Shown here: one piece after another, positions 1 through 64,000 of the stretch | Position numbering within the stretch: position 1 is the stretch's first letter | Layout of the letters: each line of letters opens with the position of its first letter | Origin: Rhodospirillales bacterium | Lineage (GTDB): Bacteria; Pseudomonadota; Alphaproteobacteria; SP197 | DNA length: 64,000 nucleotides | Reading direction: 5' to 3' | Assembly (NCBI GenBank): GCA_014323865.1 | Contig: JACONG010000016.1 | Coordinates: forward strand, 544,523-608,522 | The notes under the pieces: generated by a model | The model's database searches: none | The model's input: the letters and a program-made list of their open reading frames with translations, nothing else | What the model was told of the DNA's origin: nothing | Position numbers and translations under genes: made by a program

Positions 1-14
1 CTGCCCAAGCGACT

Positions 15-864
15 CTAGCAGCAACAAGCCGATCTTGTCATCCCGGGCCAGTGAGCGCCGTGAACGCGAGCTGGAATCACGGCAACGCGCAGCCTCGACG
101 ATTTACCGAATCGGGATTCCGGATCAGCGGCCCGCTGGACCTTACCCGGGATGACACAAGTGATTGGAATCAGAACACAAGCGCAGTGGCCCGCACCGGG
201 CAGCCAGTGCCGCCCTTCATGGAGAACGGCAGGCAGACGAAGAGCAAGTTCTTGCCCACCAGTTGATCGAGATTGCAAAGCTGCTGGACCAGGCAGACAT
301 CCCGGCCGTTGAGCGCGGTATGTGTCGGTCACCACCCCTCGTTGAGATCGTCCATGCCGATCATGTCGTTACAGAAGATGGTGATCTCCTGACTGACCAG
401 CCAATGCACCCCTCGGTCGGCACATAGAGCCGGTTCATGGCGAAGCCTTCCTTGCCCTGGTGCTTGTCGGACCCGGTTCAGCAGACGGTTGCGCCGCCGG
501 GCCCAATCTTGCGTCCCGATTTGTTGGCCGCGGCCTCGAAGTTCTCGATAGTTATTGCTTCGCCGTTCTGCTTGTGGCTGAGATCGAGAAGGCGGCCCGG
601 CAACACGAGCTGCTCCAGCGGGACCTGATCGAGCGGAATGCCATTGGCTGCGCTGTGGCGCGGCACATCGAGATGGGTGCCGCAATGTTCCGGCATCAGG
701 GTCATGCGGCTTTTCATCGTGATCTTGCCTCCGGTGATCTCGGAGAGATAGGCATGATCGTCGAGCTGGAAGAAGGTCACTTGGCCGCCGATGTTCGGCA
801 TGTTGAAATACATCGGATGGCTGAGATCGATGATCTTCTGAATTACTGGCACCATGGTGGTCAC
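15..864 (-). pseudogene. Putative cyclase-family (kynurenine formamidase-like) gene, apparently frame-disrupted. The N-terminal segment 478..864 is intact and the C-terminal parts continue in two other frames.
   Basis: ORF 478..864 begins MTTMVPVIQKIIDLSHP...MPEHCGTHLDVPRH (cyclase H-x-G-T-H-x-D motif). The expected downstream part (…WLVSQEITIFCNDMIGMDD…) is found in a second minus frame (329..685), and the tail is in a third (15..335). Confidence 0.45.
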
Positions 865-886
865 GCCCCTCGTTGTCTCGGGGTGA

Positions 887-1651
887 TCATGCCTGATCGG
901 CGAGCCAGGCCATCACCTCCTCAACCGAACCCGCGACCTGACCCTCTGGCATGGCGGGGCGCGCCACCATGACGACGGGCAGGCCAAGCGACCGGGCGGA
1001 CAGGATCTTCGCTTCGTTCGCCGCGCCGCCGCTCGCCTTGGTGACCAGCGCGCCGATGCCGTTCTCCCGTAACAGCGTCGTCTCGCCTTCGGCCGTGAAG
1101 GGGCCGCGGTCCAGCAGCAGGTCGCCATGCGGCAGCGGCGCGTCCGGTGGCTCGATCATGCGGACGAGAAGACGGATGCCGCGTAGGTCCGAGAAGGCAT
1201 CGAGGTCGCGCCGGCCCAGCGTCACAAATGCGGCCGACGGCGCGAGGTCGCCGAGAGCCCGTGCCGCGTCGGGTGCATCACGCACCGCAATCCACCGGTC
1301 GTCTGCCGTCTCTTGCCACATCGGACGGACGAGCTTGATGCGTGGGACGACGGCTTGCGACGCGGCATCGGCAGCGTGGCTGGCCATGACAGAGGCAAAG
1401 GGATGGGTGGCGTCGATCAGGGCGGCAAAGCGCTCCGCCCGGAGGTAGTCGGCGAGGCCTTCCACCCCGCCGAAACCACCGCGCCTGACCGTACCCGGGA
1501 CCTGCCCGGGGGCGCGTGTGACCCCGGCGAGCGATGTGACGACGTCGATATCGAGTCGCTCCGAGATGAGCCGCTCAGCCAGCGCGACAGCCTCGGTCGT
1601 GCCGCCCAGGATCAGGATCCGCAACATGGAATCACGGTCCGGCCCGGCCAA
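887..1651 (-). CDS. cobK: Precorrin-6A / cobalt-precorrin-6A reductase
   Basis: 254-aa ORF MLRILILGGTTEA…SLGLPVVMVARP, typical CobK/CbiJ length and motifs. It overlaps cbiD by 20 nt. Confidence 0.85.
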   Translation of the reverse strand: MAGPDRDSMLRILILGGTTEAVALAERLISERLDIDVVTSLAGVTRAPGQVPGTVRRGGFGGVEGLADYLRAERFAALIDATHPFASVMASHAADAASQAVVPRIKLVRPMWQETADDRWIAVRDAPDAARALGDLAPSAAFVTLGRRDLDAFSDLRGIRLLVRMIEPPDAPLPHGDLLLDRGPFTAEGETTLLRENGIGALVTKASGGAANEAKILSARSLGLPVVMVARPAMPEGQVAGSVEEVMAWLADQA

Positions 1652-2717
1652 CGATGGCGCCGGCCCGGTCGATCACGATGATGTCGATGACGGTGTCGCC
1701 GGCCAGCGTCGCCAGCGCGCTCTCCCGCGCCCGTCGCGCTACGGCATCGGCGAGGGGAATGTCATGCGCCTGGCTCAGCGCGAGGACGGCTCCGGCACTG
1801 GTGGCGGCAGCCATCTCGCTGACGAGCGTAGCGTCGGCGCCGTTGGCCTCGGCGAGCGCGGCCAAGGCCGCGTGGTTGACCTGGCTGCGCGAGGAGTGAA
1901 GATCCATCGCCCCTTGGCCCAGTTTGGTCAGCTTGCCGAAGCCGCCGGCGATCGTAACACGAGGCACCGGGTGACGGCGCAGGTACTTCAGCATGCCGCC
2001 GGCGAAGTCGCCCATATCGATCAGCGCACCGATCTCCAGCCCGTAGAGCTCCCGCACGGTCACCTCGGATGTGCGCCCGGTTGACACGGCCACATGGTTG
2101 AGTCCGGTGGCGCGCGCAACATCGATGCCGCGGTGGATCGAGTGGATCCAGGCCGAGCAGGAGTAGGGAATGACGACACCGGTCGTGCCCAGGATCGACA
2201 GACCACCCTCAATGCCGAGGCGCGGGTTCCAGGTCGCCTCGGCGAGCGTGGCGCCATCGGTCACGCCCACGGTGATCGCGACGTCGCCTGCGCAGCCGTG
2301 GCGCCTTGCGAGATCGGCGATCGCGGCCGTCATCATCTCGCGCGGTTTCGGATTGATCGCGGGTTCGCCGGGCGGGATCGGCAGACCGGGTTTCGTGACT
2401 GTTCCCACACCCTCGCCGGCCCGGAACGAGATGCCTTCCCCTGTCTCCGTCCACCGGACCGACACCACGATTTCGGCGCCATGGGTGATGTCAGGATCGT
2501 CACCGGCATCCTTGATCACTGAGGCGGTGGCCTCCCCCTCACCGAGCTCCCGGCGAACGAGCGGAAAGGCCGGTTCCTTGCCTCCCGGCAGGGTGATCGT
2601 CACTGGATCGGGGAAGCGTCCGGTCGCCAGTGCCTCGAAGGCGGCGGCCGTAGCGGCCGTCGCACAAGCGCCGGTGGTCCACCCCTTGCGCAGGGGGCCT
2701 TCGGGTTTTGTCGCCAT
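1632..2717 (-). CDS. cbiD: Cobalt-precorrin-5B (C1)-methyltransferase CbiD
   Basis: ORF contains LRKGWTTGACATAAT…ILGTTGVVIPYSCSAW, the CbiD signature. The start was chosen at MATKPEGPLRKGW; the ORF extends to 2744. Confidence 0.85.
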   Translation of the reverse strand: MATKPEGPLRKGWTTGACATAATAAAFEALATGRFPDPVTITLPGGKEPAFPLVRRELGEGEATASVIKDAGDDPDITHGAEIVVSVRWTETGEGISFRAGEGVGTVTKPGLPIPPGEPAINPKPREMMTAAIADLARRHGCAGDVAITVGVTDGATLAEATWNPRLGIEGGLSILGTTGVVIPYSCSAWIHSIHRGIDVARATGLNHVAVSTGRTSEVTVRELYGLEIGALIDMGDFAGGMLKYLRRHPVPRVTIAGGFGKLTKLGQGAMDLHSSRSQVNHAALAALAEANGADATLVSEMAAATSAGAVLALSQAHDIPLADAVARRARESALATLAGDTVIDIIVIDRAGAIVGRAGP

Positions 2718-2794
2718 GACCCTGGTCGCGGATGAGAAGAACAATGTCGCCGATTGTAGGATTTCGACTCTCGAAGGTTTATAGGCTCACCATC

Positions 2795-3649
2795 ATGGAT
2801 CCGTCACGACGCAAATCCCGTCTGCCCAACCTTCCCGACTTCGAGCCGGGCTGGGTCTGGCTTGTGGGCGCAGGCCCGGGTGATCCCGGGCTGATCACGC
2901 TGCTCGCGCATCACGCGCTGGGCGTGGCCGACTGCGTCGTCTACGACGCCCTAGTCGACAAGAATATCCTCGATCTCGCACGCGCCGACGCGGAGCTGAT
3001 CTATGCCGGCAAGCGCGGTGGCAAGCCTTCGCCCAAGCAGCCCGACATCTCCAACCGCCTGATCGCGCTGGCGCGGGGCGGCAAGCGGGTGCTGCGGCTG
3101 AAGGGCGGCGATCCCTTCGTCTTCGGCCGCGGCGGCGAGGAGGCGCTGGCGCTGGTCGGTGCGGGGGTGCCGTTCCGGGTGGTGCCCGGCATCACGGCCG
3201 GCATCGGCGGCCTCGCCTATGCCGGCATCCCGGCGACCCATCGCGACACCAACCACACCGTTACCTTCATCACCGGGCACATGGCCGGCGGCGACATGCC
3301 TGACGGGATCGATTGGCATGCGCTTGCCGCCGGCGGCCAAGCGCTGGTGATTTATATGGCGCTCAAGCATCTGGACGAGATCGCCACCGAGCTTCTCGAG
3401 GGCGGCCTGATGTCGGAGACACCGGTGGCCATCGTCAGTCGCGCGGCGACTGCACACCAGCGGGTCCTGGAGACCACCCTAGGTTCGGCTGTGGCCGACG
3501 TTGCCGAGAGCGGGATCGAGGCACCAGCGATCGTCGCCATGGGCGAGATCGTGCGTCTGCGCAGCGGTCTCGACTGGATGGGCGCCATGGAGGGCCGCCT
3601 GCTCGACTCTGACCCCCTGGGGCGCGACCGGACCCGGCAGGCAGGCTGA
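2795..3649 (+). CDS. cobA: Uroporphyrinogen-III C-methyltransferase (SUMT)
   Basis: VWLVGAGPGDPGLITL…LKGGDPFVFGRGGEE is the classic SUMT motif set. It is divergent from cbiD. The start was chosen at MDPSRRK; the ORF begins at 2732. Confidence 0.85.
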   Translation: MDPSRRKSRLPNLPDFEPGWVWLVGAGPGDPGLITLLAHHALGVADCVVYDALVDKNILDLARADAELIYAGKRGGKPSPKQPDISNRLIALARGGKRVLRLKGGDPFVFGRGGEEALALVGAGVPFRVVPGITAGIGGLAYAGIPATHRDTNHTVTFITGHMAGGDMPDGIDWHALAAGGQALVIYMALKHLDEIATELLEGGLMSETPVAIVSRAATAHQRVLETTLGSAVADVAESGIEAPAIVAMGEIVRLRSGLDWMGAMEGRLLDSDPLGRDRTRQAG

Positions 3650-3653
3650 TTCC

Positions 3654-4961
3654 GTGGCGGGCGGTCTGATCATTGCTGCGCCGTCGGGTGGCAGCGGCAA
3701 GACCGTTCTGACGCTCGCCCTTCTCCGCGCCTTCGCCCGACGGGGCGACTCGGTCTCCTCGTTCAAGGTCGGTCCCGACTACATTGATCCCGCCTTTCAT
3801 TCAGCAGCGTCCGGACGGGTCTGCCCCAATCTCGATCTCTGGGCCATGCGGCCCGACACCTTTGCCGCGACGGCGCACGACGTGATCTCGGACGCCGACC
3901 TTGTCATCGGCGAAGGTGTGATGGGCCTGTTCGACGGTCCGGTTGCAGGCGACGGCAGCACCGCTGACGTGGCCGGCGCGCTCGGCCTGCCGGTCGTCCT
4001 GGCGCTTGATGTCACCGGTCAGGGTGCCTCGGCTGCAGCGGTAGTGAAGGGCTTTCGCGACTTTCGCGACGACGTGATGCTGGCCGGCGTGATCCTGAAC
4101 CGCGTCGGTCGCGAGGGGCATCGCGCGATTCTCGAAGCGGCGCTCGACGGTGTCACGACCGTTCTCGGCATGGTGCCACGGAGCAACCAGCTCGCCCTGC
4201 CCGAGCGGCATCTGGGTCTGGTCCAGGCCGGCGAGCGGGATGACCTCGAGGCCTTTCTGGACAAGGCGGCCGAGCTCGTCGGCGAGGCGGTCGATCTCGA
4301 TGCCCTGAGTGCCCTGGGGCGTTCTCCCGCCGTCGAGCCGCCCGAACGGCCAGCACCGCAGCTTGATCCCCTCGGCCAGCGCATCGCGGTTGCCAGCGAT
4401 ACGGCGTTCGCTTTCACCTATCCCGCCCTGCTCGATGGCTGGCGCCATGCTGGGGCCGAGATCGTGCCTTTTTCGCCGCTCAACGACGAGGGGCCGGACC
4501 AAGCTTGTGATGCGGTCTATCTGCCGGGTGGCTATCCGGAGTTGTATGCCGCACGGCTCGCCGGCAATGAAAGCTTTCTCGACGGTCTCCGCGCCGCGGC
4601 CGCGCACGATGTGACCGTGTTCGGTGAGTGCGGCGGCTTCATGGTTCTGGGCGAGCGTCTGATCGACGCCGACGGCGAAAGTCACGCCATGGCCGGGCTC
4701 CTGCCCGCGGTGACGTCCTTCAACGCACCGCGCCTGCATCTGGGCTACCGGCGCATGACCGTGACGCGGGATTGCGTCTTGGGCCCGACCGGCACGACCT
4801 ATCGCGGCCACGAGTTCCACTACGCCCGGCTTGTGCGCCAACGCGGCACACCGCTGTTTCACACGACCGATGCGGCCGGTCGCTACTTCGGGCCGACCGG
4901 TGCGGTGGCCGGTCGCGTCGCGGGGTCGTTCCTGCACGTCATCGACCGCGAGCCCGGATGA
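3654..4961 (+). CDS. cobB: Cobyrinic acid a,c-diamide synthase
   Basis: IIAAPSGGSGKTVLTLALLRAF…GECGGFMVLGE gives the AAA-like N-terminal domain plus the GATase domain of CobB/CbiA. A GTG start lies just after the cobA stop. Confidence 0.85.
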   Translation: MAGGLIIAAPSGGSGKTVLTLALLRAFARRGDSVSSFKVGPDYIDPAFHSAASGRVCPNLDLWAMRPDTFAATAHDVISDADLVIGEGVMGLFDGPVAGDGSTADVAGALGLPVVLALDVTGQGASAAAVVKGFRDFRDDVMLAGVILNRVGREGHRAILEAALDGVTTVLGMVPRSNQLALPERHLGLVQAGERDDLEAFLDKAAELVGEAVDLDALSALGRSPAVEPPERPAPQLDPLGQRIAVASDTAFAFTYPALLDGWRHAGAEIVPFSPLNDEGPDQACDAVYLPGGYPELYAARLAGNESFLDGLRAAAAHDVTVFGECGGFMVLGERLIDADGESHAMAGLLPAVTSFNAPRLHLGYRRMTVTRDCVLGPTGTTYRGHEFHYARLVRQRGTPLFHTTDAAGRYFGPTGAVAGRVAGSFLHVIDREPG

Positions 4962-6157
4962 GGTTGCGTTCGGCACCCAGGGTCTTCGTGACCTGCGCGG
5001 TGGTCACGGGCCTGATCGCACTCGCGCCGATGGCGACCGATACGGCGATTCCGGCGCTGCCGGCGATCGGTCGCGCGCTGCAGGCCTCGCCCGACCAGGT
5101 CGTGCTGATCATCAGCCTGTTCTATTTCGGTATGGCGCTGATGCAGCTGGTCTACGGGCCCCTGTCGGATCATTACGGTCGCCGTACCGTTTTGGTGATT
5201 TCGCTGGTGATCTACCTTGCTGCCACGGCGGGAATCGTGCTCGCAACCTCGATCGAGATGCTGCTCGCCCTGCGGGTGCTGCAGGCGGGCGGCGCCTGTG
5301 CCGGCACCGTGCTGGGACGCGCCATCGTGCGCGACATGTTCGAGCGCAACGAGGCCGGGCGCGTGCTGGGCTACTGCATGACCGCCATGACGATCGTGCC
5401 GGGCATCAGCCCAATCATCGGCGGCGAACTGCTCGTCGCTTTCGGCTGGCGCTCGGTCTTCGGCCTCACACTCGTGATCGGCGCCATCATCGCGTTCTTC
5501 ACCTGGCGCATCCTGCCGGAGACTCTACCGCCCGCCCGGCGCCAGCCGGCCAACTTGGACGCGATCGTTCGCGCCTTCGCCCAGATGGCGCGCCACCGCG
5601 AGTACCTCGGCTTCGTTCTGGCGGCATGCGGGAGCTCGGTCGCACTCTTCGCCTACCTCTCAGGGGCGGGCTACACCTATGTCGATGTCCTCGGCCTCGA
5701 GGAGAACCTGGTCGGGTGGATGCTCCTGCTTGCCGTCGGCGGTTATCTCGTTGGCGGTTTCTCCGGCAGCGGATTGCAACGGCGCTTCGGTCTGGAGCGG
5801 ATCGTGCTGGCGGGTCTTGTCCTCAACATCCTCGGCGGCGCGCTGATGGCAATCGGGCTGGTGACGGGCTCGGCTTCGATCTGGTTCGTCGCGCTGCCCG
5901 GGATCGTCGTCTTCGCCGGCAACGGTGCCGCCCTGCCCCAGGCCACCGCAGGCGCCTTGGGGCCGTTCCCCCATGTCGCGGGGACGGCATCGTCGCTGGT
6001 GGGGTTCTGCCAGATGCTGACCGGTGCCGCGGCGTCGGCCCTTGTTGGTACCTTCTACGACGGCAGCCCAGCCTCGATGGTTATCGCCATCACGCTAGGA
6101 CCGCTGGTCGGTTTGGTGCTCTACGGCTGGCTCATCAGGCCGTGGCAGTTCCGCTGA
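4958..6157 (+). CDS. MFS transporter, Bcr/CflA-like drug-resistance family
   Basis: ATG overlaps the cobB TGA (ATGA). The N-terminus MATDTAIPALPAIGRAL…GPLSDHYGRRTV matches the Bcr/CflA signature, and the protein has 12 predicted TM segments. Confidence 0.8.
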   Translation: MRLRSAPRVFVTCAVVTGLIALAPMATDTAIPALPAIGRALQASPDQVVLIISLFYFGMALMQLVYGPLSDHYGRRTVLVISLVIYLAATAGIVLATSIEMLLALRVLQAGGACAGTVLGRAIVRDMFERNEAGRVLGYCMTAMTIVPGISPIIGGELLVAFGWRSVFGLTLVIGAIIAFFTWRILPETLPPARRQPANLDAIVRAFAQMARHREYLGFVLAACGSSVALFAYLSGAGYTYVDVLGLEENLVGWMLLLAVGGYLVGGFSGSGLQRRFGLERIVLAGLVLNILGGALMAIGLVTGSASIWFVALPGIVVFAGNGAALPQATAGALGPFPHVAGTASSLVGFCQMLTGAAASALVGTFYDGSPASMVIAITLGPLVGLVLYGWLIRPWQFR

Positions 6158-6161
6158 TTGC

Positions 6162-8192
6162 TCAGCGGTCGCCGCCGCCGCTGCGCCGAGTGTCGGGGTC
6201 GGCAGCGCCGGCGCCACCGAGTTCGTCGAGCAGGCCGCCCAGCAGACTGCCGTAGCTGTCTTCGGCCTTCTCCTTCTGGACGTATTCGAGGGGCGCATCG
6301 TCGTAGGGATCGACCAGCGCCAGTGCGGCGTGGCCCCGTTGGGCCTCCATCATGTAGTCGGCCCAGATGCGCGCGGGCAGACCGCCGCCGGTAACCCGAT
6401 CCATGGCCGAACCGTCGTCGTTGCCGACCCAGACGCCGGTGACGACCTGGCGTGTGAAGCCGACGAACCATGCGTCGCGGTGGTCCTGGCTGGTACCGGT
6501 CTTGCCGCCGGCGGGCCAGGGAATTTGCGCGGCACGGCCCGTTCCGCTCACGATGGTGGTTTCGAGCATCGCGGCAAGGCCGGCCTGAACCTCGGGTTTG
6601 ACCAGCCGGGCAAGCGAGACGTCGTCGCGTCGGTAAAGCAGGTCGCCTGAACGGGTCCGGATCTCGCTGATGACATAGGGGCGTGCCGCCAGTCCCTGGT
6701 TGGCGATGGTGGCGTAGGCCGCTGTCAGCTCGAGTGGCGTCACGTCGGTTGTGCCGAGCGCCAGGCTGGGCACGGCCATCATCTCCTGGTCGATGCCGAG
6801 CCTGTGGGCGGCGTCGATCACATCGTTCATGCCCACGGTCCAGGCCACCTCGGCGGCGACCGTGTTGGTCGACGCCGCGAAGGCCTCGGTCAGGGTCATC
6901 GGCCCGTCAAACTCCCCATCGTAGTTCACCGGACTCCAGCCGTCGATCGCAATCGCCCGATCGTCGACAATGTCGGACGGTTCGTAGCCGGCCTCGAGTG
7001 CCGCCAGATAGACGAAGAGCTTGAAGGCCGAGCCTGGCTGGCGTTCGGCCTGGACGACCCGATTGAACTGGGTGGTGCTGTAGTCCGAGCCGCCGACCAT
7101 GGCGAGCACCGCCCCGTCGGGGGCCATGGAAACGATGGCGCCCTCGCGCGCGTCGCCCTCGTCGTCGAGACCAGCCTGCAAGGCCTCCTGTGCGGCGCGC
7201 TGGAGGTCGGGATCGATCGTGGTGACGATGACCAGATCCTGGCGCGCCACGCCGATGTAGTCGGCGGCGCGCGTGACGGTCCAGTCAGCGGCGTAGCGCG
7301 CATCACCACCCGCCGGCCGCTCGCCGACGAGGTTGAGGGGTGCGGCTTTGGCGGCGCGCGCGGTCTCTTCGTCGATCAATCCCGCCTCGACCATATTGTC
7401 GATCACCTCGGCCGACCGAATGCGGGCGGCAGCGGGGTCGGCAGCCGGGTTGTAGCGGGACGGTGCCTTGAAAAGGCCGGCGATCATCGCGGCCTCGGGC
7501 AGGGTCAGATCGCGCGCCGACTTGTCGAAGTAGCGCTTGGCCGCCGCGTCGACGCCATAGGTGCCCGCACCGAGATAGACCCGGTTCAGGTAGATCGCGA
7601 GTATCTCCCCCTTGGTGAAACGGCGTTCGAGCCAGAGCGCCAGAAGAGCCTCCTGGGCCTTGCGCTTGAACGACCGCTCAGGTGTGAGGAAGAGGTTCTT
7701 GGCGACCTGCTGGGTGATCGTGCTGCCGCCTTGGAGCACCCCGCCGGCCTGGATGTTGACCCAAGCCGCACGAGCGATGCCCCGGATGTCGACCCCGATG
7801 TGCTCGAAGTAACGCCGGTCCTCGGTCGCTGTGACGGCCCAGATCAGGGTCTCGGGCAGATCCTCGAAATGGAGGACCTCGCCGTGCAGCTCGCCGTAGG
7901 TCGCAATCACCTGGCCGTCCGCACCGAGCACTGTGACCGAGGGTGCCCGGTCATTGATCAGTTCGGCAGGATCCGGAAGGTCGAGCACATACCAGCCGAT
8001 CAGGCCGGCGAACGCCAGCCCGCCCCAGATAAAGGCGACCGCGCTCCAGCGCAGAAAGACCCGGAACCAGCGTCGGCGCGGTCGGGATGTCGCCTCCTCC
8101 CTATCCTTGGCGCGGGGCGCGGCCTTCGACGTGGCGGGCTTCGTTGCCGCCTTCATGGCTTTCTTCGGCTTGGCCTTCTTGCGCTGCGCCAT
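6162..8192 (-). CDS. mrcA: Penicillin-binding protein 1A (bifunctional transglycosylase/transpeptidase)
   Basis: Lys-rich N-terminus plus TM segment, then the transglycosylase motifs TATEDRRYFEHIGVD and RKAQEALLALWLE, and a transpeptidase domain. The alternative start at 8228 (MTVTAL) is also possible. Confidence 0.85.
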   Translation of the reverse strand: MAQRKKAKPKKAMKAATKPATSKAAPRAKDREEATSRPRRRWFRVFLRWSAVAFIWGGLAFAGLIGWYVLDLPDPAELINDRAPSVTVLGADGQVIATYGELHGEVLHFEDLPETLIWAVTATEDRRYFEHIGVDIRGIARAAWVNIQAGGVLQGGSTITQQVAKNLFLTPERSFKRKAQEALLALWLERRFTKGEILAIYLNRVYLGAGTYGVDAAAKRYFDKSARDLTLPEAAMIAGLFKAPSRYNPAADPAAARIRSAEVIDNMVEAGLIDEETARAAKAAPLNLVGERPAGGDARYAADWTVTRAADYIGVARQDLVIVTTIDPDLQRAAQEALQAGLDDEGDAREGAIVSMAPDGAVLAMVGGSDYSTTQFNRVVQAERQPGSAFKLFVYLAALEAGYEPSDIVDDRAIAIDGWSPVNYDGEFDGPMTLTEAFAASTNTVAAEVAWTVGMNDVIDAAHRLGIDQEMMAVPSLALGTTDVTPLELTAAYATIANQGLAARPYVISEIRTRSGDLLYRRDDVSLARLVKPEVQAGLAAMLETTIVSGTGRAAQIPWPAGGKTGTSQDHRDAWFVGFTRQVVTGVWVGNDDGSAMDRVTGGGLPARIWADYMMEAQRGHAALALVDPYDDAPLEYVQKEKAEDSYGSLLGGLLDELGGAGAADPDTRRSGGGDR

Positions 8193-8355
8193 GTCAGGCC
8201 GCTCCGTGGCGAGCGCTGTCACCGTCATGATAGCCTCGTTCCCGGAACGGCAGTCCAGAGGACATTGTGCCGGTTGAAGGGCGATGCGGGGACAGTCGAG
8301 GGTGACGTCGCAGAACCAGCGCGCGCGCGACACGGCTGTCGTAACGCCGGTCTAC

Positions 8356-9370
8356 ATGGCCATCGTAGCAGTCCTGACGGCGGTTGCCTTGGTCCTGCGC
8401 GCGATGGATGCCGCAGGACCTCTCTCGATCGACGAGGTCTGGAGTCTCTATCTCATCGCTTTCCTGCCGTCGCAGTCCGAAGGTATCATCGGCGCTTTCG
8501 CCTTGCTGATGCACGACAACAGCCATCCGCTTAACACGGCTTGGCTGTGGCTCGTCGGCCTGGTCTCCGGCGGCGCCCCCCGCGACCTGAGCATGGCGCG
8601 GCCTGTCCGGTCGTGGCCGGAACACTGACGGTCCCGCTGGTAGCCGTGCTGGCGCAGCGCCAGCACGGGTTCCCGGCCCTGGTCGTCTGTCTCGTGATCG
8701 CGGTCGGATTGCCTTTCGTGCAAGACGGTTCGGAGGCGCGGGGCTGCGCTGCCGATCTCCGCGTCGCTCGGCGCCGGCCTCGGCCTGTTGCGCCGGATCG
8801 ACTCCGATGCACACCCGGGCGGTGCCTTCTTCACGGCCATGGCGGTGGTAGGATTCCTGTCCCACCTGCTGTTCCTGCCGGTTTTCGCGGCGCTGATCGC
8901 CACAGCATGTGCCTCTGGCCGATTCAGGCTGGCCGGGCATCGTGCAGGTCTGCGCGATGTGGCCTCGCTTGCCGTGCTGTCGGTTGTGGTGGGCGCCGGC
9001 TACATCGGGCGGCTCTTCCTGACGCTGGGGTTCTACGGCAAGAGCGAGCCCGCGGACGCCTTGGCGAGCCTTCTGGCCATGGCCGGGTCGCTGGTCGTTC
9101 CCCTGGAACCCGTTGTCCCCTGGCAGCCCGTCATGGTGCTGTCGCTGGGCGCGGTCTGGGGCATCATCGTGGCGCTGCGCGTGCGCCATCCCGGCACCCT
9201 CTTCGTGCTTCTGGTGGTCTTCCTTGTTCCGGCGGTCCTGATCGGCCTGGGTCTGGGGCGCTATCCGCAGCCCCGCTACTTCCTGATACCGGTCCTGTTC
9301 GCCTTGCTTTCCGCGGGCCGAGCGCGGTGGTTCCTGGCAGCCGGGCTTCCATCGTGTCTCGATCGGCAGG
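8356..9370 (+). pseudogene. Polytopic membrane protein gene split across two reading frames (frame-disrupted or sequencing error)
   Basis: Hydrophobic helical segments continue from frame 1 (8356..8628) to frame 0 (about 8577..8790) and back to frame 1 (8788..9370). The opposite strand reads as a Q/R/D/H-rich shadow. Confidence 0.35.
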
Positions 9371-9483
9371 GGGGCTATCCTCATGCGGGGCTGTCGGGCC
9401 AGACGTGGGTTGTCTTCCGGTCGTCGTGCCGCCGCCTCATGCCATCACGAGGGCGGCATCCGACGACACGGCAGAGCGGGTTG

Positions 9484-13115
<3,632 letters not shown>

Positions 13116-13122
13116 TCCTACT

Positions 13123-14241
13123 TCAGACCCGCATCGGCATCAGGACGTAAAGTGTGCGGTCGTCGCTGGTGTCGTGGACGATGGTGGGCGACACAGCATC
13201 GGCCATCTGGAAGCGGATCTGCTCGCCCTGGAAGTTTTGGGCCATCTCCAGCACGTAACGGGAGTTGAAGCCGATCTCGATCGACGGGCCGGAATAGTTG
13301 ACCGGCAGCTCCTCCTCGCCCGACGTGCTGTCGGGGCTGTTGGCCGACAGCACGAGCCGCTCGGAATCGAGCGCCAGCTTGATTGAGCGCGACTTGTCGG
13401 TCGAGATCGCGGCCATGCGGTCGACCGCCTGCACGAATCTCGTGGCCGACATCTCCAGCATCTTGTCGTTGCTCTGCGGTATAACCCGCTCGTAGTCGGG
13501 GAAGGTGCCGTCGATCAGCTTCGACGTCAGAACGACGGTATCGAAGGCGAAGCGGATCTTGGTGTCGGAGAGCTCGATCTCCACGGCGCTGTCGATCTCG
13601 TCGACCAGCTTCCGCAACTCGCCCACGGCCTTGCGCGGCACGATGATGCTTGGCATGCCGCGCGCACCGTCGGGCTGCTCCGAATCGATACGCGCCAGCC
13701 GGTGGCCGTCGGTCGCGACCGCCCGCAGCATCGGGCCCGAGTCGGCGTCGGTGCCGTGCAGATAGATGCCGTTGAGGTAGTAGCGCGTCTCCTCGGTCGA
13801 GATTGCGAACTTGGTTTTGTCGATCAGGCGGCGCAACTCGGAGGCGGGCAGCGCAAAGCTGTGGCTGAAGTCGCCGCCTGACATCATGGGGAAGTCCTGA
13901 GGCGGCAGGCAGGGCAGGCAGAAGTGGATCCGTTCGCAGGCGATCGACAGTCGGCTCGAATCGCCGGTTGCGTCGAGCGCTACCTCGGATCCCTCGGGAA
14001 GCTTGCGGCAGATGTCGTAGAGAACATGGGCCGCCGCCGTGGTCGCGCCGGTGACCTGGAGAGTGGCAGGCACGGCCTCGACCACCTCAAGATCCATGTC
14101 GGTCGCGGTCAGGCGCAGCGTGCCGTCGGCCGCTTCGAGCCGGACGTTGGAGAGAATCGGGATGGTGTTGCGCCGCTCGACGACGCTCTGCACGTGCGCC
14201 AGCGCCCTCAGGAGAACGGCACGTTCAATAGCCAGCTTCAT
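13123..14241 (-). CDS. dnaN: DNA polymerase III beta sliding clamp
   Basis: MKLAIERAVLLRALAHVQSVVERRNTIPILSNVRL is the canonical DnaN N-terminus; the protein is 372 aa. Confidence 0.95.
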   Translation of the reverse strand: MKLAIERAVLLRALAHVQSVVERRNTIPILSNVRLEAADGTLRLTATDMDLEVVEAVPATLQVTGATTAAAHVLYDICRKLPEGSEVALDATGDSSRLSIACERIHFCLPCLPPQDFPMMSGGDFSHSFALPASELRRLIDKTKFAISTEETRYYLNGIYLHGTDADSGPMLRAVATDGHRLARIDSEQPDGARGMPSIIVPRKAVGELRKLVDEIDSAVEIELSDTKIRFAFDTVVLTSKLIDGTFPDYERVIPQSNDKMLEMSATRFVQAVDRMAAISTDKSRSIKLALDSERLVLSANSPDSTSGEEELPVNYSGPSIEIGFNSRYVLEMAQNFQGEQIRFQMADAVSPTIVHDTSDDRTLYVLMPMRV

Positions 14242-14356
14242 TTAACAAGGTCCGTCGCAGGTGAGTGTTCGACCGGTTTCGGCATGTCCGATTCGGTTGT
14301 GGGACATTACTGTGTACAAAACCAGTCATCACAGGGTTGATCAACTATAGCACAAA

Positions 14357-14384
14357 GTCCCCGGGAACGCCAGTTCCCGGGGAC
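14357..14384 (-). terminator. Perfect 12-bp-stem hairpin downstream of dnaA (likely dnaA terminator)
   Basis: GTCCCCGGGAAC-gcca-GTTCCCGGGGAC, followed on the minus strand by TTTGTG. Confidence 0.5.
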
Positions 14385-14415
14385 TTTGAAGGTGTCCGTA
14401 AGTGCCTGAAAGCAC

Positions 14416-15816
14416 TTAGTTTTCCAGCATGCGTTCGAGAAGTTCCACATCCTCCGCGAAGGCGGGGTCACCGGCCATCAGTTCCTCCACCTTGCGCACC
14501 CCGTGCATGACCGTGGTGTGGTCCCGTCCGCCGAACTTCCGTCCAATCTCGGGCAGGCTGCGGCTGGTCAGGCGTTTGGCGAGATACATGGCGATCTGGC
14601 GCGGCCGGGCGATTGCCCGTTGCTTGCGGCTGGAGACCATATCGGCCATGCGAATGTTGAAGTGTTCGGCGACCTTCTTCTGGATTTCCTCGATCGTCAC
14701 GCGCCGGTCCTGGGCGCGCAGGAGGTCGCGCAGCAAATCCTGGGTGGAATCGAGCGTCACCGGCTGGCCGACCAGCTGCGCGTGCGCCAGAACACGGTTC
14801 AGGGCGCCTTCGAGCTCGCGGACATTCGAGGCGATTTTGTGCGCGAGGAACTCCATGACTCGCTGCGGCACGACCACGTCGGGGAACTGGGCGGCCTTGG
14901 TCTCCAAGATTCCCAGGCGTAGTTCGTAGTCGGCGGGATGGATGTCGGCCACGAGGCCCCAGCCCAGCCGACTCCGCAGGCGTTCCTCAATGCCGTCGAT
15001 GTCCGATGGCGAGCGGTCTCCGGAGATCACGACCTGGCGATTCTGATCGACCAGCGCGTTGAACGTGTGGAAGAACTCCTCCTGGGTTGAATCCTTGCCC
15101 GCGATGAACTGGATGTCGTCGATCATCAGCACGTCGACGGCGCGGAACTGATCCTTGAAAGCCATTGTGTCCTTGTAGCGAAGGGCACGGATGAACTTGT
15201 ACATGAATTTCTCGGCCGACATGTAGAGAACCCGCCGGCCCGGCTTCTTGGCCCGAATATGCCACGCGATCGCGTGCATTAGGTGGGTCTTGCCCAGGCC
15301 GACGCCGCCATAGAGGAAGAGTGGGTTGAAGGTGACCGAATCGGCTGCAGCGACACGCTGGGCCGCGGCATGGGCGAACTCGTTGGTCTTGCCGACGACG
15401 AAGTTTTCGAAGGTGAAGCGCGGATCGAGCAAAGCGGCAATCTTCTCGGCCTCGGCCACCGCATCAAGCATGTTGCCGTCATGGCGGATCATGTCGAGAT
15501 CGCGACGCACCGGCGTCACCTCCCGCCGCGGCGCACGGCGCTCAGGCCTGCCCACCTTGATGGTGATCCCACTGATGGCGTCGTTTTCACCGCACCACAG
15601 ATCGTGCAGGCGTTCGCCGCAGCGCGACATAACCCAGTCCTTCATGTTGCCGCTGGGCACACGCATGACGACCTCGTTGCCCGAGACTCCGTCAAGCGAA
15701 AGCGGGCGCAACCATGTCTTGAATGCTGCTTCGCCCAGTTCAGCGCGAAGGCGACCCCTGACCCGCTTCCACTGGTCTTCCACGTCCTGGTTGATCTTCA
15801 ACTGTTCAGACGCCAT
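14416..15816 (-). CDS. dnaA: Chromosomal replication initiator DnaA
   Basis: The AAA+ motifs GGVGLGKTHLMHAIA and the C-terminal HTH (RKFGGRDHTTVMHG) are present. Start chosen at MASEQLK, which has a GAGGAG RBS; the ORF extends to 15918. Confidence 0.95.
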   Translation of the reverse strand: MASEQLKINQDVEDQWKRVRGRLRAELGEAAFKTWLRPLSLDGVSGNEVVMRVPSGNMKDWVMSRCGERLHDLWCGENDAISGITIKVGRPERRAPRREVTPVRRDLDMIRHDGNMLDAVAEAEKIAALLDPRFTFENFVVGKTNEFAHAAAQRVAAADSVTFNPLFLYGGVGLGKTHLMHAIAWHIRAKKPGRRVLYMSAEKFMYKFIRALRYKDTMAFKDQFRAVDVLMIDDIQFIAGKDSTQEEFFHTFNALVDQNRQVVISGDRSPSDIDGIEERLRSRLGWGLVADIHPADYELRLGILETKAAQFPDVVVPQRVMEFLAHKIASNVRELEGALNRVLAHAQLVGQPVTLDSTQDLLRDLLRAQDRRVTIEEIQKKVAEHFNIRMADMVSSRKQRAIARPRQIAMYLAKRLTSRSLPEIGRKFGGRDHTTVMHGVRKVEELMAGDPAFAEDVELLERMLEN

Positions 15817-15919
15817 CAACGATCTCCTCGAAACGCCGCGCATGGGGGCTGCAGGCAGGGCAGCCGCTTGGCAGGCGGGCCTCATGCTGCACATGCGACC
15901 GGCGGTGTAAGCGTGCATT

Positions 15920-16385
15920 AACGACGGGCAGAGGCTTCTCGATTGAGGGGTGCGAAGACACCACGCCGCCAGTCAGTCGATATAAATTGCTGTTCATTTT
16001 CAACCCTTTAACCGCAAACTTCTACTCCACCACAGTCCCGTTTTTTGCGTGCGACAGGTTGCGAATGACCACCACTGTGTCCGAAGCTGAGCGCAACCTA
16101 CAATATTGCCGCGACTGCACGAGTCGTGGCCAGAGAAGGATTGGCGTCACTGCTTGTCGCCCCACCGGAACTATTATTCTTGAGGTCATCCCCGCGACCT
16201 TAATGAACCATAGAGCAAGGCCCTCGACGGAAACAACTGGATTAAAACAAGAACATCGATCGACGCAGCCACAATACATCTATAGATTGTATAAGTGAAT
16301 CATATGACAAAACAAGAAACGCGCCGGACCATTCGGTCCGACGCGTTGTCATCACAGGATCATGTGCAGCCCGCAGGACGTCCGA
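15920..16385. promoter_or_regulatory. AT-rich 466-bp non-coding region upstream of dnaA (dnaA promoter, candidate oriC)
   Basis: GC content drops sharply; there is an A/T tract at about 16250–16320 (…acaatacatctatagattgtataagtgaatcatatgac…). No perfect TTATCCACA box was seen by eye. Confidence 0.4.
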
Positions 16386-16646
16386 CTACATCTTGGCGAT
16401 ACGTTGCACCAGACGGGACACCTTTCGCGACGCGGCGTTCTTGTGCATCACGCCGGTCTTGGCGCCGCGCATGATCTCGGGTTGCGCCGAACGCAGCGCC
16501 TGGGTCGCGGCTTCCTTGTCGCCCTTGGCGATCGCTTCTTCGACCGAGCGCATGTAGCTGCGCACACGGCTCATACGGCTGCGATTAATGGCGGTTCGCC
16601 GGGCGGTTTGGCGCACGCGCTTCTTGGCTTGCATCGAGTTGGCCAT
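16386..16646 (-). CDS. rpsT: 30S ribosomal protein S20
   Basis: [33 protein letters not shown] is the canonical S20 sequence. Confidence 0.95.
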
Positions 16647-16841
16647 GGAATCTCCTGGCGCTTGGGTTCATTTTGGAGCGCGGCTTATAGCGATGCGGAT
16701 TGAGGGCGTCAACGGCAAGGAAACTGGCGATTCGCCGGTCACCATTGATGTCATCCAAATGAATTGGAAAAGCATCGTATTTCCGAATCGTGCGAATCGT
16801 TCGCGGCGGAACCTGTCGGTTTTCGTCGCAAGATCGTCACA

Positions 16842-17675
16842 TTAACGCTGGCACCGACCGCAGAAGAAAGTGGAACGGTTGGACTGCACGATTCGGCGCA
16901 CGGTTCCCGGACAACCCGGCGTTGGGCAGGGCACTCCTTCGCGGTCGTAGACCCGGAAGTTGTGCTGGAAGTAGCCGAGTTCTCCGGAGGCCTGGCGATG
17001 ATCGCGCAACGAGGAACCGCCCGCCGCGATCGCCTCGTTCAAGACGTCGACGATCGCCGGCGCCAACCGCTCGCATCGCTTGCCCGCGACCGACTTTGCG
17101 AGCCGTCGCGGCGAGATCCCGGCGCGGCTCAGGGCTTCGCAGGCATAGATGTTACCGACCCCGCCGACGACCTTCTGGTCGAGCAGCGCCGCCTTGATCG
17201 GCGTGGCTTTGCAGGCGAGCTGTGCGGAGAGATGCTCGGGGCCGAACAGGGGATCCAGCGGATCGGCCGCGATCGCGGCGAGCAGAGGATGCTCTGCCTC
17301 CTCCTCGCGCCGGGTCAGCGTCATGAGCCCGAAGCGGCGATGGTCGTTGTAGATGATGCGCGCCCCGTCGTCGGTGGTGAAGACGACATGGTCGTGGGCT
17401 TCAGGCGGTTGGTTGCTGCCCCAGTTCTGGACGACCATGCGGCCCGACATGCCGAGATGGCAGATCAGCACAAGCCCGTCGTCGAGATCGAACAGCAGAT
17501 ACTTGGCCTTACGCCGCAACTGCTCGACCCTGCAGCCCTCCACCAGGCCCGCAAAGCCGACGGGGAAGGGAATCCGCAGGTCGGGACGACGCTGGTCCAC
17601 AGCGACAATGCGATGGCCGAGCAGGACGGGCTCTAGGCCCCGCCTAACGGTTTCCACCTCGGGCAGTTCGGGCAT
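16842..17675 (-). CDS. mutM: Formamidopyrimidine-DNA glycosylase
   Basis: The conserved Fpg N-terminus MPELPEVETVRRGL, plus a C-terminal zinc finger CPTPGCPGTVRRIVQSNRSTFFCGRCQ. Start at 17675; the long ORF to 17999 is an upstream extension. Confidence 0.9.
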   Translation of the reverse strand: MPELPEVETVRRGLEPVLLGHRIVAVDQRRPDLRIPFPVGFAGLVEGCRVEQLRRKAKYLLFDLDDGLVLICHLGMSGRMVVQNWGSNQPPEAHDHVVFTTDDGARIIYNDHRRFGLMTLTRREEEAEHPLLAAIAADPLDPLFGPEHLSAQLACKATPIKAALLDQKVVGGVGNIYACEALSRAGISPRRLAKSVAGKRCERLAPAIVDVLNEAIAAGGSSLRDHRQASGELGYFQHNFRVYDREGVPCPTPGCPGTVRRIVQSNRSTFFCGRCQR

Positions 17676-17798
17676 CGCTCCGGCGCACCTCCACAAGTCC
17701 AGACGATCCGCCACGATGTAGAGAGAAAGTCGCCGGCTGCAAAGCCGCAGGCCGCACCCGTTGGTGTGAATCCATGCGCGATAGTATGCTCCGCTTCC

Positions 17799-18554
17799 AT
17801 GTCCGACCTCGACCAGATCGATCACGCCACCCGATTCGGCGAACAACGCATTGCCGAAGACGACAAGGCGCGCCTTGTGCGCGACATCTTTGACAGCGTG
17901 GCGAGCCGCTACGACTTGATGAACGATCTCATGTCGGCGGGCGTACATCGGCTTTGGAAGCGCGAGATGGTTGGTCTTGTAGCGCGTGACATCGGACACG
18001 GCCGGGTCGTGGATGTCGCGGGTGGCACGGGCGACATCGCTTTCCGCCTGCTGGAAAGCGGCTTTGCCGTCGATGTCGTCGACATCAACGCCGCCATGCT
18101 GTCGGTCGGCCGCGACCGCGCCATCGATCGCACGCTGATAGAAGGTCTGACCTGGACCTGTGGTGACGCCGAGGCGCTACCACTGCCAGATCTGAGCGCC
18201 GACGCCTATACGATCGCCTTCGGCATTCGCAACGTGACCCATCTCGATCGTGTCCTTGCCGAAGTGCGACGTGTGCTGCGACCCGGCGGGCGGTTCGTCT
18301 GCCTGGAGTTCGGTCATGTTGTGCTGCCGTTGCTCGACCGTGTCTACAAGCGCTACTCCGACAAGGTCCTTCCGCGACTCGGCGCCATGGTCGCGGGCGA
18401 CCGCGAGTCGTACCGGTACCTCGTCGACAGCATTCGGCGCTTTCCGGTCCAGGACCGCTTTGCCGCCATGGTCTCCGATGCCGGTCTGTCCCGGGTCGGC
18501 ACGATCAATCTCTCGGGTGGCATAGCCGCCCTGACGACCGCCTGGCGTCTGTGA
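17799..18554 (+). CDS. ubiE: Ubiquinone/menaquinone C-methyltransferase
   Basis: VFDSVASRYDLMNDLMS and VVDVAGGTGDIAF are UbiE signatures. The alternative start at 17766 is also possible. Confidence 0.9.
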   Translation: MSDLDQIDHATRFGEQRIAEDDKARLVRDIFDSVASRYDLMNDLMSAGVHRLWKREMVGLVARDIGHGRVVDVAGGTGDIAFRLLESGFAVDVVDINAAMLSVGRDRAIDRTLIEGLTWTCGDAEALPLPDLSADAYTIAFGIRNVTHLDRVLAEVRRVLRPGGRFVCLEFGHVVLPLLDRVYKRYSDKVLPRLGAMVAGDRESYRYLVDSIRRFPVQDRFAAMVSDAGLSRVGTINLSGGIAALTTAWRL

Positions 18555-18561
18555 TCTCTCC

Positions 18562-20221
18562 GTGCGTCCGGCCACGCTGAATCTGTTGCAGACCGCGCGC
18601 AATCTGGCGTGGCTTCTTGCGATCGCGCGAACGCTGGTGCGCTATAACGTCTCCTCCCGCTCCAACTCGCAGGCGTCGCACCCCCGGTGATGTGGGCCGC
18701 CAAGATGGTGTCGTCGCACAGTGCCGAAGGGCGTCCGGGACAACGTCTGGCTCGTGCTCTTCAGGAGCTCGGCCACAGTTTCGTGAAGTTCGTGAAGGTA
18801 GACCAGTTGCTTTCGGTGCGGCCCGATCTTGTCGGCCAGGAGATCGTTGCCGATCTCCAGACCCTGCAGGATGGCCTGACACCGTTCCCGGCCGAGGAGG
18901 CTCGGGCGACCATTGAACGCGAGCTGGAACGGCCGCTCGACGAGCTGTTCGAGAGCTTCGACAGCACGCCGGTTGCTACCGCCTCGACCGCACAGGTCCA
19001 CCGCGCGGTGACCTCGGACGGCCGCACGGTGGCGGTCAAGGTGCTACAGCCGCGCATCGCCGAGATCCTCGTTTGCTTACCAGCGCCCGGAGTTGCGAGA
19101 AAGGTGTCTGAGATGCTCCGGCAAGTCCTGTAGTGTCTCGATAGAGGGCCACATGAGAAGTATAACATCACGGCCGTTGCAAGCGCGACGACGACACCAA
19201 CCGCACGACAAAGCACCTCGCTGTCGTCGGTTCGCGGTGCCCAAACCAAGATGCATAACGCTACGCCGAGTGCCCGCCATAAACGGCGAGTATGCCAAAC
19301 AGTGCACCTAGAACATTGATTGCTGAGACCAACATTTTAGTTACTCCCTAGTTGTTCGGATAAGAGGGCTGCCACCAATGGTGCAATCCCAAACCCCGAT
19401 AGTTTCCGATGGAACATCAACTGGAGACATCACGGCGGCGAACAAGGTGGTCGCGAGCGAAGCGACATGGGCCTCGCACACTGGCTCGCTGACGTTATGG
19501 AGCACGCCCGGCCCGGCCTCAAGAGGCTCAAGCCGGTTCAGGTGGTCGAGACGCTGCGGAAGTGAGGCGACGTCGAACTCGACTTCAGGCCCGGTGTCGC
19601 TCACAGAGAACATGGCCGACGCTCCCGGCTTCCGCGTGCCCGAGATCGACTGGCAGCTCACCGGCGAACATGTGCTGAACCTGGAGTGGGTCAAAGGCAT
19701 CCCCGTCGATGAGCGCGAGTCGCTGCAGGCTAGCTGCAGGCTATGTGCCCCCCGGGACCGCAGCCGCGAGCTCTTCACCCAAGCATGCCGCTCGATCGGT
19801 GAGCCGATCCTAGGCCGGCCGCTCAACAAGATCTCGATCGCCCGACTTCTGGCCCAGCTTCTGCTCTTGCAGAAGACCATGCGGATCAATGAGGGCATCG
19901 GCCGTGCGCTGGCGTTCGCTCTCAAAATGTGGCGCTATCCCAGCCGCTGATCGAGAACTGTGCCGTGCGCGATCTCTCGCCGCCGGCATGGGCCTACGAT
20001 GCGGCACAGTCGGCGCGGCGACGCTGCGCCGCCTGCCGGAGCTGGCCCAGAAGGTCGAGGACATCACTGACGAGACCTCGGCCTCGGGGTTTCGTCTGCA
20101 CACCGACACGGTCGACGACCTGGCGCGCCGCCTTGCGGAAATCGGCAGCCGGGCGACCACCGCGCTCTGGGCTGCGGCATGGCTTGCCCTTCTGGTCGCA
20201 GCCATCGCACTCATCGTCTGA
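18562..20221 (+). pseudogene. ubiB: ubiB (AarF/ABC1 kinase-like ubiquinone biosynthesis protein) disrupted by frameshifts and an internal insertion
   Basis: UbiB-like segments fall in different frames: 18562 (LLQTARNLAWLLAIARTLVRY), 18687 (…FVKFVKVDQLLSVRPDLVG…AVKVLQPRI), 19478 (LADVMEHARPGLKRLKPVQVVETLRK), 19606 (FRVPEIDWQLTGEHVLNLEWVKGIPV), and 19889 (C-terminal TM region). The total span of about 1.66 kb equals the normal ubiB length plus an insert of roughly 350 bp. Confidence 0.7.
19261..19335 (-). CDS. Candidate 24-aa hydrophobic peptide ORF (MLVSAINVLGALFGILAVYGGHSA) inside the low-GC insert in ubiB
   Basis: ATG preceded by AGGGAG at the proper spacing; a single predicted TM helix; located in a segment of about 48% GC. 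Confidence 0.2.
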   Translation of the reverse strand: MLVSAINVLGALFGILAVYGGHSA

Positions 20222-20390
20222 CGGACGCGGTCGAATCCAAAACCTCGAGGCATTCTCGCGCTCGACCCGAGAGCCCGTGCTCCGAGCACGCCTTGGCAAG
20301 ATCCCTGTGGCCCCACCATGACCCCAAAGCAATGAGCCGGCCCTCTGTGAGGCCCACCCCTTTGCCGCTCATGCGTATCGCGACATCCCG

Positions 20391-22612
<2,222 letters not shown>

Positions 22613-22693
22613 ATCAAGAGTGGACTTTGTACGATTCCGTGAAAGATTAACGGCGCTGTCCTATATTGTGCAGTGCACAACAGGGTGAAACCG

Positions 22694-23899
22694 ATGCTCG
22701 ACGGCAAGCACGTCCTTCTCGTCATCTCCGGCGGCATCGCCGCATACAAGACGCCAGACCTTGTCCGGCAACTGACCAACCGGGGCGCTGGCGTTCGCTG
22801 CGTGATGACCGAAGGCGCCCAAGAGTTCGTGACACCGCTGACGTTGTCGGCTCTGACCGGCGACAAGGTCTTCACCGAGCTCTTCTCGCTCACCGACGAG
22901 GCGAAGATGAGCCATATACCGTTGAGCCGGGAGGCTGACATCGTCGTCGTGGCGCCGGCCACGGCCAATCTGATAGCGCGCATGGCGGCGGGTCTCGCCG
23001 ACGATCTGGTGACCACCGTTCTGCTGGCGACCGACAAGCCTGTCCTGATGGCGCCTGCCATGAACACGATGATGTGGAACCACGCTGCGACCCGGCGCAA
23101 TGCCGCACGGCTGGTCAGCGACGGGATTGCCATGGTCGGCCCGGAGGCGGGCGATCTCGCCTGCGGCGAGGTCGGCTCGGGCCGCATGAGCCAGCCCGTT
23201 GACATCGTCACGGCGATCGAGGCCACCTTGGCCGATGACGGCGCCCGGCCGCTTGCGGGTCACCATGCTCTGATCACCAGCGGACCGACCCACGAGCCGA
23301 TCGATCCCGTGCGCTACATCGCCAACCGCAGTTCGGGCAAGCAGGGCCACGCCATTGCTGCCGCCTGCGCCCGCCTCGGTGCACGTGTGACGCTGGTGTC
23401 GGGACCGGCCGCCCTCGACGATCCGGCCGGTGTCGATGTTGTCCGCGTCGAGACTGCGCGCGACATGCTCGGAGCCTGTGAGGCTGCGCTGCCCGCCGAC
23501 GTCGCCGTCTGCGCTGCCGCCGTGGCCGACTGGCGTGTCGCCCAGCCCGCCGACAGCAAGATGAAGAAGAACGGCGGCGCGCTGCCCACGCTCGCCTTAG
23601 CCGAGAACCCCGACATCCTTGCCGTGCTCGCCGGCCGCAACGACGGCCGCCCGCGGCTCGTCGTCGGGTTCGCTGCCGAGACCGGCGATGTCGTGACCTA
23701 CGCCCAGGGCAAGCTTGCGTCGAAGGGCTGCGACTGGATCGTCGCCAACGATGTCAGCGAAGGCACGGGCACCTTCGGCGGTGATGACAACACGGTCCAT
23801 CTCGTGACCTCGGCGGGCGTCGAGGACTGGCCGTGCATGTCGAAGCCCGCGGTCGCCGAACGGCTCGCCCGCTCGATCGCTGCCCACCTCGCCGCATGA
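22694..23899 (+). CDS. coaBC: Bifunctional phosphopantothenoylcysteine decarboxylase/phosphopantothenate-cysteine ligase
   Basis: [23 protein letters not shown] (flavoprotein domain) plus a C-terminal CoaB domain; the protein is 402 aa. Confidence 0.9.
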
Positions 23900-24345
23900 G
23901 TTTGAGGGTCCGGCTGATTCGGCTTGATCACGGGGCGGAGCTTGATCTGCCCGCCTATGCCACACCAGGCTCGGCCGGGGTCGACCTGCGCGCGGCGACC
24001 GATGACACCACGACGATCGAACCGGGTGACCACGCCATAGTCCCGACCGGCCTCGCGCTTGCGCTGCCCCAGGGTTACGAGGCCCAGATCCGGCCACGCT
24101 CGGGTCTGGCCGCCAGACATGCCGTGACCGTGCTCAACAGCCCCGGTACGGTCGACAGCGACTACCGTGGCGAGGTCAAGGTGCTGCTGATCAACCACGG
24201 CTACGAACCCTTCACCTTCGAGCGTGGTGAACGCATTGCCCAGATGGTCATCGCGCCGGTCGTCCAGGTGACGTTCGACAAGGTCGACACGCTCGATGAA
24301 ACCGCACGCGGTGCGGGCGGCCACGGCTCGACCGGCAGAGACTAG
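23896..24345 (+). CDS. dut: dUTP diphosphatase
   Basis: GSAGVDLRA…RSGLAARH…DSDYRGEV are the dUTPase motifs. There is an ATGA overlap with coaBC. Confidence 0.9.
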
Positions 24346-24354
24346 GAGACACCC

Positions 24355-24672
24355 ATGCTCGCGCTGCGGCCCAACTGCCAATACTGCGACAAGGACATGC
24401 CGCCCGACGTTCCTGATGCCATGATCTGCACCTAACCAGTCACCTTCTGCGCGGACTGCATCGAGGCGCATCTTCACAACGTCTGCCCGAACTGCGGCGG
24501 CCGTTTCGCGCTTTGCCCGACGATGGCGCCGCGCGAGGGCGTGTCGCTCCGGCATCAGCCGGCTTCGACCGAGCGTGTGCACCTCGGATATCCGAAGGAT
24601 GACATCGCCGCCTTCACTGCGCCCACCGGCACGTCCCGCCAGCCGAGCGTTGAGCGCGGCTTGCAAGGGTGA
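24355..24672 (+). pseudogene. DUF1272-family Cys-rich small protein gene with an in-frame TAA at 24433–24435
   Basis: MLALRPNCQYCDKDMPPDVPDAMICT-[TAA]-PVTFCADCIEAHLHNVCPNCGG… The stop replaces a residue between conserved Cys pairs. Confidence 0.5.
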
Positions 24673-24696
24673 TCCCGCCTGCCCACCTTTGGCAGC

Positions 24697-25521
24697 ATGG
24701 ACATCACCGACTTTACCGAAGAGCAGCTTCACCGCTACGCACGCCATATCGTCATGCCCGAGGTTGGCGGCGAGGGGCAGGTCAAGCTGCTCAATGCGAA
24801 GGTGCTGGTCGTGGGCGCCGGAGGCTTAGGCGCGCCACTCGTCATGTATCTCGCGGCAGCTGGTGTCGGCACGATAGGGATCGTCGACAATGACGTCGTC
24901 GAACCCTCGAACCTGCAGCGCCAGATCGCCCACACCAACGACCGAATCGGCATGCCCAAGACCGAAAGCGCCGAGACGACGATCAAGGCTCTGAACCCCG
25001 ACATCACCGTGATACGGCATCAGGAGCGTATCGAGCACCACAACGCACTCGAGATCATCGCGGGATACGATCTGGTCTGCGATGGCACCGACAACTTCCC
25101 CACGCGCTACCTGATCAACGATGCCTGCTATCTCGCGAGGAAGCTGCTGGTCAGTGCGGCGATGATGCGCTTCGACGGCCAGCTCACCACGTTCCGCGCT
25201 CACGAGGGCGACGAGAACCCCTGCTACCGCTGCCTCTTTCCGGAGGTACCGCCAGAGGGCCTGGTGCCGTCGTGCTCGGAAGCCGGCATCTTCGGCGCCA
25301 TCGCCGGGGTCATGGGCACGCTGCAGACGGCCGAGGTGCTCAAGGAGTTGATAGGCCTCGGCGAGAGCCTGGTCGGCACGCTGCTCATTTATGACGCGCT
25401 GGGCGCGGAGTTCCGCCGCGTAAAGTACGGCAAGGACCCCGACTGTGCGCTCTGCGGCAGCCGGGCCACCATCACCAACCTCTCTGGCCACGCCCAACAC
25501 GCCCGGAGGATGCAATCGTGA
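24697..25521 (+). CDS. moeB: Molybdopterin-synthase adenylyltransferase (ThiF/MoeB E1-like)
   Basis: Nucleotide-binding motif VLVVGAGGLGAPL, the catalytic Cys region, and two CxxC pairs (CYRC…CALCG). Confidence 0.85.
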   Translation: MDITDFTEEQLHRYARHIVMPEVGGEGQVKLLNAKVLVVGAGGLGAPLVMYLAAAGVGTIGIVDNDVVEPSNLQRQIAHTNDRIGMPKTESAETTIKALNPDITVIRHQERIEHHNALEIIAGYDLVCDGTDNFPTRYLINDACYLARKLLVSAAMMRFDGQLTTFRAHEGDENPCYRCLFPEVPPEGLVPSCSEAGIFGAIAGVMGTLQTAEVLKELIGLGESLVGTLLIYDALGAEFRRVKYGKDPDCALCGSRATITNLSGHAQHARRMQS

Positions 25522-25651
25522 GACTCCACAAATCTCGATTTCCGTCATGCCCCGGCTTGACCGGAGCATCCATCATCCGATTTGGCGGATCGCGATGGCG
25601 GACGATGGATCGCGCCATCAGGTGGGGGCGATGACGGTGGGAGAGTGGTCC

Positions 25652-26047
25652 ATGTCTGATCCCGCGCCCCTCGGTGTCGTCGTGCTTTCGGGTGCCTATG
25701 AACGGGTGCACTACGCGCTGATGATGGCCTCGGCCGCGGCGGCCATCGACCGGCCGGTGACGGTGTTTGTCACGATGGATGCGGTGCCGCTTCTGGTGAA
25801 GGACGAGGGCTGGCGGACCCTGATGGGATCGGAACGCGACGACGCGCTGAAGGCGGGCAACGTGGCCGATATCGAAACCCTGCTCGAGGCCTGTGCGGCG
25901 ATGGATGTCAGCTTCATGGTCTGTGAGGCCGGTTTGAAGGTCGAGGACACGCCGGCCGAGGCCATGCGCGACGATCTCGGCGTCGAGGTGACGGGGCTCG
26001 TCACGTTCTATGGCGCTGTCGGATCGGGCCGGATCGTCACGCTCTGA
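25652..26047 (+). CDS. DsrE/DsrF-like (YchN-like) family small protein
   Basis: A 131-aa protein with a GGGAGAG RBS. The pattern PLGVVVLSGAYERVHYALMMASAAAAIDRPVTVFVTMDAV has the alternating β/α hydrophobicity typical of the DsrE fold. Confidence 0.6.
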   Translation: MSDPAPLGVVVLSGAYERVHYALMMASAAAAIDRPVTVFVTMDAVPLLVKDEGWRTLMGSERDDALKAGNVADIETLLEACAAMDVSFMVCEAGLKVEDTPAEAMRDDLGVEVTGLVTFYGAVGSGRIVTL

Positions 26048-26147
26048 GCTTGATCTTCGGGTCGGATTTCATCACCGTATCACCGCCGTCCGGAACCACG
26101 GCGCTTCGCTCAAAGGGCCGCTTTCTCTCACCTTTGGAGAACGGACT

Positions 26148-27155
26148 ATGACGCAGAACTTCCCTACGCTTGAACCGGTCGAGCTCGCAGCCCTGTTCCA
26201 TGGTGATGCTGAGTCGCAGCGTGCCTGCGGCGAGGCCCTGCTGGCGGCCTTCCAATCGGCTAACGGGTTCGTCGTGACGGGCTTCCCGACCTCGGCATTG
26301 GTGGACGGGCAGGTCAACGACACTCTCGCCTTCTTCGATCTCGACGATCCCGAGCGACTGGCCCTTGCGACCCGGTGGCACCGCGATGATGCAACGCATT
26401 GCTACCGCGGCTACTTCCCGCTGCCGAAGGAGCGCGGCTGGGCGCACAACGAAATCTTCGACTTCGGCCCCGCCGTGATCTCCCGCGCGCCCGACGGCCA
26501 TCCGGTGAAGCGGTTTCTGGAAGAAGGCAACCAGTGGCCTGCGCGCGAACCGCATGACGGCTGGCGCGAGGGATCCGAGGCGCTCTTCGCTGACCTCCAC
26601 AAGCTGGCCCATGTGGTCATGGCTGCGCTGACCGATGCGCTCGACGATGACGCCGCGACCACGATGGACAAGTTCGGCGACGGCAACGGCACGCTCCGAG
26701 CCCTGCACTACCCGCCGCCGCCCGAGGGCTTCATCGCCTGCCACAAGGAAACACTGCCCGAGCGGGTCGATGCGGCCGGCCGGCGAATCATCACCCATCG
26801 TCACATTGATGCATGCGTGCTGTCGGTCCTCTGGCAGGACGCGGTCGGTGGGCTGCAGTACGAGAGCCGCGACGGCACCTGGTACGAGGTGCCCGCGGGC
26901 TGCGGGCGTCTCTCCATCCACGCCGGACGCGCGATGGAGCTGATGACCGGCGGGCGCATCAAGGGCACACCGCACCGGGTGGTCGGTGTCGGACAGGATC
27001 GTTGCTCGATGGGCTTTTTCCTGGAGCCCGACTTCGGCGCCGTGATCGGACGCGACGATGATGGAAACCCGATCACCTATGCCGACCACATGAAGGACGA
27101 TTTCGCCGATCTCGAGGTCTATGCCGATGTCATGGGCGACGCGGTCGCGGCCTGA
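26148..27155 (+). CDS. 2OG-Fe(II) oxygenase superfamily protein (isopenicillin-N-synthase-like)
   Basis: An N-terminal DIOX_N-like region, then a candidate Fe-binding triad: HxD in THRHIDACVLSVLWQD, followed by the distal His in GTPHRVV. RBS GGAGAA. Confidence 0.8.
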   Translation: MTQNFPTLEPVELAALFHGDAESQRACGEALLAAFQSANGFVVTGFPTSALVDGQVNDTLAFFDLDDPERLALATRWHRDDATHCYRGYFPLPKERGWAHNEIFDFGPAVISRAPDGHPVKRFLEEGNQWPAREPHDGWREGSEALFADLHKLAHVVMAALTDALDDDAATTMDKFGDGNGTLRALHYPPPPEGFIACHKETLPERVDAAGRRIITHRHIDACVLSVLWQDAVGGLQYESRDGTWYEVPAGCGRLSIHAGRAMELMTGGRIKGTPHRVVGVGQDRCSMGFFLEPDFGAVIGRDDDGNPITYADHMKDDFADLEVYADVMGDAVAA

Positions 27156-27326
27156 CCGGACATCGTCCAGAAGGCTCTTGACCCGGGTGCACTTCGTTCG
27201 CACATTTTGCCTGCCGGCTAATAACACGGCGTTTCGCAAACAAGGGCTATCTTTCGCCACCCAAGGGGATCGGCGGATTGTGGCGCTTGCGCCGGGTCCG
27301 CCCTCCCCGACGACGGAGGAACGGAC

Positions 27327-28334
27327 ATGCAAGCGCACTTTGAGAACGTCACCACCATTGATATCGCCGCGTTGTTCGACGACACCTCGGCCGTTCGACC
27401 CGCGATTGCAGTCGAGGTCGCGCGGGCCCTTGCCGAGCATGGCGCGTTTCTCGCTACGGGCTTTCCCGGCGGCGACGACATCGACAGGCGTATGGAGAAA
27501 CTGCTCGCCTTCTTCACCCTGAATCGCGCCGGCAAGATGAGCTGTGCCACGCGGCGCGACGATCCCGCCAGTCCCAATGTCAACCGCGGCTACATCGCGC
27601 CGCCCGAGGACAAAGGCTGGGCCTACAACGAGTTCTTCGACATCGGCCCCGACCCTGTGCCGTCGGTGCCGTCCGGCCTGCCTGCACGCGAGCTGCTCGA
27701 AGAGCCGACCCGCTGGCCGACGACAGAGCCCTATTCCGGTTGGGTCACCGAGTCGCGCGCGCTGTTCAACGATATGGTCGGCCTGTGCCGTGGTGTGCTG
27801 GGTGGCATGATGGAAGGTCTCGGTCTCGATCCTTCGCCGGCGTTGGCGCTGTGCGAAGGCAACAACGCCACCCTGCGGCTGCTGAACTATCCGGAAGTAC
27901 CCGACCATTTCGTGGCCGGCGAGGGCGAGGTCGTGCCTGAGCAGTTCGACGAACTGGGTCGTCGTATCCTGACCCAGCGCCATCTCGACATGAACCTTGC
28001 CTCGCTGCTGTGGCAGGACCCCGTGGGCGGGCTGCAGATGCAGGCGCCCGACGGCATCTGGCGCGAGGTACCTGTCGATCAGGGCGGTATCTCGGTGCAC
28101 AACGGCGTCATGATCGACCGCCTGACCGGTGGTCGGGTGCCGGGCACACCACACCGCGTGGCCGGACCCACGGGCAACCGCCGCTCGGTCGGCATGTTCC
28201 ACGAGCCCGATTTCTCGGCCCTGATGGACTCCGAAGAAAGCCGCCCGCCCGAGGTCTATGCCCGTCAGCTGCTGCGCCGCTACAAGGCCTACCCCGACAT
28301 GGCCCCCTTCATCCCCGACGAGATGGCTGCATGA
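27327..28334 (+). CDS. 2OG-Fe(II) oxygenase superfamily protein, paralog of 26148..27155
   Basis: Same architecture as the upstream paralog (TQRHLDMNLASLLWQD … GTPHRVA) and the same RBS context (GGAGGAACGGACATG). Confidence 0.8.
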   Translation: MQAHFENVTTIDIAALFDDTSAVRPAIAVEVARALAEHGAFLATGFPGGDDIDRRMEKLLAFFTLNRAGKMSCATRRDDPASPNVNRGYIAPPEDKGWAYNEFFDIGPDPVPSVPSGLPARELLEEPTRWPTTEPYSGWVTESRALFNDMVGLCRGVLGGMMEGLGLDPSPALALCEGNNATLRLLNYPEVPDHFVAGEGEVVPEQFDELGRRILTQRHLDMNLASLLWQDPVGGLQMQAPDGIWREVPVDQGGISVHNGVMIDRLTGGRVPGTPHRVAGPTGNRRSVGMFHEPDFSALMDSEESRPPEVYARQLLRRYKAYPDMAPFIPDEMAA

Positions 28335-28657
28335 CGATGACGTACCATGACACCACAATCCTCGACATCGCCCCGCTCTTCTCGAGCGGCGGCACCGCCT
28401 CGCTCGACCGGCAGATCGCCGAGGTGCTCGAAACCGAAGCGAGCTTCGTCGCCACGGGGTTCCCCGGCTGCGAGGGGCACGACAAGCGCGTCTCCGATGT
28501 TCTGCGCTTCTTCGACATGCCGCTCAAGGCGAAGATGACCTGCACTGTCCAGCAGCACCACGCGGCCCACAGCAACATCTATCGCGGCTGTCTGCTATCG
28601 TTGTTCCGCGACAGCAGGGCCATCGGCGTCGTTGCGATGGCGGCCGAAGCCGCCTGA
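28331..28657 (+). pseudogene. Truncated third 2OG-Fe(II) oxygenase paralog (N-terminal about 95 aa only)
   Basis: Its ATG overlaps the previous TGA (ATGA). MTMTYHDTTILDIAPLF…FVATGFPGCEGHDKRV parallels the N-termini of the two paralogs, then diverges after NIYRG and stops. The next gene starts at 28671. Confidence 0.55.
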
Positions 28658-28670
28658 GGCCGTGGCCGCG

Positions 28671-29291
28671 ATGAGTCTGGACGATGTCCTCCGCGACCTG
28701 AACGCGCTGCCCCGGAAGGCCGACGGCACCGTCTACGTGTCCGCGTTCAAGCCGCTTGCGCGGCGCCATCGCAACGACCATGCGCTCGCCTTGGCCCTGT
28801 GGGACACCGGCACGGATGTTGCGCGCCAGCTCGCCGTCCGCATCGCCGATCCCAGCCTGGCCGATGACCGCCTGCTTGAGACCTGGGTTAACGACCTGGA
28901 CGAATGGAGTCTGACGGATGCCTTCACGGCCCATGTCGTCAGGCCGTCGGCACTGGCGATCGAGAAATCCCATGCCTGGGCGCAGGCCGAACCGACCTTC
29001 GTGCGCCGGGCCGGGTTCGCGACCGTGGCGCAGTTGGCTTGGCTGCGGACAAGCGCGACCGAGGACATGGTTTTCCTCGCCTTTCTTCCCCGGATCGAAG
29101 CCGCCGCCACCGATGAGCGCTTCTATGTGAAGAAGGCCGTCAACTGGGCGTTGCGCGACATCGCCAAACGCAACGATGCGCTGTGTGAGCACGCCACGGC
29201 GCTTGCCATGTGCCTTATGGCCTCCGACGACACGACCGCCCGCTGGGTCGGGCGGCACCGCTGCAAGGAGTTCCTCGTCGATCCCGCTTAG
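28671..29291 (+). CDS. DNA alkylation repair enzyme family protein (AlkD/HEAT-like)
   Basis: …ALALALWDTG…FVRRAGFATVAQLAWL…ERFYVKKAVNWALRDIAKR matches the DNA_alkylation family pattern. Confidence 0.75.
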   Translation: MSLDDVLRDLNALPRKADGTVYVSAFKPLARRHRNDHALALALWDTGTDVARQLAVRIADPSLADDRLLETWVNDLDEWSLTDAFTAHVVRPSALAIEKSHAWAQAEPTFVRRAGFATVAQLAWLRTSATEDMVFLAFLPRIEAAATDERFYVKKAVNWALRDIAKRNDALCEHATALAMCLMASDDTTARWVGRHRCKEFLVDPA

Positions 29292-29775
29292 AAGAAGACG
29301 AACGAGACCGAGATTGTCGATAGCCTGCCGCAGATCGGGACGCCGAAGGTCGACCGCATCTGTCTGGCCGAACGCGACAACCAGGCTCTCGACCGCCGAA
29401 AGGCCGAAGACGCTGATGATTCCGATGCGCCTGACGGCTTACCCAACGATCTCAGCCGTCACATTGCCGCTGCGCCGTGCAAGGTGTTGGAGCGCGACGC
29501 GGCCTCGCCGCAAGCCCCTACATCGACGTAGGTGGCGATTTGCTGTCCGCACCGGTCTCTGCAATCCACATCGAGAAGGTGTTCGGTATGGTGCTCGATC
29601 CCGCCGATCTGCTCGACGACATTCCATTGGCCGAGATCGTTGAGGCGATCGCCGAGTCGGCACGATCCGGCCCATGACGATCAAGCTTGGTCTTTTCCCG
29701 CAGCTTTTCGTTGATTGTACACTCATTCAACAACCTGTCCCGCAGGAGGTGCGGCGATGAACGAGATCCGCACGA

Positions 29776-30964
29776 TTGACACGGAAAAACCCCTTTGCCG
29801 CCGTCGATGATTTGGTACGCCAAGGCATGGAGGCGCCGGTTGCCGATGCCAGGGGCCTGCCCAATGAAGCCTTCACCGATCCCGTGTTCCTGGAGCTCGA
29901 ACGCAAGCACCTGTTTGCACGAAGCTGGGTCTTCGCCTGCCCGCAGAGCGACGTTCCGAATCCGGGCGACGTGAAATGTCTCGAGGTTGCGGGGCGTCAT
30001 CTCTTCATGACCCGCGACCGCAAGGGTGCCGTCAGGATTTTCTTCAACGTCTGCTCCCATCGCGGCGCCAGGCTTGTGATCGAGGACCAGACGAAAGCCA
30101 CCGTCCTGACCTGCCCTACCACGATTGGTCCTTCGGGCTGGACGGCACGCTGCGCGGACGGCCGCACTATCACGCCCCGCTGGAGCATGACACCGTCGGC
30201 AGCAAAGCTGATCGCGACTGCCTCTTCGAGGTGCGCCCGGCAATCTGGCACGGCTGGGTCTTCGTCAACATCGACGGTCAGGCGCAACCGTTCGAGGACT
30301 ACATGGCGCCCGCCATGAAGGCCTATGTGGACTGGGACCTTGGCGCGCTCAAGCTGGTGCACTACCAGCCCTTCGACTTCCACGCGGCTTGGAAGCTCGT
30401 GATCGAGACCTTCTGCGACACCTACCACGTCTTTATGGTGGCATCCCGATCTTCATGCCGCGCAGACGCCGGCCGACTGTTTCACGATGCGGCCCGATAG
30501 TGCGCACATGTTCAACCACATCGTCATCGGCGCCGAAGGCGGTGGTCTGACGCCGGTTGAGGAACAACTTCTACCGGATATCCCGGGCGTCTCCGCCGAT
30601 CAGGAGTCGCTCTCACCCTTCTGCAACATCTTCCCCAACGTCACGATGGCGCTGTTCCGTTCGGCCGTGACCTTACTTCCAATACGAGCCGGTCGCCGTC
30701 GACAAGACCATCATGCGTGTCTGGTTCTACGTTGCGCCCGAAACCGCCGAGGACGAGGCCTACGCGCTGGGCCGCGAGGAGCTCTATGCCAATTGGGTAC
30801 AGCTCAACGCCGACGGTGCCGGGATCTGCCACCGTCTGCAGGAAGGCCCCAGCTGTGACGCCTACGACGGCGGCAGCTTCGTTCCCTACTGGGACGAGGG
30901 CAGGCTGCACTTTCACCGCCAGATCGCGGATGCGCTGCGCGGGGAAGGGTTGTTTGTGCGGTGA
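29776..30964 (+). pseudogene. Rieske non-heme iron oxygenase alpha subunit, at least 3 frameshifts
   Basis: The first Rieske motif CSHRG (CxH) is in frame A and the second, CPYHDW, only in frame C. The frame change is in a C-run (tgccctacc). The catalytic-domain pieces (ETFCDTYHVFMV…, then YFQYEPVAVDKTIMRVWFYVAPE…GEGLFVR) are in two further frames. Confidence 0.65.
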
Positions 30965-31020
30965 GACTGTTGCCGGGCTCGTGAGCCTTCAAAACGCGGT
31001 GACGGTACGCGCCTGGGAAA

Positions 31021-31067
31021 ACAAACAAAAAAGGCCGCCCCGGACATCCGGGGACGGCTTTGGATTT
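31021..31067. terminator. Bidirectional rho-independent terminator between the convergent Rieske pseudogene and ghrA-like gene
   Basis: AAACAAACAAAAAAG-GCCGCCCCGGA-cat-CCGGGGACGGC-TTTGGATTT. Confidence 0.6.
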
Positions 31068-31082
31068 CAGATCTTCGCGACA

Positions 31083-32072
31083 TCAGAGAAGCGTATCGAT
31101 CACCCGATCCGGCGGTTTGTGCCCGTCGGCGTAGGTCTTGATGTTGATGATGACCTTTTCGCCCATGTCGAGGCGGCCCTCGATCGTGGCCGAGCCCATG
31201 TGGGGCAGGAGCACGACGTTCTGAAGCGCCAGCAGCTTGGGGTTCACGGCGGGCTCATGTTCGAAGACGTCGAGGCCGGCGCCGGCGATCTCGTTGTCCC
31301 GGAGCATCCGTGTCAGCGCCGCCTCGTCGATGACCTCGCCGCGTGAGGTGTTCACGACCATCGCGTTTTTCTTCAGAAGCTTCAGGCGGCGGGCCGAGAG
31401 CAGGTGGAAGGTGGCGGGCGTGTGCGGGCAGTTGACCGAGATGATGTCCATGCGGGCGAGCATCTGGTCGAGGCTCTCCCAGTAGGTCGCCTCAAGCTCC
31501 TGCTCGGTGTCGTCGGGCAGCTGCCGGCGGTTGTGGTAGTGGATCGAGAGGCCGAAGCCACGCGCCCGGCGCGCCACGGCTGAGCCGATTCGGCCCATAC
31601 CGATTATGCCGAGCCGTTTGCCCCAGAGACGATGGCCCAGCATGTGGGTCGGGCTCCAGCCCGACCAGTCGCCTGAACGGATCAGGCGCTCGCCTTGGCT
31701 GACCCGGCGGATCACGTCGAGGATCAGCGCCATGGTCATGTCGGCGGTGTCCTCGGTCAGGACGCCCGGCGTGTTGGTCACGGTGATGCCGCGCTCGCGG
31801 GCCGCGGCGAGATCGATATGGTCGACGCCGGTACCGAAGTTCGCGACCAGTCGGAGATTCTCGCCAGCCTGGGCCAGAATACCCTTATCGATGCGGTCGG
31901 TCAGGGTGGGGACCAGGACGTCAGCTGTCTTGACTGCTTCGACCAGTTCGTCCCGACCCATCGGGTGATCATCGTCGTTGAGCCGGGTATCGAATAGCTC
32001 CATCATTCGTGTTTCAATGACGTCGGGCAGCTTTCTGGTTACAATGACAGTGGATTTTTTGGCTTGGGCCAT
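31083..32072 (-). CDS. D-isomer-specific 2-hydroxyacid dehydrogenase (glyoxylate/hydroxypyruvate reductase-like)
   Basis: The NAD-binding motif GIIGMGRIGSAVARRA and the catalytic R/E/H context (…NTSRGEVIDEAAL…LDVFEHEP). Start chosen at MAQAKKSTVIV. Confidence 0.85.
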   Translation of the reverse strand: MAQAKKSTVIVTRKLPDVIETRMMELFDTRLNDDDHPMGRDELVEAVKTADVLVPTLTDRIDKGILAQAGENLRLVANFGTGVDHIDLAAARERGITVTNTPGVLTEDTADMTMALILDVIRRVSQGERLIRSGDWSGWSPTHMLGHRLWGKRLGIIGMGRIGSAVARRARGFGLSIHYHNRRQLPDDTEQELEATYWESLDQMLARMDIISVNCPHTPATFHLLSARRLKLLKKNAMVVNTSRGEVIDEAALTRMLRDNEIAGAGLDVFEHEPAVNPKLLALQNVVLLPHMGSATIEGRLDMGEKVIINIKTYADGHKPPDRVIDTLL

Positions 32073-32175
32073 GCGTTTGCTGATTGCCTTGCTGCGAGGG
32101 AGGCCCGGGAGCTTCGGGCGCAGGGTCTTTAGCAAACACGATCACACGAAACAACGCAACGCGGCCTCCTTCCGG

Positions 32176-32649
32176 ATGCATGGCACGATTGCGCTTTTTC
32201 TCGTCGTGCTGATCGGGTGCGAAGCGGCCCAGGACCCGCTGCCTCTGCCCCGATTCGTGTCGCTCAAGGAAGACAAGGTCTTCATGCGCGCGGGCCCCGG
32301 CACGACCTACCCGATCAACTGGGTCTTCGTGCGCGAAGGCATGCCGATCGAGATCCTCCGTGAATATGAGGAATGGCGTTACGTGCGCGACCACGATGGC
32401 GTCGAAGGCTGGATGCACCGGATTATGCTGTCAGGCTCGCGCTCGGTGATCGTTGCGAGCCAGGTGGTGGCGACTGCCTACGACACGCCGAGGCGCGACG
32501 GCGCGCCGGTGTTCCGCGCGGACCCCGGGGTCCAGGGGGGGCTGATCTCGTGTGACGGCTCATGGTGCCGGATCGAGATCGGCGACGTGAAGGGCTGGAT
32601 GCTGATGGACGATCTCTGGGGTGTCTACCCGGAGGACGGGCAGGGCTGA
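32176..32649 (+). CDS. Secreted SH3b-domain protein
   Basis: A signal peptide (MHGTIALFLVVLIGCEA) followed by two SH3-like repeats (…VSLKEDKVFMRAGPGTTYPINWVFVREGMPIEIL… and …VFRADPGVQGGLISCDGSWCRIE…). Confidence 0.7.
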   Translation: MHGTIALFLVVLIGCEAAQDPLPLPRFVSLKEDKVFMRAGPGTTYPINWVFVREGMPIEILREYEEWRYVRDHDGVEGWMHRIMLSGSRSVIVASQVVATAYDTPRRDGAPVFRADPGVQGGLISCDGSWCRIEIGDVKGWMLMDDLWGVYPEDGQG

Positions 32650-32960
32650 TGGGGTTCACTCCCGGGGAGCGTCGGCTTGTCCCCGATCATGTCGGACGCC
32701 TTCTCGGCCATCATGATGACGGGAGTGTTCAGATTGGCCGAGACGATCGAGGGGATGATCGACGCGTCAACCACGCGCAGGCCTGTGACGCCATGAACAC
32801 GGTAGGCCGGATCAATCACCGCATCGGGACTCTGACACATGCGGCAGGCACCCGCGGGGTGATAGCCGCTCTCGGCATATCGCTGGACCCAAGCGTCGAC
32901 CTCGGCGTCCGTCCTGACATCGGGGCCCGGGGTCAGCTCGCGCCCGCGAACTGGTGTATG
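32625..32960 (-). pseudogene. C-terminal about 110-aa fragment of a GMC-family oxidoreductase (choline dehydrogenase-like)
   Basis: …SGYHPAGACRMCQSPDAVIDPAYRVHGVTGLRVVDASIIPSIVSANLNTPVIMMAEKASDMI is the GMC C-terminal signature. The coding sequence stops abruptly at the repeat-rich junction (about 32960). Confidence 0.65.
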
Positions 32961-32970
32961 TGGGGGGCGG

Positions 32971-33148
32971 GAAGTCTTTGGGAATCGTGACTATGCGTGA
33001 TGAGGCGTGACTATGCGTGATGGATCAAGGGGTTAGGGGTGGATTCGGGGTTGCTGAAAAGTCTTTCAGAATCGTCCGTTGAAACGGCCTTGCAGGGTCG
33101 TTTTCCGGGCGTTTTCTAGGGTCTGGAACGCCGGGATTTTCCGGGCGT
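32971..33148. repeat. Repeat-rich junction: tandem 19–20-bp repeat (CGTGACTATGCGTGATG ×2), direct repeats of TTTTCCGGGCGTTTT, and an imperfect repeat of GAAGTCTTTGGGAATCGT
   Basis: Seen directly at 32986–33022, 33092–33108/33130–33144, and 32971–32991/33056–33070. Confidence 0.5.
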
Positions 33149-33221
33149 TTTGGGGGGTCGCGAGATGGCGTCGAAACAGAGGCCGTCGGGGTGCGCCGGG
33201 CGGCGGTCGCTCGGAGCGGGT

Positions 33222-33734
33222 TCAGGCGAGGCAGAACCTGACGATCGGGCCTTCGACGGTGCGTCGTCCGGTTCCGTCTGGTCCGCTTTCGTCTGTCAGG
33301 GTGTATTCGGCGTTGGGGGGCGGGTGGCCGATCTTGTCGCCGTTCTTGTCGATCAGATGCGCGGGCATCCGCGCCTTGTGTCCGTCGGGGAAGGTGAACA
33401 GGGGCGAGAGGTGTTCGAGTTCGGTCTCGCCTCCGTCGAAGACCGGGGGCAGCTCGATGGCGATGCCCTGGTAGATCTCGCTCGGTGTATGGACGCCAGC
33501 CCATATGAAACCCAGCAGCCAGATGAGGTCGCCTGGGCTGTGGGCCGGGTCCTGGAGCCAGACCTGGATCTCGTCCTTGGCGAGCCATCCCGGCTCGCGT
33601 CCGTCGACCTGCTCGTTGAGCCATGGCACATCGCCGTGATCGCCGTCGAAGGTTCCGGCGACATCGTCCCACAGGATGGTCCGCATGGCGCGCCCGAACC
33701 GCCGGTCGGGCAGCATGATGGTGTGGATAGCCAT
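33222..33734 (-). CDS. Hypothetical protein (170 aa), unrecognised family
   Basis: Open frame with protein-like composition (…VPWLNEQVDGREPGWLAKDEIQVWLQDPAHSPGDLIWLLGFIWAGVHTPSEIYQGIAIELPPVFDGGETELEHL…). The opposite strand is an R-rich shadow. Confidence 0.4.
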   Translation of the reverse strand: MAIHTIMLPDRRFGRAMRTILWDDVAGTFDGDHGDVPWLNEQVDGREPGWLAKDEIQVWLQDPAHSPGDLIWLLGFIWAGVHTPSEIYQGIAIELPPVFDGGETELEHLSPLFTFPDGHKARMPAHLIDKNGDKIGHPPPNAEYTLTDESGPDGTGRRTVEGPIVRFCLA

Positions 33735-33848
33735 GTCAGGGATTGTAGTGGAACAGGACGCCGAAGACCAGATCCATTAGTTCGGGATCGTCGCGGGCGA
33801 GCGAGGCGATGTCGAGAATTTCTGTGGTGCCATCGGGCCGCGTCCTGG

Positions 33849-34764
33849 TTATCTGGTGGAATGTGATCTGGAACGCGCGCGTGACGACCTCAAGGGCGGG
33901 GCGGTCGCCATATTGCGGTGCACCGCCTGTATCAGCGGCAGGCGTTCGGGCACGTTCTCGAAACCGAGCTGGGCATCGCAGAGCGCGGCTGCAAGCGACG
34001 GCGCGACCATCAGGTTGGCCTCGACCGCCGCACGCTCCTCACCCTCGCTCCAGGAGACCGCATGCGCCTGCGAGTCCTGGGTCTTGCTGTCCTCGACATC
34101 GAACAGCCGGGTCGCGAGGCCTGCCCACGCACAGGCCCAGGCGACCCTGGTGCCTATGACGCCGTCGCCGACGATCCCGATCGGTCGGGCATGGTCGAAC
34201 GCCGGCAGGTCTGTCGATACAGGCTCAGTCCTCGAACTGGCTTTCGCGCCAGCGGATGGCAGCACTGAGGCCCTTCTCCGAACGGACCTTCTCGAACTGC
34301 TTGTACTGTTCGGGTTCGGCCGTATCAGGCCCTCGAGCGAGATCGTGGTGGCGCGGCGGGCATAACGCATGGTCTCTTCCTCGAGCTTGTCGTCGGGGAA
34401 GGCCTTGTTGACCGTGCCCATCGCCAGCGCCTCTTCGGCGGTGATGAGATCACCGGTGTAGAGCAGTTCACGGGTGCGCTTCAGGCCGATGATCCAGGGC
34501 ATGATCATCCCCGGCGGTGCAGTCGAGAAGCGGCTCTCCGGCTCGCCGAACATCGCGCTCTCGCCGGCGTAGGTGATGCAGCACATCATCGCGAGTTCGC
34601 AGGAACCGGTTATACTCGTTGCCCCACTCGTACTTCAGGTCGTCGCCCGCGCCGAAGTGGTCGCCGTCGTGCGTCAGGATGATGACCGAGACGTCGTCAT
34701 TCTCGTCGAGCTCGCACAGCACGCCGGAAAGTTCGGCCATAAATGGCGGGTTCATGGAATTCAT
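33849..34764 (-). pseudogene. Remnants of a FadB-like enoyl-CoA hydratase / 3-hydroxyacyl-CoA dehydrogenase gene
   Basis: ECH N-terminus (34764→: …VIILTHDGDHFGAGDDLK) and ECH C-terminus in a second frame (ITYAGESAMFGEPESRF…LLYTGDLITAEEALAMGTVNKAFP), with roughly 60 aa missing between them. HADH N-terminus (IGIVGDGVIGTRVAWACAWAGL…ENVPERLPLIQAV) ends at a stop at 33849. Confidence 0.55.
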
Positions 34765-34849
34765 CTTGGCGGCCCGGTTGATCGTGACCGTGGCGATAGC
34801 TGGTCGTCGGTCTGGATGAAGCCGCTGTCGATCAAACCCGATTGCGAGA

Positions 34850-35401
34850 TCAGCGTGATGTCGCCGGGGTCGATGCTGTTGCGTGTGCCGACCAAGGCGA
34901 TCTGGGTCTTTTTTCGTCGCGGTTGACGAAGCCCGAGCCGTTGCCTCCGCAGACCTGGAGTCCGGCCGCGCGCACCTTGGTCTGCAAGCGATCGAGCAGC
35001 AGTGGGTCGGTGTCGCCCTTGAGGTAGCAGGAGGCGAAGATCGTCACCGCCTTCATTCTGTTGGCGATCGCGTCGTCGAGCACGCCCTCAAGGCGCGCAT
35101 TCGCGACGTTCAGCATGGCGTACTCGACCGGCGTGCCGATCGCTGCGATGTCCGGGGAACACAGCCGGTCGTCGATCGCGTCGTCACGCGGGTTCACGAG
35201 GTGAACATCACCGTCGTAGCCGATGTCGCCGACACCGCGACAGGACTTCCAACCGAAGCTGTACTCCCTCGGCGACGCGCCGACGACCGCCACCGAGGTC
35301 AGGTTCAAAAGAATCCTGAGACGATGCTGACCACGGGAAAAGCTGTCTGACAAATGACTGGCGGAACTGTAGAGCGGATTGTACCGTCGGCAATCCCCCA
35401 T
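34850..35401 (-). pseudogene. N-terminal CoA-binding-domain fragment of an ADP-forming acyl-CoA synthetase
   Basis: LLNLTSVAVVGASPREYSFGWKSCRGV…VHLVNPRDDAIDD…AVTIFASCYLKGDTD…AGLQVCGGNGSGFVNRDEK, then the coding sequence decays and stops after about 180 aa; the expected full length is over 450 aa. Confidence 0.5.
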
Positions 35402-35543
35402 GAATCGAAATCGTTCCTCGACAGGCCCTCCCCCCTCCCGCCGCCAACGGATGTGGGAGGGTGAGGGCTCCGTCAGATTGCGACAGCATCGATCGCAAGA
35501 AGCGGAATGACAGGCGGAGCGGCAGTGTTGATAGTTCCCGCCC

Positions 35544-36455
35544 ATGACTGCCCGCCCCCCTGTTCTCGATAGCACCGCCTGGCTTCTTCTGATCGCGCTC
35601 TCGCTCGTGTGGGGCGCGTCGTTCTTCTTCGCCGAGGTGGCGCTTGCCGACCTGCCGCCGGTGACCATCGTTGCGGCCCGCATGGTGATCGGCGCGGCGG
35701 GGCTTTGGGTCATCGTCGCTATCGTTCGGGTCGTCCTTCCCCGGGATCGACGGACATGGTGTGACCTCCTGGTAATGGGGTTGCTGAACAACGCGCTGCC
35801 GTTCTGCCTGATCGTGTCGAGCCAGGTCTGGGTCACCGGCGGGTTCGCCAGTGTGCTGAATGCCACCACGCCCGTGTTCGGCGTCATCGCCGCCCACGTC
35901 TTCACCACTGATGAACGCCTCACGCCCAATCGGCTGGCGGGTGTCGTGCTGGGCTTCCTCGGCGTCGTCGTGCTGATGGGCCCGTCGATCCTTGGGAACG
36001 TCTCGGACCAGATCATCGGCGGCCTGCTGCTGATCGCTGCGGCGATCTCCTACGCGACGGCCGGTCTCTGGGGGCGGCGTCTGCGTCATCTGCCGCCGGT
36101 CAGCGCGGCAACCTGCCAGGCCAGTTGCTCGATGGTGATGCTGGTGCCGTTGGCGCTTGTCGTCGATGCGCCATGGGCGCTTCCCAACCCGTCGATCGAG
36201 GTCTGGCTCTCGCTCCTGGGTATCGGCCTGCTGTCGACCTCGCTCGCCTATCTGATGTTCTTCGCTATCCTCAAACGGGCGGGCGGCAGCAACGTCATGC
36301 TCGTGACGCTGATGGTGCCGCCCAGCGCCACCCTGCTCGGGGTGCTCGTGCTGGCCGAACCGGTCAGCACCGGGCAGCTCATCGGCATGGTCCTGATCTG
36401 TCTCGGCCTCGTCGCCATCGACGGACGCCTGCTGCGCCGGTTCCGAACGGCATGA
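35544..36455 (+). CDS. DMT-superfamily (EamA-like) transporter
   Basis: 10 predicted TM segments with the two-EamA-repeat architecture; 303 aa. Confidence 0.85.
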   Translation: MTARPPVLDSTAWLLLIALSLVWGASFFFAEVALADLPPVTIVAARMVIGAAGLWVIVAIVRVVLPRDRRTWCDLLVMGLLNNALPFCLIVSSQVWVTGGFASVLNATTPVFGVIAAHVFTTDERLTPNRLAGVVLGFLGVVVLMGPSILGNVSDQIIGGLLLIAAAISYATAGLWGRRLRHLPPVSAATCQASCSMVMLVPLALVVDAPWALPNPSIEVWLSLLGIGLLSTSLAYLMFFAILKRAGGSNVMLVTLMVPPSATLLGVLVLAEPVSTGQLIGMVLICLGLVAIDGRLLRRFRTA

Positions 36456-36877
36456 AAACGACCGAGCGCGTCTTCTTCGGCCAGTGGGTTGCCTGGACCG
36501 GCTTCCTCATGGCGCTCTTCGCTCTGAGGGTTCGGATTCTACCGGTTCGACGTCTACCTGGGCTGGCGAAACCGAATGTCGCGCTGATCATGAGGCTCTG
36601 CGGTCTCGTCATCGACCGGATCGTCTTTGCCATGGGCTTGGGCTGCCAGGTCACGCTGTCGGGCCTGATCGCCCAGGTCGAGTTCTCACGCGCCGACTTC
36701 GCGCGCGCAATTGCGCCGATCGTCGCGATCACCCGGTTCACCTGTGCCTTCGGCCCGGGCGTCGTCGGTGTCATCGCCGATGTCGCGCACGGCTACGGCA
36801 CAGCGTTGGCGCTCACCACGGCTGCGATGCTGGTTGCATCGGCGGTCCTAATCGTCGTTGGCCGGCCCCGTGCCTGA
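36452..36877 (+). CDS. Small membrane protein (141 aa), resembles the C-terminal 3–4 helices of an MFS transporter
   Basis: Its ATG overlaps the upstream TGA (ATGA coupling). Hydrophobic helices: …GLVIDRIVFAMGLGCQVTLSGLIAQ… and AFGPGVVGVIADVAHGYGTALALTTAAMLVASAVLIVVG. Confidence 0.45.
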   Translation: MKTTERVFFGQWVAWTGFLMALFALRVRILPVRRLPGLAKPNVALIMRLCGLVIDRIVFAMGLGCQVTLSGLIAQVEFSRADFARAIAPIVAITRFTCAFGPGVVGVIADVAHGYGTALALTTAAMLVASAVLIVVGRPRA

Positions 36878-37071
36878 AGCGGACGGTGCTGCGGGCAGCG
36901 ACCGTACATCATGAAGATGACGCGGCCCGGTTCAATGACTTCGACGCGGTGCCACGTGCTGTGCGGCATCACCATGGTCGGGTGATCGCCGTCGAGCCGC
37001 GCGATCTCGTCGGTCCTGTCATCGACCGTGATCGGGCTCGCCATCAGTTCGGGCCAGAAGCTCTCGGGCAC
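36793..37071 (-). CDS. Possible small cupin-like protein (92 aa); weak call
   Basis: …PHSTWHRVEVIEPGRVIFMM has a cupin-like H-x-H…E…G pattern. It overlaps the 3' end of the previous ORF by 85 nt, so one of the two may be spurious. Confidence 0.25.
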   Translation of the reverse strand: MPESFWPELMASPITVDDRTDEIARLDGDHPTMVMPHSTWHRVEVIEPGRVIFMMYGRCPQHRPLQARGRPTTIRTADATSIAAVVSANAVP

Positions 37072-37147
37072 CTCCAGCGGTTCGACCGCCCATCGCCCCT
37101 GAGATAGCTGCAGGTTCGGGCAGGATCGTGTGCCCGGGCCATGGCCG

Positions 37148-37780
37148 TCAGCCGAGGTCGACCGTCTCGACCCCGTGGCGTTCCAGCAGGGCCGCGATCT
37201 TCAGACGCTTCTGAATGCGGCTGACGAGCCCTGCGACATTGGTCTCGCGCGCGAACATCGCGGGGTAGTCGTGGTGCATGTAGGCCTCGGTCACGAACAG
37301 GATGTCGGCCGTGGTGAAGCTCTCGCCGCAGAGCCATGTCCGGCCGGCGATGGTCGCGTTGATCTGGGACCAGAGGTTATCGTTGTTGATCTCCGCCTGG
37401 CGCTTCACGCCGCCGATGCCGCTTTCCTCGTCCGTGTACCAGTCGGCGTGGAACCAGTTGGCGACGGCCGGATGCACCATGGAGTTGAGATAGAGCATCC
37501 ACTCGTACCAGCGGGCGCGCTCGGCGCTGCCGACCGCCGGCGCGAGGCCCGTGTCGGGATGTTTGTCGGCCAGGTGCATGGCGATCGCCGAGCCCTCAAT
37601 GATGACGAGATCACCGTCGACCAGCGTCGGCACGAGACCGTCGGCACGAAGCTTCAGGTAGTTCGGATCGTCGGACCGGCCATCGGGCAGGGTGATGAGA
37701 TCGTAAGTGACGCCAATCTCGTCCATCGTGCCTTCGGGCACCATCGACATCGTGTAGGGCTTGCCGTAGAGGCGATACAT
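37148..37780 (-). CDS. Glutathione S-transferase
   Basis: MYRLYGKPYTMS…LVPTLVDGDLVIIEGSAIAMHLADKHP is the GST N-terminal thioredoxin-like domain; a C-terminal helical domain follows. Confidence 0.85.
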   Translation of the reverse strand: MYRLYGKPYTMSMVPEGTMDEIGVTYDLITLPDGRSDDPNYLKLRADGLVPTLVDGDLVIIEGSAIAMHLADKHPDTGLAPAVGSAERARWYEWMLYLNSMVHPAVANWFHADWYTDEESGIGGVKRQAEINNDNLWSQINATIAGRTWLCGESFTTADILFVTEAYMHHDYPAMFARETNVAGLVSRIQKRLKIAALLERHGVETVDLG

Positions 37781-37854
37781 GGCGATCTCCCGGTTGCGCA
37801 ATTCCCGGAGGGTAGCCGCCCGCCCGAAGCGCCGCCAGCGAGGAGACAGTCACG

Positions 37855-38751
37855 ATGCCCCACATCACCGCGAACGGGATCAAGATCTACGTCGAGAGCA
37901 ACGGCGACCCCAAGGGTACGCCGCTCCTGATTGTGCGCGGGCTCGGCAGCCAGATCATTCACTGGCCCCGGGCGATGATCGATCGCTGGGTCGAGCAGGG
38001 CTTCTTTGTCATCACGCCCGACAACCGCGATGCCGGCCTTTCGCAGAAGTTCGACGACTTCGGTCCCATTGACGAGACCGATCTTGCCTGCAAGGCCGAG
38101 GCCGGGTTGCCGATCGACGCCCCCTACGCTGTCAGCGCTTTTGCCGATGACCATGCCGGCGTGCTCGATCACTTCGGCATCGACCGCGCACACATCTTCG
38201 GCGTCTCCATGGGCGGCATGATCGTGCAGGTGATGGCCGCGCTGCATCCCGACCGTGTCATCACCATGACGTCGGTGATGTCATCATCGGGCAATCCCGA
38301 CATTCCATTGGGTTCCCCGGAGGTGCGCGAGCTTCTTCTGGCCCAGCCAGATGATCCGAACGATCGCGACTCCGTCATCGCCTTCACGCTCAGGTGCGAC
38401 CGCGTCTGGGGCAGCCCCGGTTATCCCTTCGACGATGCCGAGCGCGCGGACCTGATCGGCCGCGCCTTCGACCGTTGCTGGACGCCCGAAGGCGTCAAGA
38501 GGCACTACGCCGCGGTACGGTCGAGCGGTTCGCGGGTCGAACTGCTGAAGACGATCACCGCACCCAGCCTCGTGATCCACGGTCTCGCCGATACGCTGAT
38601 CCAACCCGAACACGGGCGCGACACCGTCCGCAACATCCCCGGCGCCACGCTAATCGAGATCACGGGTATGGGGCACGATCTGGAAGGCGCGTTGGGGCCG
38701 TTGATCGCCGATTACGTCGCCCGTCACGTCGAGCGGAATTCTTCGGCCTGA
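37855..38751 (+). CDS. Alpha/beta-fold hydrolase
   Basis: TPLLIVRGLGSQ…FGVSMGGMIVQ (nucleophile elbow GxSxG) and a C-terminal HGLADTLI…MGHD. Confidence 0.85.
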   Translation: MPHITANGIKIYVESNGDPKGTPLLIVRGLGSQIIHWPRAMIDRWVEQGFFVITPDNRDAGLSQKFDDFGPIDETDLACKAEAGLPIDAPYAVSAFADDHAGVLDHFGIDRAHIFGVSMGGMIVQVMAALHPDRVITMTSVMSSSGNPDIPLGSPEVRELLLAQPDDPNDRDSVIAFTLRCDRVWGSPGYPFDDAERADLIGRAFDRCWTPEGVKRHYAAVRSSGSRVELLKTITAPSLVIHGLADTLIQPEHGRDTVRNIPGATLIEITGMGHDLEGALGPLIADYVARHVERNSSA

Positions 38752-39659
38752 AAGGTCTCGAGCACCCACGCTCGGAACGCTGCGACCGGCGGCTTGCCGA
38801 GCGCCTCGGGCGGGCTGACGAAGTAGATGCCGAACTCCAGGTTGATGCTGTCGTCGCCGCAGAAGGGGCGTATCAGGTGGCCGTCATCGAGTTCGTCCGA
38901 CGCCATGTCGGCGGAGACGAGGGCGACACCGCGGCCCAGCACGGCGGCCTGGACGACCAGCGGCGCACCGTCGAACCGGTCGCCGCGTGAGGCGCCGATG
39001 CCGTCGACGCCAAGCGTCTTCAGCCACATGTCCCAACCGGGCCGGATCCCCGAGCCGTAGACCCAGCTATCGTCGTGCAGCAGGTTGTGGTGGCGCAGGT
39101 CAGCCGGTTCCCTGAGAGGGTGCTCTCCTTCGTTCAGCTTCGGTGAGCACACCGGGAAGAGCTGTACGCGCGAGAGCTGGTCGATCTGCATGCCGGGATA
39201 GAGCCCACGCCCGAAGCGTAGCGCGGCATCGACATGACCGGCGCTGAGATCGACCAGTTGGTTGGAGACCGACACACGCACCTCGATTTCCGGGTGGCGC
39301 TCTTCGAAGGAGCCGAGCCGGGGCATGAGCCAGCGCGAGCCCAGCGACGGCGAGGTCGTCACCGTGAGTGTTTCGTCGTCACCCAAGCGGTCGAGCCGCG
39401 AAAGCGCCCGCTGCAGGGTCTGAAACGCCTGGGTGGTCTCGGGCAGCAGCGTGCGCCCGGCTTCAGTGAGATGAACCGCGCGTGTGCGGCGCTCGAAGAG
39501 GCGCACGCCAAGCCTGTCCTCGAGCCCGCGTATCTGATGGCTGATGGCGGCCGGCGTGACCGCGAGTTCTTCGGCCGCTGCCGTGAACGAGAGATGGCGG
39601 GCTGCAGCGTCGAAGGCGCGGAGGCCGTTCAGAGGCAGGGTCGAAAGGCGAACGTCCAT
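38724..39659 (-). CDS. LysR-family transcriptional regulator (GcvA-like)
   Basis: HTH region LNGLRAFDAAARHLSFTAAAEELAVTPAAISHQIRGLEDRLGVRLFERRTR, with a periplasmic-binding-protein-like effector domain. Confidence 0.9.
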   Translation of the reverse strand: MDVRLSTLPLNGLRAFDAAARHLSFTAAAEELAVTPAAISHQIRGLEDRLGVRLFERRTRAVHLTEAGRTLLPETTQAFQTLQRALSRLDRLGDDETLTVTTSPSLGSRWLMPRLGSFEERHPEIEVRVSVSNQLVDLSAGHVDAALRFGRGLYPGMQIDQLSRVQLFPVCSPKLNEGEHPLREPADLRHHNLLHDDSWVYGSGIRPGWDMWLKTLGVDGIGASRGDRFDGAPLVVQAAVLGRGVALVSADMASDELDDGHLIRPFCGDDSINLEFGIYFVSPPEALGKPPVAAFRAWVLETFQAEEFRST

Positions 39660-39784
39660 GGTACCATAGTTAAGCTCATCTCATGTATATGACGAAAACT
39701 CATCGTTCGTCAACAGCTCAGGAAATTTCGATATTCTCTCTCAAGGAACACGGTACCTTGATACCACAGACAAGGAGAACTCGC

Positions 39785-40072
39785 ATGCACCAAAGACACT
39801 CCTCGATCGCCGGCCAGCTTGTTGAAGACCGCATCTCCCGTATCTCGGCCCCGGCTGATAAGGCGCGTGGTCTGTTCTCGAGCCTGGTAGAGGCGGCAGT
39901 CCGGATCTGGCATGTGAACCGGAAGCACCGCGAAGCCCAACGGGCGCTGCGCCGGATGACGCCACAGCAGCTCGACGACAGTGTGCTGTCGCGCTCGGTC
40001 GATCCGGTCGCCTCGCCCTTCCTCACCATTTCGGGCCAGCCTCTTCACCGGGACATGCGGCGCTACCTCTGA
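39785..40072 (+). CDS. DUF1127-family small protein
   Basis: RBS AAGGAGAA. The C-terminal motif …RIWHVNRKHREAQRALRRMTPQQLDDSVLSRSVDP matches the DUF1127 pattern. Divergent from the LysR gene. Confidence 0.65.
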   Translation: MHQRHSSIAGQLVEDRISRISAPADKARGLFSSLVEAAVRIWHVNRKHREAQRALRRMTPQQLDDSVLSRSVDPVASPFLTISGQPLHRDMRRYL

Positions 40073-40254
40073 GCCCCGATCCCGCGGTGCGCGGGGTGGA
40101 ACGACAGGAGGTTCCACCCCGCCGTGATCCGCTCTGGCGTTTGGCGCCACGGTTCCGGCGGCGCCATGTTTCCCTCCCAAGGTCTTCCCTCCAGAAACGA
40201 CATCTCGGCGACCGGCCCGTCGCGGCTGTGCCGTTGTTCGTCTGGTAGTACGGG

Positions 40255-41166
40255 TCAGCTTGCTGCGAGCGCGTCCTGGGCCTCGGCGGCCTCGTCCAGC
40301 AGCCAACCGCGAAAGGCCGCCACCTTGGGCTTGCGCGCGCTGCCCTTGGGGTAGACCAGCCAGTGCGAGAGGTTCTCGTCGGTCAGGTCACCGAACGGCA
40401 TGACCAGCCTGCCGTCGTCAAGGTCGTCCTGCATGATGATCCGGCTGCCGAGCGCGATGCCGAGTCCGGCGGCAGCTGCCTCAAGCGCGAGATCGCTGGA
40501 ATCGAAGAACAGCCCCCGGCTGCCGTCGATGCCCTTCACATGCAGCGCCGAGAGCCAGTAGCGCCAGTCCTCGTCGTTGGCTTCGTGCAGCAGCGTGTGG
40601 TGGCGCAGGTCTTCCGGCGACTTCAGCGGCGGATCGCGGGTCAGAAGCTCGGGGCTGCAGACCGCGATGAAACGGTCCTCGAACAGCTTGTCGGAATCCA
40701 GCCCCGGCCATGAGCCGGTACCATAACGGATGCCGCAGTCGACATCCTCGCGGTTGAAGTCGACGTTGCGCTCGGTCGTCACCATGCGCACCTCGATGTC
40801 GGGATGCTTGATCTGGAAGTCGCGCAGGCGCGGGATGAACCAGCGCACGGCGAAGGTCGGCAGCATGGTGACCGACAGCGGTCCGTGAGCGTCGTGGCTG
40901 ACGATGAGATCGGTGCCGTCGGCGATCAGGTCGAAAGCCTGGCGCAGAAACGGCAGGTAGATCTCGCCTTCTTCGGTAAGCCAGAGGCCCCGTCCGTGGC
41001 GCTCGAACAGGCGCACGGCGAGACGTTCCTCGAGCGCCTTGACCTGATGGCTCACGGCCGCCTGCGTGACATTGAGCTCTTTGGCAGCGCGGGTGAACGA
41101 CAGGTGCCGCGCGGCGGCCTCGAAGGCGCGCAGCGCATTCAGGGGAGGGAGTTTGCGACCGCTCAT
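40255..41166 (-). CDS. LysR-family transcriptional regulator (GcvA-like), paralog of 38724..39659
   Basis: LNALRAFEAAARHLSFTRAAKELNVTQAAVSHQVKALEERLAVRLFERHGR; same domain order as the upstream paralog. Confidence 0.9.
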   Translation of the reverse strand: MSGRKLPPLNALRAFEAAARHLSFTRAAKELNVTQAAVSHQVKALEERLAVRLFERHGRGLWLTEEGEIYLPFLRQAFDLIADGTDLIVSHDAHGPLSVTMLPTFAVRWFIPRLRDFQIKHPDIEVRMVTTERNVDFNREDVDCGIRYGTGSWPGLDSDKLFEDRFIAVCSPELLTRDPPLKSPEDLRHHTLLHEANDEDWRYWLSALHVKGIDGSRGLFFDSSDLALEAAAAGLGIALGSRIIMQDDLDDGRLVMPFGDLTDENLSHWLVYPKGSARKPKVAAFRGWLLDEAAEAQDALAAS

Positions 41167-41169
41167 GAG

Positions 41170-41188
41170 CCATTAACAAAGCTTATGG
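41170..41188. promoter_or_regulatory. Candidate LysR box (T-N11-A dyad) CCATTAACAAAGCTTATGG immediately upstream of the lysR-like start
   Basis: Partial palindrome CCAT…ATGG with TTAACAAAGCTTA = T-N11-A, lying in the divergent regulatory region. Confidence 0.3.
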
Positions 41189-41309
41189 CTGAGGTTACAA
41201 GATGTCGTTGGTCGATTCTGCCGTGAATCTCTATTTCCTCTTCATCGAAATGCAGATGGAACCGGCCAGAACGAGCCGGTCCACCGCAACAAACCTAAGG
41301 AGAAGTCCC

Positions 41310-41441
41310 ATGAAGTTCCTTTTCAAGCGTGACAACACCACGAATAACAGCCGCGAGATTCGCCGCCGGGTCGAAAGCCGGCGCGAGACCGTGTCCCCCT
41401 TCGGCGCCCCGCTCAACGCGCTGAAGCCGCTGATCGACTGA
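41310..41441 (+). CDS. Small ORF, 43 aa: MKFLFKRDNTTNNSREIRRRVESRRETVSPFGAPLNALKPLID
   Basis: RBS AAGGAGAAG 6 nt upstream. Divergent from the LysR gene and followed by a strong hairpin. Confidence 0.4.
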   Translation: MKFLFKRDNTTNNSREIRRRVESRRETVSPFGAPLNALKPLID

Positions 41442-41501
41442 TGCCCCCCGGATCCAAACCTGCCGGTCAACGTGGGGCGGACGCCGGGAGGAATGGACTT
41501 G

Positions 41502-41545
41502 GGAAAGGCAGAGACCCGCAAGGGTCTCCGCCTTTCCTGTGTCTG
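41502..41545 (+). terminator. Hairpin terminator after the first MKFLFKR ORF
   Basis: GGAAAGGCAGAGACCC-gcaa-GGGTCTCCGCCTTTCC, then TGTGTCTGG. Confidence 0.45.
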
Positions 41546-41654
41546 GTGTCACCGGTTGCACCGCAGCATGACCACATCTCTCGGCCGTGACAAACACCGA
41601 TGGATGCAGGGTGCCCCCGCCCGGTCCGCGGCCAGATCATCGAGGAGACCAGCC

Positions 41655-41792
41655 GTGAAGTTCCTGTTCAAACGCCGCGAAGACCCCCAACACCAATCAC
41701 CAGGTCCGACATCGCATCGTCGGGCGCGCTTGCCTCCGTGGCCATCGCCGTGCTCCTCGGCGACGACGTCGAAACCATGTTCACGATCTTGA
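41655..41792 (+). CDS. Second small ORF with a homologous start (GTG-KFLFKRRED…); the reading frame after the CCCCC run is uncertain
   Basis: The DNA around the start (AGGAGACCAGCCGTGAAGTTCCTGTTCAAACGC) parallels the first ORF (AGGAGAAGTCCCATGAAGTTCCTTTTCAAGCGT). A +1 frame after the C5 run gives a more protein-like tail ending at 41830 (…ALASVAIAVLLGDDVETMFTILSEAVQQAIESGD). Confidence 0.3.
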   Translation: MKFLFKRREDPQHQSPGPTSHRRARLPPWPSPCSSATTSKPCSRS

Positions 41793-41921
41793 GCGAGGCC
41801 GTTCAGCAGGCGATCGAGAGCGGCGACTGAACAGCGACAGCCGCTTCTTGCTGCTCCGATTCGACCATGTCACAATAAGAATGTTTCGCCGCCTGACGCC
41901 GTTTTTGCGCAGGACCCTGAC

Positions 41922-42947
41922 GTGATCTTTTTGTCTCTTCCCCACGATGCCCGCCTCGGTCACCTCCTGGCCGAGCGTGACGTACTGATCGCTGATGGGG
42001 CGACAGGCACCAATCTCTTCGCCCGCGGCCTGGAGACCGGTGATGCGCCGGAGCTCTGGAACGTCGACCATCCCGACCGGGTGCTCGACCACCACCGGTG
42101 CATGGTCGAGGCCGAAGCCGACATCATCCTGACCAACAGCTTCGGCGGCACACGCAACCGGCTCAAGCTGCATCAGGCACACGACAGGGTGACTGAGCTC
42201 AATTTGGCGGCGGCCCGGCTGGCTCGCCAGATTGCCGATGCTGCCGATCATCCCGTTCTGGTCTCGGGATCGATGGGACCCACGGGCGAGATCATGGTGC
42301 CGGTCGGCGAGCTGACGCACGAGGAGGCCACGGCGGCCTTCGGCGAACAGGCCGCGGCGCTCGCCGAGGGCGGCGCCGACATGATTTGGATCGAGACCAT
42401 GAGCTCCGAGGAGGAAGCGCGTGCCGCGATCGAAGGGTCGGAATCGTCGGGTTTGCCGATCGTTTGCACCATGACCTTCGACACCAATGGCCGCACCATG
42501 ATGGGTGTGACGCCTGAGGGCGCCGCGAACTTCTTCGGCGCGAGCCAGCCCAGGCTTGCCGCCTGCGGTGCCAACTGCGGCAACGGCTTCGGCGAACTGG
42601 TCGCCGCCGTTGCGGGCATCGGCGCGGCCTGCGAGGCCGATCGTGTGCTGATCGCCAAGGCCAACTGCGGACTGCCGGAGTATGTCGATGGGGAGATCCG
42701 CTACTCGGGCACGCCCGAGATCATGCGGACCTATGCCCGGCTCGCGCGCGATGCCGGTGCCCGCATCATCGGCGGTTGCTGCGGCTCCACACCCGAACAC
42801 GTCGCGGCCATGGCCGACGAGCTGCGGGGCTATGTGCCAGGCGAACGCCCGGATCTTGCGGTGATCGAGTCCGTCCTCGGCCTCAACCGCGTGGCGCCGC
42901 CGCCCGACGCCGAAGGACGCAAGCGCCGATCACGCCGCCGGACCTGA
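41922..42947 (+). CDS. Homocysteine S-methyltransferase family protein (BHMT/MmuM-like)
   Basis: …LIADGATGTNLF…ILTNSFGGT…GANCGNG…IGGCCGSTPEH: Zn-binding Cys residues and TIM-barrel Hcy-binding-domain motifs. Confidence 0.85.
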   Translation: MIFLSLPHDARLGHLLAERDVLIADGATGTNLFARGLETGDAPELWNVDHPDRVLDHHRCMVEAEADIILTNSFGGTRNRLKLHQAHDRVTELNLAAARLARQIADAADHPVLVSGSMGPTGEIMVPVGELTHEEATAAFGEQAAALAEGGADMIWIETMSSEEEARAAIEGSESSGLPIVCTMTFDTNGRTMMGVTPEGAANFFGASQPRLAACGANCGNGFGELVAAVAGIGAACEADRVLIAKANCGLPEYVDGEIRYSGTPEIMRTYARLARDAGARIIGGCCGSTPEHVAAMADELRGYVPGERPDLAVIESVLGLNRVAPPPDAEGRKRRSRRRT

Positions 42948-43052
42948 CTGCTGCAGCGCAACATTTCTCCAGATCCTTTGTGACCCCATAGTTGCGGCGG
43001 GCGAGCGGATCGCTATGGTGCGCCGCACAATCCGCGAACCCTGGAGCGCACC

Positions 43053-43472
43053 GTGTCTGATCCGCTTGATGCCCTCACCGTCGGTCGGTCCGACAGCTAC
43101 ACCCGTACCGTCACCGAAGCCGACATCGTGCTGTTCGCCGGCGTCTCAGGCGACGACAACCCGGTCCACCTCAACGAGCCCTGGGCGGCCCAGACCATGT
43201 TCAAGGGCCGCATCGCCCACGGCATGCTCTCGGCGGGTTACATCTCAACCGTCATCGGCACCCGCCTGCCCGGTCCGGGTTCAATCTACATGAGCCAGAA
43301 TCTCAAGTTCAAGGCGCCGGTCCGCATCGGCGACACCGTGACGGCGACCGTCACCGTGCGCGAGATCAACACCGAGAAGCGCCGCCTGACGCTCGACACC
43401 GTCTGCACCGTCGGCGAGGCCGTCGTGATTGACGGCGAAGCCATGGTGATGCTGCCGAAGCCGTCGGCGTAG
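43053..43472 (+). CDS. MaoC-like (R)-specific enoyl-CoA hydratase / hot-dog fold dehydratase
   Basis: …FAGVSGDDNPVHLNEPWAAQTMFKGRIAHGMLSAGYIS is the MaoC dehydratase signature. Confidence 0.85.
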   Translation: MSDPLDALTVGRSDSYTRTVTEADIVLFAGVSGDDNPVHLNEPWAAQTMFKGRIAHGMLSAGYISTVIGTRLPGPGSIYMSQNLKFKAPVRIGDTVTATVTVREINTEKRRLTLDTVCTVGEAVVIDGEAMVMLPKPSA

Positions 43473-43495
43473 CCGACGGTGTCTTTGTTTGTTGG
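43461..43495 (+). terminator. Rho-independent terminator at the maoC-like stop
   Basis: CCGTCGGC-gta-GCCGACGG followed by TGTCTTTGTTTGTT. It is part of a longer hairpin reaching GGCCAAACAAACAAAAA (to 43553). Confidence 0.5.
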
Positions 43496-43591
43496 TCTAG
43501 CCTTGGTCGCCGAGTGGAGCGAGGGCCGGCGCGTGAGGCCAAACAAACAAAAATGATGCTGCCCGGCGTCTGAGAAGCTACGACACCAGCC

Positions 43592-44611
43592 ATGCGTATC
43601 CTCCGGCATCCTGCTTCGACCCCGGCCGATCTTCGTGGTGCTGTCATGGCACTCGGCAACTTCGACGGCGTGCACCGCGGGCACCAGAGTGTCATTGCGC
43701 TGGCCCAGGCGATCGCGAAGGCCGAGGGTACACTGTCCGGCGTCGTCACCTTCGAGCCGCATCCGCGCAGCTTCTTCGGCGGTGACACCTCGCCCTTTCG
43801 TCTGACGCCCTTCCGCCAGAAGGCCCGCCTGCTCGCGGGCCTGGGCCTCGACCTCATGGTGAACCTCACCTTCGGCCCCATGATTGCAGGCCGGCTGGCT
43901 CAGGAGTTCGTCTCCGAGGATCTGCTCGACGGGCTTGGCGTGCGCCATGTCGTCACCGGTCCCGGCTTCGTCTTCGGCAAGGGCCGACGCGGCAACGGCC
44001 AGGTGCTTGCCCGCATGGCTGAGCGCGAGGGCTTCGGCTACACTGAGTCTCCGATCTTCCATCACGATGACAAGAAGGTGTCCTCGACCGAGGTGCGCGT
44101 GTTGCTGCGTCGCGGCCAGGTCGGCGCGGCGGCCCGGCTGATGGGTCATCCTTGGGAGTACGAGGCCCGTGTCCAGTCCGGCCACCAGCGCGGCCGCGAA
44201 ATGGGCTTCCCCACCGCCAACCAGGCGCTCGATGGCACGCTCCACCCCGGCCCCGGCATCTACGCCGTGCGCGCCGGCATCGTGGAGGGCATGACGACCA
44301 CCTGGCACGACGGCGCTGCCTACATCGGCACCCGCCCCACCTTCCAGGGCGAAACCGTGCTGCTCGAAACCAACCTCTTCGACTTCTCCGGCAACCTTTA
44401 CGGCAAACGCCTGCGCGTCGCGATGTTCGAACGCGTGCGCAAGGACATGACCTTCCGCGGCATGGAGGCTCTTGCCACGCAAATGGGGGAAGACTGCGCC
44501 AAGGCACGGGACGTGCTGGCGGGGCTCAGGGACCGGAGCGCTGAATCCTGCGGGCGTATGGCGGATGCTGGCGCCTCGCTCCACCTCGACATCCCCTCGC
44601 CCCGGTGCTAG
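43592..44611 (+). CDS. ribF: Bifunctional riboflavin kinase / FMN adenylyltransferase
   Basis: ALGNFDGVHRGHQ (FAD synthetase motif) with a C-terminal riboflavin kinase domain. Confidence 0.9.
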   Translation: MRILRHPASTPADLRGAVMALGNFDGVHRGHQSVIALAQAIAKAEGTLSGVVTFEPHPRSFFGGDTSPFRLTPFRQKARLLAGLGLDLMVNLTFGPMIAGRLAQEFVSEDLLDGLGVRHVVTGPGFVFGKGRRGNGQVLARMAEREGFGYTESPIFHHDDKKVSSTEVRVLLRRGQVGAAARLMGHPWEYEARVQSGHQRGREMGFPTANQALDGTLHPGPGIYAVRAGIVEGMTTTWHDGAAYIGTRPTFQGETVLLETNLFDFSGNLYGKRLRVAMFERVRKDMTFRGMEALATQMGEDCAKARDVLAGLRDRSAESCGRMADAGASLHLDIPSPRC

Positions 44612-44723
44612 ACATCGCGCCGTGCAAGCCCAGCGAAGCATAGGGATGGCCCCGCGAATCATCGACCCGAACCGCGACTGAGGGCCGGGCGCTGCGACGT
44701 GTCCCTCTTTTGCTTCCCGACTG

Positions 44724-44750
44724 CCGGATAACACTCCCGCCGGATAACAC
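44724..44750 (+). repeat. Tandem direct repeat CCGGATAACAC ×2 (16-bp period) ending 5 nt before the ileS ATG
   Basis: CCGGATAACACTCCCGCCGGATAACACGCCCAATG. Confidence 0.3.
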
Positions 44751-44755
44751 GCCCA

Positions 44756-47605
44756 ATGACTGCCGACTACAAGTCGACCCTGTTTCTGCCCGAAACCGAC
44801 TTCCCCATGCGCGCGTGCCTTCCCGAGCTCGAGCCCGAGATCCTGGCGCGCTGGGCGAAGAACGATCTCTATCGCCAGCTGCGCGAGGACTCGAAGGGGC
44901 GCAAGAAGTTCATCCTTCACGACGGCCCTCCTTACGCGAACGGCCATCTCCACATCGGCCACGCGCTCAACAAGATCCTCAAAGACGTCATCAACCGCTC
45001 CCAGCAGATGCTGGGCAAGGACGCGAACTACGTGCCCGGCTGGGACTGCCACGGCCTGCCGATCGAGTGGAAGATCGAGGAGCAGTATCGTGCGATCGGC
45101 AAGGACAAGGACGAGATCGACATCGTCAAGTTCCGCCGCGAGTGCCGCGAGTTCGCCGACCACTGGATCGACGTGCAGCGCGAGGAGTTCAAGCGGCTGG
45201 GCGTGATCGGCGACTGGGATGACCCTTATCTCACCATGGCTTATCCGGCCGAGGCGCAGATCGTGCGCGAGTTGGGCAAGTTCCTGATGTCGGGCGAGCT
45301 CTATCGTGGCTCCAAGCCCGTCATGTGGTCCTGCATCGAGAAGACCGCGCTGGCCGAGGCCGAGGTCGAGTATCACGAACACAAGTCTCCCACGATCGAC
45401 GTCGCCTTCCCGGTTGTGTCGACGCCCACCCCGGCGCTCGAGCGCGCGCATGTCGTGATCTGGACGACGACGCCCTGGACCATCCCCGGCAACCGCGCGA
45501 TCGCCTATGGCAAGGGGTTCGATTACCGTCTGATCGAGGTGACCGAGGTCGGCGAGAAGTCGGGTGCGGCGGTCGGCCAGAAGATCGTTCTGGTGGCCGA
45601 ACTGATGGCGGACGCCCTGGCACGCTGCCAGATCACCGGTCACACGGAACTCGGACGCATCACCAGCGACCAGCTCGCCGGCACGGTGACACGCCATCCG
45701 TTCCGGGGCCAGGGTTACGATTTCGATGTGCCGTTGCTCGAAGGCGGCCACGTCACCACCGAACAGGGCACGGGCTTCGTCCATATCGCGCCGGGCCACG
45801 GTGCGGATGACTGGGTGCTCGGCATGGCGAACGGCATCGAGGTGCCGCACACCGTGGGCGAGGACGGCAGCTATTTCGAGGATGTGTCGCTCTTTGCCGG
45901 CGCGCGTGTCCTGACGCCGGAGGGCAAGGACGGTGACGCCAACGGGCGGGTCATCAAGGCGCTGATCGAGTCGGGCTGCCTGCTCGGCAAGGGCAGCCTG
46001 CGCCACAGCTATCCGCATTCCTGGCGTTCGAAAGCCCCGCTGATCTTCCGCAACACGAGCCAGTGGTTCGTCTCGATGGAGGAGAAGGGTCTGCGGGAGA
46101 CGGCGCTGAAGGCAATCGACGACACCCGCTGGGTACCGCGCTCTGGCCACGCCCGCATCCGGGGCATGATCGAGACCCGGCCCGACTGGGTCCTGTCCCG
46201 TCAAAGGGCATGGGGCGTGCCGATCGCCGTCTTCGTCCACAAGAAGACAGGTGAGGTGCTGCGCGACCAGGCGGTGATCGACCGCATCGCCGACGCCGTG
46301 GAAGAGGAGGGCGCCGATGTCTGGTTCGCTGACGACCCCCAGCGGTTCCTGGGCAACGAGTACGAGGCCGACGACTACGAGCAGGTTCACGACATCCTTG
46401 ATGTCTGGTTCGACTCCGGTTCGACCCACGCCTTCTGCTTGGATCAGCGCGAGAACCTGCAGTGGCCGGCCTCGCTTTATCTCGAGGGGTCCGACCAGCA
46501 TCGCGGCTGGTTCCATTCGTCGCTGCTGGAAAGCTGCGGCACGCGTGGTCGCGCGCCCTATGACGCGGTGCTGACCCATGGCTTCGTCATGGACGGCGAA
46601 GGTCGCAAGATGTCGAAGTCGCTCGGCAACGTGGTCGCCCCCCAGGAGGTGATCGAGCAGTACGGTGCCGACATCCTGCGCGTATGGGTGGTCTCAGCCG
46701 ACTACAGCGAGGATCTCCGGATCAGTCAGGAGATCGTGAAGCACCAGGCCGACAGTTATCGCCGGCTGCGCAACACGCTGCGCTTCCTGCTGGGCAACCT
46801 TGCCAATTTCTCCGAGGAGGAGCGGCTTGATGCCGTGGACATGCCGGAGCTGGAGCGCTGGATGCTGCACCGGCTCGTGGAGCTCGATCGCCAGATCCGG
46901 CAGAACTGCGACGACTTCGATTTCCACGCCATGTTCGTGGCGCTGCACAACTTCTGCGCCACGGATCTGTCGGCCTTCTACTTCGACATTCGCAAGGATG
47001 CTCTCTACTGCGATCCCGCGAATGCGCCGCGCCGCCGCGCCTGCCGTACGGTGCTCGACACGCTGTTCTCGTGCCTGACGTCCTGGCTTGCGCCGATCAT
47101 CTGCTTCACCGCCGAGGAGGCCTGGCTGCAGCGCTTCCCGGATGAGACCGACAGCGTGCATCGCCGTACCTTCCCCGACGTGCCCGAGGACTGGCGCGAC
47201 GACGCGCTGGCCGCGAAGTGGCAGACCGTGCGCCGCCTGCGCCGTGTGGTGACCGGCGCGCTTGAGGTCGAACGCCGCGCGAAGCGCATCGGTGCCAGCC
47301 TCCAGGCCCATCCCCATGTTTACGCCACGGCGTCCGATATCGCCGCGATGGAGGGCGTCGATCTCGCCGAGATCGTGATCGCGTCGCAGGCGACGCTGAT
47401 CGAGGGCGAGGGGCCGGCCGACGCCTTCCGGCTCGACGATGTCGCCGGCATCTCAGTCGTTGCGGAGTATGCCGACGGGGCGCGCTGCGAACGATGCTGG
47501 ATGGTGCTCGAGGAGGTCGGCTCGGATCCGATCATGAACGATCTCTGCCTTCGCTGCGTCGGCGCGGTCGCCGAGATTGCCGACGTATCGGAGGTCAGGT
47601 CCTGA
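44756..47605 (+). CDS. ileS: Isoleucine--tRNA ligase
   Basis: HIGH (PYANGHLHIGHALN) and KMSKS (KMSKSLGN) motifs, plus a C-terminal Zn-finger Cys cluster; 949 aa. Confidence 0.95.
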   Translation: MTADYKSTLFLPETDFPMRACLPELEPEILARWAKNDLYRQLREDSKGRKKFILHDGPPYANGHLHIGHALNKILKDVINRSQQMLGKDANYVPGWDCHGLPIEWKIEEQYRAIGKDKDEIDIVKFRRECREFADHWIDVQREEFKRLGVIGDWDDPYLTMAYPAEAQIVRELGKFLMSGELYRGSKPVMWSCIEKTALAEAEVEYHEHKSPTIDVAFPVVSTPTPALERAHVVIWTTTPWTIPGNRAIAYGKGFDYRLIEVTEVGEKSGAAVGQKIVLVAELMADALARCQITGHTELGRITSDQLAGTVTRHPFRGQGYDFDVPLLEGGHVTTEQGTGFVHIAPGHGADDWVLGMANGIEVPHTVGEDGSYFEDVSLFAGARVLTPEGKDGDANGRVIKALIESGCLLGKGSLRHSYPHSWRSKAPLIFRNTSQWFVSMEEKGLRETALKAIDDTRWVPRSGHARIRGMIETRPDWVLSRQRAWGVPIAVFVHKKTGEVLRDQAVIDRIADAVEEEGADVWFADDPQRFLGNEYEADDYEQVHDILDVWFDSGSTHAFCLDQRENLQWPASLYLEGSDQHRGWFHSSLLESCGTRGRAPYDAVLTHGFVMDGEGRKMSKSLGNVVAPQEVIEQYGADILRVWVVSADYSEDLRISQEIVKHQADSYRRLRNTLRFLLGNLANFSEEERLDAVDMPELERWMLHRLVELDRQIRQNCDDFDFHAMFVALHNFCATDLSAFYFDIRKDALYCDPANAPRRRACRTVLDTLFSCLTSWLAPIICFTAEEAWLQRFPDETDSVHRRTFPDVPEDWRDDALAAKWQTVRRLRRVVTGALEVERRAKRIGASLQAHPHVYATASDIAAMEGVDLAEIVIASQATLIEGEGPADAFRLDDVAGISVVAEYADGARCERCWMVLEEVGSDPIMNDLCLRCVGAVAEIADVSEVRS

Positions 47606-48099
47606 CAGGCCGCCGCCTCTTCGTCCTCGGTCTTGCCGTGCTGGCGGTCACGCTGGTGGCTGACCAGGTCTCGAAGCTCATCCTGATTGACGTCATGGAG
47701 GCGAACGCCTTCCGTCCGATCGAGATCACCGGTTTCTTCAACCTCGTGATGGTGTGGAACCGGGGTGTGAGTTTCGGGATGCTCGGCGGCGGCGAGGAGA
47801 CCACGCGATGGCTTCTGACTATCTTCGCCGTCGTCGTGGCCTGCGCACTTGTGGTCTGGATGCGCCGACAGGAGTTGCGGCGGCAGGTGATCGCCATCGG
47901 ACTGGTTGCGGGCGGGGCGCTGGGCAATGCCATCGACCGGGTGGTGTACGGCGCCGTTGCCGACTTCTTCGACGTCCACGTTTCTGGCTGGAGTTGGCCC
48001 GCCTTCAACATCGCCGATTCCGCGATCACGGTCGGTGTCGTGATCCTCGTGATCGACGCCTTGTTGACGTCAAGAAGCAGTCGTAAGGTGGTGCCATGA
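47600..48099 (+). CDS. lspA: Lipoprotein signal peptidase II
   Basis: …LVADQVSKLIL…FNLVMVWNRGVSFG…NIADSAITVGV are the LspA motifs. The start is uncertain: there is no ATG/GTG/TTG between the ileS stop and the first TM, so either a non-canonical start or the upstream ATG at 47494 overlapping ileS is used. Confidence 0.8.
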
Positions 48100-48710
48100 T
48101 ACGATATGCTCTCGTTTTGCCGTTGTGCGCTGCGGGTCTGATCCTGCTGGGCGGCTGCAGCAGTGTCCGCGACTCCCTGGGACTGGATACAAAGGCACCT
48201 GACGAGTTCAACGTTGTCTCCCGGGCACCGCTTGCCATGCCCGCGACGCTCGGATCGCTGCCTGAACCCGAGCCCGGTGCGCCGCGGCCGCAGGAGGTCC
48301 AGCCGAGCGCCCAGGCGCAGTATGCGTTGTTCGGCCGTCTGGTCGGCGGCGGCAGCTTCAGCAACGGTCAGGAGTACCTGATCGCCTCCGCGGAGACCAA
48401 TGCGCTCGAACCCTCCGGTGCCGTCGTCTCCGAGTACAGCCTTGAATCGGATCTGCCGACAGCGATCAGCCCGGCCATTCGCACCACGGTCGACGAAGAG
48501 CACGAGCACATTCTCAACGATTCGACTTGGCTCGAGGATATCAATCCCGTGACCGAGTACGGCGATCCGACAGAGGTCCTGATCGACGTGCAGCGCGAGC
48601 GCGAGCGTATCCAGGCCCAGGCGGCGCGGGGCGCGCCGATCAACGAGGGCCAGTTCGAGGCCTACATCGTTGTCGAAGAGGAAAAGGCGCTGCTCGAGGA
48701 CCTCTTCTAG
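48096..48710 (+). CDS. DUF3035-family lipoprotein
   Basis: Lipobox LILLGGC-SS; ATGA overlap with lspA. The lspA-adjacent position is typical for alphaproteobacterial DUF3035. Confidence 0.7.
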   Translation: MIRYALVLPLCAAGLILLGGCSSVRDSLGLDTKAPDEFNVVSRAPLAMPATLGSLPEPEPGAPRPQEVQPSAQAQYALFGRLVGGGSFSNGQEYLIASAETNALEPSGAVVSEYSLESDLPTAISPAIRTTVDEEHEHILNDSTWLEDINPVTEYGDPTEVLIDVQRERERIQAQAARGAPINEGQFEAYIVVEEEKALLEDLF

Positions 48711-48713
48711 GCT

Positions 48714-49169
48714 ATGCGACGCTGGGCGATGGTTCTTGCGGTGGGCCTGCTTTCGGCATGCGGTGGCGCTGAGACGCTTCAGGGTCAGGGCTACTTGCCG
48801 CCCAGTGAGGTGACGGCGATGCGCACCATTCCGCTGACCGTGCCGCCCGATTACGGCGTGCGACCGACCGGCGTCTCGAGCAACATCGTCGACGAGCGCG
48901 AGGAGACGGTCGTCCAGACGCTTCCGCTCGACATGACCGTGGGTGAACAGGTCCTGCTCACCCGGGCGGGTGTGCTTGATGCCGACCCCACGATCCGCCA
49001 GACCCTGAGCCGCGAAAACGCGCTTCTGACCGACGATCCGGCGCTTGTCGAAGCGCTTCTGTTCGGCAGCTATCCCTCGGCCGACGAGGTCACGCCGGAT
49101 GTCGTCATCGTGCAGCCCGAGGACGAGTCCGACTGGTTCGACGAGGTCTGGGATTCGCTCGGCGAATGA
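48714..49169 (+). CDS. DUF3035-like lipoprotein paralog
   Basis: Lipobox LLSAC-GG; an acidic C-terminal region similar to the preceding gene. Confidence 0.65.
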   Translation: MRRWAMVLAVGLLSACGGAETLQGQGYLPPSEVTAMRTIPLTVPPDYGVRPTGVSSNIVDEREETVVQTLPLDMTVGEQVLLTRAGVLDADPTIRQTLSRENALLTDDPALVEALLFGSYPSADEVTPDVVIVQPEDESDWFDEVWDSLGE

Positions 49170-49263
49170 GGGCCTAGCGGGCTCACAGTCCTGTCATCCG
49201 CCTTGTGTTGGACGCACTTGCACCCTAGCTCCACAGCGTAGTTCAGCCAGACGGAAGCTGCCT

Positions 49264-50616
49264 GTGTTCCTATCCCGCCTTGTCCTGCCTTCGATTCTCC
49301 TGCTTGTCACGCTCGCATCCGCCCGTGCCGACGGCGAGAGCCTGTTCGGCGCTGAGAGCTTCACCCTGTCGAACGGTATGGAGGTCGTGGTGATCCCCGA
49401 CCACCGCGCCCCGATCGTCACCCACATGGTGTGGTACCGGGTCGGATCGGCCGACGAGGAGCCTGGCCAAACGGGCATTGCCCATCTGCTGGAACATCTG
49501 ATGTTCAAGGGAACAGAGCAGACGCCTGACGGCGAGTTCTCCTACATCGTCGCGCGCAACGGCGGCTCGGGTAACGCCTTTACCAGCTACGACTACACGG
49601 GTTACTTCCAGAACATCGCACGCGACCGGCTCGAGTTGATGATGGAGCTCGAAGCCGAGCGCATGACCGACCTGCTGATCACCGACGGGCAGGTCGCGAC
49701 CGAACGGCAGGTCGTGCTCGAGGAACGCAACATGCGGGTCGAGAACGAACCCTCCGGCATCTTCGCCGAACAGCTCCGCGCCACGCAGTTCTTCGCTCAC
49801 CCCTACGGATGGCCCGTGATTGGCTGGGAGCACGACATCAAGGCGCTCGGCCTTGAGGATATCATGGTGTTCTACCGGCAGCACTATGTCCCGAACAACG
49901 CGATCCTCGTGGTCGCCGGCGACGTGACGGCCGAGGAACTGAAGCCCATGGCGGAGCGCATCTATGGCGCGATCCCGGCGGTGGAGATCGACGAACGCAC
50001 GCGCGCCCAAGAGCCACCGCAACGTGCCGCGCGGCGCCTCCTTTACGTCGACTCGCGCGTCGCGCAGCCCAGCCTGCAGATGATGTATCTCGCGCCGACC
50101 TATGCGACCGGGCCCGAGGAGACGGCCTATGGCCTTGAGGTTCTGGCCGAGGTGTTGTCGGGCTCCACGACCAGCCGGCTCCATCGCCGTCTCGTGGTCG
50201 AGCAGCAGCTCGCGGTCTCGGCGGGTGCCTGGTACAGCGGCGATGGCCTGGACCAGTCCCGCTTCGGCTTCTGGATCGTCCCCGCCATCGGGGTGACGAT
50301 CGAGGCCGCCGAGGCCGCCCTGCGCGCCGAGATCGCCGCGTTGCTTGAGGACGGTGTGACCGGGGACGAGGTCGCCCGCGTCAAGACACGCATGGAAGCG
50401 GACCTGATCTACGCCCGCGACAACGTCGCCGCGATCGCGCGCTGGTACGGTTCCTGGCTCGCCGTCGGCATGAGCGTCGAGGAGGTCGAGAACTGGGCCT
50501 CGCGGATCGACGAGGTCACCGTCGACGAAGTCAATGCCGCAGCGCGTGCGGTGCTTGTACCCGAGACGGAAGTGACGGGTATCCTTCTGCTGGAGGCTCC
50601 GACCGATGCGCTCTAG
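49264..50616 (+). CDS. M16-family zinc peptidase (pitrilysin-like, catalytic subunit)
   Basis: Signal peptide, then the inverted zinc motif HLLEHLMFKGT (HxxEH). The GTG start at 49264 follows the RBS GGAAG; the long ORF begins at 49045. Confidence 0.85.
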   Translation: MFLSRLVLPSILLLVTLASARADGESLFGAESFTLSNGMEVVVIPDHRAPIVTHMVWYRVGSADEEPGQTGIAHLLEHLMFKGTEQTPDGEFSYIVARNGGSGNAFTSYDYTGYFQNIARDRLELMMELEAERMTDLLITDGQVATERQVVLEERNMRVENEPSGIFAEQLRATQFFAHPYGWPVIGWEHDIKALGLEDIMVFYRQHYVPNNAILVVAGDVTAEELKPMAERIYGAIPAVEIDERTRAQEPPQRAARRLLYVDSRVAQPSLQMMYLAPTYATGPEETAYGLEVLAEVLSGSTTSRLHRRLVVEQQLAVSAGAWYSGDGLDQSRFGFWIVPAIGVTIEAAEAALRAEIAALLEDGVTGDEVARVKTRMEADLIYARDNVAAIARWYGSWLAVGMSVEEVENWASRIDEVTVDEVNAAARAVLVPETEVTGILLLEAPTDAL

Positions 50617-51937
50617 GCTGTTCTCTCTTCCCGTCGCCCTGATCCTTGCTGTTGCCGTCCTGCAGCCGGCGATGGCCAGTGACATTGAGATCCTCACGAC
50701 GCCCGCCGGCATTGAGGTCTGGCTCAAGCAGGAGCCCTCGATCCCGATCGTCAGCATAGAGGTGGCTTTCGCCGGTGGCGCCTCGCTCGATCCCGATGGC
50801 CGGGAAGGTCTCGCCAACATGGTGACCGGCCTGCTCGACGAGGGGGCGGGCGATCTCGACAGCTACGCCTTTCAGGACAAGCTCGATGCGCTGTCGATCC
50901 GCATGAGCTTCAATGTGGGACGCGACGCGTTCTACGGTTCGCTGACGACGCTTGCCGCCAATCTGGACGAGGCCGAGGCACTCTTCGCCATGGCGCTCAA
51001 CAACCCGCGCTTCGATGAGGAGCCGGTCGAGCGGATCCGTGGCCAGATCACGGTGGGCCTGTTGCGCGATCAGGAGGACCCCTCATCACGCGCGTGGCGG
51101 GCCTGGAGCGAGGCCGCGTTCCCCGGTCACCCATACGGCCGTCCGGTCGATGGAACACCGGACAGCGTCAGCACCATCACAGCTGACGATCTGCGCGGTT
51201 ACGTTGACGGGAACTTCACCCGTGACCGGCTCTTTGTGTCGATCGTCGGTGCCATAACTCCGGAGCGGGCGACCGCACTGGTCGACACTGTCTTTGCCGA
51301 TCTTCCGTTTCAAGGCGTTGCGCTGACGACCGTCGATACCGCTGTGGGCGCGGGCGGTGTCAACGTGATCGCGATGGATGTGCCGCAAAGCGCCATCGTG
51401 TTCGGGCTGGCGGGCCTGATGCGCGGCGATCCCGACTATTATGCCGGTGCCGTGCTCAACAAGGTGGTGGGTGGCGGCGGCCTCAGCACCCGGCTCTTTG
51501 AGGAGGTCCGCAAGAAGCGTGGCCTGGCCTATGCCACCGGCAGTTCTCTCTTTGCCTACGACCACGCGGGTCTCTGGGTCGGTTCCGCCGGCACCCAGAA
51601 CGCGCGAGCCGGCGAAACGCTCCAGGTCATCCGCGACGTTCTGAATGACGTTGCCGAGAATGGCGTGACCGATGAGGAAGTCGACGATGCCAAGGCCTAC
51701 ATGACGGGTTCGTTCCCGCTGCGGCTCGATAGCAATCAGTCGATCGCGAACATGCTGCTCGCGATCCAGCTCAACGATCTCGGTGTCGACTACATCGAAC
51801 GTCGCAACGACTACATCGAGGCGGTGACCGCCGAGGACATTCAGCGTGTCGCCCGACGCATCCTGGATGCCGACAACCTGCTGGTTGTGGTCGCTGGCCA
51901 GCCTGTGGGGATAACGCCCAGCGTTTCCATCGATTGA
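50606..51937 (+). CDS. M16-family peptidase, second (non-catalytic-like) subunit
   Basis: Signal peptide and M16 fold, with no HxxEH motif. It overlaps the upstream gene by 11 nt. Confidence 0.85.
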   Translation: MRSRLFSLPVALILAVAVLQPAMASDIEILTTPAGIEVWLKQEPSIPIVSIEVAFAGGASLDPDGREGLANMVTGLLDEGAGDLDSYAFQDKLDALSIRMSFNVGRDAFYGSLTTLAANLDEAEALFAMALNNPRFDEEPVERIRGQITVGLLRDQEDPSSRAWRAWSEAAFPGHPYGRPVDGTPDSVSTITADDLRGYVDGNFTRDRLFVSIVGAITPERATALVDTVFADLPFQGVALTTVDTAVGAGGVNVIAMDVPQSAIVFGLAGLMRGDPDYYAGAVLNKVVGGGGLSTRLFEEVRKKRGLAYATGSSLFAYDHAGLWVGSAGTQNARAGETLQVIRDVLNDVAENGVTDEEVDDAKAYMTGSFPLRLDSNQSIANMLLAIQLNDLGVDYIERRNDYIEAVTAEDIQRVARRILDADNLLVVVAGQPVGITPSVSID

Positions 51938-51980
51938 GGTCCTGTCGACTGGTAATTTGGCACGGTGATCGGACACGCCC

Positions 51981-53204
51981 ATGACCTACACGCTTTCGCA
52001 AGACGACCATCACGACGCAGACACGCAGTTGGCCGCCGCGTTCGAGCGCTTTCACGCCGATCTCGGGACCGACCGTCTCGATTGCCTGACAATTGCTGAG
52101 GCACACGACGATCTCGCGGCGCTTGAAACGCATGCCGCACGCATCGTCGAGACGTCCGACGACGTTCTGGTGCTTGGCATCGGCGGGTCGAGCCTTGCCG
52201 CCCAGACACTGCTTGCGCTGTCGGATGACGCGCGCCACCGGGTGCGGCTCCACACGATCGACAACATCGATCCCGAAACCTGGAACGCGCTCCTCGCGCG
52301 GCTCGATCCCGCGCGTAGCCATGTTCTCGCGGTCTCGAAATCGGGCCGCACTGCCGAGACCCTGGCGCAATTGCTTCTGGCGATGCGCTGGCTCGATGAG
52401 GCCGGATGCTCGACGGGCGAACGGCTGACGGTGATCACCGAACCGGGGCCGCGTCCGTTGCGCGATCTGGCCGACGTCGCCAAGGCACCTGCGATCGATT
52501 ATCCGACCACGATCGGCGGTCGTTTCTCGGCCCTCAGCCCGGTCGGCATGCTGCCGGCCATGCTGGGCGGACTGGATGCTGCTGCGGTCCGACGGGGGGC
52601 GGCGTCCGTGCTCGACGACATACGTTCCAACGGCGTTGCGAGCGCACCGGTGCGCGGGGTCGCCGGGCTCGTGGGATCGGAGATACGCGGCGCGACGGTC
52701 CAGGTCTTCCTGACCTACAGCGACCGACTCGCCCCTGTGGCGCCTTGGTGGGTGCAGCTCTGGGGTGAAAGCCTGGGCAAGGACGGCAAGGGCTCGTCGC
52801 CGGTCGCGGCAAAAGGTGCGACCGACCAGCACAGCCAGCTTCAGCTCTGGCGTGACGGGCCCAAGCGCCACATGGTGACCGTGCTCGGTCTTGAGGGCGG
52901 GGCCGATACGCCTGCCATGGCTGCCGGACATCCCGATCTCGCCTATCTCAATGGTCGCACGCTGGGCGACCTGTTCGAGGCCGAACGCGAGGCGACCTGC
53001 GAATCGCTTGCCGTGGCCGGTGTCCCGGTCCGGAAGTTCCTGGTCGCCCGCGCTGACGAAGCGGCACTCGGTGCCCTCTTCGCGCACCTCATGGCCGAGA
53101 CAATACTGATGGCGCCCATGATCGGCGTCGATGCTTTCGGCCAGCCCGCCGTCGAGGACAGCAAGGTGAGGGCGCGCGACAAGCTGCGGGCGATGGCACC
53201 ATGA
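51981..53204 (+). CDS. pgi: Glucose-6-phosphate isomerase (short SIS-type)
   Basis: [22 protein letters not shown], and [12 protein letters not shown] are PGI signature segments; 407 aa. Confidence 0.8.
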
Positions 53205-55024
53205 AGGTCATCCGCCGCCTGTCGGAAACAACTGTCAACCGCATTGCTGCGGGCGAGGTGATCGAGCGGCCGGCCTCGGTCGTGAAGGAGCTGGTCGAGA
53301 ACGCCATTGATGCCGGGTCGACCAGGATCGACATCACGATCAATGGCGGCGGGCGGACCTTCATCGGGGTCTCCGACGACGGCGTCGGCATGGAAGCTGA
53401 TGATCTGGCGCTCGCGGTTGAGCGGCATGCCACCTCGAAACTGTCCGATGATGATCTCACCGACATCGCGACACTCGGATTCCGCGGCGAAGCGCTGCCC
53501 TCGATCGGCGCGGTGGCGCGCTTGCGAATCGTGACGCGCCAGCACCGGTCGGACAGCGGCTGGGAGATCCGGGTCGACGGCGGCAAGGTCGGTGCGGTCG
53601 AGCCCGCGCCGCGCGGTCCCGGCACCACGGTCGAGGTCGCCGATCTCTTTTTCGCCACGCCGGCGCGTTTGAAGTTCATGAAGTCCGAGCGGGCCGAGAG
53701 CGGTGCGGTTTCCGATGTCGTCAAACGACTCGCGATGTCCCATCCCGAGGTCGCGTTCACGGTGTCCAACGACGGGCGCAAGAGCCTCGGCTACGGTGCG
53801 GAGGCCGGTGACTTGCTCGATACCAGACTGAACCGGCTGGGGGCGGTGATGGGTCGCGCCTTCCAGGACAATGCCGTCGCGGTCGACGCCCTGCGCGAGG
53901 ACGTCCGGGTGACCGGGTACGCCGGTCTGCCGACGCTCAACAGGCCGACCGCCCAGGGCCAGTTCCTCTTCGTCAACGGCCGGCCCGTGAAGGACCGTCT
54001 GCTGCTGGGTGCCGTGAAGGGTGCCTACCAGGACGTGTTGGCCTCGAACCGCCATCCGATGGTGGCGCTGTTCCTTGAGCTGCCGCCGCGCAAGGTCGAC
54101 GTCAACGTGCATCCCGCCAAGGCCGAGGTGCGTTTCCGCGACAACCAGCTGGTGCGCGGGCTGCTTGTCTCGGCGCTGCGGTCCGCCCTCGAAAGGGCAG
54201 GCCATCACGCCTCGACGACGGTGGCCGAGGACACGCTGGCGAAGCTGCGGCCCGGTGTTGCGCCACAAGCCGCACCCCATCTCTTCGCCGGGCACCGGCC
54301 GCGCTTCCGTGGCGGCATGGCCGAGGCCGCGGCGGCCTACAACACGCCACTGCAGGCCGACTACGCGCTTCAGGAACGCGTCGATACCGCCGAGACGGGT
54401 TTTGTTCCCGTCGATGAATCCTCGGTGCCGATCGACCCCATGACCTATCCGCTGGGCACGGCGCGCGGCCAGTTGCACGAGACCTATGTCGTCGCCCAGA
54501 CGTCCGACGGCATCGTCATCGTCGACCAGCACGCCGCGCACGAACGTCTTGTCTATGAGCGCATGAAGGCGCAGATCGCCGAAGAGGGCGTGGGCCGCCA
54601 GCTCCTGTTGTTGCCCGAGGTCGTGGAGTTGAGCGAAGACGCCGTCGATCGCCTCGTCGCGCGCGCGGCGGAGCTCGGTGAGCTAGGGCTTGCCCTCGAG
54701 CGCTTCGGTCCGGGCGCTGTGGTCGTGCGCGAGACACCGGCGCTCCTGGGCGAGACCGACATCAAGGGTCTCGTCGCCGATCTGGCCGACGAGCTTGCCG
54801 AGTTCGACCAGGCCTTGAGCCTTCGCGACCGGCTGGAGCATGTCTGTGGCACCATGGCCTGCCACGGCAGCGTGCGTGCCGGCCGCCGCCTCAACCCGAC
54901 CGAGATGAACGCGCTGCTGCGCGAGATGGAGGTCACGCCGAACTCCGGCCAGTGCAACCACGGCCGCCCGACCTACGTCGAACTGAAGCTCGTCGACATC
55001 GAACGCCTCTTCGGCCGGCGCTGA
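53201..55024 (+). CDS. mutL: DNA mismatch repair protein MutL
   Basis: [37 protein letters not shown] is the GHKL ATPase N-terminus. The C-terminal dimerisation/endonuclease domain has a CxHGxP-like motif ([10 protein letters not shown]). ATGA overlap with pgi. Confidence 0.95.
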
Positions 55025-55155
55025 CCCTCCGGAGTGTCATTCTGGCCGCGGCACAGCGGAGAGGCGGAACCTCGAGAGGCCATCGCCAGCCTGTCGAGGT
55101 CCCGGATCAGCCTTTGCTTCGCTCCCTTGTCCGGGATGACAGGGGTGGCGGATCG

Positions 55156-55710
55156 TCACACAACCCGGAGGAACACGAGCTGGGTGTCGCCGTAGGTGCG
55201 GTCGTCGATGATTTCGAAACCCTCTGGAGCTTCGAAGGCGGCTCTGCGATGGATTTCGACGCAGGCGATGGCGGCGGCGGCAAACCAGCCGCCGGCACGC
55301 ATGGCGCTGAGCACGTCGGCGGTGGCCTCAAGACGGTAGGGCGGGTCGAGATAGGCCAAGTCGACCGGGCGCGCCGGGCGGGGCATGGATTTCGTCGCAT
55401 CGTTGCGCAGCAGAGCCGTGCGCTTTTCCTCGCCAAGGTGTTCGATGTTGCCCCGCGCGGCCCTGTGCGCCTCGACGCCATTGTCGACCAGGGTCGCAAA
55501 GGCGGCACCGCGGGAGAGCGCCTCGAGCGCCACGGCCCCGGTTCCGCAGAAGATGTCGGCGACATGGACATCCTCCAGACCGTTCCAGTCGATGCTGTGA
55601 GCCAGCAGGTTGAACAGCGCCTCGCGGACCCGGTCGCTGGTCGGTCGGATATCGTGGCCGCCTGGTGCCTGGAGCCGGCGCGCCCTATGCCGGCCGGCGA
55701 CGATGCGCAT
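55156..55710 (-). CDS. rsmD: 16S rRNA (guanine966-N2)-methyltransferase
   Basis: …DIFCGTGAVALEALSRGA…LDPPY are the RsmD motifs. Confidence 0.85.
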   Translation of the reverse strand: MRIVAGRHRARRLQAPGGHDIRPTSDRVREALFNLLAHSIDWNGLEDVHVADIFCGTGAVALEALSRGAAFATLVDNGVEAHRAARGNIEHLGEEKRTALLRNDATKSMPRPARPVDLAYLDPPYRLEATADVLSAMRAGGWFAAAAIACVEIHRRAAFEAPEGFEIIDDRTYGDTQLVFLRVV

Positions 55711-56437
55711 CAATCCGGTCCGCCCAGCGCTGGCCGAGCTGTTCCTTCAGGATCTTGCCGTTGACCTCTTCGTGCTTGCCGCGCTTGAGCGCACCCAACT
55801 GGAAGGGTCCGTAGGCCGTGCGCAGCAAGCGGTTCACGTTGAGATCGAGCGCGCCAAGCACCTTCCGGATCTCGCGGTTCTTGCCCTCGCGCAGGGTCAT
55901 GGTCAGCCAGGCGTTGGCGCCTGACTGGCTGTCGATCGTGGTATCGATCGGGCCGTAGCGGATGCCGTCGACGGTCATGCCCGCTCTCAGCTTCTTGAGC
56001 ATGGTGTCGTCGGGGCGGCCGTAGACCCGTACCCGGTAGCGCCGGGCCCATCCGGTCTCTGGCAGCTCGAGCCAGCGGGCGAGCTCACCGTCGTTGGTCA
56101 GCAACAGGAGCCCCTCAGTGTTCATGTCGAGGCGGCCGACAGCGACGATATGGCCCCGGTTCTCGGGCAGCAGATCGAACACGGTCGGCCGGTCACGCTC
56201 GTCGCTCCGGGTCACGACCGTGCCTTCGGTCTTGTAGAGCCGCCACATACGCAGGCCAGGCTGGGCGCCGATGCGCTCGCCGTCGACCGTCACGACATCG
56301 TCGGGTTCCACAGTGAAGGCGGGCGATTCGAGCGCCGTGCCGTTGACCGCCACCCGGCCCTGTTCGATCAGCCGCTCCGCCTCGCGTCGCGACGCCACAC
56401 CCGCGTGCGCCAGTCTCTTGGCTATACGCTCAGGCAT
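55685..56437 (-). CDS. rluB: rRNA pseudouridine synthase (RluB/RsuA family)
   Basis: An S4 domain (RIAKRLAHAGVASRREAERLIEQGRV) and the catalytic motif VAVGRLDMNTEGLLLLTNDG. Start at MPERIAK; the long upstream extension to 56869 is a spurious R-rich reading. Confidence 0.85.
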   Translation of the reverse strand: MPERIAKRLAHAGVASRREAERLIEQGRVAVNGTALESPAFTVEPDDVVTVDGERIGAQPGLRMWRLYKTEGTVVTRSDERDRPTVFDLLPENRGHIVAVGRLDMNTEGLLLLTNDGELARWLELPETGWARRYRVRVYGRPDDTMLKKLRAGMTVDGIRYGPIDTTIDSQSGANAWLTMTLREGKNREIRKVLGALDLNVNRLLRTAYGPFQLGALKRGKHEEVNGKILKEQLGQRWADRIDAHRRRPA

Positions 56438-57162
56438 CAGGCCTTGCAGGCCTTGAGGAAGGCGCTGAACAGCCGCGTGTCGCCTTCGGAGATGTGGTAC
56501 TCCGGGTGCCACTGGACGCCGAGGCAGAAGCGGTAGTCGGGGTGCTCGATGCCTTCGATCACGCCGTCGGGCGCGATGGCATTGACCACGACCTGGTCGC
56601 CGATGTCGTCGACCGCCTGATGATGGGCGCTGTTCACCGGAAGCTCGTTGGTTCCCACGATGTGATAGAGCAGCGTGTCCTTGGCGACGGCGATGTCGTG
56701 TCCGGGTTCGGTTCGCGGGTTCTTCTGCTCGTGTTCGAGACAGCCCGACACTGCGTCCGGGATGTGCTGGATCAGCGTGCCGCCCAGCACCACGTTCAGC
56801 AGCTGCTGGCCGCCGCAGATGCCGAACACCGGCTTGTCGCGTCTGAGCGCGCCTTCGGTCGCGTCCCATTCGAAGCGCGTGCGCCGGTCCTTCGTCGTGA
56901 CGGTGTCATGGTGCGATTCCGCACCGAACAGGGCGGGATCGACGTCGAACGCGCCACCGGTGACGATCAGACCGTCGAGCTCCTCCAGATAGACCTCGGC
57001 CAGGTCCACCTCATGACCGATCGCAACGGGCAGGCCACCGGCCTCGGCGACCGACGACATGTAGTTCTGGCGAACCGCGTACCAAGGCAGGCTCGAATAG
57101 CCGCCGGGCTCCTCGGAATCGAGCGTGACGCCGATCAGAGGGCGGCTGCGGTTGCTGGGCAT
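56437..57162 (-). CDS. Class-I glutamine amidotransferase-like / gamma-glutamyl-GABA hydrolase (peptidase C26) family
   Basis: Nucleophile elbow FGICGGQQ with a His/Glu near the C-terminus (…VQWHPE). ATGA overlap with rluB. Confidence 0.8.
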   Translation of the reverse strand: MPSNRSRPLIGVTLDSEEPGGYSSLPWYAVRQNYMSSVAEAGGLPVAIGHEVDLAEVYLEELDGLIVTGGAFDVDPALFGAESHHDTVTTKDRRTRFEWDATEGALRRDKPVFGICGGQQLLNVVLGGTLIQHIPDAVSGCLEHEQKNPRTEPGHDIAVAKDTLLYHIVGTNELPVNSAHHQAVDDIGDQVVVNAIAPDGVIEGIEHPDYRFCLGVQWHPEYHISEGDTRLFSAFLKACKA

Positions 57163-57233
57163 GGAGGGAATCCGTGTGCTTGATGCTGTGCGCAATGTGG
57201 CGGCAGGCAGGGGGGCATGCAAGATTGGCGCTC

Positions 57234-57683
57234 ATGGGGCAGCAACCGACCTTTATGGAACTCGCGCTCGCCGAGGCGCGCCAGGCAGGCGACCGCGGTG
57301 AAACGCCGGTGGGCGCCGTCGTCGTATGCGGCGGCGTGGTGCTTGGCGCGGCGGGCAACCGCGTGCGTGAAGCCAACGACCCCACGGCGCATGCCGAAGT
57401 GCTGGCGATCCGCGCCGCCTGCGAACATGTCAGCCGCCCCCGCCTCGACGGCGCCGACCTCCACGTCACCCTGGAGCCATGCGCCATGTGCGCCGGCACC
57501 ATCGCCGCGGCCCACATCGCCCGGCTCTACTACGGTGCTGCCGATCCGAAGGGTGGCGCGGTCGATCACGGCCCGCACCTCTTCAGCCAGCCGACCTGCT
57601 ACCACCGCCCGGAGATCTACGGCGGCATCGACGAGACCCGCTGCGCGGCCTTGCTGAAGGAGTTCTTTGCCGCGCTGCGTTGA
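57234..57683 (+). CDS. tadA: tRNA adenosine(34) deaminase
   Basis: HAEVLAIRAA…LEPCAMCAGT are the CDA zinc motifs; 149 aa. Confidence 0.85.
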   Translation: MGQQPTFMELALAEARQAGDRGETPVGAVVVCGGVVLGAAGNRVREANDPTAHAEVLAIRAACEHVSRPRLDGADLHVTLEPCAMCAGTIAAAHIARLYYGAADPKGGAVDHGPHLFSQPTCYHRPEIYGGIDETRCAALLKEFFAALR

Positions 57684-57884
57684 GCGGCTGTTGCCCTTTT
57701 CGACTCTCACCCCGACCCTCTCCCGGTCCCGGTAGAGGGGATGTAATATCGGCTTGCCTGAAGCTGCCCTCGCCCATCGGGGAGAGGGCAGCGCAGACTT
57801 GGCGAGGAACGAGCCTGGATGGGGTCGGGTGAAGGGGGTGCACTTGCAGATGAAACAGGCCACCAGCATCCTTCGTTCGATGCC

Positions 57885-58352
57885 TCAGAGCCAGCGCCGC
57901 ACCTGCCGGCAGAACGCCCGGTAGTCCTCGCCGAAGAGACCTTCGAGATACCGTTCCTCGCGCCGGATGACGCCCCAGTGCAGGGTCGCCACCAGCACCT
58001 GCCAGACGGCCAAGAGCCAGAGTGTGTCGAGGGCGAAGCCGAGTCCCAGAAACAGCGTCACCATGGCGAGGTACATCGGATTGCGCGTGTGTTTGTAGGG
58101 GCCTTCGGTGACCAGTGCGGTTGAGGGATGCCAGGGTTCGACGGCCGTCTTCTTGTGGCCGAAGCAGCGGACCGCCCAGAGTGCGAGCCCGATGGCGGGG
58201 ACGATGAACACGGCACCGAGGACGTACTGCACGGTGTCGTCCAGGAAGGGTGCCGGCCAGATGCGGTCGAGCTCGAGGCCCGCCAGCAGGAGAAGCAGCA
58301 CGATGATCGGCGGCGGCGCGATGACGCTGGCTGTCTTGCGTTCCTCGCTCAT
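57885..58352 (-). CDS. Isoprenylcysteine carboxyl methyltransferase (ICMT/PEMT-like) family membrane protein
   Basis: …LVTEGPYKHTRNPMYLAMV… is the ICMT signature; 4 predicted TM segments. ATGA overlap with the GNAT gene. Confidence 0.75.
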   Translation of the reverse strand: MSEERKTASVIAPPPIIVLLLLLAGLELDRIWPAPFLDDTVQYVLGAVFIVPAIGLALWAVRCFGHKKTAVEPWHPSTALVTEGPYKHTRNPMYLAMVTLFLGLGFALDTLWLLAVWQVLVATLHWGVIRREERYLEGLFGEDYRAFCRQVRRWL

Positions 58353-58843
58353 GCCCCTTGTTTCACCTTCTCCATGAACGCGACCGGAAGGTCGACACCG
58401 GCCACCGTCGGCATGCTGCCACGTTCGTAGGTCCTGTAGCCCAGATGCGCATAGAACGCTTCGGCATTCGCATTGGAACGGACGATGAAGGCGACATAGC
58501 CCTGTCCGCGCGTGTCCGCTTCGGCCGCTTCGACCATACGCCGCCCAAGACCCGTGCCCGCCAAGGCTGGATCGACAAACACCTTGCGGATGCGTGTAAC
58601 ATCCGGGCGGTCCTCGACCGCGCACCAGCCGGCCGTGGCCATGATGGTGCCACCATCGGCCACCGCGAGCTGCAGGTGATTGCGCATCAGCACATCAGCG
58701 TAGCCGTCACTCTCGATCTCGGCGACGTGCGCCGCGATCTGTGCAGCTGTGTTGTGGGTCCCGGCGAGAGCCCGGAACGCGGTGGCGTGCAGGCGGCGCA
58801 CCGCCAGGATGTCCTCGGGTGCGATCGGGCGGAGGAGCTTCAT
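58349..58843 (-). CDS. GNAT-family N-acetyltransferase
   Basis: The acetyl-CoA binding motif …RIRKVFVDPALAGTGLGRRMVEAAE…. Confidence 0.8.
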   Translation of the reverse strand: MKLLRPIAPEDILAVRRLHATAFRALAGTHNTAAQIAAHVAEIESDGYADVLMRNHLQLAVADGGTIMATAGWCAVEDRPDVTRIRKVFVDPALAGTGLGRRMVEAAEADTRGQGYVAFIVRSNANAEAFYAHLGYRTYERGSMPTVAGVDLPVAFMEKVKQGA

Positions 58844-58945
58844 TGAATCTGAACTCGCGTTTGGATCCTCGCTTCGGTTCGACGGACAACTACGACTCAG
58901 CACGCTTTAAGGTTGTGCAATTCACTGGCAGTCTGACTCCAGGAG

Positions 58946-59872
58946 GTGCCGAACTTGACCAGACTGGTCCTGTTGCACAAACAAGACTCGATCTACGACG
59001 ATCTGCCAGATCAACGTTATCACTTTCCGAACCGCTCCTATCTTTCGGCGTTGCGGGAAGCAGTTGGTGACTGGATCGTCTACCACGAGCCGGGCGCGGG
59101 GGGAGGTCGGCGGTCCTACTTCGCGATCGCGAGGGTGGTCAGCGTGGAGCCGGACCCCGAACGTGACGACCACTCATATGCAACCGTGGCCGACTATCTG
59201 GATTTCTCGGACCTGGTCCCTCTTCATGACCCGAATGGCGACCACTATGAGAGTGACCTCCAGCAGCCGGATGGCTCAACAAACCGGGGACGGATCCAGC
59301 GTGCAGTTCGCCGGATCAGTGATGCCGACTACTTGTCAATTCGCGCCGCTGGGCTTCGTTCGGCCCACAAGTACCTCGACGACTTGCGAAGCGAAGAGGT
59401 TGCAGATGGTTTGGCCGAAGATCAGGCACCATATGATCGTCCAATGGTTTCCAGCACAGGATCCAGACCTTTCCGTGACGTCGCGTTTCGTCATGCTGTG
59501 CTCAGAGCCTATGACTCACATTGCGCGTTTACCGACCTCAAGGTCGTGAATGGCCGCCAGCGCGTTGAAGTTGACGCGGCGCACATTCGACCGGTCGGTG
59601 ATAACCATCGGGGCAGCGACAGCATTCGAAATGGCCTGGCGCTGTCAAAGACAGTTCACTGGCTGTTCGATCGCGGGATCATCGCTGTTAGCGACGACTT
59701 CGAGATTCTTGAGTCGCCAGGACGGCTGCCAGACAAACTCAAGCCACTGTTCCGAGATGACGGACTTATCAGAATGCCAGAACGAAGATCGGAATGGCCC
59801 AGTCCGGTCAACCTTCGCTATCACCGTGACATGTTTGAGGACTGCTACGGACGTTTCTCCAAGCTGAACTAA
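58946..59872 (+). CDS. HNH endonuclease (HNH_2-type C-terminal domain) with an unrecognised N-terminal domain of about 160 aa
   Basis: C-terminus: …FRHAVLRAYDSHCAFTDLKV…VDAAHIRPVGDNHRGSDSIRNGLALSKTVHWLFDRGII (the C-A-x-T…AAHI-P…NGL…H-x-x-FD pattern). GC content is visibly lower than the flanks. Confidence 0.8.
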   Translation: MPNLTRLVLLHKQDSIYDDLPDQRYHFPNRSYLSALREAVGDWIVYHEPGAGGGRRSYFAIARVVSVEPDPERDDHSYATVADYLDFSDLVPLHDPNGDHYESDLQQPDGSTNRGRIQRAVRRISDADYLSIRAAGLRSAHKYLDDLRSEEVADGLAEDQAPYDRPMVSSTGSRPFRDVAFRHAVLRAYDSHCAFTDLKVVNGRQRVEVDAAHIRPVGDNHRGSDSIRNGLALSKTVHWLFDRGIIAVSDDFEILESPGRLPDKLKPLFRDDGLIRMPERRSEWPSPVNLRYHRDMFEDCYGRFSKLN

Positions 59873-61149
59873 ACCTGCCCGCGCTCGATCGCACGCCAGC
59901 CGATGTCGCGGCGGCAGAAGCCCTGGGGCCAGTCGATCGTGTCAGTGGCGGCGTAGGCGTTACACTGGGCTTCGGCAATGGTGGAGCCGAGTGCCGTGAC
60001 GCCCAGAACGCGGCCGCCGGTGGAAAGCCATTGGTCGCCGTCGCGGCGGGTGCCGGCGTGGAAGACCGTGACGTCATCCAGGCCGCCGGTGGCGTCGAGG
60101 CCGGCGATCGGCGTTTCCTTGGGGTAGCTACCGGGATAGCCCTCGGTCGCCATGACGACGCAGAGCGCGGCCTCTGCGTGCCAGCGCAGATTCATATGGT
60201 GGAGCTCGCCCGAGCGGGTGGCAAGCAGGGCGGGGACGAGGTCCGACTTCAGGCGCGCCATCATCACCTGGCACTCCGGATCGCCGAAGCGGACGTTGAA
60301 CTCCAGAAGCTTCGGCCCGGCGGCCGAGATCATAAGACCGGCGAAGAGCACGCCCCGGAACGGCGTACCGCGGCGGGCCATCTCGGCGACGCTGGGGCGG
60401 ATGATGGTCTCGAGGATCTGCTCCTCCATCTCGGGCGTGACGACCGGGGTGGGCGAATAGCAGCCCATGCCGCCGGTGTTCGGCCCGGTGTCGCCGTCGC
60501 CGACCCGTTTGTGATCCTGAGCCGTCGCGAGCGGCAGGACGTGTTCGCCATCGGTCAGGACGTGGAAGCTCGCTTCCTCGCCGTCGAGGAACTCCTCGAT
60601 CACGACGCTGATGCCTGCGGTGCCGAAGACGCCCGTGACCAGCGCATCGTCGATCGCGGCATGGGCCTCGCCCATGGTCATGGCGACGGTGGCGCCCTTG
60701 CCGGCGGCGAGCCCGTCGGCCTTCACGACGATCGGCGCGCCGCGCTCGCTCGCCCAGGCCCTGGCGGTGTCTGCGTCGGTGAAACGCTGCCAAGCGGCGG
60801 TCGGCACGCCCGCAGCGTCGGCGACCTCCTTCATGAAGGTCTTGGAGCCCTCAAGCTGCGCAGCGTCTGCATCGGGACCGAAACATGGGATGCCGGCATC
60901 CTCCATGGCATCGACGATTCCTGCGACCAGCGGTGCCTCCGGCCCCGGCACGACGAGGTCGATACCGTTTTTGCCCGCCCAGGCGACGAGGGCCTCGACG
61001 TCTTCTGCGCCGATCGCAACCGGTTCGGCATCAGTCGCGATGCCATCGTTGCCGGGTGCACAATAGAGTTTTGTCACCAGCGGGGAGTTCGCGATGGCCC
61101 AACACAGCGCGTGTTCGCGCCCGCCACCGCCGGTCACCAGAATACGCAT
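59869..61149 (-). CDS. purD: Phosphoribosylamine--glycine ligase
   Basis: MRILVTGGGGREHALCWAI…; an ATP-grasp domain; 426 aa. Confidence 0.95.
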   Translation of the reverse strand: MRILVTGGGGREHALCWAIANSPLVTKLYCAPGNDGIATDAEPVAIGAEDVEALVAWAGKNGIDLVVPGPEAPLVAGIVDAMEDAGIPCFGPDADAAQLEGSKTFMKEVADAAGVPTAAWQRFTDADTARAWASERGAPIVVKADGLAAGKGATVAMTMGEAHAAIDDALVTGVFGTAGISVVIEEFLDGEEASFHVLTDGEHVLPLATAQDHKRVGDGDTGPNTGGMGCYSPTPVVTPEMEEQILETIIRPSVAEMARRGTPFRGVLFAGLMISAAGPKLLEFNVRFGDPECQVMMARLKSDLVPALLATRSGELHHMNLRWHAEAALCVVMATEGYPGSYPKETPIAGLDATGGLDDVTVFHAGTRRDGDQWLSTGGRVLGVTALGSTIAEAQCNAYAATDTIDWPQGFCRRDIGWRAIERGQV

Positions 61150-61199
61150 CCCCGCCACCGCATTGTGTCTGCCCGGCTGCCTTGTATCATGCACCCGCC

Positions 61200-62690
61200 A
61201 TGCCGACAGCCCACAGCGCCGCGCAGCCTGCGGACAACTTGCCCGAACTCAGTGTTTCCGAGCTCTCCCGTGCGGTGAAACGCACGGTCGAGCAGGCCTT
61301 CGACCGTGTGCGCATCCGGGGGGAAATCGGCCGTGTCACCGTGGCGGGATCGGGCCATATGTACCTTTCCATGAAGGAAGAGAACGCCGTGCTCGATTGT
61401 GTCTGCTGGCGCAACACGGTGAACTGCTTGACGCACATGCCCGAACAGGGCCTGGAGATGGTCGCGACCGGACGATTGACGACCTACCCCGGCCGGTCGA
61501 GCTACCAGCTTGTGATCGAGTCCATCGAACCCGCAGGGATCGGCGCGCTCATGGCTCTGCTGGAACAACGGCGCAAGGAGCTCGCCGCCGAAGGGCTCTT
61601 CGCCGAGGAACGCAAGAAGCTGCTGCCCTTCCTGCCCGCCGTGATCGGCGTCGTGACCTCGCCGACGGGTGCCGTGATCCGCGACATCATGCACCGCCTG
61701 CGTGATCGCTTCCCGCGCCATGTCCTGCTCTGGCCCGTGGCCGTGCAGGGCGATGCCGCAGCCGAGCAGGTCGCCACGGCGATCCGCGGCTTCAACGCCC
61801 TGGAGCCGGGTGGTGACGTACCGTGTCCCGACCTGATCATCGTCGCGCGGGGCGGCGGCAGCGTGGAGGACCTCTGGGCCTTCAACGAGGAGGTTGTGGT
61901 CCGCGCTGTGGCCGAGAGCACGATCCCGCTGATCTCGGCCGTGGGTCACGAGACCGACACCACCCTGATCGACTTCGTCTCGGACCGTCGGGCGCCGACG
62001 CCGACCGCTGCCGCCGAGATGGCCGTGCCCGTGCGCGCCGAACTGGAGGCGCGTGTGCTTGATGCCGAGGGGCGGCTGGTCGGTAGCGCGGGGCGTATGA
62101 TGGAACGCCTGCGCGGTGACCTGCGGGGGCTGGCGCGCGGCCTGCCATGTCCTCAGAGGCTGGTCGAACAGAAGAGCCAGGACCTCGACAATGCCGCCGA
62201 GAGTTTGCGGCGGGTCATGGCGCTGGGCCTGAGCGAGCGGCGCGACCACCTGCGCAGCCTGGCCTTGCGCCGCCCCGAGGAGATCATTGCGACCAAGCGG
62301 GTCGTCCTGACCGAAGTCGCTGCGGGCCTTCGCCTGGCGCGCCTGAGCGACCGGATCAACCAGTCCCGCGAGCACATCGGCCGCCTGGGCCGCGACCTTG
62401 CGCGCAACACCACAGGTCGGCTCGACGCGTCGCAACGTCAGCTGACCCAGCTCGGCAAGTTGCTGGAGAGCCTGAGTTACCGCAGCGTTCTGCAGCGCGG
62501 CTATGCTGTCGTCCGCAGCGACGGAGCGCCGGTCACGCGCGCAGCGGGTGTCGCTGACGGCGCGGCGCTGGCCATAGAGTTCGCCGACAGCACGGTCAAC
62601 GTAACGGTGGGCGATTCACCGCCGGTTCCGAAAGCCGCCGCGCCGAAACGCAAGAAAACCGCCACGGGCGAACAGAGAGACCTGTTCTAG
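61200..62690 (+). CDS. xseA: Exodeoxyribonuclease VII large subunit
   Basis: N-terminal OB-fold (LSVSELSRAVKRTVEQAFDRVRIRGEI) and the catalytic region (VGHETDTTLIDFVSD); 496 aa. Confidence 0.9.
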   Translation: MPTAHSAAQPADNLPELSVSELSRAVKRTVEQAFDRVRIRGEIGRVTVAGSGHMYLSMKEENAVLDCVCWRNTVNCLTHMPEQGLEMVATGRLTTYPGRSSYQLVIESIEPAGIGALMALLEQRRKELAAEGLFAEERKKLLPFLPAVIGVVTSPTGAVIRDIMHRLRDRFPRHVLLWPVAVQGDAAAEQVATAIRGFNALEPGGDVPCPDLIIVARGGGSVEDLWAFNEEVVVRAVAESTIPLISAVGHETDTTLIDFVSDRRAPTPTAAAEMAVPVRAELEARVLDAEGRLVGSAGRMMERLRGDLRGLARGLPCPQRLVEQKSQDLDNAAESLRRVMALGLSERRDHLRSLALRRPEEIIATKRVVLTEVAAGLRLARLSDRINQSREHIGRLGRDLARNTTGRLDASQRQLTQLGKLLESLSYRSVLQRGYAVVRSDGAPVTRAAGVADGAALAIEFADSTVNVTVGDSPPVPKAAAPKRKKTATGEQRDLF

Positions 62691-62796
62691 GGCGCACGCG
62701 CGATCCTCTCGTCGTCATGGCCCACGTGATGGGACTATCCATCGTCCGATCTCTCGGTTGCTCACGTTGCAACCCGTTGGGTATCGCGATGGAACG

Positions 62797-62919
62797 CTAG
62801 GTCAAGCGGGGCGATGCCGGGAGTGGTTTGAGGGTCTGCGCAACGACCCCCATGAGGTCGCCCATGACCTTGTTCATGGTGCCGATCAGCAGGTCTGCCT
62901 CTGACCGGCCGAAGGACAT
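62797..62919 (-). CDS. Candidate small ORF, 40 aa (MSFGRSEADLLIGTMNKVMGDLMGVVAQTLKPLPASPRLT), upstream of lpxL
   Basis: RBS GGAGAG 5 nt upstream of the ATG. It sits in an otherwise empty 290-bp gap. Confidence 0.25.
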   Translation of the reverse strand: MSFGRSEADLLIGTMNKVMGDLMGVVAQTLKPLPASPRLT

Positions 62920-62979
62920 GGCGTCTCTCCGGTGGCTGCTGGATGGGGCGAGGCTAGACCGGAAACATGACGTCTTCCA

Positions 62980-63852
62980 TCAATCCGGCCAGCGGCGATG
63001 AATCCAGAGCCAGTGGTCGGGGTTCTCGCGGATCCAAACCTCGAAGGTCTGGTTGATCTTCACCAGGATGGCGCGCACGTCGGCGTCCTTGTCGCCGGTC
63101 TTCTCGATCCTGATCGGATTGAAGACGTGGACGTGGAAATGGGCGCGTGGCTTGCGCAGAACGCGCACCGGAAAGAGGGGCACGTCGTACTTCAGGGCGA
63201 GCTCGGCGATCGCTGGAGCGGTCATGGCGTCACGCCCGAAGAAGGGGATCGGCAGGCCTTCGTTGAACTTCTGGTCGGCCAGGATGGCGATCGCGCCCTT
63301 GCGCCGGATCGCCGCGAGCAGCGCGCGCGCGCCCTCACGCCCCTTGGGCGCCCAGTAGCCGCCGCGTTTCTCGCGCCAGTGCTGGATGATGGCTTCCGAA
63401 TAGGGGTTGTTGGCTCTTCGGTAGACCAGGGTGAGCTCGAAGCCGCGCTGAAGCGCGAGCAGCGTGGAGACTTCGAAGTTGCCGAAATGGGCGTTGAAGT
63501 AGATCGCCGGCAGGACGTGGGCGTAGGGATCGTCGATCTCGGGATCGGACGTCACCTGGATGCGGTCGCCGTCGAGCGCGTCGAGCCCGTGGACGAACGG
63601 GATCTCGCCCAGGAAGCGGCCCAGGTTGTCCCACATGCCCCGTATGATCGTCTCGATCTCGGTGTCGGTCTTCTCGGGCATGGCCGCCTGGATATTGCGC
63701 CGTGCGATGCGGTTCTTCGAGGTCATGAAGCGGCCCACAAGGCGAGCGAGGAAACCGCCCAGTGCCGAGGCGCGCTGAATCCCGAGAATCCGGAAGAGCC
63801 GGAGCAGGAGCCAAAGAAGGGCGGCCTCCAGAAGATGGCGCAACGTCTTCAT
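62980..63852 (-). CDS. lpxL: Lipid A biosynthesis lauroyl/myristoyl acyltransferase
   Basis: An N-terminal TM segment and the HX4D-like acyltransferase region (…NAHFGNFE…); 290 aa. Confidence 0.85.
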   Translation of the reverse strand: MKTLRHLLEAALLWLLLRLFRILGIQRASALGGFLARLVGRFMTSKNRIARRNIQAAMPEKTDTEIETIIRGMWDNLGRFLGEIPFVHGLDALDGDRIQVTSDPEIDDPYAHVLPAIYFNAHFGNFEVSTLLALQRGFELTLVYRRANNPYSEAIIQHWREKRGGYWAPKGREGARALLAAIRRKGAIAILADQKFNEGLPIPFFGRDAMTAPAIAELALKYDVPLFPVRVLRKPRAHFHVHVFNPIRIEKTGDKDADVRAILVKINQTFEVWIRENPDHWLWIHRRWPD

Positions 63853-64000
63853 AGGCCGGAATGCGAGCGCAGCGGGAGCAGGAGGTCGTCGAGCTTTTCT
63901 GGCTCGCGGAACACCAGAGAAACCCGCACCGGCTCGGCCAGCGGGCGGGTCTCGGCGTCGAGCCGGAGCCAGTCCTTCTCGGTGGTCACGAGCCGTGCGC
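63849..64000 (-). CDS. lpxK: Tetraacyldisaccharide 4'-kinase, C-terminal end (partial, continues beyond the window)
   Basis: …ARLVTTEKDWLRLDAETRPLAEPVRVSLVFREPEKLDDLLLPLRS is the LpxK C-terminal pattern. ATGA overlap with lpxL. Confidence 0.7.
   Translation of the reverse strand, partial: ARLVTTEKDWLRLDAETRPLAEPVRVSLVFREPEKLDDLLLPLRSHSGL

Follow-up and report, generated by a model that had tools for sequence, protein, structure and literature searches.

Why should one stretch of chromosome carry gyrB, dnaA and other housekeeping genes in clean reading frames, interleaved with accessory genes that are frameshifted, truncated or interrupted by stop codons? The stretch in question, here called the window, comprises 64 kb with 65% GC and covers the dnaA/origin region in a marine alphaproteobacterium that has not been cultured. 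It lies on a 905-kb contig of an NCBI metagenome-assembled genome (MAG) that bears the name 'Rhodospirillales bacterium', and the JGI metagenome 3300017829 (Ga0189853) contains it too. The sequence covered, the window plus ~17 kb of flanks, amounts to ~81 kb of this contig of at least 905 kb. With a frameshift-aware aligner, the window DNA was compared with the intact orthologues of relatives that share its gene order (MAGs of marine Rhodospirillales and Tara Oceans scaffolds), an approach that places frameshifts exactly only to within a few bases. The relatives derive from marine water (Tara Oceans, Saanich Inlet), and the gene order coaBC-dut-DUF1272-thiF-dsrE-2OG-2OG-...-Rieske-2Hacid-SH3-3HCDH-ECH-ACS-...-EamA is common to four assemblies of one species and recurs in the lineages L003, L004, L019, L037 and L043. 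The answer is very probably reductive gene decay, in which accessory genes of this marine Rhodospirillales bacterium are lost by ordinary reductive evolution. This reading follows from the lesions themselves, from the lesion-free state of the intact genes, from orthology and synteny with intact relatives and from extra divergence seen only in the broken genes, apart from a few intact exceptions given below.

The essential genes do read cleanly, as the initial annotation had it: gyrB, recF, dnaN, dnaA, mrcA, ileS and mutL align to their relatives over the full length and in one frame. The gyrB-recF-dnaN-dnaA block (9484..15816, minus strand) is 79-92% identical to L037, and dnaA reaches 94% identity to L003. 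The genes for an S-methyltransferase, maoC, ribF, ileS, lspA, M16 peptidases, pgi, mutL, rsmD, rluB and others between 41922 and 57683 likewise give full-length, single-frame matches to a relative. The 723-aa ORF at 6162-8333, earlier assigned to katG, is in fact mrcA.

All ten genes that the initial annotation listed as broken turned out to be pseudogenes or stubs, each aligned to an intact homologue, and recognisable homology coincides with disabling lesions at all 12 of the decayed loci in the window. Different stages of decay occur side by side. The Rieske ring-hydroxylating oxygenase alpha-subunit (29665..30961, plus strand) is still full length but carries three frameshifts (~30115, ~30441 and ~30675) that spread its Pfam Rieske and Ring_hydroxyl_A matches over three frames. 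The catalase-peroxidase gene katG (20397..22541, minus strand), also full length and 75% identical to the intact KatG of L004, has accumulated four frameshifts and two TAG stops (21481-21483 and 21469-21471) and has lost 10 aa by deletion; three Pfam peroxidase fragments remain across two frames, and the JGI gene calls are pieces of 127 and 315 aa. A second group is riddled with lesions and internal deletions. In ubiB (18586..20215, plus strand), intact in L002, L003, L004, L019 and L037, four frameshifts are accompanied by a TGA at 19563-19565, the deletion of ~96 codons and an unrelated insert of ~380 nt at 19065-19463. The enoyl-CoA hydratase (ECH) remnant (34231..34797, minus strand) has two frameshifts and a real internal loss, previously described as one deletion of ~130 nt, which resolves into two of 36 and 30 codons. 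The third member, an orphan polytopic membrane protein gene (8302..9480, plus strand; aligned to P0141 and read from frame translations), shows at least three frameshifts (~8566, ~8609 and ~8760) and an in-frame deletion of ~105 aa. This protein measures ~480-520 aa when intact, an exhaustive HMMER search returned three cluster representatives in total, and the pseudogene lies between gyrB and mrcA, a gap of just 10 nt in the Tara relative L037.

Short stubs represent the most eroded stage. The third 2OG-Fe(II) oxygenase paralogue, 2OG-B (28319..28588, plus strand), retains aa 19-108 of 348, the N-terminal piece of the second ancestral oxygenase. The GMC oxidoreductase (32628..32990, minus strand) keeps roughly its last 105 residues (Pfam GMC_oxred_C 50-139/139), matching a choline dehydrogenase of 580 aa in the PDB at residues 459-562. 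What had been read as a 'FadB' remnant corresponds to two adjacent, separate genes in the relatives: ECH, intact at 268 aa in L043-L047, and 3-hydroxyacyl-CoA dehydrogenase (3HCDH; ~300 aa), intact at 299-306 aa in L044-L047 and reduced in the window to aa 12-116 of 306 (33894..34208, minus strand). The ADP-forming acyl-CoA synthetase (ACS; 34794..35329, minus strand) preserves aa 3-178 of 693 with one or two frameshifts and only the Pfam CoA_binding_2 match, while the relatives' intact enzymes span 693-807 aa. Beyond the range initially annotated, an MFS transporter remnant (36452..36877, plus strand) holds ~141 of 410 aa; L043 encodes an intact 410-aa MFS_1 protein adjoining EamA. The remaining two loci are a cyclase-family (PF04199) pseudogene (176..855, minus strand; Pfam Cyclase 1-95/142), with TGG-to-TGA changes at 478-480 and 329-331 where its homologues (alignment to P0137 and P0139) have Trp and a frameshift near 410, and a DUF1272 pseudogene (24355..24650, plus strand) with TAA at 24433-24435 and a second lesion, a frameshift, near 24625. 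A further casualty, the remnant of an EamA gene, lies immediately beyond the left edge of the window. Several neighbouring genes that the relatives possess are missing entirely, and three ancestral genes, YDMC, TPR-cyclase and histidine phosphatase, have left no detectable trace in the window. The comparison with orthologous loci that the initial annotation had proposed yields intact orthologues at the same positions for nine loci (ubiB, katG, DUF1272, 2OG-B, Rieske, 3HCDH, ECH, ACS and MFS).

Overall, there are ~20 frameshifts and at least six nonsense substitutions; internal deletions remove 30-105 codons, and truncated genes retain 15-35% of the original length. The lesions are clustered, with approximately 26 in the 9.6 kb of pseudogene DNA, and the 49 intact genes (48 kb) are free of them. 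Under a uniform rate the probability of zero lesions in 48 kb would be ~4e-10, a figure that is illustrative since the two classes are defined by the lesions themselves. Decayed loci make up 12 of ~61 in the window and 12 of 36 in its first 37 kb, of which 26% is dead sequence. This density may be local, and the ~17 kb of flanks hold one more remnant.

The idea that an alternative genetic code or programmed frameshifting keeps the genes functional can draw on the two cyclase stops, both of them TGA where the homologues have Trp, but it is scarcely credible given that TGA, TAG and TAA all occur as in-frame lesions, the 49 intact genes lack in-frame TGA under table 11, the frameshifts go either way and have no motif in common, and several genes are missing most of their length. 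Another concern is that errors of sequencing, consensus or assembly produced the frameshifts and stops and that the genes are intact in the cell. The source is, after all, a MAG, and four of the 20 frameshifts fall in runs of 4-6 identical bases, a mild enrichment over the 6.5% background (p ~0.04) that natural slippage predicts as well. However, the other 16 frameshifts lie outside runs of four or more identical bases, and just two of the 59 runs of at least five in the window are associated with a frameshift. The related long-read MAG L002 does carry error-like frameshifts and provides a useful control: its essential dnaA, at 91% identity, contains six but neither stops nor deletions, and nothing comparable is found in the window. 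Furthermore, the window matches two JGI contigs at 100% identity along 21,119 and 22,850 bp (~44 kb), every lesion included, and these genes were also split in the JGI gene calls. The two assemblies probably stem from the same library, and thus their agreement excludes assembler-specific artefacts and leaves systematic read errors. Taken together with the nonsense substitutions, the deletions and truncations, the lesion-free 48 kb and the extra amino-acid divergence described below, these observations make error, including the localised sequencing error that the initial annotation had allowed for, highly improbable.

Divergence was measured as protein identity, synonymous sites being saturated at the relatives' distance, and the comparison presupposes that the reference is roughly as far from the window lineage as from the relatives. 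The identity of the broken genes to the same reference species is 10-21 points below that of the relatives:.69 versus.87/.79 for ubiB,.66 versus.82/.77 for the Rieske oxygenase,.77 versus.90 for ECH and.48 versus.69 for ACS. Most intact genes are equal or nearly so (rpsT.76/.76/.76, EamA.74/.75, 2Hacid.90/.92, coaBC.83/.86/.88), with most deficits at ~0-5 points. Three intact genes are nevertheless more diverged as well, namely 2OG-A (.62 versus.73, 11 points), dut (.70 versus.79, 9 points) and thiF (.85 versus.92, up to 7 points).

The decay is real, and it strikes accessory genes and spares housekeeping genes. The underlying process would begin with relaxed selection on a set of non-essential genes, each of which would then gain disabling point mutations and small indels and drift at the neutral rate until it is removed piecemeal through the deletion bias typical of bacteria; the housekeeping genes among the dead ones would stay under purifying selection and remain untouched. 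A more specific proposal, that the losses target O2-dependent or aerobic metabolism, fares badly. Among the 12 decayed genes, seven are unconnected with O2 (cyclase, orphan membrane protein, DUF1272, ECH, 3HCDH, ACS and MFS). Two 2OG-Fe(II) oxygenase paralogues and ubiE are intact, as is UbiD ~9-10 kb right of the window, and three of the five related lineages likewise have a dead or truncated katG. The lesions of katG differ between the window, L003 and L019, with none in common. The L037 copy has been cut down to aa 517-743, and the gene is intact only in L002 and L004, which makes it dead or truncated in four of six lineages when that of the window is counted. Since three of the five related lineages, at least two of them from marine water, have lost it independently, katG loss is common in the clade and not a mark of this organism's lifestyle.

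The regional picture resembles pseudogene-rich reductive genomes such as those of Mycobacterium leprae, Sodalis glossinidius and young insect and marine-invertebrate symbionts. There, too, accessory genes are multiply broken among intact housekeeping genes, all stages of decay coexist and the genes keep the order seen in intact relatives. One possibility is that this bacterium has recently moved to a host-restricted or bottlenecked life in which drift kills accessory genes, as in early symbiont genome reduction. The local pseudogene fraction of ~20-33% of loci exceeds the 3-5% of genes reported as pseudogenes in marine roseobacters (bioRxiv 10.1101/2021.01.15.426902), and old, much-diverged pseudogenes are still retained. 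In addition, the three window proteins looked up, DnaN, IleS and CoaBC, were seen on one contig only whereas those of the relatives recur in Tara, ENA and Logan, and the matching JGI contigs are numbered 4th and 18th, which suggests a dominant organism if the numbering ranks by size. Unlike the symbiont genomes, however, the window shows no visible proliferation of insertion sequences (no IS or repeat expansion in the 64 kb beyond chance matches of 30-47 nt), no AT drift (65% GC versus 62-63% in the relatives) and no loss of repair genes (mutL, fpg, recF, xseA and an alkylation-repair gene are intact, with nth just outside the window). Its nearest relatives come from marine water and are not known as host-associated, and they share some of the dead loci: katG and TPR-cyclase in L003, katG and DUF1272 in L037, and katG in L019. 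Host restriction is for these reasons an unlikely setting for the decay.

Alternatively, the losses could have been selectively favoured in a free-living planktonic lineage, either because the community supplies leaky functions, such as the breakdown of H2O2 by KatG, as in the 'Black Queen' hypothesis, or through streamlining that sheds unused catabolic genes. The repeated, lineage-specific inactivation of katG is in keeping with this idea, as is the origin of the relatives in Tara Oceans size-fractionated seawater. Classic streamlined genomes contain few pseudogenes and have a high coding density, quite unlike a region whose first 37 kb is 26% dead, and most of the casualties (ubiB, ECH, ACS, DUF1272 and the membrane protein) do not represent leaky public goods. 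The katG gene is the founding example of the hypothesis (PMC3315703), and its Black Queen loss in marine bacterioplankton (Morris, Lenski and Zinser 2012, PMC3315703) has a parallel in the window clade, where katG is dead or deleted in four of six lineages with lesions specific to each. There are two differences: Prochlorococcus and Pelagibacter cleanly lack katG while decaying copies are still present here, as if loss were in progress, and katG is just one of 12 casualties in the window. A further parallel is the CHUG Roseobacter lineage, a marine alphaproteobacterium that sheds genes without classic streamlining, its coding density not being high nor its pseudogenes few (bioRxiv 10.1101/2021.01.15.426902). 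The CHUG pseudogene ratio of ~3.9% of genes resembles that of its sister groups (bioRxiv 10.1101/2021.01.15.426902); the local ratio in the window is much higher, and its bearer belongs to a different order and is known from a MAG. Selection is indistinguishable from drift with these data, and favoured loss is conceivable but doubtful as the driver.

Ordinary reductive decay, on whatever balance of drift and selection, may extend beyond this one genome. It is conceivable, though less likely than not, that the window lineage and its sisters form a planktonic marine alphaproteobacterial clade caught amid genome reduction, in which old pseudogenes persist unpurged and at least four sister lineages have each inactivated katG on their own, with the dead copies still legible. 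If this were true, the clade would offer naturally replicated cases in which to time gene loss of the Black Queen or streamlining kind and to weigh drift against selection, and the window lineage, with ubiB lost and ubiD and ubiE kept, would be its most advanced case.

Reductive evolution with pseudogenisation of accessory genes is a well-known, textbook process, of which the window is a further example; in this lineage itself such decay was previously undescribed. The window (65% GC) carries the origin cluster gyrB-recF-dnaN-dnaA, and scans of it for tRNAs, Rfam families and repeats returned no matches. Its nearest genomes, to which the housekeeping proteins are ~77-94% identical, all belong to uncultured marine alphaproteobacteria: A_MB180, SI072_bin42 (Rhodospirillaceae, Saanich Inlet), a Caspian MAG, the Tara-derived GCA_002722885.1 and Tara scaffolds. 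Two stretches, 3123-24241 and 34756-57605, match contigs Ga0189853_1000004 and Ga0189853_1000018 of the JGI metagenome 3300017829 at 100% identity, and window proteins are deposited at NCBI as Rhodospirillales bacterium MAG (MBC6441036.1, MBC6441044.1 and MBC6441072.1), encoded on one contig 905,541 bp long; the window thus stems from another and more contiguous assembly of the organism behind the JGI contigs.

Pfam domains were mapped on all coding-like stop-to-stop segments, and adjacent segments were assigned to different pseudo-proteins, which makes split genes visible. Syntenic loci of relatives were retrieved for comparison, and a purpose-written protein-to-DNA local aligner that permits frameshifts and in-frame stops gave each event in window coordinates, with intact genes as negative controls and the long-read MAG A_MB180 (locus L002), with its obvious error frameshifts, as positive control. 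All ten broken genes listed in the initial annotation were borne out by frameshift-aware alignment or by comparison with intact homologues, with the amendment that its single 'FadB' corresponds in relatives to two separate genes, for enoyl-CoA hydratase (ECH) and 3-hydroxyacyl-CoA dehydrogenase (3HCDH).

The dead genes range from full-length copies with scattered lesions to short stubs. The cyclase gene (176-855, minus strand), checked against homologues from a protein search, has two TGG-to-TGA stops and one frameshift; its first 125 amino acids (478-855) are listed at NCBI as an ordinary 'cyclase family protein' (P0136), so truncated pseudogene products are now in protein databases. An orphan membrane protein gene (8302-9480, plus strand) has at least three frameshifts and an in-frame deletion of ~105 amino acids. 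The protein family is very rare, with just three of 1.84 billion cluster representatives; it lacks a Pfam domain and has the motif PHAGLSGQTW conserved at the C-terminus. The dead gene lies between gyrB and mrcA (8172-9486), the latter being the correct identity of the long ORF at 6162-8333 that had initially been named otherwise. Just 10 nt separate gyrB from mrcA in the Tara relative, so that either the window lineage gained the membrane protein gene by insertion or the Tara relative lost it. The ubiB gene (18586-20215, plus strand) has four frameshifts, one TGA, a loss of ~96 codons and, in mid-gene, an unrelated insert of ~380 nt (19065-19463) that has no detectable homologue and is neither a repeat nor an IS element. 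Next to it, katG (20397-22541, minus strand) has four frameshifts, two TAG stops and one 10-amino-acid deletion. The DUF1272 gene (24355-24650, plus strand) carries a TAA and one frameshift, 2OG-Fe(II) oxygenase B (28319-28588, plus strand) is an N-terminal stub of 90 out of 348 amino acids, and the Rieske oxygenase gene (29665-30961, plus strand) is complete in length with three frameshifts. A truncated Rieske gene in a relative (locus L043), suggested by a 220-amino-acid call, proved to be intact at the DNA level. The remaining four lie on the minus strand: a GMC oxidoreductase reduced to the C-terminal ~105 of ~580 residues (32628-32990), 3HCDH with amino acids 12-116 of 306 left (33894-34208), ECH with two frameshifts and deletions of 36 and 30 codons (34231-34797), and an ADP-forming acyl-CoA synthetase (ACS) with amino acids 3-178 of 693 left (34794-35329). 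To these is added an MFS transporter remnant (36452-36877), the only signal above GC-rich noise in tblastx comparisons of the spacers (the ubiB insert, gyrB-mrcA, 28.6-29.7 kb and 32.6-33.9 kb) with the retrieved loci.

Intact genes number 49 over 48 kb, each with a full-length single-frame alignment to relatives or a complete Pfam architecture. They include cobK, cbiD, cobA, cobB, mrcA, gyrB, recF, dnaN, dnaA, rpsT and fpg; ubiE, coaBC, dut, thiF, dsrE, two 2OG oxygenases, an alkylation-repair gene and D-glycerate dehydrogenase; and ribF, ileS, lspA, pgi, mutL, purD, xseA and lpxL. No pseudogenes were found in 37-64 kb of the window.

Localised sequencing error, which had been offered as one explanation, is contradicted by five lines of evidence. 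Firstly, the lesions are clustered, ~26 in 9.6 kb of dead genes versus none in 48 kb of intact ones; a uniform rate gives P ~4e-10, an illustrative value since the classes are themselves defined by lesions. Secondly, nonsense substitutions, long deletions and truncations are among the lesions; such changes do not arise from indel-prone sequencing, which favours biology. Thirdly, of the 20 frameshifts only four fall in runs of at least four identical bases, and of the 59 runs of at least five in the window only two are associated with a frameshift. Fourthly, with one reference species as yardstick, identity in most intact genes differs by ~0-5 points between the window and two other relatives, whereas the broken genes are 10-21 points lower in the window, an extra divergence indicating that they went through a period of unconstrained evolution; the separation is imperfect, as the intact dut, thiF and 2OG-A are also 7-11 points lower. 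Lastly, the JGI assembly is identical over the matched stretches and its gene caller divided the same genes. Genuine error looks different: dnaA of A_MB180, the GTDB species representative (L002:874-2301), carries six frameshifts at 91% identity but neither a stop nor a deletion, and these frameshifts are typical of uncorrected long reads. An Illumina assembly representing that species (L044) agrees with L002 at 99.94% identity over the shared 10 kb. Judging from the sequences, the broken genes in the MAG are biological and not assembly noise.

The katG gene has decayed in relatives too. In SI072_bin42 (L003:7678-9830) it is a pseudogene with three frameshifts, one TAA and a 20-amino-acid deletion, in the Caspian casp40-mb.99 (L019:7611-9941, minus strand) it has two TAA stops, and in a Tara scaffold (L037:2940-3620, minus strand) only the last third, amino acids 517-743, is left; among the relatives compared it is intact only in A_MB180 and at locus L004. 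No lesion is common to two lineages, the window included, and on this sequence comparison the inactivations look independent. The clade has two katG arrangements, one on the coaBC strand with a LysR neighbour and the other, the window type, on the opposite strand without LysR; this neighbouring LysR regulator is undetectable in the window. An inversion, suggested by an alignment of the window katG to the L002 KatG (60% identity), was discarded once L004 and L019 revealed the second arrangement, and the true orthologue of the window gene is the opposite-strand, LysR-less katG (75% identity). The repeated inactivation matches katG loss as the classic Black Queen example (PMC3315703).

Other traces of turnover surround these genes. 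Outside the window, ~2.3 kb to its left and between dapB and DUF2244, a 55-amino-acid EamA fragment (L129:4828-4995) is probably another gene remnant, with dnaK, dnaJ, dapB and nth nearby intact; a CbiJ scan of metagenome contigs for left-flank synteny gave, among the matches listed, only unrelated loci (43-56% identity). The ~560 nt between two LysR genes (39692-40255) hold ORF calls of only 95 and 34 amino acids; three genes occupy the matching spot in a relative (L048:3509-5463; YjiS-like, 254 and 288 amino acids), and the segment is probably another deletion scar. YDMC, TPR/guanylate-cyclase and histidine phosphatase genes are present in relatives and undetectable in the window. A window-specific GNAT deletion between DUF1272 and thiF was rejected, since L004 and L019 also lack that gene. 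The place of YDMC and TPR/guanylate-cyclase is taken in the window by an extra 2OG-Fe(II) oxygenase paralogue (27327-28334; ~40% identity to both ancestral copies) and a DNA-alkylation-repair gene (28632-29291), both intact, so that the locus underwent gain or replacement besides loss. The two JGI contigs stop at ~33057 and ~33630 respectively, 573 bp apart, in or beside an intact 170-amino-acid ORF (33222-33734, minus strand; GC3 0.82, no Pfam match), and GC skew across 32-34 kb is unusually high (+0.137); the breaks may reflect structural variation within the population, or reduced coverage that interrupted the first assembly. At 58000-60000 GC falls to 61% over a GNAT acetyltransferase, a PEMT-like methyltransferase and an HNH endonuclease gene (58946-59872), and this patch may be a small horizontally acquired segment.

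Pseudogenes account for ~20% of the window's loci and for 33% of those in its first 37 kb, which greatly exceeds the published figure for marine roseobacters (3-5% of genes; bioRxiv 10.1101/2021.01.15.426902). Besides katG, a few further pseudogenes occur at these loci in relatives, DUF1272 being one in the Tara lineage and the TPR-cyclase one in SI072_bin42, and the count is by far highest in the window lineage. Such a local load agrees with drift in a host-restricted or bottlenecked population. The window lacks the other signs of such a state, since no IS elements and no AT shift were found in it and its repair genes are intact; the retrieved relatives were sampled from marine and brackish water. 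The trigger may have been a host, a bottleneck or selection for streamlining. A specific loss of oxygen-dependent metabolism, proposed initially from the oxidative functions among the broken genes, does not hold: 7 of the 12 casualties have no link to oxygen, two 2OG-Fe(II) oxygenases and ubiE are intact, and katG decay is widespread in the clade and not a mark of this organism's own lifestyle.

Annotation pipelines should mark the broken genes of the window as pseudogenes, and metabolic inference from this organism's gene content should exclude KatG, UbiB, the Rieske oxygenase and the ECH/3HCDH/ACS fatty-acid module. The chief added value lies in the replicated, still-readable loss of katG among sister lineages and in the unusual loss of ubiB with ubiE and ubiD (the latter ~9-10 kb to the right of the window) retained. 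In the window and its relatives, orthologous genes are caught at different stages of dying, among them katG with its repeated and apparently independent inactivation, and the locus could serve studies of how fast marine bacteria lose genes.

Follow-up and report, generated by a model that had tools for sequence, protein, structure and literature searches.

Does the run of genes at positions 24,355–29,291 of the window, a 64,000-nt stretch of DNA from a Rhodospirillales bacterium, encode a single pathway? The original prediction had read it as one undescribed pathway, and a Pfam search found every gene family that it named, each in its predicted place. All genes of the interval are on one strand (+). 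We compared about 40 related loci, all from Alphaproteobacteria (Rhodospirillales-like MAGs, Rhodospirillum, Acetobacteraceae, and Gluconobacter); the locus search was seeded from the DsrE-like gene, so that the counts refer to loci with that gene. The genes belong to a conserved block, fpg-ubiE-ubiB-katG-coaBC-dut-DUF1272-moeB-dsrE ... ghrA-SH3, on the same contig side as dnaA. Its left flank, coaBC and dut (22,673–24,345, + strand; assigned by Pfam), is kept upstream of moeB in the compared loci. The neighborhood comparison, which the original prediction had set as its refuting test, has a mixed outcome, with co-conservation of moeB and dsrE and none for the remaining genes. The nine genes of the "cluster" do not make up a single pathway, and its conserved pair is that of MoeB and the DsrE-like protein only. 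On balance, the interval is probably a composite of four unrelated layers, namely the moeB-dsrE module, the oxygenases, the PF08713 gene, and a group of dead genes.

The oxygenases and their leaders

Ox1 (26,148–27,155, + strand; PF03171, E = 4e-14) and Ox2 (27,327–28,334, + strand; PF03171 and PF14226) are intact members of the IPNS family of Fe(II)/2OG oxygenases, the former of clade A and the latter of its own orthologous group. Pfam hence agrees with the two full-length 2OG-Fe(II)/DIOX_N oxygenases that had been predicted. H219, D221, H276, R285, and S287 of Ox1 are invariant (HxD...H and RxS motifs), and by these motifs both enzymes would be catalytically intact and IPNS/EFE-like. The AF2 model of Ox2 has a pLDDT of 92.8, and its closest structures among the 50 matches listed are IPNS, ethylene-forming enzyme (EFE), and thymine-7-hydroxylase (T7H), with TM scores of 0.7–0.8. 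The DIOX_N and 2OG-FeII_Oxy domains, the HxD...H triad, and the RxS 2OG site are common to these enzymes and the oxygenases here, whereas identity to any solved structure is only 20–27%. No NCBIfam model matches the oxygenases.

Ox3 (28,331–28,657, + strand) is a clade B remnant of 108 residues without a Pfam match. In BLASTP, its residues 1–86 are 33% identical to Ox2 (E = 5e-16) and 30% to Ox1; the same residues are 63% identical to OxB of locus L006. After YRG, about 53 internal residues have been lost in frame; 21 residues can then still be aligned to the L006 orthologue (LLSLFRDSRAIGVVAMAAEAA vs. LLSLFREERAIGVAVMAAAA) before a stop, and the final ~185 residues are missing. The third paralog is hence a remnant as predicted, but not by simple truncation. 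No further Ox3 remnant was found in the window. Orthologues of Ox1 (53–62% identical) occur in L001, L005, and L006, and those of Ox2 (64–70%) in P0075–P0080 and L036. As each oxygenase has its own orthologues elsewhere and Ox1 and Ox2 are just 37% identical, the three are not recent tandem duplicates. The predicted paralogs are in tandem and related, but sequence comparison places Ox1, Ox2, and Ox3 in distinct old orthologous groups.

The predicted ATGA stop/start overlap exists between Ox2 and Ox3 (28,331–28,334) only; the other junctions are spacers of 130 nt (moeB-dsrE), 100 nt (dsrE-Ox1), and 171 nt (Ox1-Ox2). The similar ribosome-binding contexts noted for Ox1 and Ox2, GGAGAACGGACTATG and GGAGGAACGGACATG, are real and belong to a longer conserved leader, of which they form the 3′ end. 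A promoter-like site and this leader separate dsrE from the first oxygenase and recur upstream of Ox2. Upstream of Ox1, a −35-like TTGATC (26,050–26,055) is followed by a short-form leader (26,085–26,147, + strand) with the core GCCGTCCGGAACCACGGCGCTTCGCTCAAAGGGC. Upstream of Ox2, the promoter-like site and a long-form leader span 27,178–27,326 (+ strand), comprising TTGACC (27,178–27,183), a 17-nt spacer, CACATT (27,201–27,206), and the core (27,213–27,247). The core pattern occurs twice, against 0.00 occurrences expected from 100 shuffles of the window. A hairpin at 27,296–27,326 is predicted to sequester the SD sequence of Ox2 (GUCCGCCCUCC...GGAGGAACGGAC). The oxygenase leader is probably structured, as 87.6% of cells are paired vs. 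40–54% in slid controls and compensatory changes occur at four pairs, in an alignment of only five sequences. It has no match in Rfam at E ≤ 1. Each of Ox1 and Ox2 is probably transcribed from its own promoter-like site, and the conserved leader in front of it would be able to mask the ribosome-binding site.

The number of oxygenase copies per locus is zero, one, two, or two plus a remnant. It is zero in L003, L021–25, L027–31, and R. rubrum; 11 of the 31 DsrE-like loci have no oxygenase within 10 kb, and one further locus has a remnant only. An oxygenase lies within 300 nt 3′ of dsrE in 18 of the 31 loci, so that some functional link may exist. A different arrangement is seen in a clade of 13 genomes (L009–L020 and L026), where dsrE is part of a tight operon, with a TauD-family oxygenase gene on one side and an IPNS-like oxygenase gene on the other (gaps of 1–30 nt), and moeB is absent within 10 kb. 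The DsrE-like protein is thus maintained without moeB adjacency, and in these genomes it is co-transcribed with oxygenases. Since these genomes form one clade with a common right flank, ghrA-SH3, they amount to about one independent observation.

The downstream oxygenases, the tight operon, and the shared strand would suit one integrated pathway, in which a MoeB/DsrE thiocarboxylate or persulfide is put into a small molecule and tandem 2OG oxygenases tailor the product. We consider this unlikely. The oxygenases have a promoter-like site and leader of their own, and copies range from zero to three among relatives with 69–77% DsrE identity, besides the loci that have none. Three contexts of distant oxygenase homologues (39–43% identity) were inspected; all three are unrelated to this locus, and none has a DsrE or ThiF neighbor. 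Within the Pfam-annotated ±10 kb, no sulfur-carrier (small ubiquitin-like), JAMM protease, NRPS/PKS, or other scaffold-forming gene is present.

Slightly less likely still is that the DsrE-like protein mainly serves the Fe/2OG oxygenases, for instance in the delivery, trapping, or protection of a substrate or product that contains sulfur, the moeB adjacency being inherited synteny. The TauD-family-DsrE-oxygenase operon does persist without moeB, one genome of this kind has a decayed second copy of the trio (L032), and dsrE adjoins an oxygenase in both types of arrangement. However, moeB-dsrE with overlapping codons is kept in lineages without any oxygenase, also in a non-syntenic context, and a ThiF-DsrE fusion ORF exists. 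Moreover, the TauD-family member has only weak BBOX/TMLH/TmpA-like matches, which are not the signature of a sulfonate-cleaving enzyme. The best reading is that the oxygenases are accessory genes that vary between loci and have their own regulation. The region 3′ of dsrE would be a plastic slot, which hosts zero to three such oxygenases and also other oxygenase types depending on the relative. Ox1 and Ox2 most likely hydroxylate some small molecule, their control being metabolite-responsive or mediated by a protein, and would not be steps of the MoeB reaction.

The moeB-dsrE pair

The gene moeB (24,697–25,521, + strand) encodes a MoeB-type E1-like adenylyltransferase of 274 residues (PF00899, E = 7e-79), which passed the cut-off of the NCBIfam MoeB subfamily NF004281 (303 vs. 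266 bits). It contains the motifs GAGGLG and SCSEAG and two CxxC motifs, CYRC and CALC. The protein has no rhodanese domain, though its best NCBIfam model is PRK08762, of which the MoeB part begins at position 120 and the match covers only positions 120–382 of 387. The full ThiF adenylation domain, the Zn-binding CxxC pair, and the score above the subfamily cut-off liken it to MoeB, MOCS3, and MoeZ. In contrast to the MOCS3/MoeZ type with its fused rhodanese, moeB is followed by a separate DsrE-fold gene, and in most measured loci the stop codon of the one overlaps the start codon of the other.

This second gene (25,652–26,047, + strand) encodes a small protein of 131 residues (PF02635, E = 1e-8; PF13686). 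Its Cys91, in the motif VCEAGL, is invariant across 23 sequences and aligned with the family cysteine of 2qs7, 3pnx, and 3mc3, which is the sulfur-binding residue of characterized DsrE proteins (PMC11094781). The AF2 model has a pLDDT of 96.6 and matches 3pnx, 2qs7, 3mc3, YchN, and DsrEFH in Foldseek, the closest structures being the uncharacterized 2qs7 and 3pnx. With the DsrE-family sulfur carriers, i.e. TusD/DsrE of TusBCD/DsrEFH, DsrE2/DsrE3 with TusA, and YchN, the protein shares its fold and the one conserved cysteine, placed at the strand-to-helix junction (PMC11094781). Unlike these, dsrE here occurs as a single gene, and TusA, DsrC, dsr, and hdr genes are missing from its vicinity. 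It is partnered by moeB or, in one clade, by two 2OG oxygenases. The protein scores 31 bits on the DsrE2 model, of which the cut-off is 210.

The moeB orthologues, 60–85% identical, are found in 18 of the 31 genome loci immediately 5′ of the DsrE-like gene, over a DsrE identity range of 38–77%. These loci include Rhodopila, Acetobacteraceae, Rhodospirillum, and Gluconobacter morbifer, and the order recurs in L036. In 14 of 19 measured loci, a candidate DsrE start codon and the moeB stop share 4, 8, or 11 nt. In the metagenomic ORF P0212, the C-terminus of ThiF is fused to a DsrE-like domain. The predicted ThiF/MoeB-DsrE adjacency is hence a conserved and mostly translationally coupled pair, of which our literature searches found no published description. 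Two observations count against the pairing: the 130-nt spacer in place of an overlap in the window itself, and the 13-genome clade with its operon lacking moeB, which does not fit the best reading.

The flanks common to most loci, coaBC-dut on the left and ghrA-SH3 on the right, could mean that all adjacency is fortuitous, moeB-dsrE included, and kept by shared ancestry alone. This is improbable, as the stop/start overlaps survive family-level divergence. The pair also survives in R. rubrum, behind an Rrf2-cysK insertion between coaBC and moeB, and in a wholly different context of a 9-Mb genome, lytB-APH-thiF-dsrE.

Decayed genes and the PF08713 gene

The DUF1272 reading frame (24,355–24,672, + strand) belongs to the predicted family (PF06906, E = 1.4e-20 on the read-through translation), but is not a functional gene. 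An in-frame TAA lies at 24,433–24,435, and the sequence ICT*PVTFC has lost a conserved cysteine compared with ICSYECTFC in six orthologues; both features make it a pseudogene. Intact orthologues of 102 residues occur in L001, L002, L004, L007, and L036. DUF1272, Ox3, katG, ubiB, and the genes of a Rieske oxygenase and of a GMC oxidoreductase are disrupted here and intact in L036 or L008, and at least six genes within 15 kb, the Ox3 remnant among them, have decayed. DUF1272 and Ox3 are dead genes in a broader decay of the genome.

The last gene (28,671–29,291, + strand) encodes the predicted HEAT-like-repeat protein of the alkylation-repair family (Pfam 'DNA_alkylation', PF08713, E = 1e-18). 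It is lineage-specific at this site, being found at the matching site in none of 31 related loci (L001–L032), and its nearest homologues (61–64% identity) reside in unrelated neighborhoods. PF08713 is common to the HEAT-like-repeat DNA-binding proteins AlkD, AlkC, AlkD2, AlkF, and AlkG; against PDB sequences, the only DNA-related matches are to AlkF (1t06 and 3zbo; E = 7e-4), and AlkD is not among the matches at E ≤ 0.01. AlkF has no base-excision activity and is not a glycosylase (PMC4433238). Oxidative and glycosylytic repair of alkylated nucleobases, by AlkB-like 2OG oxygenases beside an AlkD-type glycosylase, has the Pfam match and T7H among the remote structural relatives of Ox2 in its favor, but is effectively refuted by the neighborhood data, and the oxygenases are of the DIOX_N/IPNS type with no AlkB structure among the 50 matches listed. 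The PF08713 gene is co-conserved with nothing in the interval and is a chance neighbor in a decaying genome; it probably arrived independently, with the deletion that destroyed Ox3.

A probable sulfur-activation module

The best reading is that the genes around moeB-dsrE are unrelated accessory genes, and that the pair is probably a sulfur-activation module, as judged from gene pairing, fold, and the conserved cysteine. The sulfur-transfer step proposed in the original prediction is reasonable given the conserved, coupled pair. Known thiocarboxylate-dependent biosynthetic clusters are CysO-CysM-MoeZ and QbsCDE of thioquinolobactin. Like them, the locus has an E1-like enzyme, and in R. rubrum cysK is directly upstream of the pair. 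It differs in lacking a small ubiquitin-like carrier or JAMM protease gene within the annotated ±10 kb, and the PALP protein of R. rubrum scores as CysK, not CysM. The general annotation of the window shows no MoaD/ThiS-type gene, and no cysteine desulfurase gene lies in the Pfam-annotated ±10 kb.

We infer a housekeeping MoeB with a DsrE-fold cysteine persulfide carrier in place of a rhodanese domain. The substrate of MoeB would be a MoaD/ThiS-type carrier from another locus, which it would adenylate at the C-terminal glycine. The DsrE-fold protein would bear a persulfide on Cys91 and pass its sulfur to the acyl-adenylate to form a thiocarboxylate, thereby doing the job of the fused rhodanese domain in MOCS3/MoeZ-type enzymes.

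Gene order and decay in the interval

The content of the interval was read from the ORF listing and by direct inspection of window positions 24300-29400. Together they give nine features, all co-directional on the plus strand. Specifically, coaBC (22673-23899) and dut (23896-24345) are followed by a DUF1272 pseudogene (24355-24672), moeB (24697-25521), a DsrE-like gene (dsrE, 25652-26047), three isopenicillin-N-synthase (IPNS)-like Fe(II)/2OG oxygenase genes, which are referred to as Ox1 (26148-27155), Ox2 (27327-28334), and the decayed Ox3 (28331-28657), and a gene assigned by Pfam to PF08713 (28671-29291). The Pfam profiles confirmed every gene family named in the original prediction. Of the ATGA overlaps described there between the oxygenases, only that at the Ox2/Ox3 junction was found, and all other junctions concerned are spacers of 100-171 nt. 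The surrounding block has the order fpg-ubiE-ubiB-katG-coaBC-dut-DUF1272-moeB-dsrE ... ghrA-SH3, with ghrA on the minus strand, and recurs in relatives. The GC content is flat across the interval (0.64-0.67), and hence composition shows no foreign-island signal. On the minus strand, dnaA and rpsT occupy window ~14416-16646. They precede the interval by about 9 kb, which probably places it near the chromosomal origin of replication. Both the DsrE-like protein and Ox2 have 100% identity matches on the JGI metagenome contig Ga0189853_1000004 (146,665 nt).

With the related loci L036 and L008 as references, six broken genes were recognized within about 15 kb of the window. The katG pseudogene (20397-22557, minus strand) carries at least three frameshifts and two in-frame stops, and its L036 orthologue is intact with 697 aa. 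The ubiB pseudogene (18651-20152, plus strand) is scattered over all three frames and has lost residues ~260-347 of a protein that is intact in L036 (518 aa); ubiquinone synthesis normally requires UbiB. DUF1272, on the plus strand, has an in-frame TAA at 24433-24435 (codon 27) and has lost a conserved cysteine (ECTFC to PVTFC). On the same strand, Ox3 has two deletions of about 53 and about 185 residues, and a Rieske ring-hydroxylating oxygenase gene (29776-30961) is spread over three frames. Of a GMC oxidoreductase (32646-32972, minus strand), the C-terminal 109 residues are left. Beside these decayed genes, coaBC, dut, moeB, dsrE, Ox1, Ox2, and ghrA are intact. Sequencing error was rejected as the cause, because several lesions, namely those in Ox3, UbiB, and the GMC oxidoreductase, are large deletions that occur besides nonsense codons and next to intact genes. 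At least six decayed genes in ~15 kb suggest relaxed selection, for example in a host-restricted lifestyle. The third oxygenase paralog, predicted to be cut to about 95 N-terminal residues, is indeed decayed, with homology to Ox1 and Ox2 confined to its first 86 residues. Its truncation results from this general decay of six genes and is not a pathway feature. DUF1272 is also disrupted at L006 (8811-8840, early stop after MLDLRPNCEF) and has a duplicated FCADC motif at L008 (8610-8897); it seems dispensable in this clade.

The moeB-dsrE pair

MoeB (274 aa) contains the ThiF adenylation domain PF00899 (264.7 bits) at residues 14-250, which is its sole Pfam match, and no fused rhodanese domain was found. 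It exceeds the cut-off of the NCBIfam subfamily NF004281 (303.3 bits vs 266) and does not attain the NCBIfam equivalog cut-offs of TIGR02355, PRK08762, and MoeZ. The MoeZ and PRK07411 models align to it through their first ~260 positions only. No gene of the window was recognized as MoaD or ThiS, and the carrier served by this MoeB may be MoaD, ThiS, or another protein. The DsrE-like protein matches PF02635 with 35.8 bits (cut-off 22.7), and its AlphaFold2 model, computed from a 23-sequence alignment (pLDDT 96.6), shows a DsrE fold. Foldseek matched this model with probability 1.00 to 3pnx, 2qs7, 3mc3, 1jx7, and 2hy5_B, which belong to the DsrE family including YchN and DsrEFH. Cys91 in the motif VCEAGL is invariant in the 23 homologues and aligns with the family cysteine of 2qs7, 3pnx, and 3mc3, which is the sulfur-binding residue in DsrE proteins studied to date (PMC11094781). 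A full-library HMM search recovered 358 representative clusters of this subgroup (50% identity, E<=1e-10), and the 150 clusters listed consist almost entirely of stand-alone proteins, 100-170 aa long. On plasmids, tblastn gave no match to the DsrE-like protein. Its identity as DsrE2 (NF047629) was ruled out by a score of 31.1 bits against an equivalog cut-off of 210.

We then inspected the neighbourhood of dsrE in other genomes, taking one genome for each GTDB species and scanning it with a degenerate pattern. The 23-sequence DsrE alignment was too variable to give a scan pattern, so 14 closer sequences were used, and the loci are therefore skewed to relatives with at least about 38% DsrE identity. 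All of the 32 loci recovered are alphaproteobacterial. All window proteins were placed on them by tblastn, and 31 full-length loci were used for counting. The DsrE-like gene is immediately preceded by moeB in 18 of these 31 loci, among them the distant Rhodopila, Acetobacteraceae, Rhodospirillum sp., and Gluconobacter morbifer (38-46% DsrE identity). In 14 of the 19 loci measured, the moeB stop and a candidate DsrE start share an overlap of 4, 8, or 11 nt. The two genes also overlap in Rhodospirillum rubrum (L040 and L041, 5431-8489), where they lie 3' of a gene for an Rrf2-family regulator and cysK (TIGR01139, 445 bits vs cut-off 351). These two upstream genes give the R. rubrum neighbourhood a sulfur-assimilation theme. 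A 9-Mb genome has a pair of the moeB-dsrE type in wholly different surroundings (lytB-APH-thiF-dsrE). Moreover, the 270-aa partial metagenomic protein P0212 combines the ThiF C-terminal region (profile positions 144-237) and a DsrE-like domain in one ORF. This ORF may be natural, as a rare fusion, or may stem from a frameshift artefact, and is consistent with a functional pairing of the two proteins. Within the interval, the moeB-dsrE pair alone shows conservation as a unit.

The sulfur routes to MoaD vary by organism. Escherichia coli uses IscS, TusA, and YnjE, and in eukaryotes and many bacteria the sulfur reaches MoaD through a rhodanese domain that is fused to their E1-like enzyme. To our knowledge, the sulfur donor has not been established for alphaproteobacteria whose MoeB is without a rhodanese domain. 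The original prediction took the adjacency of an E1-like and a DsrE-like gene as a sign of a sulfur-transfer step; the gene pair is conserved and mostly overlapping, the DsrE fold and the invariant cysteine are shown as well, and the transfer itself is inferred. The MoeB-bound carrier adenylate would receive persulfide sulfur from the DsrE-like protein, which would replace the rhodanese domain. In open-access text we found no published account of DsrE pairing with MoeB, ThiF, or molybdenum cofactor (Moco) synthesis, an absence that counts as weak evidence.

One arrangement does not fit the model of a moeB-dsrE module. The 13 genomes of one clade (L009-L020 and L026) have no moeB within 10 kb of the DsrE-like gene, which lies 1-10 nt after a gene for a TauD-family oxygenase and 20-30 nt before an IPNS-like oxygenase gene of clade B, defined below (for example L034 8965-11360, likewise with no moeB within 10 kb). 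IS66- and Tn5-type transposases are located upstream of this operon in L034. With IS elements upstream and the ancestral right flank ghrA-SH3, a moeB/dsrE rearrangement is the simplest history. The tightness of the operon means that the DsrE subgroup may have a functional link with Fe/2OG oxygenases. On the contig of L018, ~18 kb off, a decayed second copy of the trio (L032 9716-10432) has fragments of each gene. An organosulfur scavenging island, an idea drawn from the TauD neighbour and the R. rubrum cysK, was not kept as the main model, since weak BBOX/TMLH/TmpA-like matches are all that the TauD-family protein gives.

Oxygenases and their leader

Ox1 and Ox2, which are 37% identical, retain the HxD...H facial triad and the RxS motif for 2OG binding. 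In alignments of 11 and 24 sequences including both, H219, D221, H276, R285, and S287 are invariant. The Pfam family PF03171 exceeds its cut-off for IPNS-like oxygenases, and no NCBIfam model matches. The Ox2 model (pLDDT 92.8) resembles IPNS, EFE, and T7H at 20-27% identity; the best structural and sequence matches of the oxygenases are IPNS, EFE, T7H, ACCO, and plant DOXC enzymes, with no AlkB entry among those listed. When 24 oxygenases taken from the loci were placed in a neighbour-joining tree, three groups resulted. Ox1 groups with the first oxygenase of L001, L005, and L006 (clade A), and the second oxygenase of these loci groups with the lone oxygenase of many others (clade B); Ox2 belongs to a separate group, with orthologues at 64-70% identity elsewhere. 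The Ox3 fragment is a clade-B orthologue, 63% identical to OxB of L006. The number of oxygenase copies 3' of dsrE is 0, 1, 2, or 2 plus a remnant, even at 69-77% DsrE identity, and in different genomes the slot holds PhyH, a methyltransferase, an adenylate cyclase-TPR protein, or a Rieske oxygenase. Neither a DsrE nor a ThiF gene neighbours any of three oxygenase homologues that are more distant (39-43% identity).

A shared leader, at window 26085-26147 and 27178-27326, emerged when the sequences preceding Ox1 and Ox2 were aligned. It precedes the first oxygenase in L001 (10444-10563), L005 (1466-1531), L006 (~10440-10555), and L036 (9886-10000), and an oxygenase remnant in L008 (~10445-10560). 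In this leader, 17 nt separate a TTGACC -35 box from a -10-like hexamer. The leader core, GCCGGCUGGCAACACGGCGUUUCGCAAACAAGGGCCA (in shorthand AACACGGCGYTTCGC..AAGGGCC), is nearly invariant, with conservation far above that of the downstream proteins; the window contains two occurrences of the core pattern, with 0.00 expected. In the long form, the core is followed by a predicted stem-loop and then by a predicted hairpin that would sequester the GGAG ribosome-binding site. Among five long-form sequences, 87.6% of cells pair, compared with 40-54% in slid controls, and four pairs show compensatory changes; with five sequences, this covariation is at most suggestive. Nothing in Rfam 15 matched 22000-32500 on either strand at E<=1, and the leader therefore belongs to no known riboswitch family. 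The consensus promoter and terminator scan gave counts no higher than the shuffled expectation, and the TTGACC-17-CACATT site upstream of Ox2 escaped it because of the scan threshold. A metagenome scan for the core yielded just two extra loci, near-duplicates of L001 and L005, and the motif is absent upstream of the distant oxygenase homologues and of the relocated Ox2 orthologue L039. We regard the leader as a candidate new cis-regulatory element that is confined to this clade and that would work as a structured RNA or as an operator. As the oxygenases have their own promoter and leader signals, they are probably transcription units apart from moeB-dsrE. They would act on a small molecule under leader-mediated control.

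The PF08713 gene and the composite interval

The product of the PF08713 gene has HEAT-like repeats (68.3 bits vs cut-off 21) and belongs to a very large family (2262 matches at E<=1e-10). The gene is lineage-specific here, as no related locus of the 31 has it at the corresponding site. Its closest homologues (61-64% identity) have unrelated gene neighbours. A 46% homologue is encoded elsewhere in the genome of L023. In a PDB sequence search, AlkD structures were not matched at E<=0.01, and the sole DNA-related match is AlkF (1t06/3zbo, E 7e-4, about 100 residues), a protein without base-excision activity (PMC4433238).

The interval is therefore composite. Gene-neighbourhood conservation across alphaproteobacteria, which the original prediction left to comparison, holds for moeB and dsrE and does not extend to the variable oxygenase slot or the PF08713 gene. 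A single pathway joining the E1-like enzyme, the DsrE-like protein, the oxygenases, and an AlkD-like protein is unsupported, since the oxygenase slot varies and has its own leader and the PF08713 gene is lineage-specific. With both the oxygenases and the "alkylation repair" gene outside the moeB-dsrE module, such a pathway is a false lead that would misdirect effort. Oxidative repair of alkylated bases, the other option raised, fares no better, as no AlkB structure is among the 50 structural matches listed for the Ox2 model and the PF08713 gene is found at 0/31 loci.

A joint reading, which we regard as possible and rather doubtful in its entirety, is that an undescribed DsrE-fold subgroup is the dedicated persulfide donor of rhodanese-less MoeB in Rhodospirillales and Acetobacterales, and, separately, that the leader before the first oxygenase is a new metabolite-sensing RNA for orphan IPNS-like oxygenases. 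The leader and the TauD-family-DsrE-oxygenase operon are smaller questions raised by the comparison. If the first part of the joint reading is true, the DsrE subgroup would fill the MoaD-sulfuration step in Rhodospirillales and Acetobacterales. As a conserved partner with translational coupling to MoeB, the DsrE-fold protein offers a concrete candidate for the MoaD sulfur donor, testable in the genetically tractable R. rubrum.

Follow-up and report, generated by a model that had tools for sequence, protein, structure and literature searches.

Within the 64-kb window (the whole stretch of DNA analysed), the minus strand carries side by side the 3′ remnant of a GMC oxidoreductase gene, a non-coding repeat block of about 260 bp, an ORF of 170 aa designated gene X, a 3′ fragment of a gene for a Mu F-like protein (MuF), and a fadB-like pseudogene. 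The repeat block is located upstream of the GMC remnant, at higher coordinates, and is referred to below as the R-end (right terminal region) of a putative element. The features are listed by coordinates, strand, and description.

32625..32958, minus strand: GMC oxidoreductase 3′ remnant, about 110 codons, stop codon at 32625–32627
32959..33221, minus strand: R-end, non-coding, from the TG/CA tip (32959–32960) to the stop codon of X
32959..32990, minus strand: terminal site R1, TGTGGGGGGCGGGAAGTCTTTGGGAATCG, holding the first AAGTCTTTGGGAATCGT copy (32972–32988)
32986..33022, minus strand: tandem-repeat module beside R1, two 17-nt CGTGACTATGCGTGATG units with a 20-bp period
33059..33075, minus strand: internal site R2, AAGTCTTTCAGAATCGT, its start 87 bp from that of the R1 copy (32972), same orientation
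33101..33159, minus strand: inner motif pair, two TTTTCCGGGCGTTTT copies in 23-nt units (33101–33123 and 33137–33159)
33222..33734, minus strand: gene X, intact 170-aa ORF, last gene of the putative element
33736..33903, minus strand: MuF 3′ fragment, last 55 codons and stop, ending 1 nt before the ATG of X
33903..34764, minus strand: fadB-like pseudogene, frameshifted and 3′-truncated, ECH_1 followed by 3HCDH_N

The minus-strand segment 32625–32951 gave a stop-free translation of 108 aa, which matched the Pfam family GMC_oxred_C with an E-value of 6.5e-23 over profile positions 54–139 of 139, i.e., the last 86. Pfam searches revealed no GMC_oxred_N domain (the FAD-binding part) ahead of it. 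The remnant shares the C-terminal substrate-binding domain with GMC oxidoreductases of the choline dehydrogenase (BetA-like) type, whereas their N-terminal FAD-binding part is missing. The GMC ORF is a truncated pseudogene consisting of the GMC_oxred_C part only, as was claimed in the initial annotation, which recognized the last 110 codons or so of a truncated gene. Its frame is open up to the tip of the R-end, and this tip directly adjoins the GMC coding sequence. Homologues are named choline dehydrogenase or 4-pyridoxate dehydrogenase in their sources. The homologue search returned short fragments only, and no intact orthologous locus from which the deletion could be sized was recovered.

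The same junction was found in a JGI metagenome contig (L088), which represents a second, independent short-read assembly. The contig was 100% identical to window positions 22625–33057, reproduced the GMC/tip junction base for base, and ended at 33057, inside the repeat block. Such a break inside the R-end is expected in a short-read assembly if the R-end belongs to a repeated element. The JGI contig also contains, in the same form, a frameshifted Rieske oxygenase pseudogene located at 29776–30960 of the window. A CoA_binding remnant lies inside ORF 34850–36016. These nearby pseudogenes are in keeping with frequent deletional decay of the genome.

Gene X and the MuF fragment

The 170-aa ORF and the further gene remnants reported beyond the repeats by the initial annotation are real, as judged by ORF calls and Pfam matches. 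The MuF fragment (...PALEVVTRAFQITFH...DDPELMDLVFGVLFHYNP, followed by the stop) had tblastn matches to the C-termini of two longer proteins. One is a 518-aa MuF with PF04233 at residues 65–195 (locus L020), and the other is a portal-MuF fusion of 1061 residues with PF04233 at residues 595–711 (locus L003). In its N-terminal half, MuF matches the F proteins of known Mu-like phages, while the C-terminal approximately 270 residues have no counterpart in 50,697 phage records. The C-terminal domain had no match in Pfam, NCBIfam, PADLOC, or PDB; an alignment of 12 full-length copies showed an invariant HEYxHH motif in it. The region of this motif is missing from the window fragment.

DNA homology to four other loci (L001, L002, L006, and L015) ends at ~33902. 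The adjoining fadB-like ORFs (33849–34589 and 34468–34764) matched Pfam ECH_1 and 3HCDH_N, the latter over positions 2–102 of 180, and the 3HCDH homology ends at ~33903. The fadB-like host DNA abuts an internal breakpoint of the element. The initial annotation had considered an illegitimate-recombination scar at the repeats; the breakpoint is instead on the other side of the remnant, at ~33903, against the fadB-like pseudogene. The remnant extends from 32959 to ~33903 (~945 bp) and comprises the R-end, intact X, and the 55 terminal codons of MuF. The 64-kb window was found to contain neither a transposase gene nor a left end, a second copy, or any other piece of the element.

The protein encoded by X was 100% identical to the hypothetical protein GDA49_11770 from a MAG of a Rhodospirillales bacterium. 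No match to X was found in Pfam, PHROGs, NCBIfam, PADLOC, PDB, or 50,697 phage records, and the contig index had no exact entry for X. The family is small, with 157 cluster representatives among 1.84 billion proteins. When one genome per species was scanned, 92 relatives were recovered and 80 were kept. Thirteen copies of X were present in OZ242015.1, a 3.75-Mb Alphaproteobacteria MAG, and at least ten near-identical ones in the Rhodobacteraceae MAG CATOSB01. Relatives also occurred in Gammaproteobacteria, Pseudomonadales, Hyphomicrobiales, Defluviicoccus, and a Candidatus Poribacteria MAG. An AlphaFold2 model built with 10 sequences had a mean pLDDT of 56, too poor for a fold search. Initially called "unrecognised", X is no unrelated neighbour of the repeats but the last gene of the element, following the last 55 codons of MuF.

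In most copies, X starts 1–13 nt after the MuF stop (1 nt in the window). In each of the ten OZ242015.1 copies examined, the ORF of X was intact. Comparison of the window X with the OZ242015.1 copies gave dN/dS values of 0.29–0.42, which mostly reflect divergence between element lineages and are no proof of selection after decay. Upstream of X, the C-terminal part of MuF alone was detectable in 39 of 80 loci, with many different breakpoints.

Conserved terminal region

All three pairs of short tandem or direct repeats described initially are present in the block. The CGTGACTATGCGTGATG pair (starts at 32986 and 33006) is exact, as is the TTTTCCGGGCGTTTT pair (starts at 33101 and 33137), which can be lengthened to 23 nt; the copies AAGTCTTTGGGAATCGT (32972) and AAGTCTTTCAGAATCGT (33059) are 88% alike. 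For each pair, the observed count was reached in 0 of 100 shuffles. None of the motifs had a further copy anywhere in the 64-kb window. A scan of the block for sigma-70-like promoters and terminators yielded nothing significant, and neither did DNA folding. Rfam and tRNA scans of the window gave no matches and no tRNA gene, respectively. A plasmid collection, searched in near and distant modes, matched the neighbouring dehydrogenase only and left the repeat block unmatched.

The repeats are not unique to this site and recur in other genomes. We aligned eight ends from seven genomes (the window and seven other elements from six other genomes). From the tip inward, the order was R1, tandem units, the CCCTTGAT block, R2 (CGATTCTGAAAGACTTT), and two GAAAACGCCCGGAAAA-type motifs. 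Given this conserved architecture, the three repeat pairs of the window each map to modules of the R-end. The R1 consensus at the tips, GATTC(A/C)CAAAGACTT..CCCCACA, was found in OZ242015.1, CATOSB01, CBDBCL01, JACOMY01, OZ241868, CBDFKJ01, and CBDAQD01. In the position of the tandem module, other lineages have 2–4 units of ~10–11 bp, the sequence of which differs by lineage (e.g., CCGCCTCTTC x3 and GGGATAGGTC x3). R2 is conserved in relatives as CGATTCT(G/T)AAA(G/A)ACTT, and the position of the inner pair is occupied by GAAA(A/C)GCCCGGAAA(A/T)-type motifs. A profile was built from the R2-to-tip part of the alignment, so that the eight training sequences match by construction. It had a single match in the window (33118–32959), ending exactly at the tip, and at 42 of 80 X loci it detected an end downstream of the gene. 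The suggestion that the repeats are candidate att- or MITE-like sequences was well placed in that they resemble transposon ends and recur elsewhere.

The tip in the window is the TG at 32959–32960 on the plus strand (TGTGGGGGGCGGGAAGTCTTTGGGAATC); read outward, it is ...CCCCACA. Positions 32965–33906 are homologous to a unit present at other sites of OZ242015.1. Downstream of X, the OZ242015.1 copies have a terminal GGAAAGTCTTTGTGAATCG, short tandem repeats, one internal GGAAAGTTTTTAAGAATCC, and GAAACGGCG-type motifs. In at least 16 copies, the tip ...AAAGACTT(8–13 nt)ACA is followed by unrelated flanks, and copies in at least seven genomes end with such a tip. The ten near-identical CATOSB01 copies are homologous from a point over 6 kb upstream of X to ~355 bp past its stop; homology ends at the tip (...CCCAAAGACTTTTGTCACCCCACA), with a different flank in each copy. 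Genes found after the tip in these copies encode a DegP-like protease, Toprim, TrbL, and an HK97/GTA-type portal. TG...CA termini are formed by the window tip, the related right tips (...ACA), and the left tips TGTAGCGCGCC... of L028, L030, and L056.

A 5-bp target-site duplication is a hallmark of Mu-type DDE transposition. Both tips were available for this comparison in L028 and L033 only, and the flanks of these loci differ; recombination between copies or nesting could account for the mismatch. For the CATOSB01 copies, the left ends are beyond the 10-kb upstream flank fetched. A 1.1-kb copy in OZ242015.1 (L002) splits a pepA pseudogene seamlessly, with the spliced frame ...LGMGAMLAVAQ/GSEREPRLAVLKW...; the last 6 bp of the tip are missing from it, and it has no left end. 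Such a join is not the product of DDE transposition, so not every copy arrived by clean transposition.

Full-length relatives and comparison with phage Mu

Full-length relatives of ~15 kb were present on at least 12 contigs of CATOSB01. They were traced via the CATOSB01 terminase (P0104, 12 contigs) and 10 kb of further upstream sequence (L084–L087). The gene order starts with small leftward genes, a gene for a 260-aa protein, a MuA-type transposase with rve + Mu-transpos_C domains, and a MuB-type AAA_22 ATPase. These are followed by DUF3164, GemA, N6/N4 methyltransferase, Mor, and DUF2730 genes, and then by Mu gp27, the large terminase (TerL), Portal_Mu, the 518-aa Mu F-like protein, X, and the tip. 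Some CATOSB01 copies carry a DCD-like gene and an IS between MuF and X. No protease/scaffold, capsid, or tail genes were called within the ~15 kb, and the CATOSB01 element ends after X, where host genes follow. Capsid or tail domains were likewise found neither downstream of X or G in L045 nor among the gene calls of L003; in L014 and L047, no capsid genes were seen downstream of X/G by ORF and GC3 pattern alone. A scan of IMG/VR with the X alignment recovered no relatives. No full-length element with a left end was recovered for the lineage of the window itself (OZ242015.1-like). The ~15-kb relative represents the early region plus the packaging part of a Mu-like transposable phage.

Several copies of mini-elements of 1.4–1.8 kb with both ends and without a transposase were found in CBDBCL01 and JACOMY01. 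In several loci, their upstream boundary is an inverted copy of the terminal sequence (TGTAGCGCGCCAAAGTCTTTTCAAATCC...). In the 1.8-kb mini-element L028, the left end and the R2 region form a 56-nt inverted repeat, accompanied by two shorter pairs; the motif CCGGATTTTCCAG, related to the inner TTTTCCGGGCGTTTT motif, is inverted at both L028 ends. The mini-elements are internal-deletion derivatives, in which a MuF C-terminal (MuF-CT) fragment and X are always kept. They resemble mini-Mu and MITE-like DDE derivatives in having both ends but no transposase; the window copy differs from mini-Mu derivatives in having the right end only.

MuA binds several sites at each end of Mu, and the actual sequence of the Mu right end showed repeated 22-nt sites and a CA tip. 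The elements described here share with Mu and Mu-like prophages TG...CA termini with several imperfectly repeated sites per end, as well as insertion at unrelated sites, including inside genes. The full-length relatives also have in common with them rve + Mu-transpos_C, AAA ATPase, GemA, Mor, gp27, terminase, portal, and F. In contrast, the window R-end has no sequence similarity to Mu ends. Two 22-nt sites are adjacent in Mu attR, whereas R1 and R2 of the window are 87 bp apart with the tandem-repeat module between them. In a virion-forming Mu-like phage, F and G are followed by genes for the head protease/scaffold, the major capsid protein, and the tail, whereas the ~15-kb relatives end right after MuF-X without any such genes seen, and they occupy at least 12 contigs of one genome. 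Unlike Mu F, the 518-aa MuF of the relatives has an extra HEYxHH C-terminal domain, after which X follows. The MuF-CT/X terminal module is missing from phage catalogues, and the element is multi-copy and, as far as seen, capsid- and tail-less.

MuF polymorphic toxins of temperate phages carry C-terminal toxin extensions or extensions of unknown function and have small immunity ORFs downstream of them (Jamet et al., 2017, PMC5576092). The MuF of the element (PF04233) is similar in its long C-terminal extension and in the small domain-less ORF directly after it. It differs in that the extension contains no recognised toxin domain, only a HExxH-like motif, and is conserved rather than variable.

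Origin of the junction

We consider it likely, with a probability of about 0.85, that what lies at the junction is the attR-like right end (R-end) of a Mu-like element that was mobilised by a DDE transposase and inserted into the GMC gene. The assignment to a Mu-like element rests on the shared end architecture, MuF-X as the last genes, the MuA/MuB-type genes of the full-length relatives, and the inverted left-end motifs of the mini-derivatives. Since the window contains no transposase, left end, or second copy, the former mobility of its remnant is deduced from relatives in other genomes. The initial annotation had regarded the site as a scar of insertion/excision or illegitimate recombination. 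Its mobile-DNA junction and insertion are retained here, but the repeats are the conserved terminal region of an element that is still present.

Conservation, order, and inverted presence at the left end suggest that R1 and R2 (AAGTCTTT..GAATCG pair) together with the TTTTCCGGGCGTTTT pair are transposase-binding sites; R1 would be the one carrying the cleaved CA. The transposase would assemble on several sites per end, as MuA does, and the tandem 17-mers may represent a variable spacer or an architectural module. The element would have transposed into the GMC oxidoreductase gene. A later deletion would have taken away ~14 kb of element sequence together with the 5′ four-fifths of the GMC gene and neighbouring DNA; starting inside MuF, it would run leftward across the transposase genes and the left end into the fadB-like gene (~33903). 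It may have occurred by illegitimate recombination or by recombination with another decayed copy. With neither a left end nor a transposase, the remnant is probably unable to transpose.

The ~1-kb unit of MuF-CT, X, and R-end could also have come as a short fragment or have been kept because X is selected, for example as an immunity protein or antidote against the HExxH C-terminal domain of MuF in an orphan toxin-CT/immunity cassette. The MuF toxins with downstream immunity ORFs are a precedent for such a pair (PMC5576092), and the 1-nt gap between the MuF stop and the X start, as well as the invariance of HEYxHH in 12 full copies, agree with it. No known toxin or immunity domain was detected, however, and instead of being polymorphic, the C-terminal domain and X are conserved together with MuF from lineage to lineage. 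The 39 of 80 loci with the C-terminal part of MuF only, the X intact in ten OZ242015.1 copies, and the combination of a phage-like N-terminal half of MuF with a C-terminal half and X lacking counterparts in 50,697 phage records also speak for an independent unit. Against this, the dN/dS of 0.3–0.4 is mostly divergence between lineages, and no alternative delivery domains turned up in the long ORFs that precede X at other loci (one of these was host ccmF/ccmH). The seamless insertion of L002 in pepA, with neither tip nor left end, would suit arrival as a fragment, but in the window a perfect transposon tip abuts GMC, as transposition predicts. On balance, we regard selection on X or arrival as a short fragment as rather unlikely.

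Short direct repeats beside a truncated gene look like arm-type sites, and mini-elements of 1.4–1.8 kb with terminal inverted repeats do exist. It is nevertheless highly improbable that the block is the att site of an island moved by an integrase, or of an integron- or MITE-type element, unrelated to Mu-type transposition. The window has no tRNA gene, and the ORFs scanned close to the junction showed no integrase or recombinase; nor did the genes of the full-length relatives, which encode rve/Mu-transpos_C and AAA_22 instead of a tyrosine or serine recombinase. The ends are TG...CA, and the mini-elements are internal-deletion derivatives still containing MuF-CT and X. A local regulatory region of the neighbouring genes would be compatible with the intergenic position of the repeats, but the block is 3′ of X, in place of the 5′ part of GMC, and has neither sigma-70-like promoter matches nor significant structure. 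The junction might alternatively be an assembly chimera at a repeat: the JGI contig ends at 33057, so the segment 33057–33903 occurs repeatedly in the sample and may have been joined wrongly, and the internal junction at ~33903 is present in one assembly only. The GMC/tip junction is, however, identical base for base in the second assembly, and in other genomes the block is always terminal with unrelated flanks. Both the regulatory region and the chimera are accordingly very unlikely.

Insertion of a Mu-like element thus remains the preferred explanation, and it accounts for the repeat block and the orphan ORF as the decayed end of a transposable element, as well as for the GMC truncation and the contig break in the other assembly. 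The event at the GMC/R-end junction is itself of an ordinary kind; the element family is undescribed and multi-copy in marine symbiont-type genomes. We only tentatively suggest that the remnant derives from an undescribed class of ~15-kb Mu-derived, capsid- and tail-less elements multiplying in marine (sponge-type) symbiont MAGs of several phyla, in which the MuF-CT HExxH domain and X would form a toxin/antidote or exclusion pair. Such elements may be satellites using the capsids of a helper phage or a gene transfer agent (GTA). If the toxin/antidote or exclusion function were true, it would explain the survival of X and the R-end during decay at dozens of loci.

The end motif and X can serve as markers for a Mu-like family that present-day catalogues of phages and defence systems lack, with no hit in IMG/VR, INPHARED, PHROGs, or PADLOC. 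At high copy number, this family disrupts genes in symbiont-type genomes that are apparently rich in pseudogenes. The finding bears on mobile DNA as a driver of genome erosion in host-associated bacteria and on the roles of the C-terminal extensions that MuF proteins carry.

Decayed genes around the remnant and low-GC patches

The Mu-like remnant (32959 to ~33903), which abuts a truncated GMC oxidoreductase gene, lay among other damaged genes. The features considered here, in window coordinates, were:

14416-15918, minus strand: dnaA, adjoining the lowest-GC kilobase of the window
29776-30960, plus strand: Rieske/ring-hydroxylating oxygenase alpha-subunit pseudogene, broken into several frames
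33903-36016, minus strand: string of decayed genes, a fadB-like gene and a CoA_binding_2 fragment
35544-36455, plus strand (opposite to the decayed genes): EamA transporter gene, apparently intact
58946-59872, plus strand: HNH_2 endonuclease-domain ORF, flanked by a GNAT acetyltransferase gene and purD

The same sequence of the Rieske pseudogene was found in an independent JGI contig, so its breaks do not come from a sequencing error confined to the MAG. The fadB-like gene was frameshifted and truncated, with ECH_1 and 3HCDH_N domains, and the CoA_binding_2 fragment was located within a long spurious ORF.

Two low-GC patches were observed in the window. The kilobase with the lowest GC content (0.567 vs. 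~0.65) lay beside dnaA and was followed by fpg/mutM; the low-GC intergenic stretch at this place (15950-16800) is a candidate replication-origin region. The second patch (GC 0.587) contained the HNH_2 ORF, which may represent a small foreign insertion.

Right end of the element

Short tandem repeats were located between the terminal site R1 and the internal site R2 of the right end (window 32986-33022; columns ~345-400 in the alignment of eight ends). Their sequence and copy number varied among element lineages, while their position was constant, with a period of ~10-11 bp vs. 20 bp in the window. This pattern is suggestive of a module that is either phased and architectural or prone to slippage.

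A 146-kb short-read contig (JGI 3300017829, Ga0189853_1000004) was identical to window 22625-33057 and ended within the right end, just before R2. Termination at this point implies that, in the sample concerned, the element's inner portion occurs as a repeat.

Related copies and variant arrangements

Near-identical Mu-like element copies of ~15 kb (L084-L087, L017-L026) occupied differing sites on at least 12 contigs of one genome, the Rhodobacteraceae MAG CATOSB01. They comprised the transposase module, gp27, TerL, portal, MuF, and X, the last gene of the element; gene calling gave neither capsid nor tail genes across these ~15 kb. Some copies carried IS insertions, DDE_Tnp_1 between DCD and X and DDE_3 in the early region. 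In L087 (17377-20506), a Phage_portal/CLP_protease/Phage_capsid cluster, HK97- or GTA-like, was present directly downstream of the element tip, reflecting either insertion into or beside a gene-transfer-agent-type cluster or coincidence.

In the Alphaproteobacteria MAG OZ242015.1, a pepA (Peptidase_M17) pseudogene was split seamlessly and in frame by a 1.1-kb fragment (L002 9655-10752, the same place as L010) containing the C-terminal part of MuF, X, and the right end. The tip of the fragment lacked the terminal 6 bp, and there was no left end. DDE transposition does not explain this fragment; microhomology-mediated capture is possible. At another locus of this MAG, L003, a single 1061-aa ORF (6805-9990) was a fusion of Mu portal and MuF with a HEYVHH C-terminal domain, and a Phage_tail_S (Mu G-like) gene lay between X and the element end. 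The portal-MuF fusion together with Phage_tail_S after X is a second arrangement of this Mu-like element family.

Follow-up and report, generated by a model that had tools for sequence, protein, structure and literature searches.

Probable remains of an acyl-CoA synthetase, enoyl-CoA hydratase and 3-hydroxyacyl-CoA dehydrogenase operon in a decaying region of a Rhodospirillales genome

NDP-forming acyl-CoA synthetases of the ACD superfamily join three domains, CoA_binding_2, Succ_CoA_lig and ATP-grasp_5, in one 700-aa chain. Enoyl-CoA hydratases are found as stand-alone members of the crotonase superfamily (ECH_1/ECH_2, PRK08290-like), and a hydratase followed by a 3-hydroxyacyl-CoA dehydrogenase makes up the FadB/FadJ alpha subunit, a single polypeptide of about 715 aa. 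Unitary pseudogenes and deletional decay in host- or niche-restricted bacteria are characterized by intact syntenic orthologues, deletions at microhomologies, homopolymer frameshifts, lost starts and clustering. Mu F proteins with C-terminal extensions have been described in temperate phages of Proteobacteria, and muf genes also in prophage remnants (Jamet et al. 2017, PMC5576092). Whether the small genomes of sponge-associated Rhodospirillales reflect reduction has been left open (PMC7313196).

The locus presented here lies in a stretch of 64,000 nt, referred to below as the window, from a high-GC Rhodospirillales metagenome-assembled genome (MAG). The remains of three genes occupy 33,894-35,338 on its minus strand: an NDP-forming acyl-CoA synthetase (ACS), a stand-alone enoyl-CoA hydratase (ECH) and a stand-alone 3-hydroxyacyl-CoA dehydrogenase (HCDH). 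With a probability of about 0.9, what is left here is a co-directional ACS-ECH-HCDH operon wrecked beyond function. This wreck is genuine yet ordinary pseudogenisation, a kind of event already known: the features listed above for restricted bacteria are all found alike, and no essential difference from their pattern of unitary pseudogenes is seen.

Remains of three genes

With intact orthologues as queries, tblastn recovers the three genes with combined E values of 5e-79 for ECH, 1e-42 for HCDH and 5e-54 for ACS, and the match scores of the fragments at their coordinates are far above chance. A first-pass annotation of this DNA had described fragments lying head to tail on the minus strand, none of them full-length, and Pfam and tblastn find all of them. 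The interval that it gave, 33849-35401, does contain these fragments, but the decayed stretch exceeds both of its ends. The features are as follows.

34803..35338, minus strand: ACS remnant, approximately aa 3-182 of the 695-aa orthologue (Pfam, tblastn and DNA alignment)
34909..34914, minus strand: A6 homopolymer at which the ACS frame shifts by 1 nt (the frames of the two tblastn segments differ on either side of 34913)
34797..34803, minus strand: fusion of ACS (about aa 182) to ECH (about aa 13), from DNA alignment to ACS and ECH of L088
34606..34797, minus strand: ECH segment A, aa 13-76 of 268 (tblastn 72-80% identity; blastn 75% to L081; homology starts at 34797)
34604..34613, minus strand: junction of ECH deletion 1, 110 nt lost (aa ~77-113), from global DNA alignment to the intact ECH of L081
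34326..34613, minus strand: ECH segment B, aa 111-206 (tblastn 80-82% identity; blastn 82% nt identity)
34231..34326, minus strand: ECH segment C, aa 237-268, after deletion 2 (tblastn and DNA alignment)
34225..34227, minus strand: native ECH stop codon TGA, retained (DNA alignment and codon reading)
33894..34219, minus strand: HCDH remnant, aa 3-108 of 298 (tblastn with P0036, 65% identity, E=1e-42; DNA alignment to L091)
33849..34589, minus strand: chimeric 246-aa ORF, in GenBank the hypothetical protein MBC6441060.1 (GDA49_11775)

The ACS remnant contains the CoA_binding_2 domain and the start of the next domain, whereas 74% of the gene has been lost from its 3' side. Pfam detects CoA_binding_2 at 34850-35401 (E=3.6e-11, profile positions 2-111 of 116). 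With the ACS of L088 as the query, tblastn aligns aa 3-141 to 35329-34913 at 65% identity, and aa 141-180 to 34913-34794 in a different frame. The CoA-binding domain noticed earlier is thus present, but the remnant is longer than had been recognized: it continues past the A6 frameshift to about aa 182, where it is fused to ECH. This junction was left by a ~1.6-kb deletion, in which ACS aa 183-695, the spacer between the two genes and the beginning of ECH were lost. The ancestral ATG of ACS is now CGT. While the syntenic orthologues have the complete architecture of an NDP-forming acyl-CoA synthetase, the remnant matches its first ~180 residues, with only CoA_binding_2 and about 40 further residues left.

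ECH survives as three pieces in two frames. The first-pass annotation had proposed that one internal block of about 60 residues was missing between an N-terminal and a C-terminal part. This needs correction on both counts, as the gap amounts to about 34-36 residues (110 nt), and a second deletion of 91 nt (30 aa) had been overlooked together with the surviving C-terminus (aa 237-268) and its stop. Deletion 1, with CGG/GG microhomology, takes out the core beta-strand and helix preceding the GSCELAMM motif and shifts the frame, as seen from the frame change between the tblastn segments. Deletion 2, with its junction at 34326 and CCT microhomology, is out of frame and removed aa 207-236. The lesion had been called a true deletion and not a frameshift; these are indeed true deletions, but the 110- and 91-nt losses are both out of frame, and ACS carries a 1-nt frameshift as well. 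Segment B, like the orthologues, keeps both predicted catalytic Glu positions (CELAMM and GEPE), which we take to be those of crotonases. Pfam matches ECH_1 profile positions 17-80 at 34468-34764 (E=3.3e-6) and positions 108-189 within the 246-aa ORF at 33849-34589 (E=7e-13). Positions 81-107 and those beyond 189 are unmatched, and the complete crotonase fold (ECH_1, about 250 positions) is absent. The remnant is 76-80% identical to stand-alone family members of 268-271 aa, from which it differs by the loss of aa 1-12, about 77-110 and 207-236 and by its division between two frames.

In HCDH, both possible starts are lost, GTG ATG having become GTA TCG. That an N-terminus of this gene is present was correctly noted before: 3HCDH_N is matched over profile positions 2-102 of 180 (E=2.6e-7) within the same 246-aa ORF. 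A further 190 aa (64%) are missing, including the 3HCDH C-terminal domain, and the pairing of 3HCDH_N with this domain that defines the family is not found.

The order of hydratase and dehydrogenase resembles that of the FadB/FadJ alpha subunit, to which the locus had been compared at first. In contrast to that single polypeptide, the orthologues here are separate genes of 268 aa and 298 aa with a stop and a short spacer. A FadB-like ECH-HCDH fusion is ruled out by these separate orthologous genes and by the native stop at 34225-34227; ECH and HCDH seem fused in the 246-aa ORF only because a deletion shifted the frame. The NCBIfam models likewise lend no support to this comparison, to that with AcdA/PauA-type proteins or to the label "fatty-acid oxidation": intact HCDH homologues score 57-79 bits where the FadB/FadJ cut-offs are 869-968, an intact ECH orthologue scores 171 bits against a curated cut-off of 280, and an intact ACS orthologue scores 266 bits against 1200-1300 for acetate-, 3-hydroxypropionate- and 4-hydroxybutyrate-CoA ligases. 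Specific enzyme names for ACS, ECH or HCDH were rejected, since all NCBIfam scores fall far under the curated cut-offs; the intact homologues are generic proteins of the crotonase, 3HCDH and NDP-forming acyl-CoA-ligase families, each stand-alone.

Two annotated ORFs overlap the remains, the 246-aa ORF and a 152-aa "CoA-binding protein" (MBC6441061.1 in GenBank). Could they be functional new genes, the shorter as a stand-alone CoA-binding protein of the YccU/YneT type and the longer as a novel chimeric protein? Stand-alone proteins with a CoA_binding_2 domain exist, this domain is almost complete here, the surviving pieces have no in-frame stops and a high GC3, and both NCBI and JGI call the two ORFs as CDS. 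The closest homologues, however, are the N-termini of the syntenic 693-701-aa synthetases and not stand-alone proteins, and the 152-aa ORF lacks the ancestral start and ends in an 18-residue out-of-frame tail. The 246-aa ORF is composed of ECH segment B, segment C read out of frame, the HCDH N-terminus and an out-of-frame piece of prophage remnant. It has no crotonase core, some 30 residues derive from ECH read out of frame, and the remainder of the NAD domain is missing along with the 3HCDH C-terminal domain. A function for either ORF is therefore extremely unlikely, and we infer that both are by-products of new reading frames and not genes. As pseudogene read-throughs, MBC6441060.1 and MBC6441061.1 are unfit to serve as family members or for metabolic reconstruction of the MAG. 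The first-pass annotation had foreseen that complete homologues might emerge if unusual domain boundaries were allowed for; no full-length ACS, ECH or HCDH is recoverable from the window in any frame. About 26% of the length of ACS, 72% of ECH and 36% of HCDH is kept, and about 60% of the ancestral 3.8 kb has been lost.

The intact locus in relatives

The same locus is intact in relatives, in the order EamA(-), ACS(+) of 693-701 aa, ECH(+) of 268 aa, SH3(-) and GlyDH(+), GlyDH being D-glycerate dehydrogenase. This order is found in L087, L088/L089, L093, L094, L095 and L096, and the flanks of the window match those of the relatives (74% identity for EamA, 43-50% for SH3 and 87-91% for GlyDH). 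On the metagenome contig L091, the end of ACS, ECH and a 298-aa HCDH are adjacent and intact, and the spacing from the ECH stop to HCDH is collinear with the window. This 3.7-kb contig, whose HCDH shares 65% identity with the remnant, is the sole instance of an intact ECH-HCDH adjacency. The earlier claim of bona fide pseudogenisation is thus upheld by intact syntenic ACS and ECH in L087, L088/L093, L094 and L095 and by the intact trio in L091.

Gene content around ECH varies among relatives, since the locus of L081/L002, which by GlyDH is the nearest genome with ECH beside SH3, is devoid of ACS and HCDH. This opens the alternative that the three genes never formed one operon in this lineage, and that unrelated fragments were joined into a mosaic by rearrangement or horizontal transfer. 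L087 and L088 likewise have ACS-ECH without HCDH, homologues of HCDH are found in other contexts (L084, L090), and the GMC tail and phage cassette described below are clearly of different origins. Against a mosaic, the adjacency of ACS and ECH with the same flanking genes is kept in at least 5 relatives, and HCDH begins 13 nt past the native ECH stop in the window, compared with 15 nt in L091. We regard a mosaic as very unlikely and retain a decayed operon as the preferred reading.

Two candidates were set aside when orthologues were assigned. L085 represents only a paralogous ACS locus, itself split into ORFs of 196 aa and 535 aa, which differs from the syntenic orthologues, and the 165-aa and 268-aa AAA_33-like ORFs upstream of ECH in L081 and L082 are unrelated to ACS. 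A search of a plasmid collection with the 28-42 kb region gave only distant matches (≤77%), to the D-glycerate dehydrogenase gene, and therefore no annotated close relative. Scanning the whole window for Rfam families and tRNAs gave no match, and the region is therefore not explained by any RNA feature.

A Mu-like phage cassette beside HCDH

The homology of HCDH ends exactly where the 3' end of a Mu F-like gene starts, and a prophage remnant of about 950 nt directly abuts it. This remnant and the tail of a GMC oxidoreductase gene occupy the interval between HCDH and SH3.

33739..33906, minus strand: 3' end of a phage Mu F-like head-protein gene, 54 codons, without a start (72% aa identity to the small ORF of L171)
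33222..33734, minus strand: orf170, an intact 170-aa gene (GDA49_11770) with full-length homologues of 167-169 aa
32958..33221, minus strand: non-coding cassette tail with tandem repeats at 33101-33159 and 32986-33022; its right end is common to the L171 and L172 copies
32625..32938, minus strand: C-terminal remnant of a GMC oxidoreductase, about 100 of about 550 aa (GMC_oxred_C positions 51-139/139, E=4e-23)

The small ORF of L171 itself aligns to the C-termini of two larger proteins, a 1061-aa Portal_Mu and Phage_Mu_F protein of L173 and a 526-aa Phage_Mu_F protein of L175. Only these paralogous copies place a Mu F protein beside portal and terminase genes in a prophage. The full-length Mu F relatives, which lie beside terminase genes, have a C-terminal extension with an HExxH-like HEYVHH motif, and this extension has no match in Pfam, PHROG or PDB. 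orf170 starts 1 nt past the stop of the Mu F remnant, and in L173 a paralogue of orf170 lies between the Portal/Mu F gene and the tail-completion gene of a Mu-like head module. orf170 matched nothing in PDB, Pfam, NCBIfam, PHROGs or the INPHARED collection of phages, and AF2 modelled it with a pLDDT of only 56.

The cassette shares with the MuF prophage remnants of PMC5576092 a Mu F-type gene with a C-terminal extension, of which only 54 codons are present here. Neither the extension nor orf170 is known to act as the toxin or immunity protein of a MuF polymorphic module. A related 3.75-Mb genome has at least two copies of the cassette whose ends are identical, and one of these copies interrupts a pepA-like M17 peptidase gene, and the copy in the window has the same right end. 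A test for terminal inverted repeats and a target-site duplication gave nothing convincing. The ~1-kb unit of Mu F 3' end, orf170 and tail could conceivably be a module in its own right that has moved repeatedly, such as an orphan cassette of MuF-type toxin tip and immunity gene spread by recombination, although we consider this unlikely. Were it true, the rest of HCDH and the genes up to the GMC oxidoreductase would have been lost in a deletion seeded by the arriving module.

Age, course and extent of the decay

The surviving pieces contain zero in-frame stops and have a GC3 of 0.78-0.92. For four of the five pairs that include the window, dN/dS is 0.18-0.21, and for the pair with L087, where dS is saturated, it is 0.09; these values come from 189 codons with dS near saturation overall, and intact pairs of comparable dS give 0.09-0.14. 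The ECH remnant is 76-80% identical to its orthologues, which are 80-89% identical among themselves, a deficit of 5-8 points, and the intact GlyDH and EamA genes show no acceleration. The absence of in-frame stops, the preserved GC3 and the only modestly raised dN/dS together point to young pseudogenes inactivated mainly by deletion.

The raised dN/dS, within the limits of those 189 codons, would also speak against an artefact of sequencing or assembly, in which the contig would be mis-assembled, collapsed or chimeric and the genes of the organism intact. The window does come from a metagenome-assembled genome, the 1-nt change in the A6 homopolymer could be a sequencing error, and a JGI contig with the same sequence stops inside orf170, hinting at a repeat that is hard to assemble. 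The lesions, however, are mostly clean deletions (91 nt, 110 nt and ~1.6 kb) with continuous, well-aligned flanks, which is atypical of artefacts, and starts have been lost through substitution. Neighbouring genes carry independent lesions of a like kind, and the sequence is identical in a second record, JGI Ga0189853_1000018, although both records may derive from the same reads. An artefact is thus highly improbable, and true decay of an operon remains our interpretation.

Its course included at least four deletions: the ~1.6 kb between ACS aa ~183 and ECH aa ~12, the 110 nt, the 91 nt, and everything past HCDH aa 108. To these are added a 1-nt slip in the A6 run and loss of the ACS and HCDH starts. 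In a repeat search of 32.4-35.7 kb, no long repeats, either direct or inverted, were seen beside the deletions; the junctions in this interval show only 2-4 nt of microhomology, and the only small repeats are the two tandem ones of the cassette tail. Judging from adjacency, the 3' truncation of HCDH may have been caused, or preceded, by integration of a Mu-like prophage. Later deletions would then have trimmed the prophage and host DNA on both sides, leaving the GMC tail on the far side. This tail is closest to choline dehydrogenase (NCBIfam positions 438-542/563) and runs convergently to the SH3 gene, whose end it overlaps.

The first-pass annotation had seen genome decay in this region, and its extent is broader than was claimed, as it takes in the GMC tail, the prophage remnant and two pseudogenes of the same syntenic block: an MFS transporter that has lost about 280 aa from its interior and a Rieske oxygenase broken into four pieces that differ in frame. 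With six gene wrecks in about 7 kb, this block, which is intact in relatives, portrays a genome of roughly 65% GC that is losing accessory catabolic genes. These losses appear to be recent and to have occurred mainly by deletion. If the MAG belongs to the sponge-associated Rhodospirillales, which is a lead only, the decay bears on the question of genome reduction raised in PMC7313196. Over the window as a whole, codon-biased ORFs cover only about 70% of the sequence.

Acyl-CoA gene fragments and their identity

The fragments described here record how an accessory acyl-CoA operon decayed into pseudogenes by deletion, beside what is read as a prophage remnant, a real but ordinary case of low novelty in a Rhodospirillales MAG of possibly sponge-associated origin (PMC7313196). 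Over most of the window (GC about 65%), ORFs are of normal length and strongly codon-biased. Between an SH3-domain gene (31978-32649, plus strand) and an EamA transporter gene (35544-36455, plus strand), a stretch of ~2.9 kb contains a single long, well-biased ORF, of 170 aa. When the minus strand was translated in three frames and scanned with Pfam, the fragments reported by the first-pass annotation were borne out; Rfam and tRNA scans gave no matches. The Pfam matches are as follows.

34850-35401, minus: CoA_binding_2 (E=3.6e-11)
34468-34764, minus: ECH_1, profile positions 17-80 (E=3.3e-6)
Within the 246-aa ORF 33849-34589, minus: ECH_1, profile positions 108-189 (E=7e-13)
Within the same ORF, minus: 3HCDH_N, profile positions 2-102 (E=2.6e-7)

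The 246-aa ORF is identical (100%) to the GenBank "hypothetical protein" MBC6441060.1, on a 905-kb contig, and the neighbouring 152-aa ORF (34850-35308, minus) is MBC6441061.1, a "CoA-binding protein". The identical sequence is also present on the JGI metagenome contig Ga0189853_1000018. GenBank and IMG both list pseudogene read-throughs as proteins, and the practical value of the finding lies in these two mis-annotated GenBank entries and in the sign of ongoing gene loss.

The enoyl-CoA hydratase (ECH) part is closest to stand-alone proteins 268-271 aa long (identity up to 83%), and the 3-hydroxyacyl-CoA dehydrogenase (HCDH) part to stand-alone proteins 297-301 aa long that combine the domains 3HCDH_N and 3HCDH (57-65% identity). 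The third piece corresponds to the N-terminus of NDP-forming acyl-CoA synthetases (ACS) of 693-701 aa, composed of CoA_binding_2, Succ_CoA_lig and ATP-grasp_5. Since no intact homologue reaches a curated NCBIfam cut-off (171 bits versus 280 for ECH, 176-181 versus 312 for HCDH, 266 versus 1200-1300 for ACS), all three are, judged by homology, generic enzymes of acyl-CoA metabolism with no assigned substrate. FadB and FadJ were ruled out (57-79 bits versus cut-offs of 869-968), and the earlier label of fatty-acid oxidation is therefore not established.

The ancestral locus and its lesions

When species-representative genomes were scanned with the D-glycerate dehydrogenase (GlyDH) gene close by, the SH3/GlyDH pair proved to be conserved widely across Rhodospirillales-like genomes, and the ancestral order was derived from the gene contexts of ECH homologues. 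In the related loci L087, L088/L089, L093, L094, L095 and L096, this order is (DUF1491-, MFS-) EamA(-), ACS(+) ECH(+), SH3(-) GlyDH(+), Rieske oxygenase(-). On its minus strand the window has matching flanks, with identities of 74% for EamA, 43-50% for SH3 and 87-91% for GlyDH; these shared flanks place the ACS and ECH pieces at the orthologous position. The locus does vary among relatives: L081/L002 have ECH beside SH3 with unrelated upstream genes, and L095/L096 carry two tandem ECH paralogues between ACS and SH3 (L095 5647-7454; 79% identical over the compared segments). Elsewhere, at L085 10001-12183, an ACS paralogue is split into overlapping ORFs of 196 and 535 aa.

On the metagenome contig L091, the end of ACS, ECH (268 aa) and HCDH (298 aa, essentially the intact homologue P0036) are consecutive, with HCDH starting ~10 nt past the ECH stop. 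From the native ECH stop to the first HCDH-homologous codon there are 13 nt in the window and 15 nt in L091. This adjacency and near-equal spacing support an ancestral ACS-ECH-HCDH operon. The view that the pieces never formed one operon conflicts with the conserved synteny of ACS and ECH and with L091; for HCDH it is weakened rather than excluded, as the ECH-HCDH adjacency occurs on one short contig only. The surviving parts are as follows.

35329-34913, minus: ACS aa 3-141, by sequence homology
34797-34606, minus: ECH segment A, aa 13-76, by sequence alignment
34613-34326, minus: ECH segment B, aa 111-206, in a different frame from A
34326-34231, minus: ECH segment C, aa 237-268, in the first frame again
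34225-34227, minus: native ECH stop TGA, retained 3' of segment C
34211-33894, minus: HCDH aa 3-108, by sequence alignment

The ACS start was lost by substitution (ancestral ATG GTG to CGT GGT), and a one-base frame shift lies inside an A6 run (34909-34914). Beyond it, homology reaches ~aa 182 (…ISQSGLIDSGFIQTDDQL, ~34803), which is fused directly to ECH ~aa 13 (IATVTINR…, 34797) by a ~1.6-kb deletion that took 74% of ACS along with the spacer and the start of ECH. Within ECH, 110 nt (aa ~77-113) are missing after segment A, with CGG/GG microhomology at the junction, and 91 nt (aa 207-236) after segment B, with the junction at CCT. The first-pass annotation had described one gap of about 60 residues, a true deletion and not a frameshift. 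The deletions are indeed real, but both are out of frame, and the gap is really two, of ~35 and ~30 residues, the surviving C-terminus having been overlooked. In HCDH the start codons are lost (GTG ATG to GTA TCG), and nothing remains beyond aa 108.

An assembly artefact is an unlikely source of these lesions: the A6 frameshift is the only one of a type that sequencing could create, whereas the 91-nt, 110-nt and ~1.6-kb deletions are clean with well-aligning flanks, the lost start codons are accounted for by substitution, and neighbouring genes carry independent lesions. That the fragments are functional is improbable. The nearly complete CoA_binding_2 domain might in principle fold by itself, but it is related to the N-termini of synthetases, has lost its start codon and runs out in residues read in the wrong frame. 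The 246-aa ORF, for its part, is a chimera that strings together ECH segment B, segment C read out of frame, the N-terminal part of HCDH and a tail that is out of frame; it lacks the core of the crotonase fold and the greater part of HCDH.

The remnants, when read in their native frames, show a GC3 of 0.78-0.92 and not one stop codon. Identity of the ECH remnant to its orthologues is 76-80%, versus 80-89% among the orthologues themselves, a deficit not seen in the window's intact GlyDH and EamA. With dS near saturation throughout, so that values are indicative only, four of the five window pairs yield an NG86 dN/dS of 0.18-0.21 for ECH, and intact orthologues at comparable dS yield 0.09-0.14; the remaining pair, with L087, gives 0.09 at saturated dS. 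Taken together, these features indicate a probably recent and mostly deletional inactivation.

The adjoining cassette, a probable prophage remnant

Beyond the HCDH break, 33906-32958 (minus) shows 74-79% nucleotide identity to two copies of a ~1.07-kb unit in a related 3.75-Mb genome (L171 5685-6760 and L172 5686-6760), themselves 92% identical. Its parts are as follows.

33900-33739, minus: short ORF remnant of 54 codons, without start
33734-33222, minus: orf170, 170 aa and intact; its full-length homologues have 167-169 aa
To 32958, minus: non-coding tail of ~260 nt with small tandem repeats
33101-33159, in the tail: tandem direct repeat, 23 nt twice, spacing 36
32986-33022, in the tail: tandem direct repeat, 17 nt twice, spacing 20

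The short ORF represents the C-terminal end of Mu F-like head proteins, aligning with the last part of a 1061-aa Portal_Mu+Phage_Mu_F protein (locus L173) and of a 526-aa Phage_Mu_F protein (locus L175), both with a HEYVHH motif directly upstream of the aligned part. In L173, an orf170 paralogue (5001-5504) has the Portal_Mu+Phage_Mu_F gene on one side and a tail-completion/Neck1 gene on the other, with Gp27-like and terminase genes upstream of it, which constitutes a Mu-like head module. At least three orf170 paralogues, including one in a Mu-like head module, occur in one related 3.75-Mb genome. The window's orf170 carries the conserved motifs MAIHTIMLPD, VWDDEAGT and TLPPVFDG; it has no match in Pfam, NCBIfam, PHROG, a phage database or PDB, and its AF2 model has a pLDDT of just 56. 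In L172, the unit splits a Peptidase_M17 gene, separating the N-domain from the catalytic domain. Given these homologies and contexts, the window copy is read as a prophage remnant, and phage integration followed by flanking deletions may have taken out the 3' two-thirds of HCDH.

The nearest described context is given by Jamet et al. 2017 (PMC5576092), who report temperate phages of proteobacteria in which Mu F proteins bear uncharacterised extensions at the C-terminus, and also muf genes in prophage remnants. The repeated cassette is the sole mildly novel thread of this analysis. Contig Ga0189853_1000018 (99.6 kb) terminates within orf170 (window ~33630), as is typical of a multi-copy repeat in short-read assembly, which hints at further copies in the genome. 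Tail-like motifs recur at L171 1949-2052. Short TOBE_2 and BPD_transp_1 fragments at L172 1378-3241 suggest decay in that genome too.

Decay across the window

Further remnants, the last of those listed only a candidate, are found on both sides of the operon and at a distance from it.

32938-32625, minus: choline-dehydrogenase-like GMC oxidoreductase remnant, last ~100 residues (Pfam/NCBIfam)
36452-36871, plus: MFS transporter pseudogene beside the intact EamA gene, retaining aa 1-41 and 321-402 (numbering of the L088 orthologue, 410 aa)
29800-30961, plus: Rieske/Ring_hydroxyl_A oxygenase pseudogene beyond GlyDH, four overlapping pieces in several frames
19327-19947, plus: ORF with an ABC1 atypical-kinase fragment, profile positions 120-163 of 244 (E=2.6e-8)

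The GMC oxidoreductase remnant, lacking the 5' ~80% of its gene, starts ~20 nt past the right end of the cassette and is convergent with SH3, its stop overlapping the SH3 gene end. The MFS gene has lost ~280 internal residues relative to the L088 orthologue. At least three frameshifts are implied in the Rieske gene, whose final piece is a 98-aa ORF (30671-30964) and whose position in L088 is held by an intact 402-aa gene. The ABC1 ORF, which lies where 1.2 kb are free of codon-biased ORFs, may be a further gene remnant, and codon-biased ORFs cover, by a crude measure, just ~70% of the window. These observations support the earlier proposal of genuine decay in the region and extend it to the MFS and Rieske genes of the syntenic block. 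At 58-60 kb, GC is lower (61% versus ~65%), and the stretch 58352-59869, with a GNAT acetyltransferase ORF (58352-58906, minus) and an HNH_2 endonuclease ORF (58937-59869, plus), may be a small acquired island.
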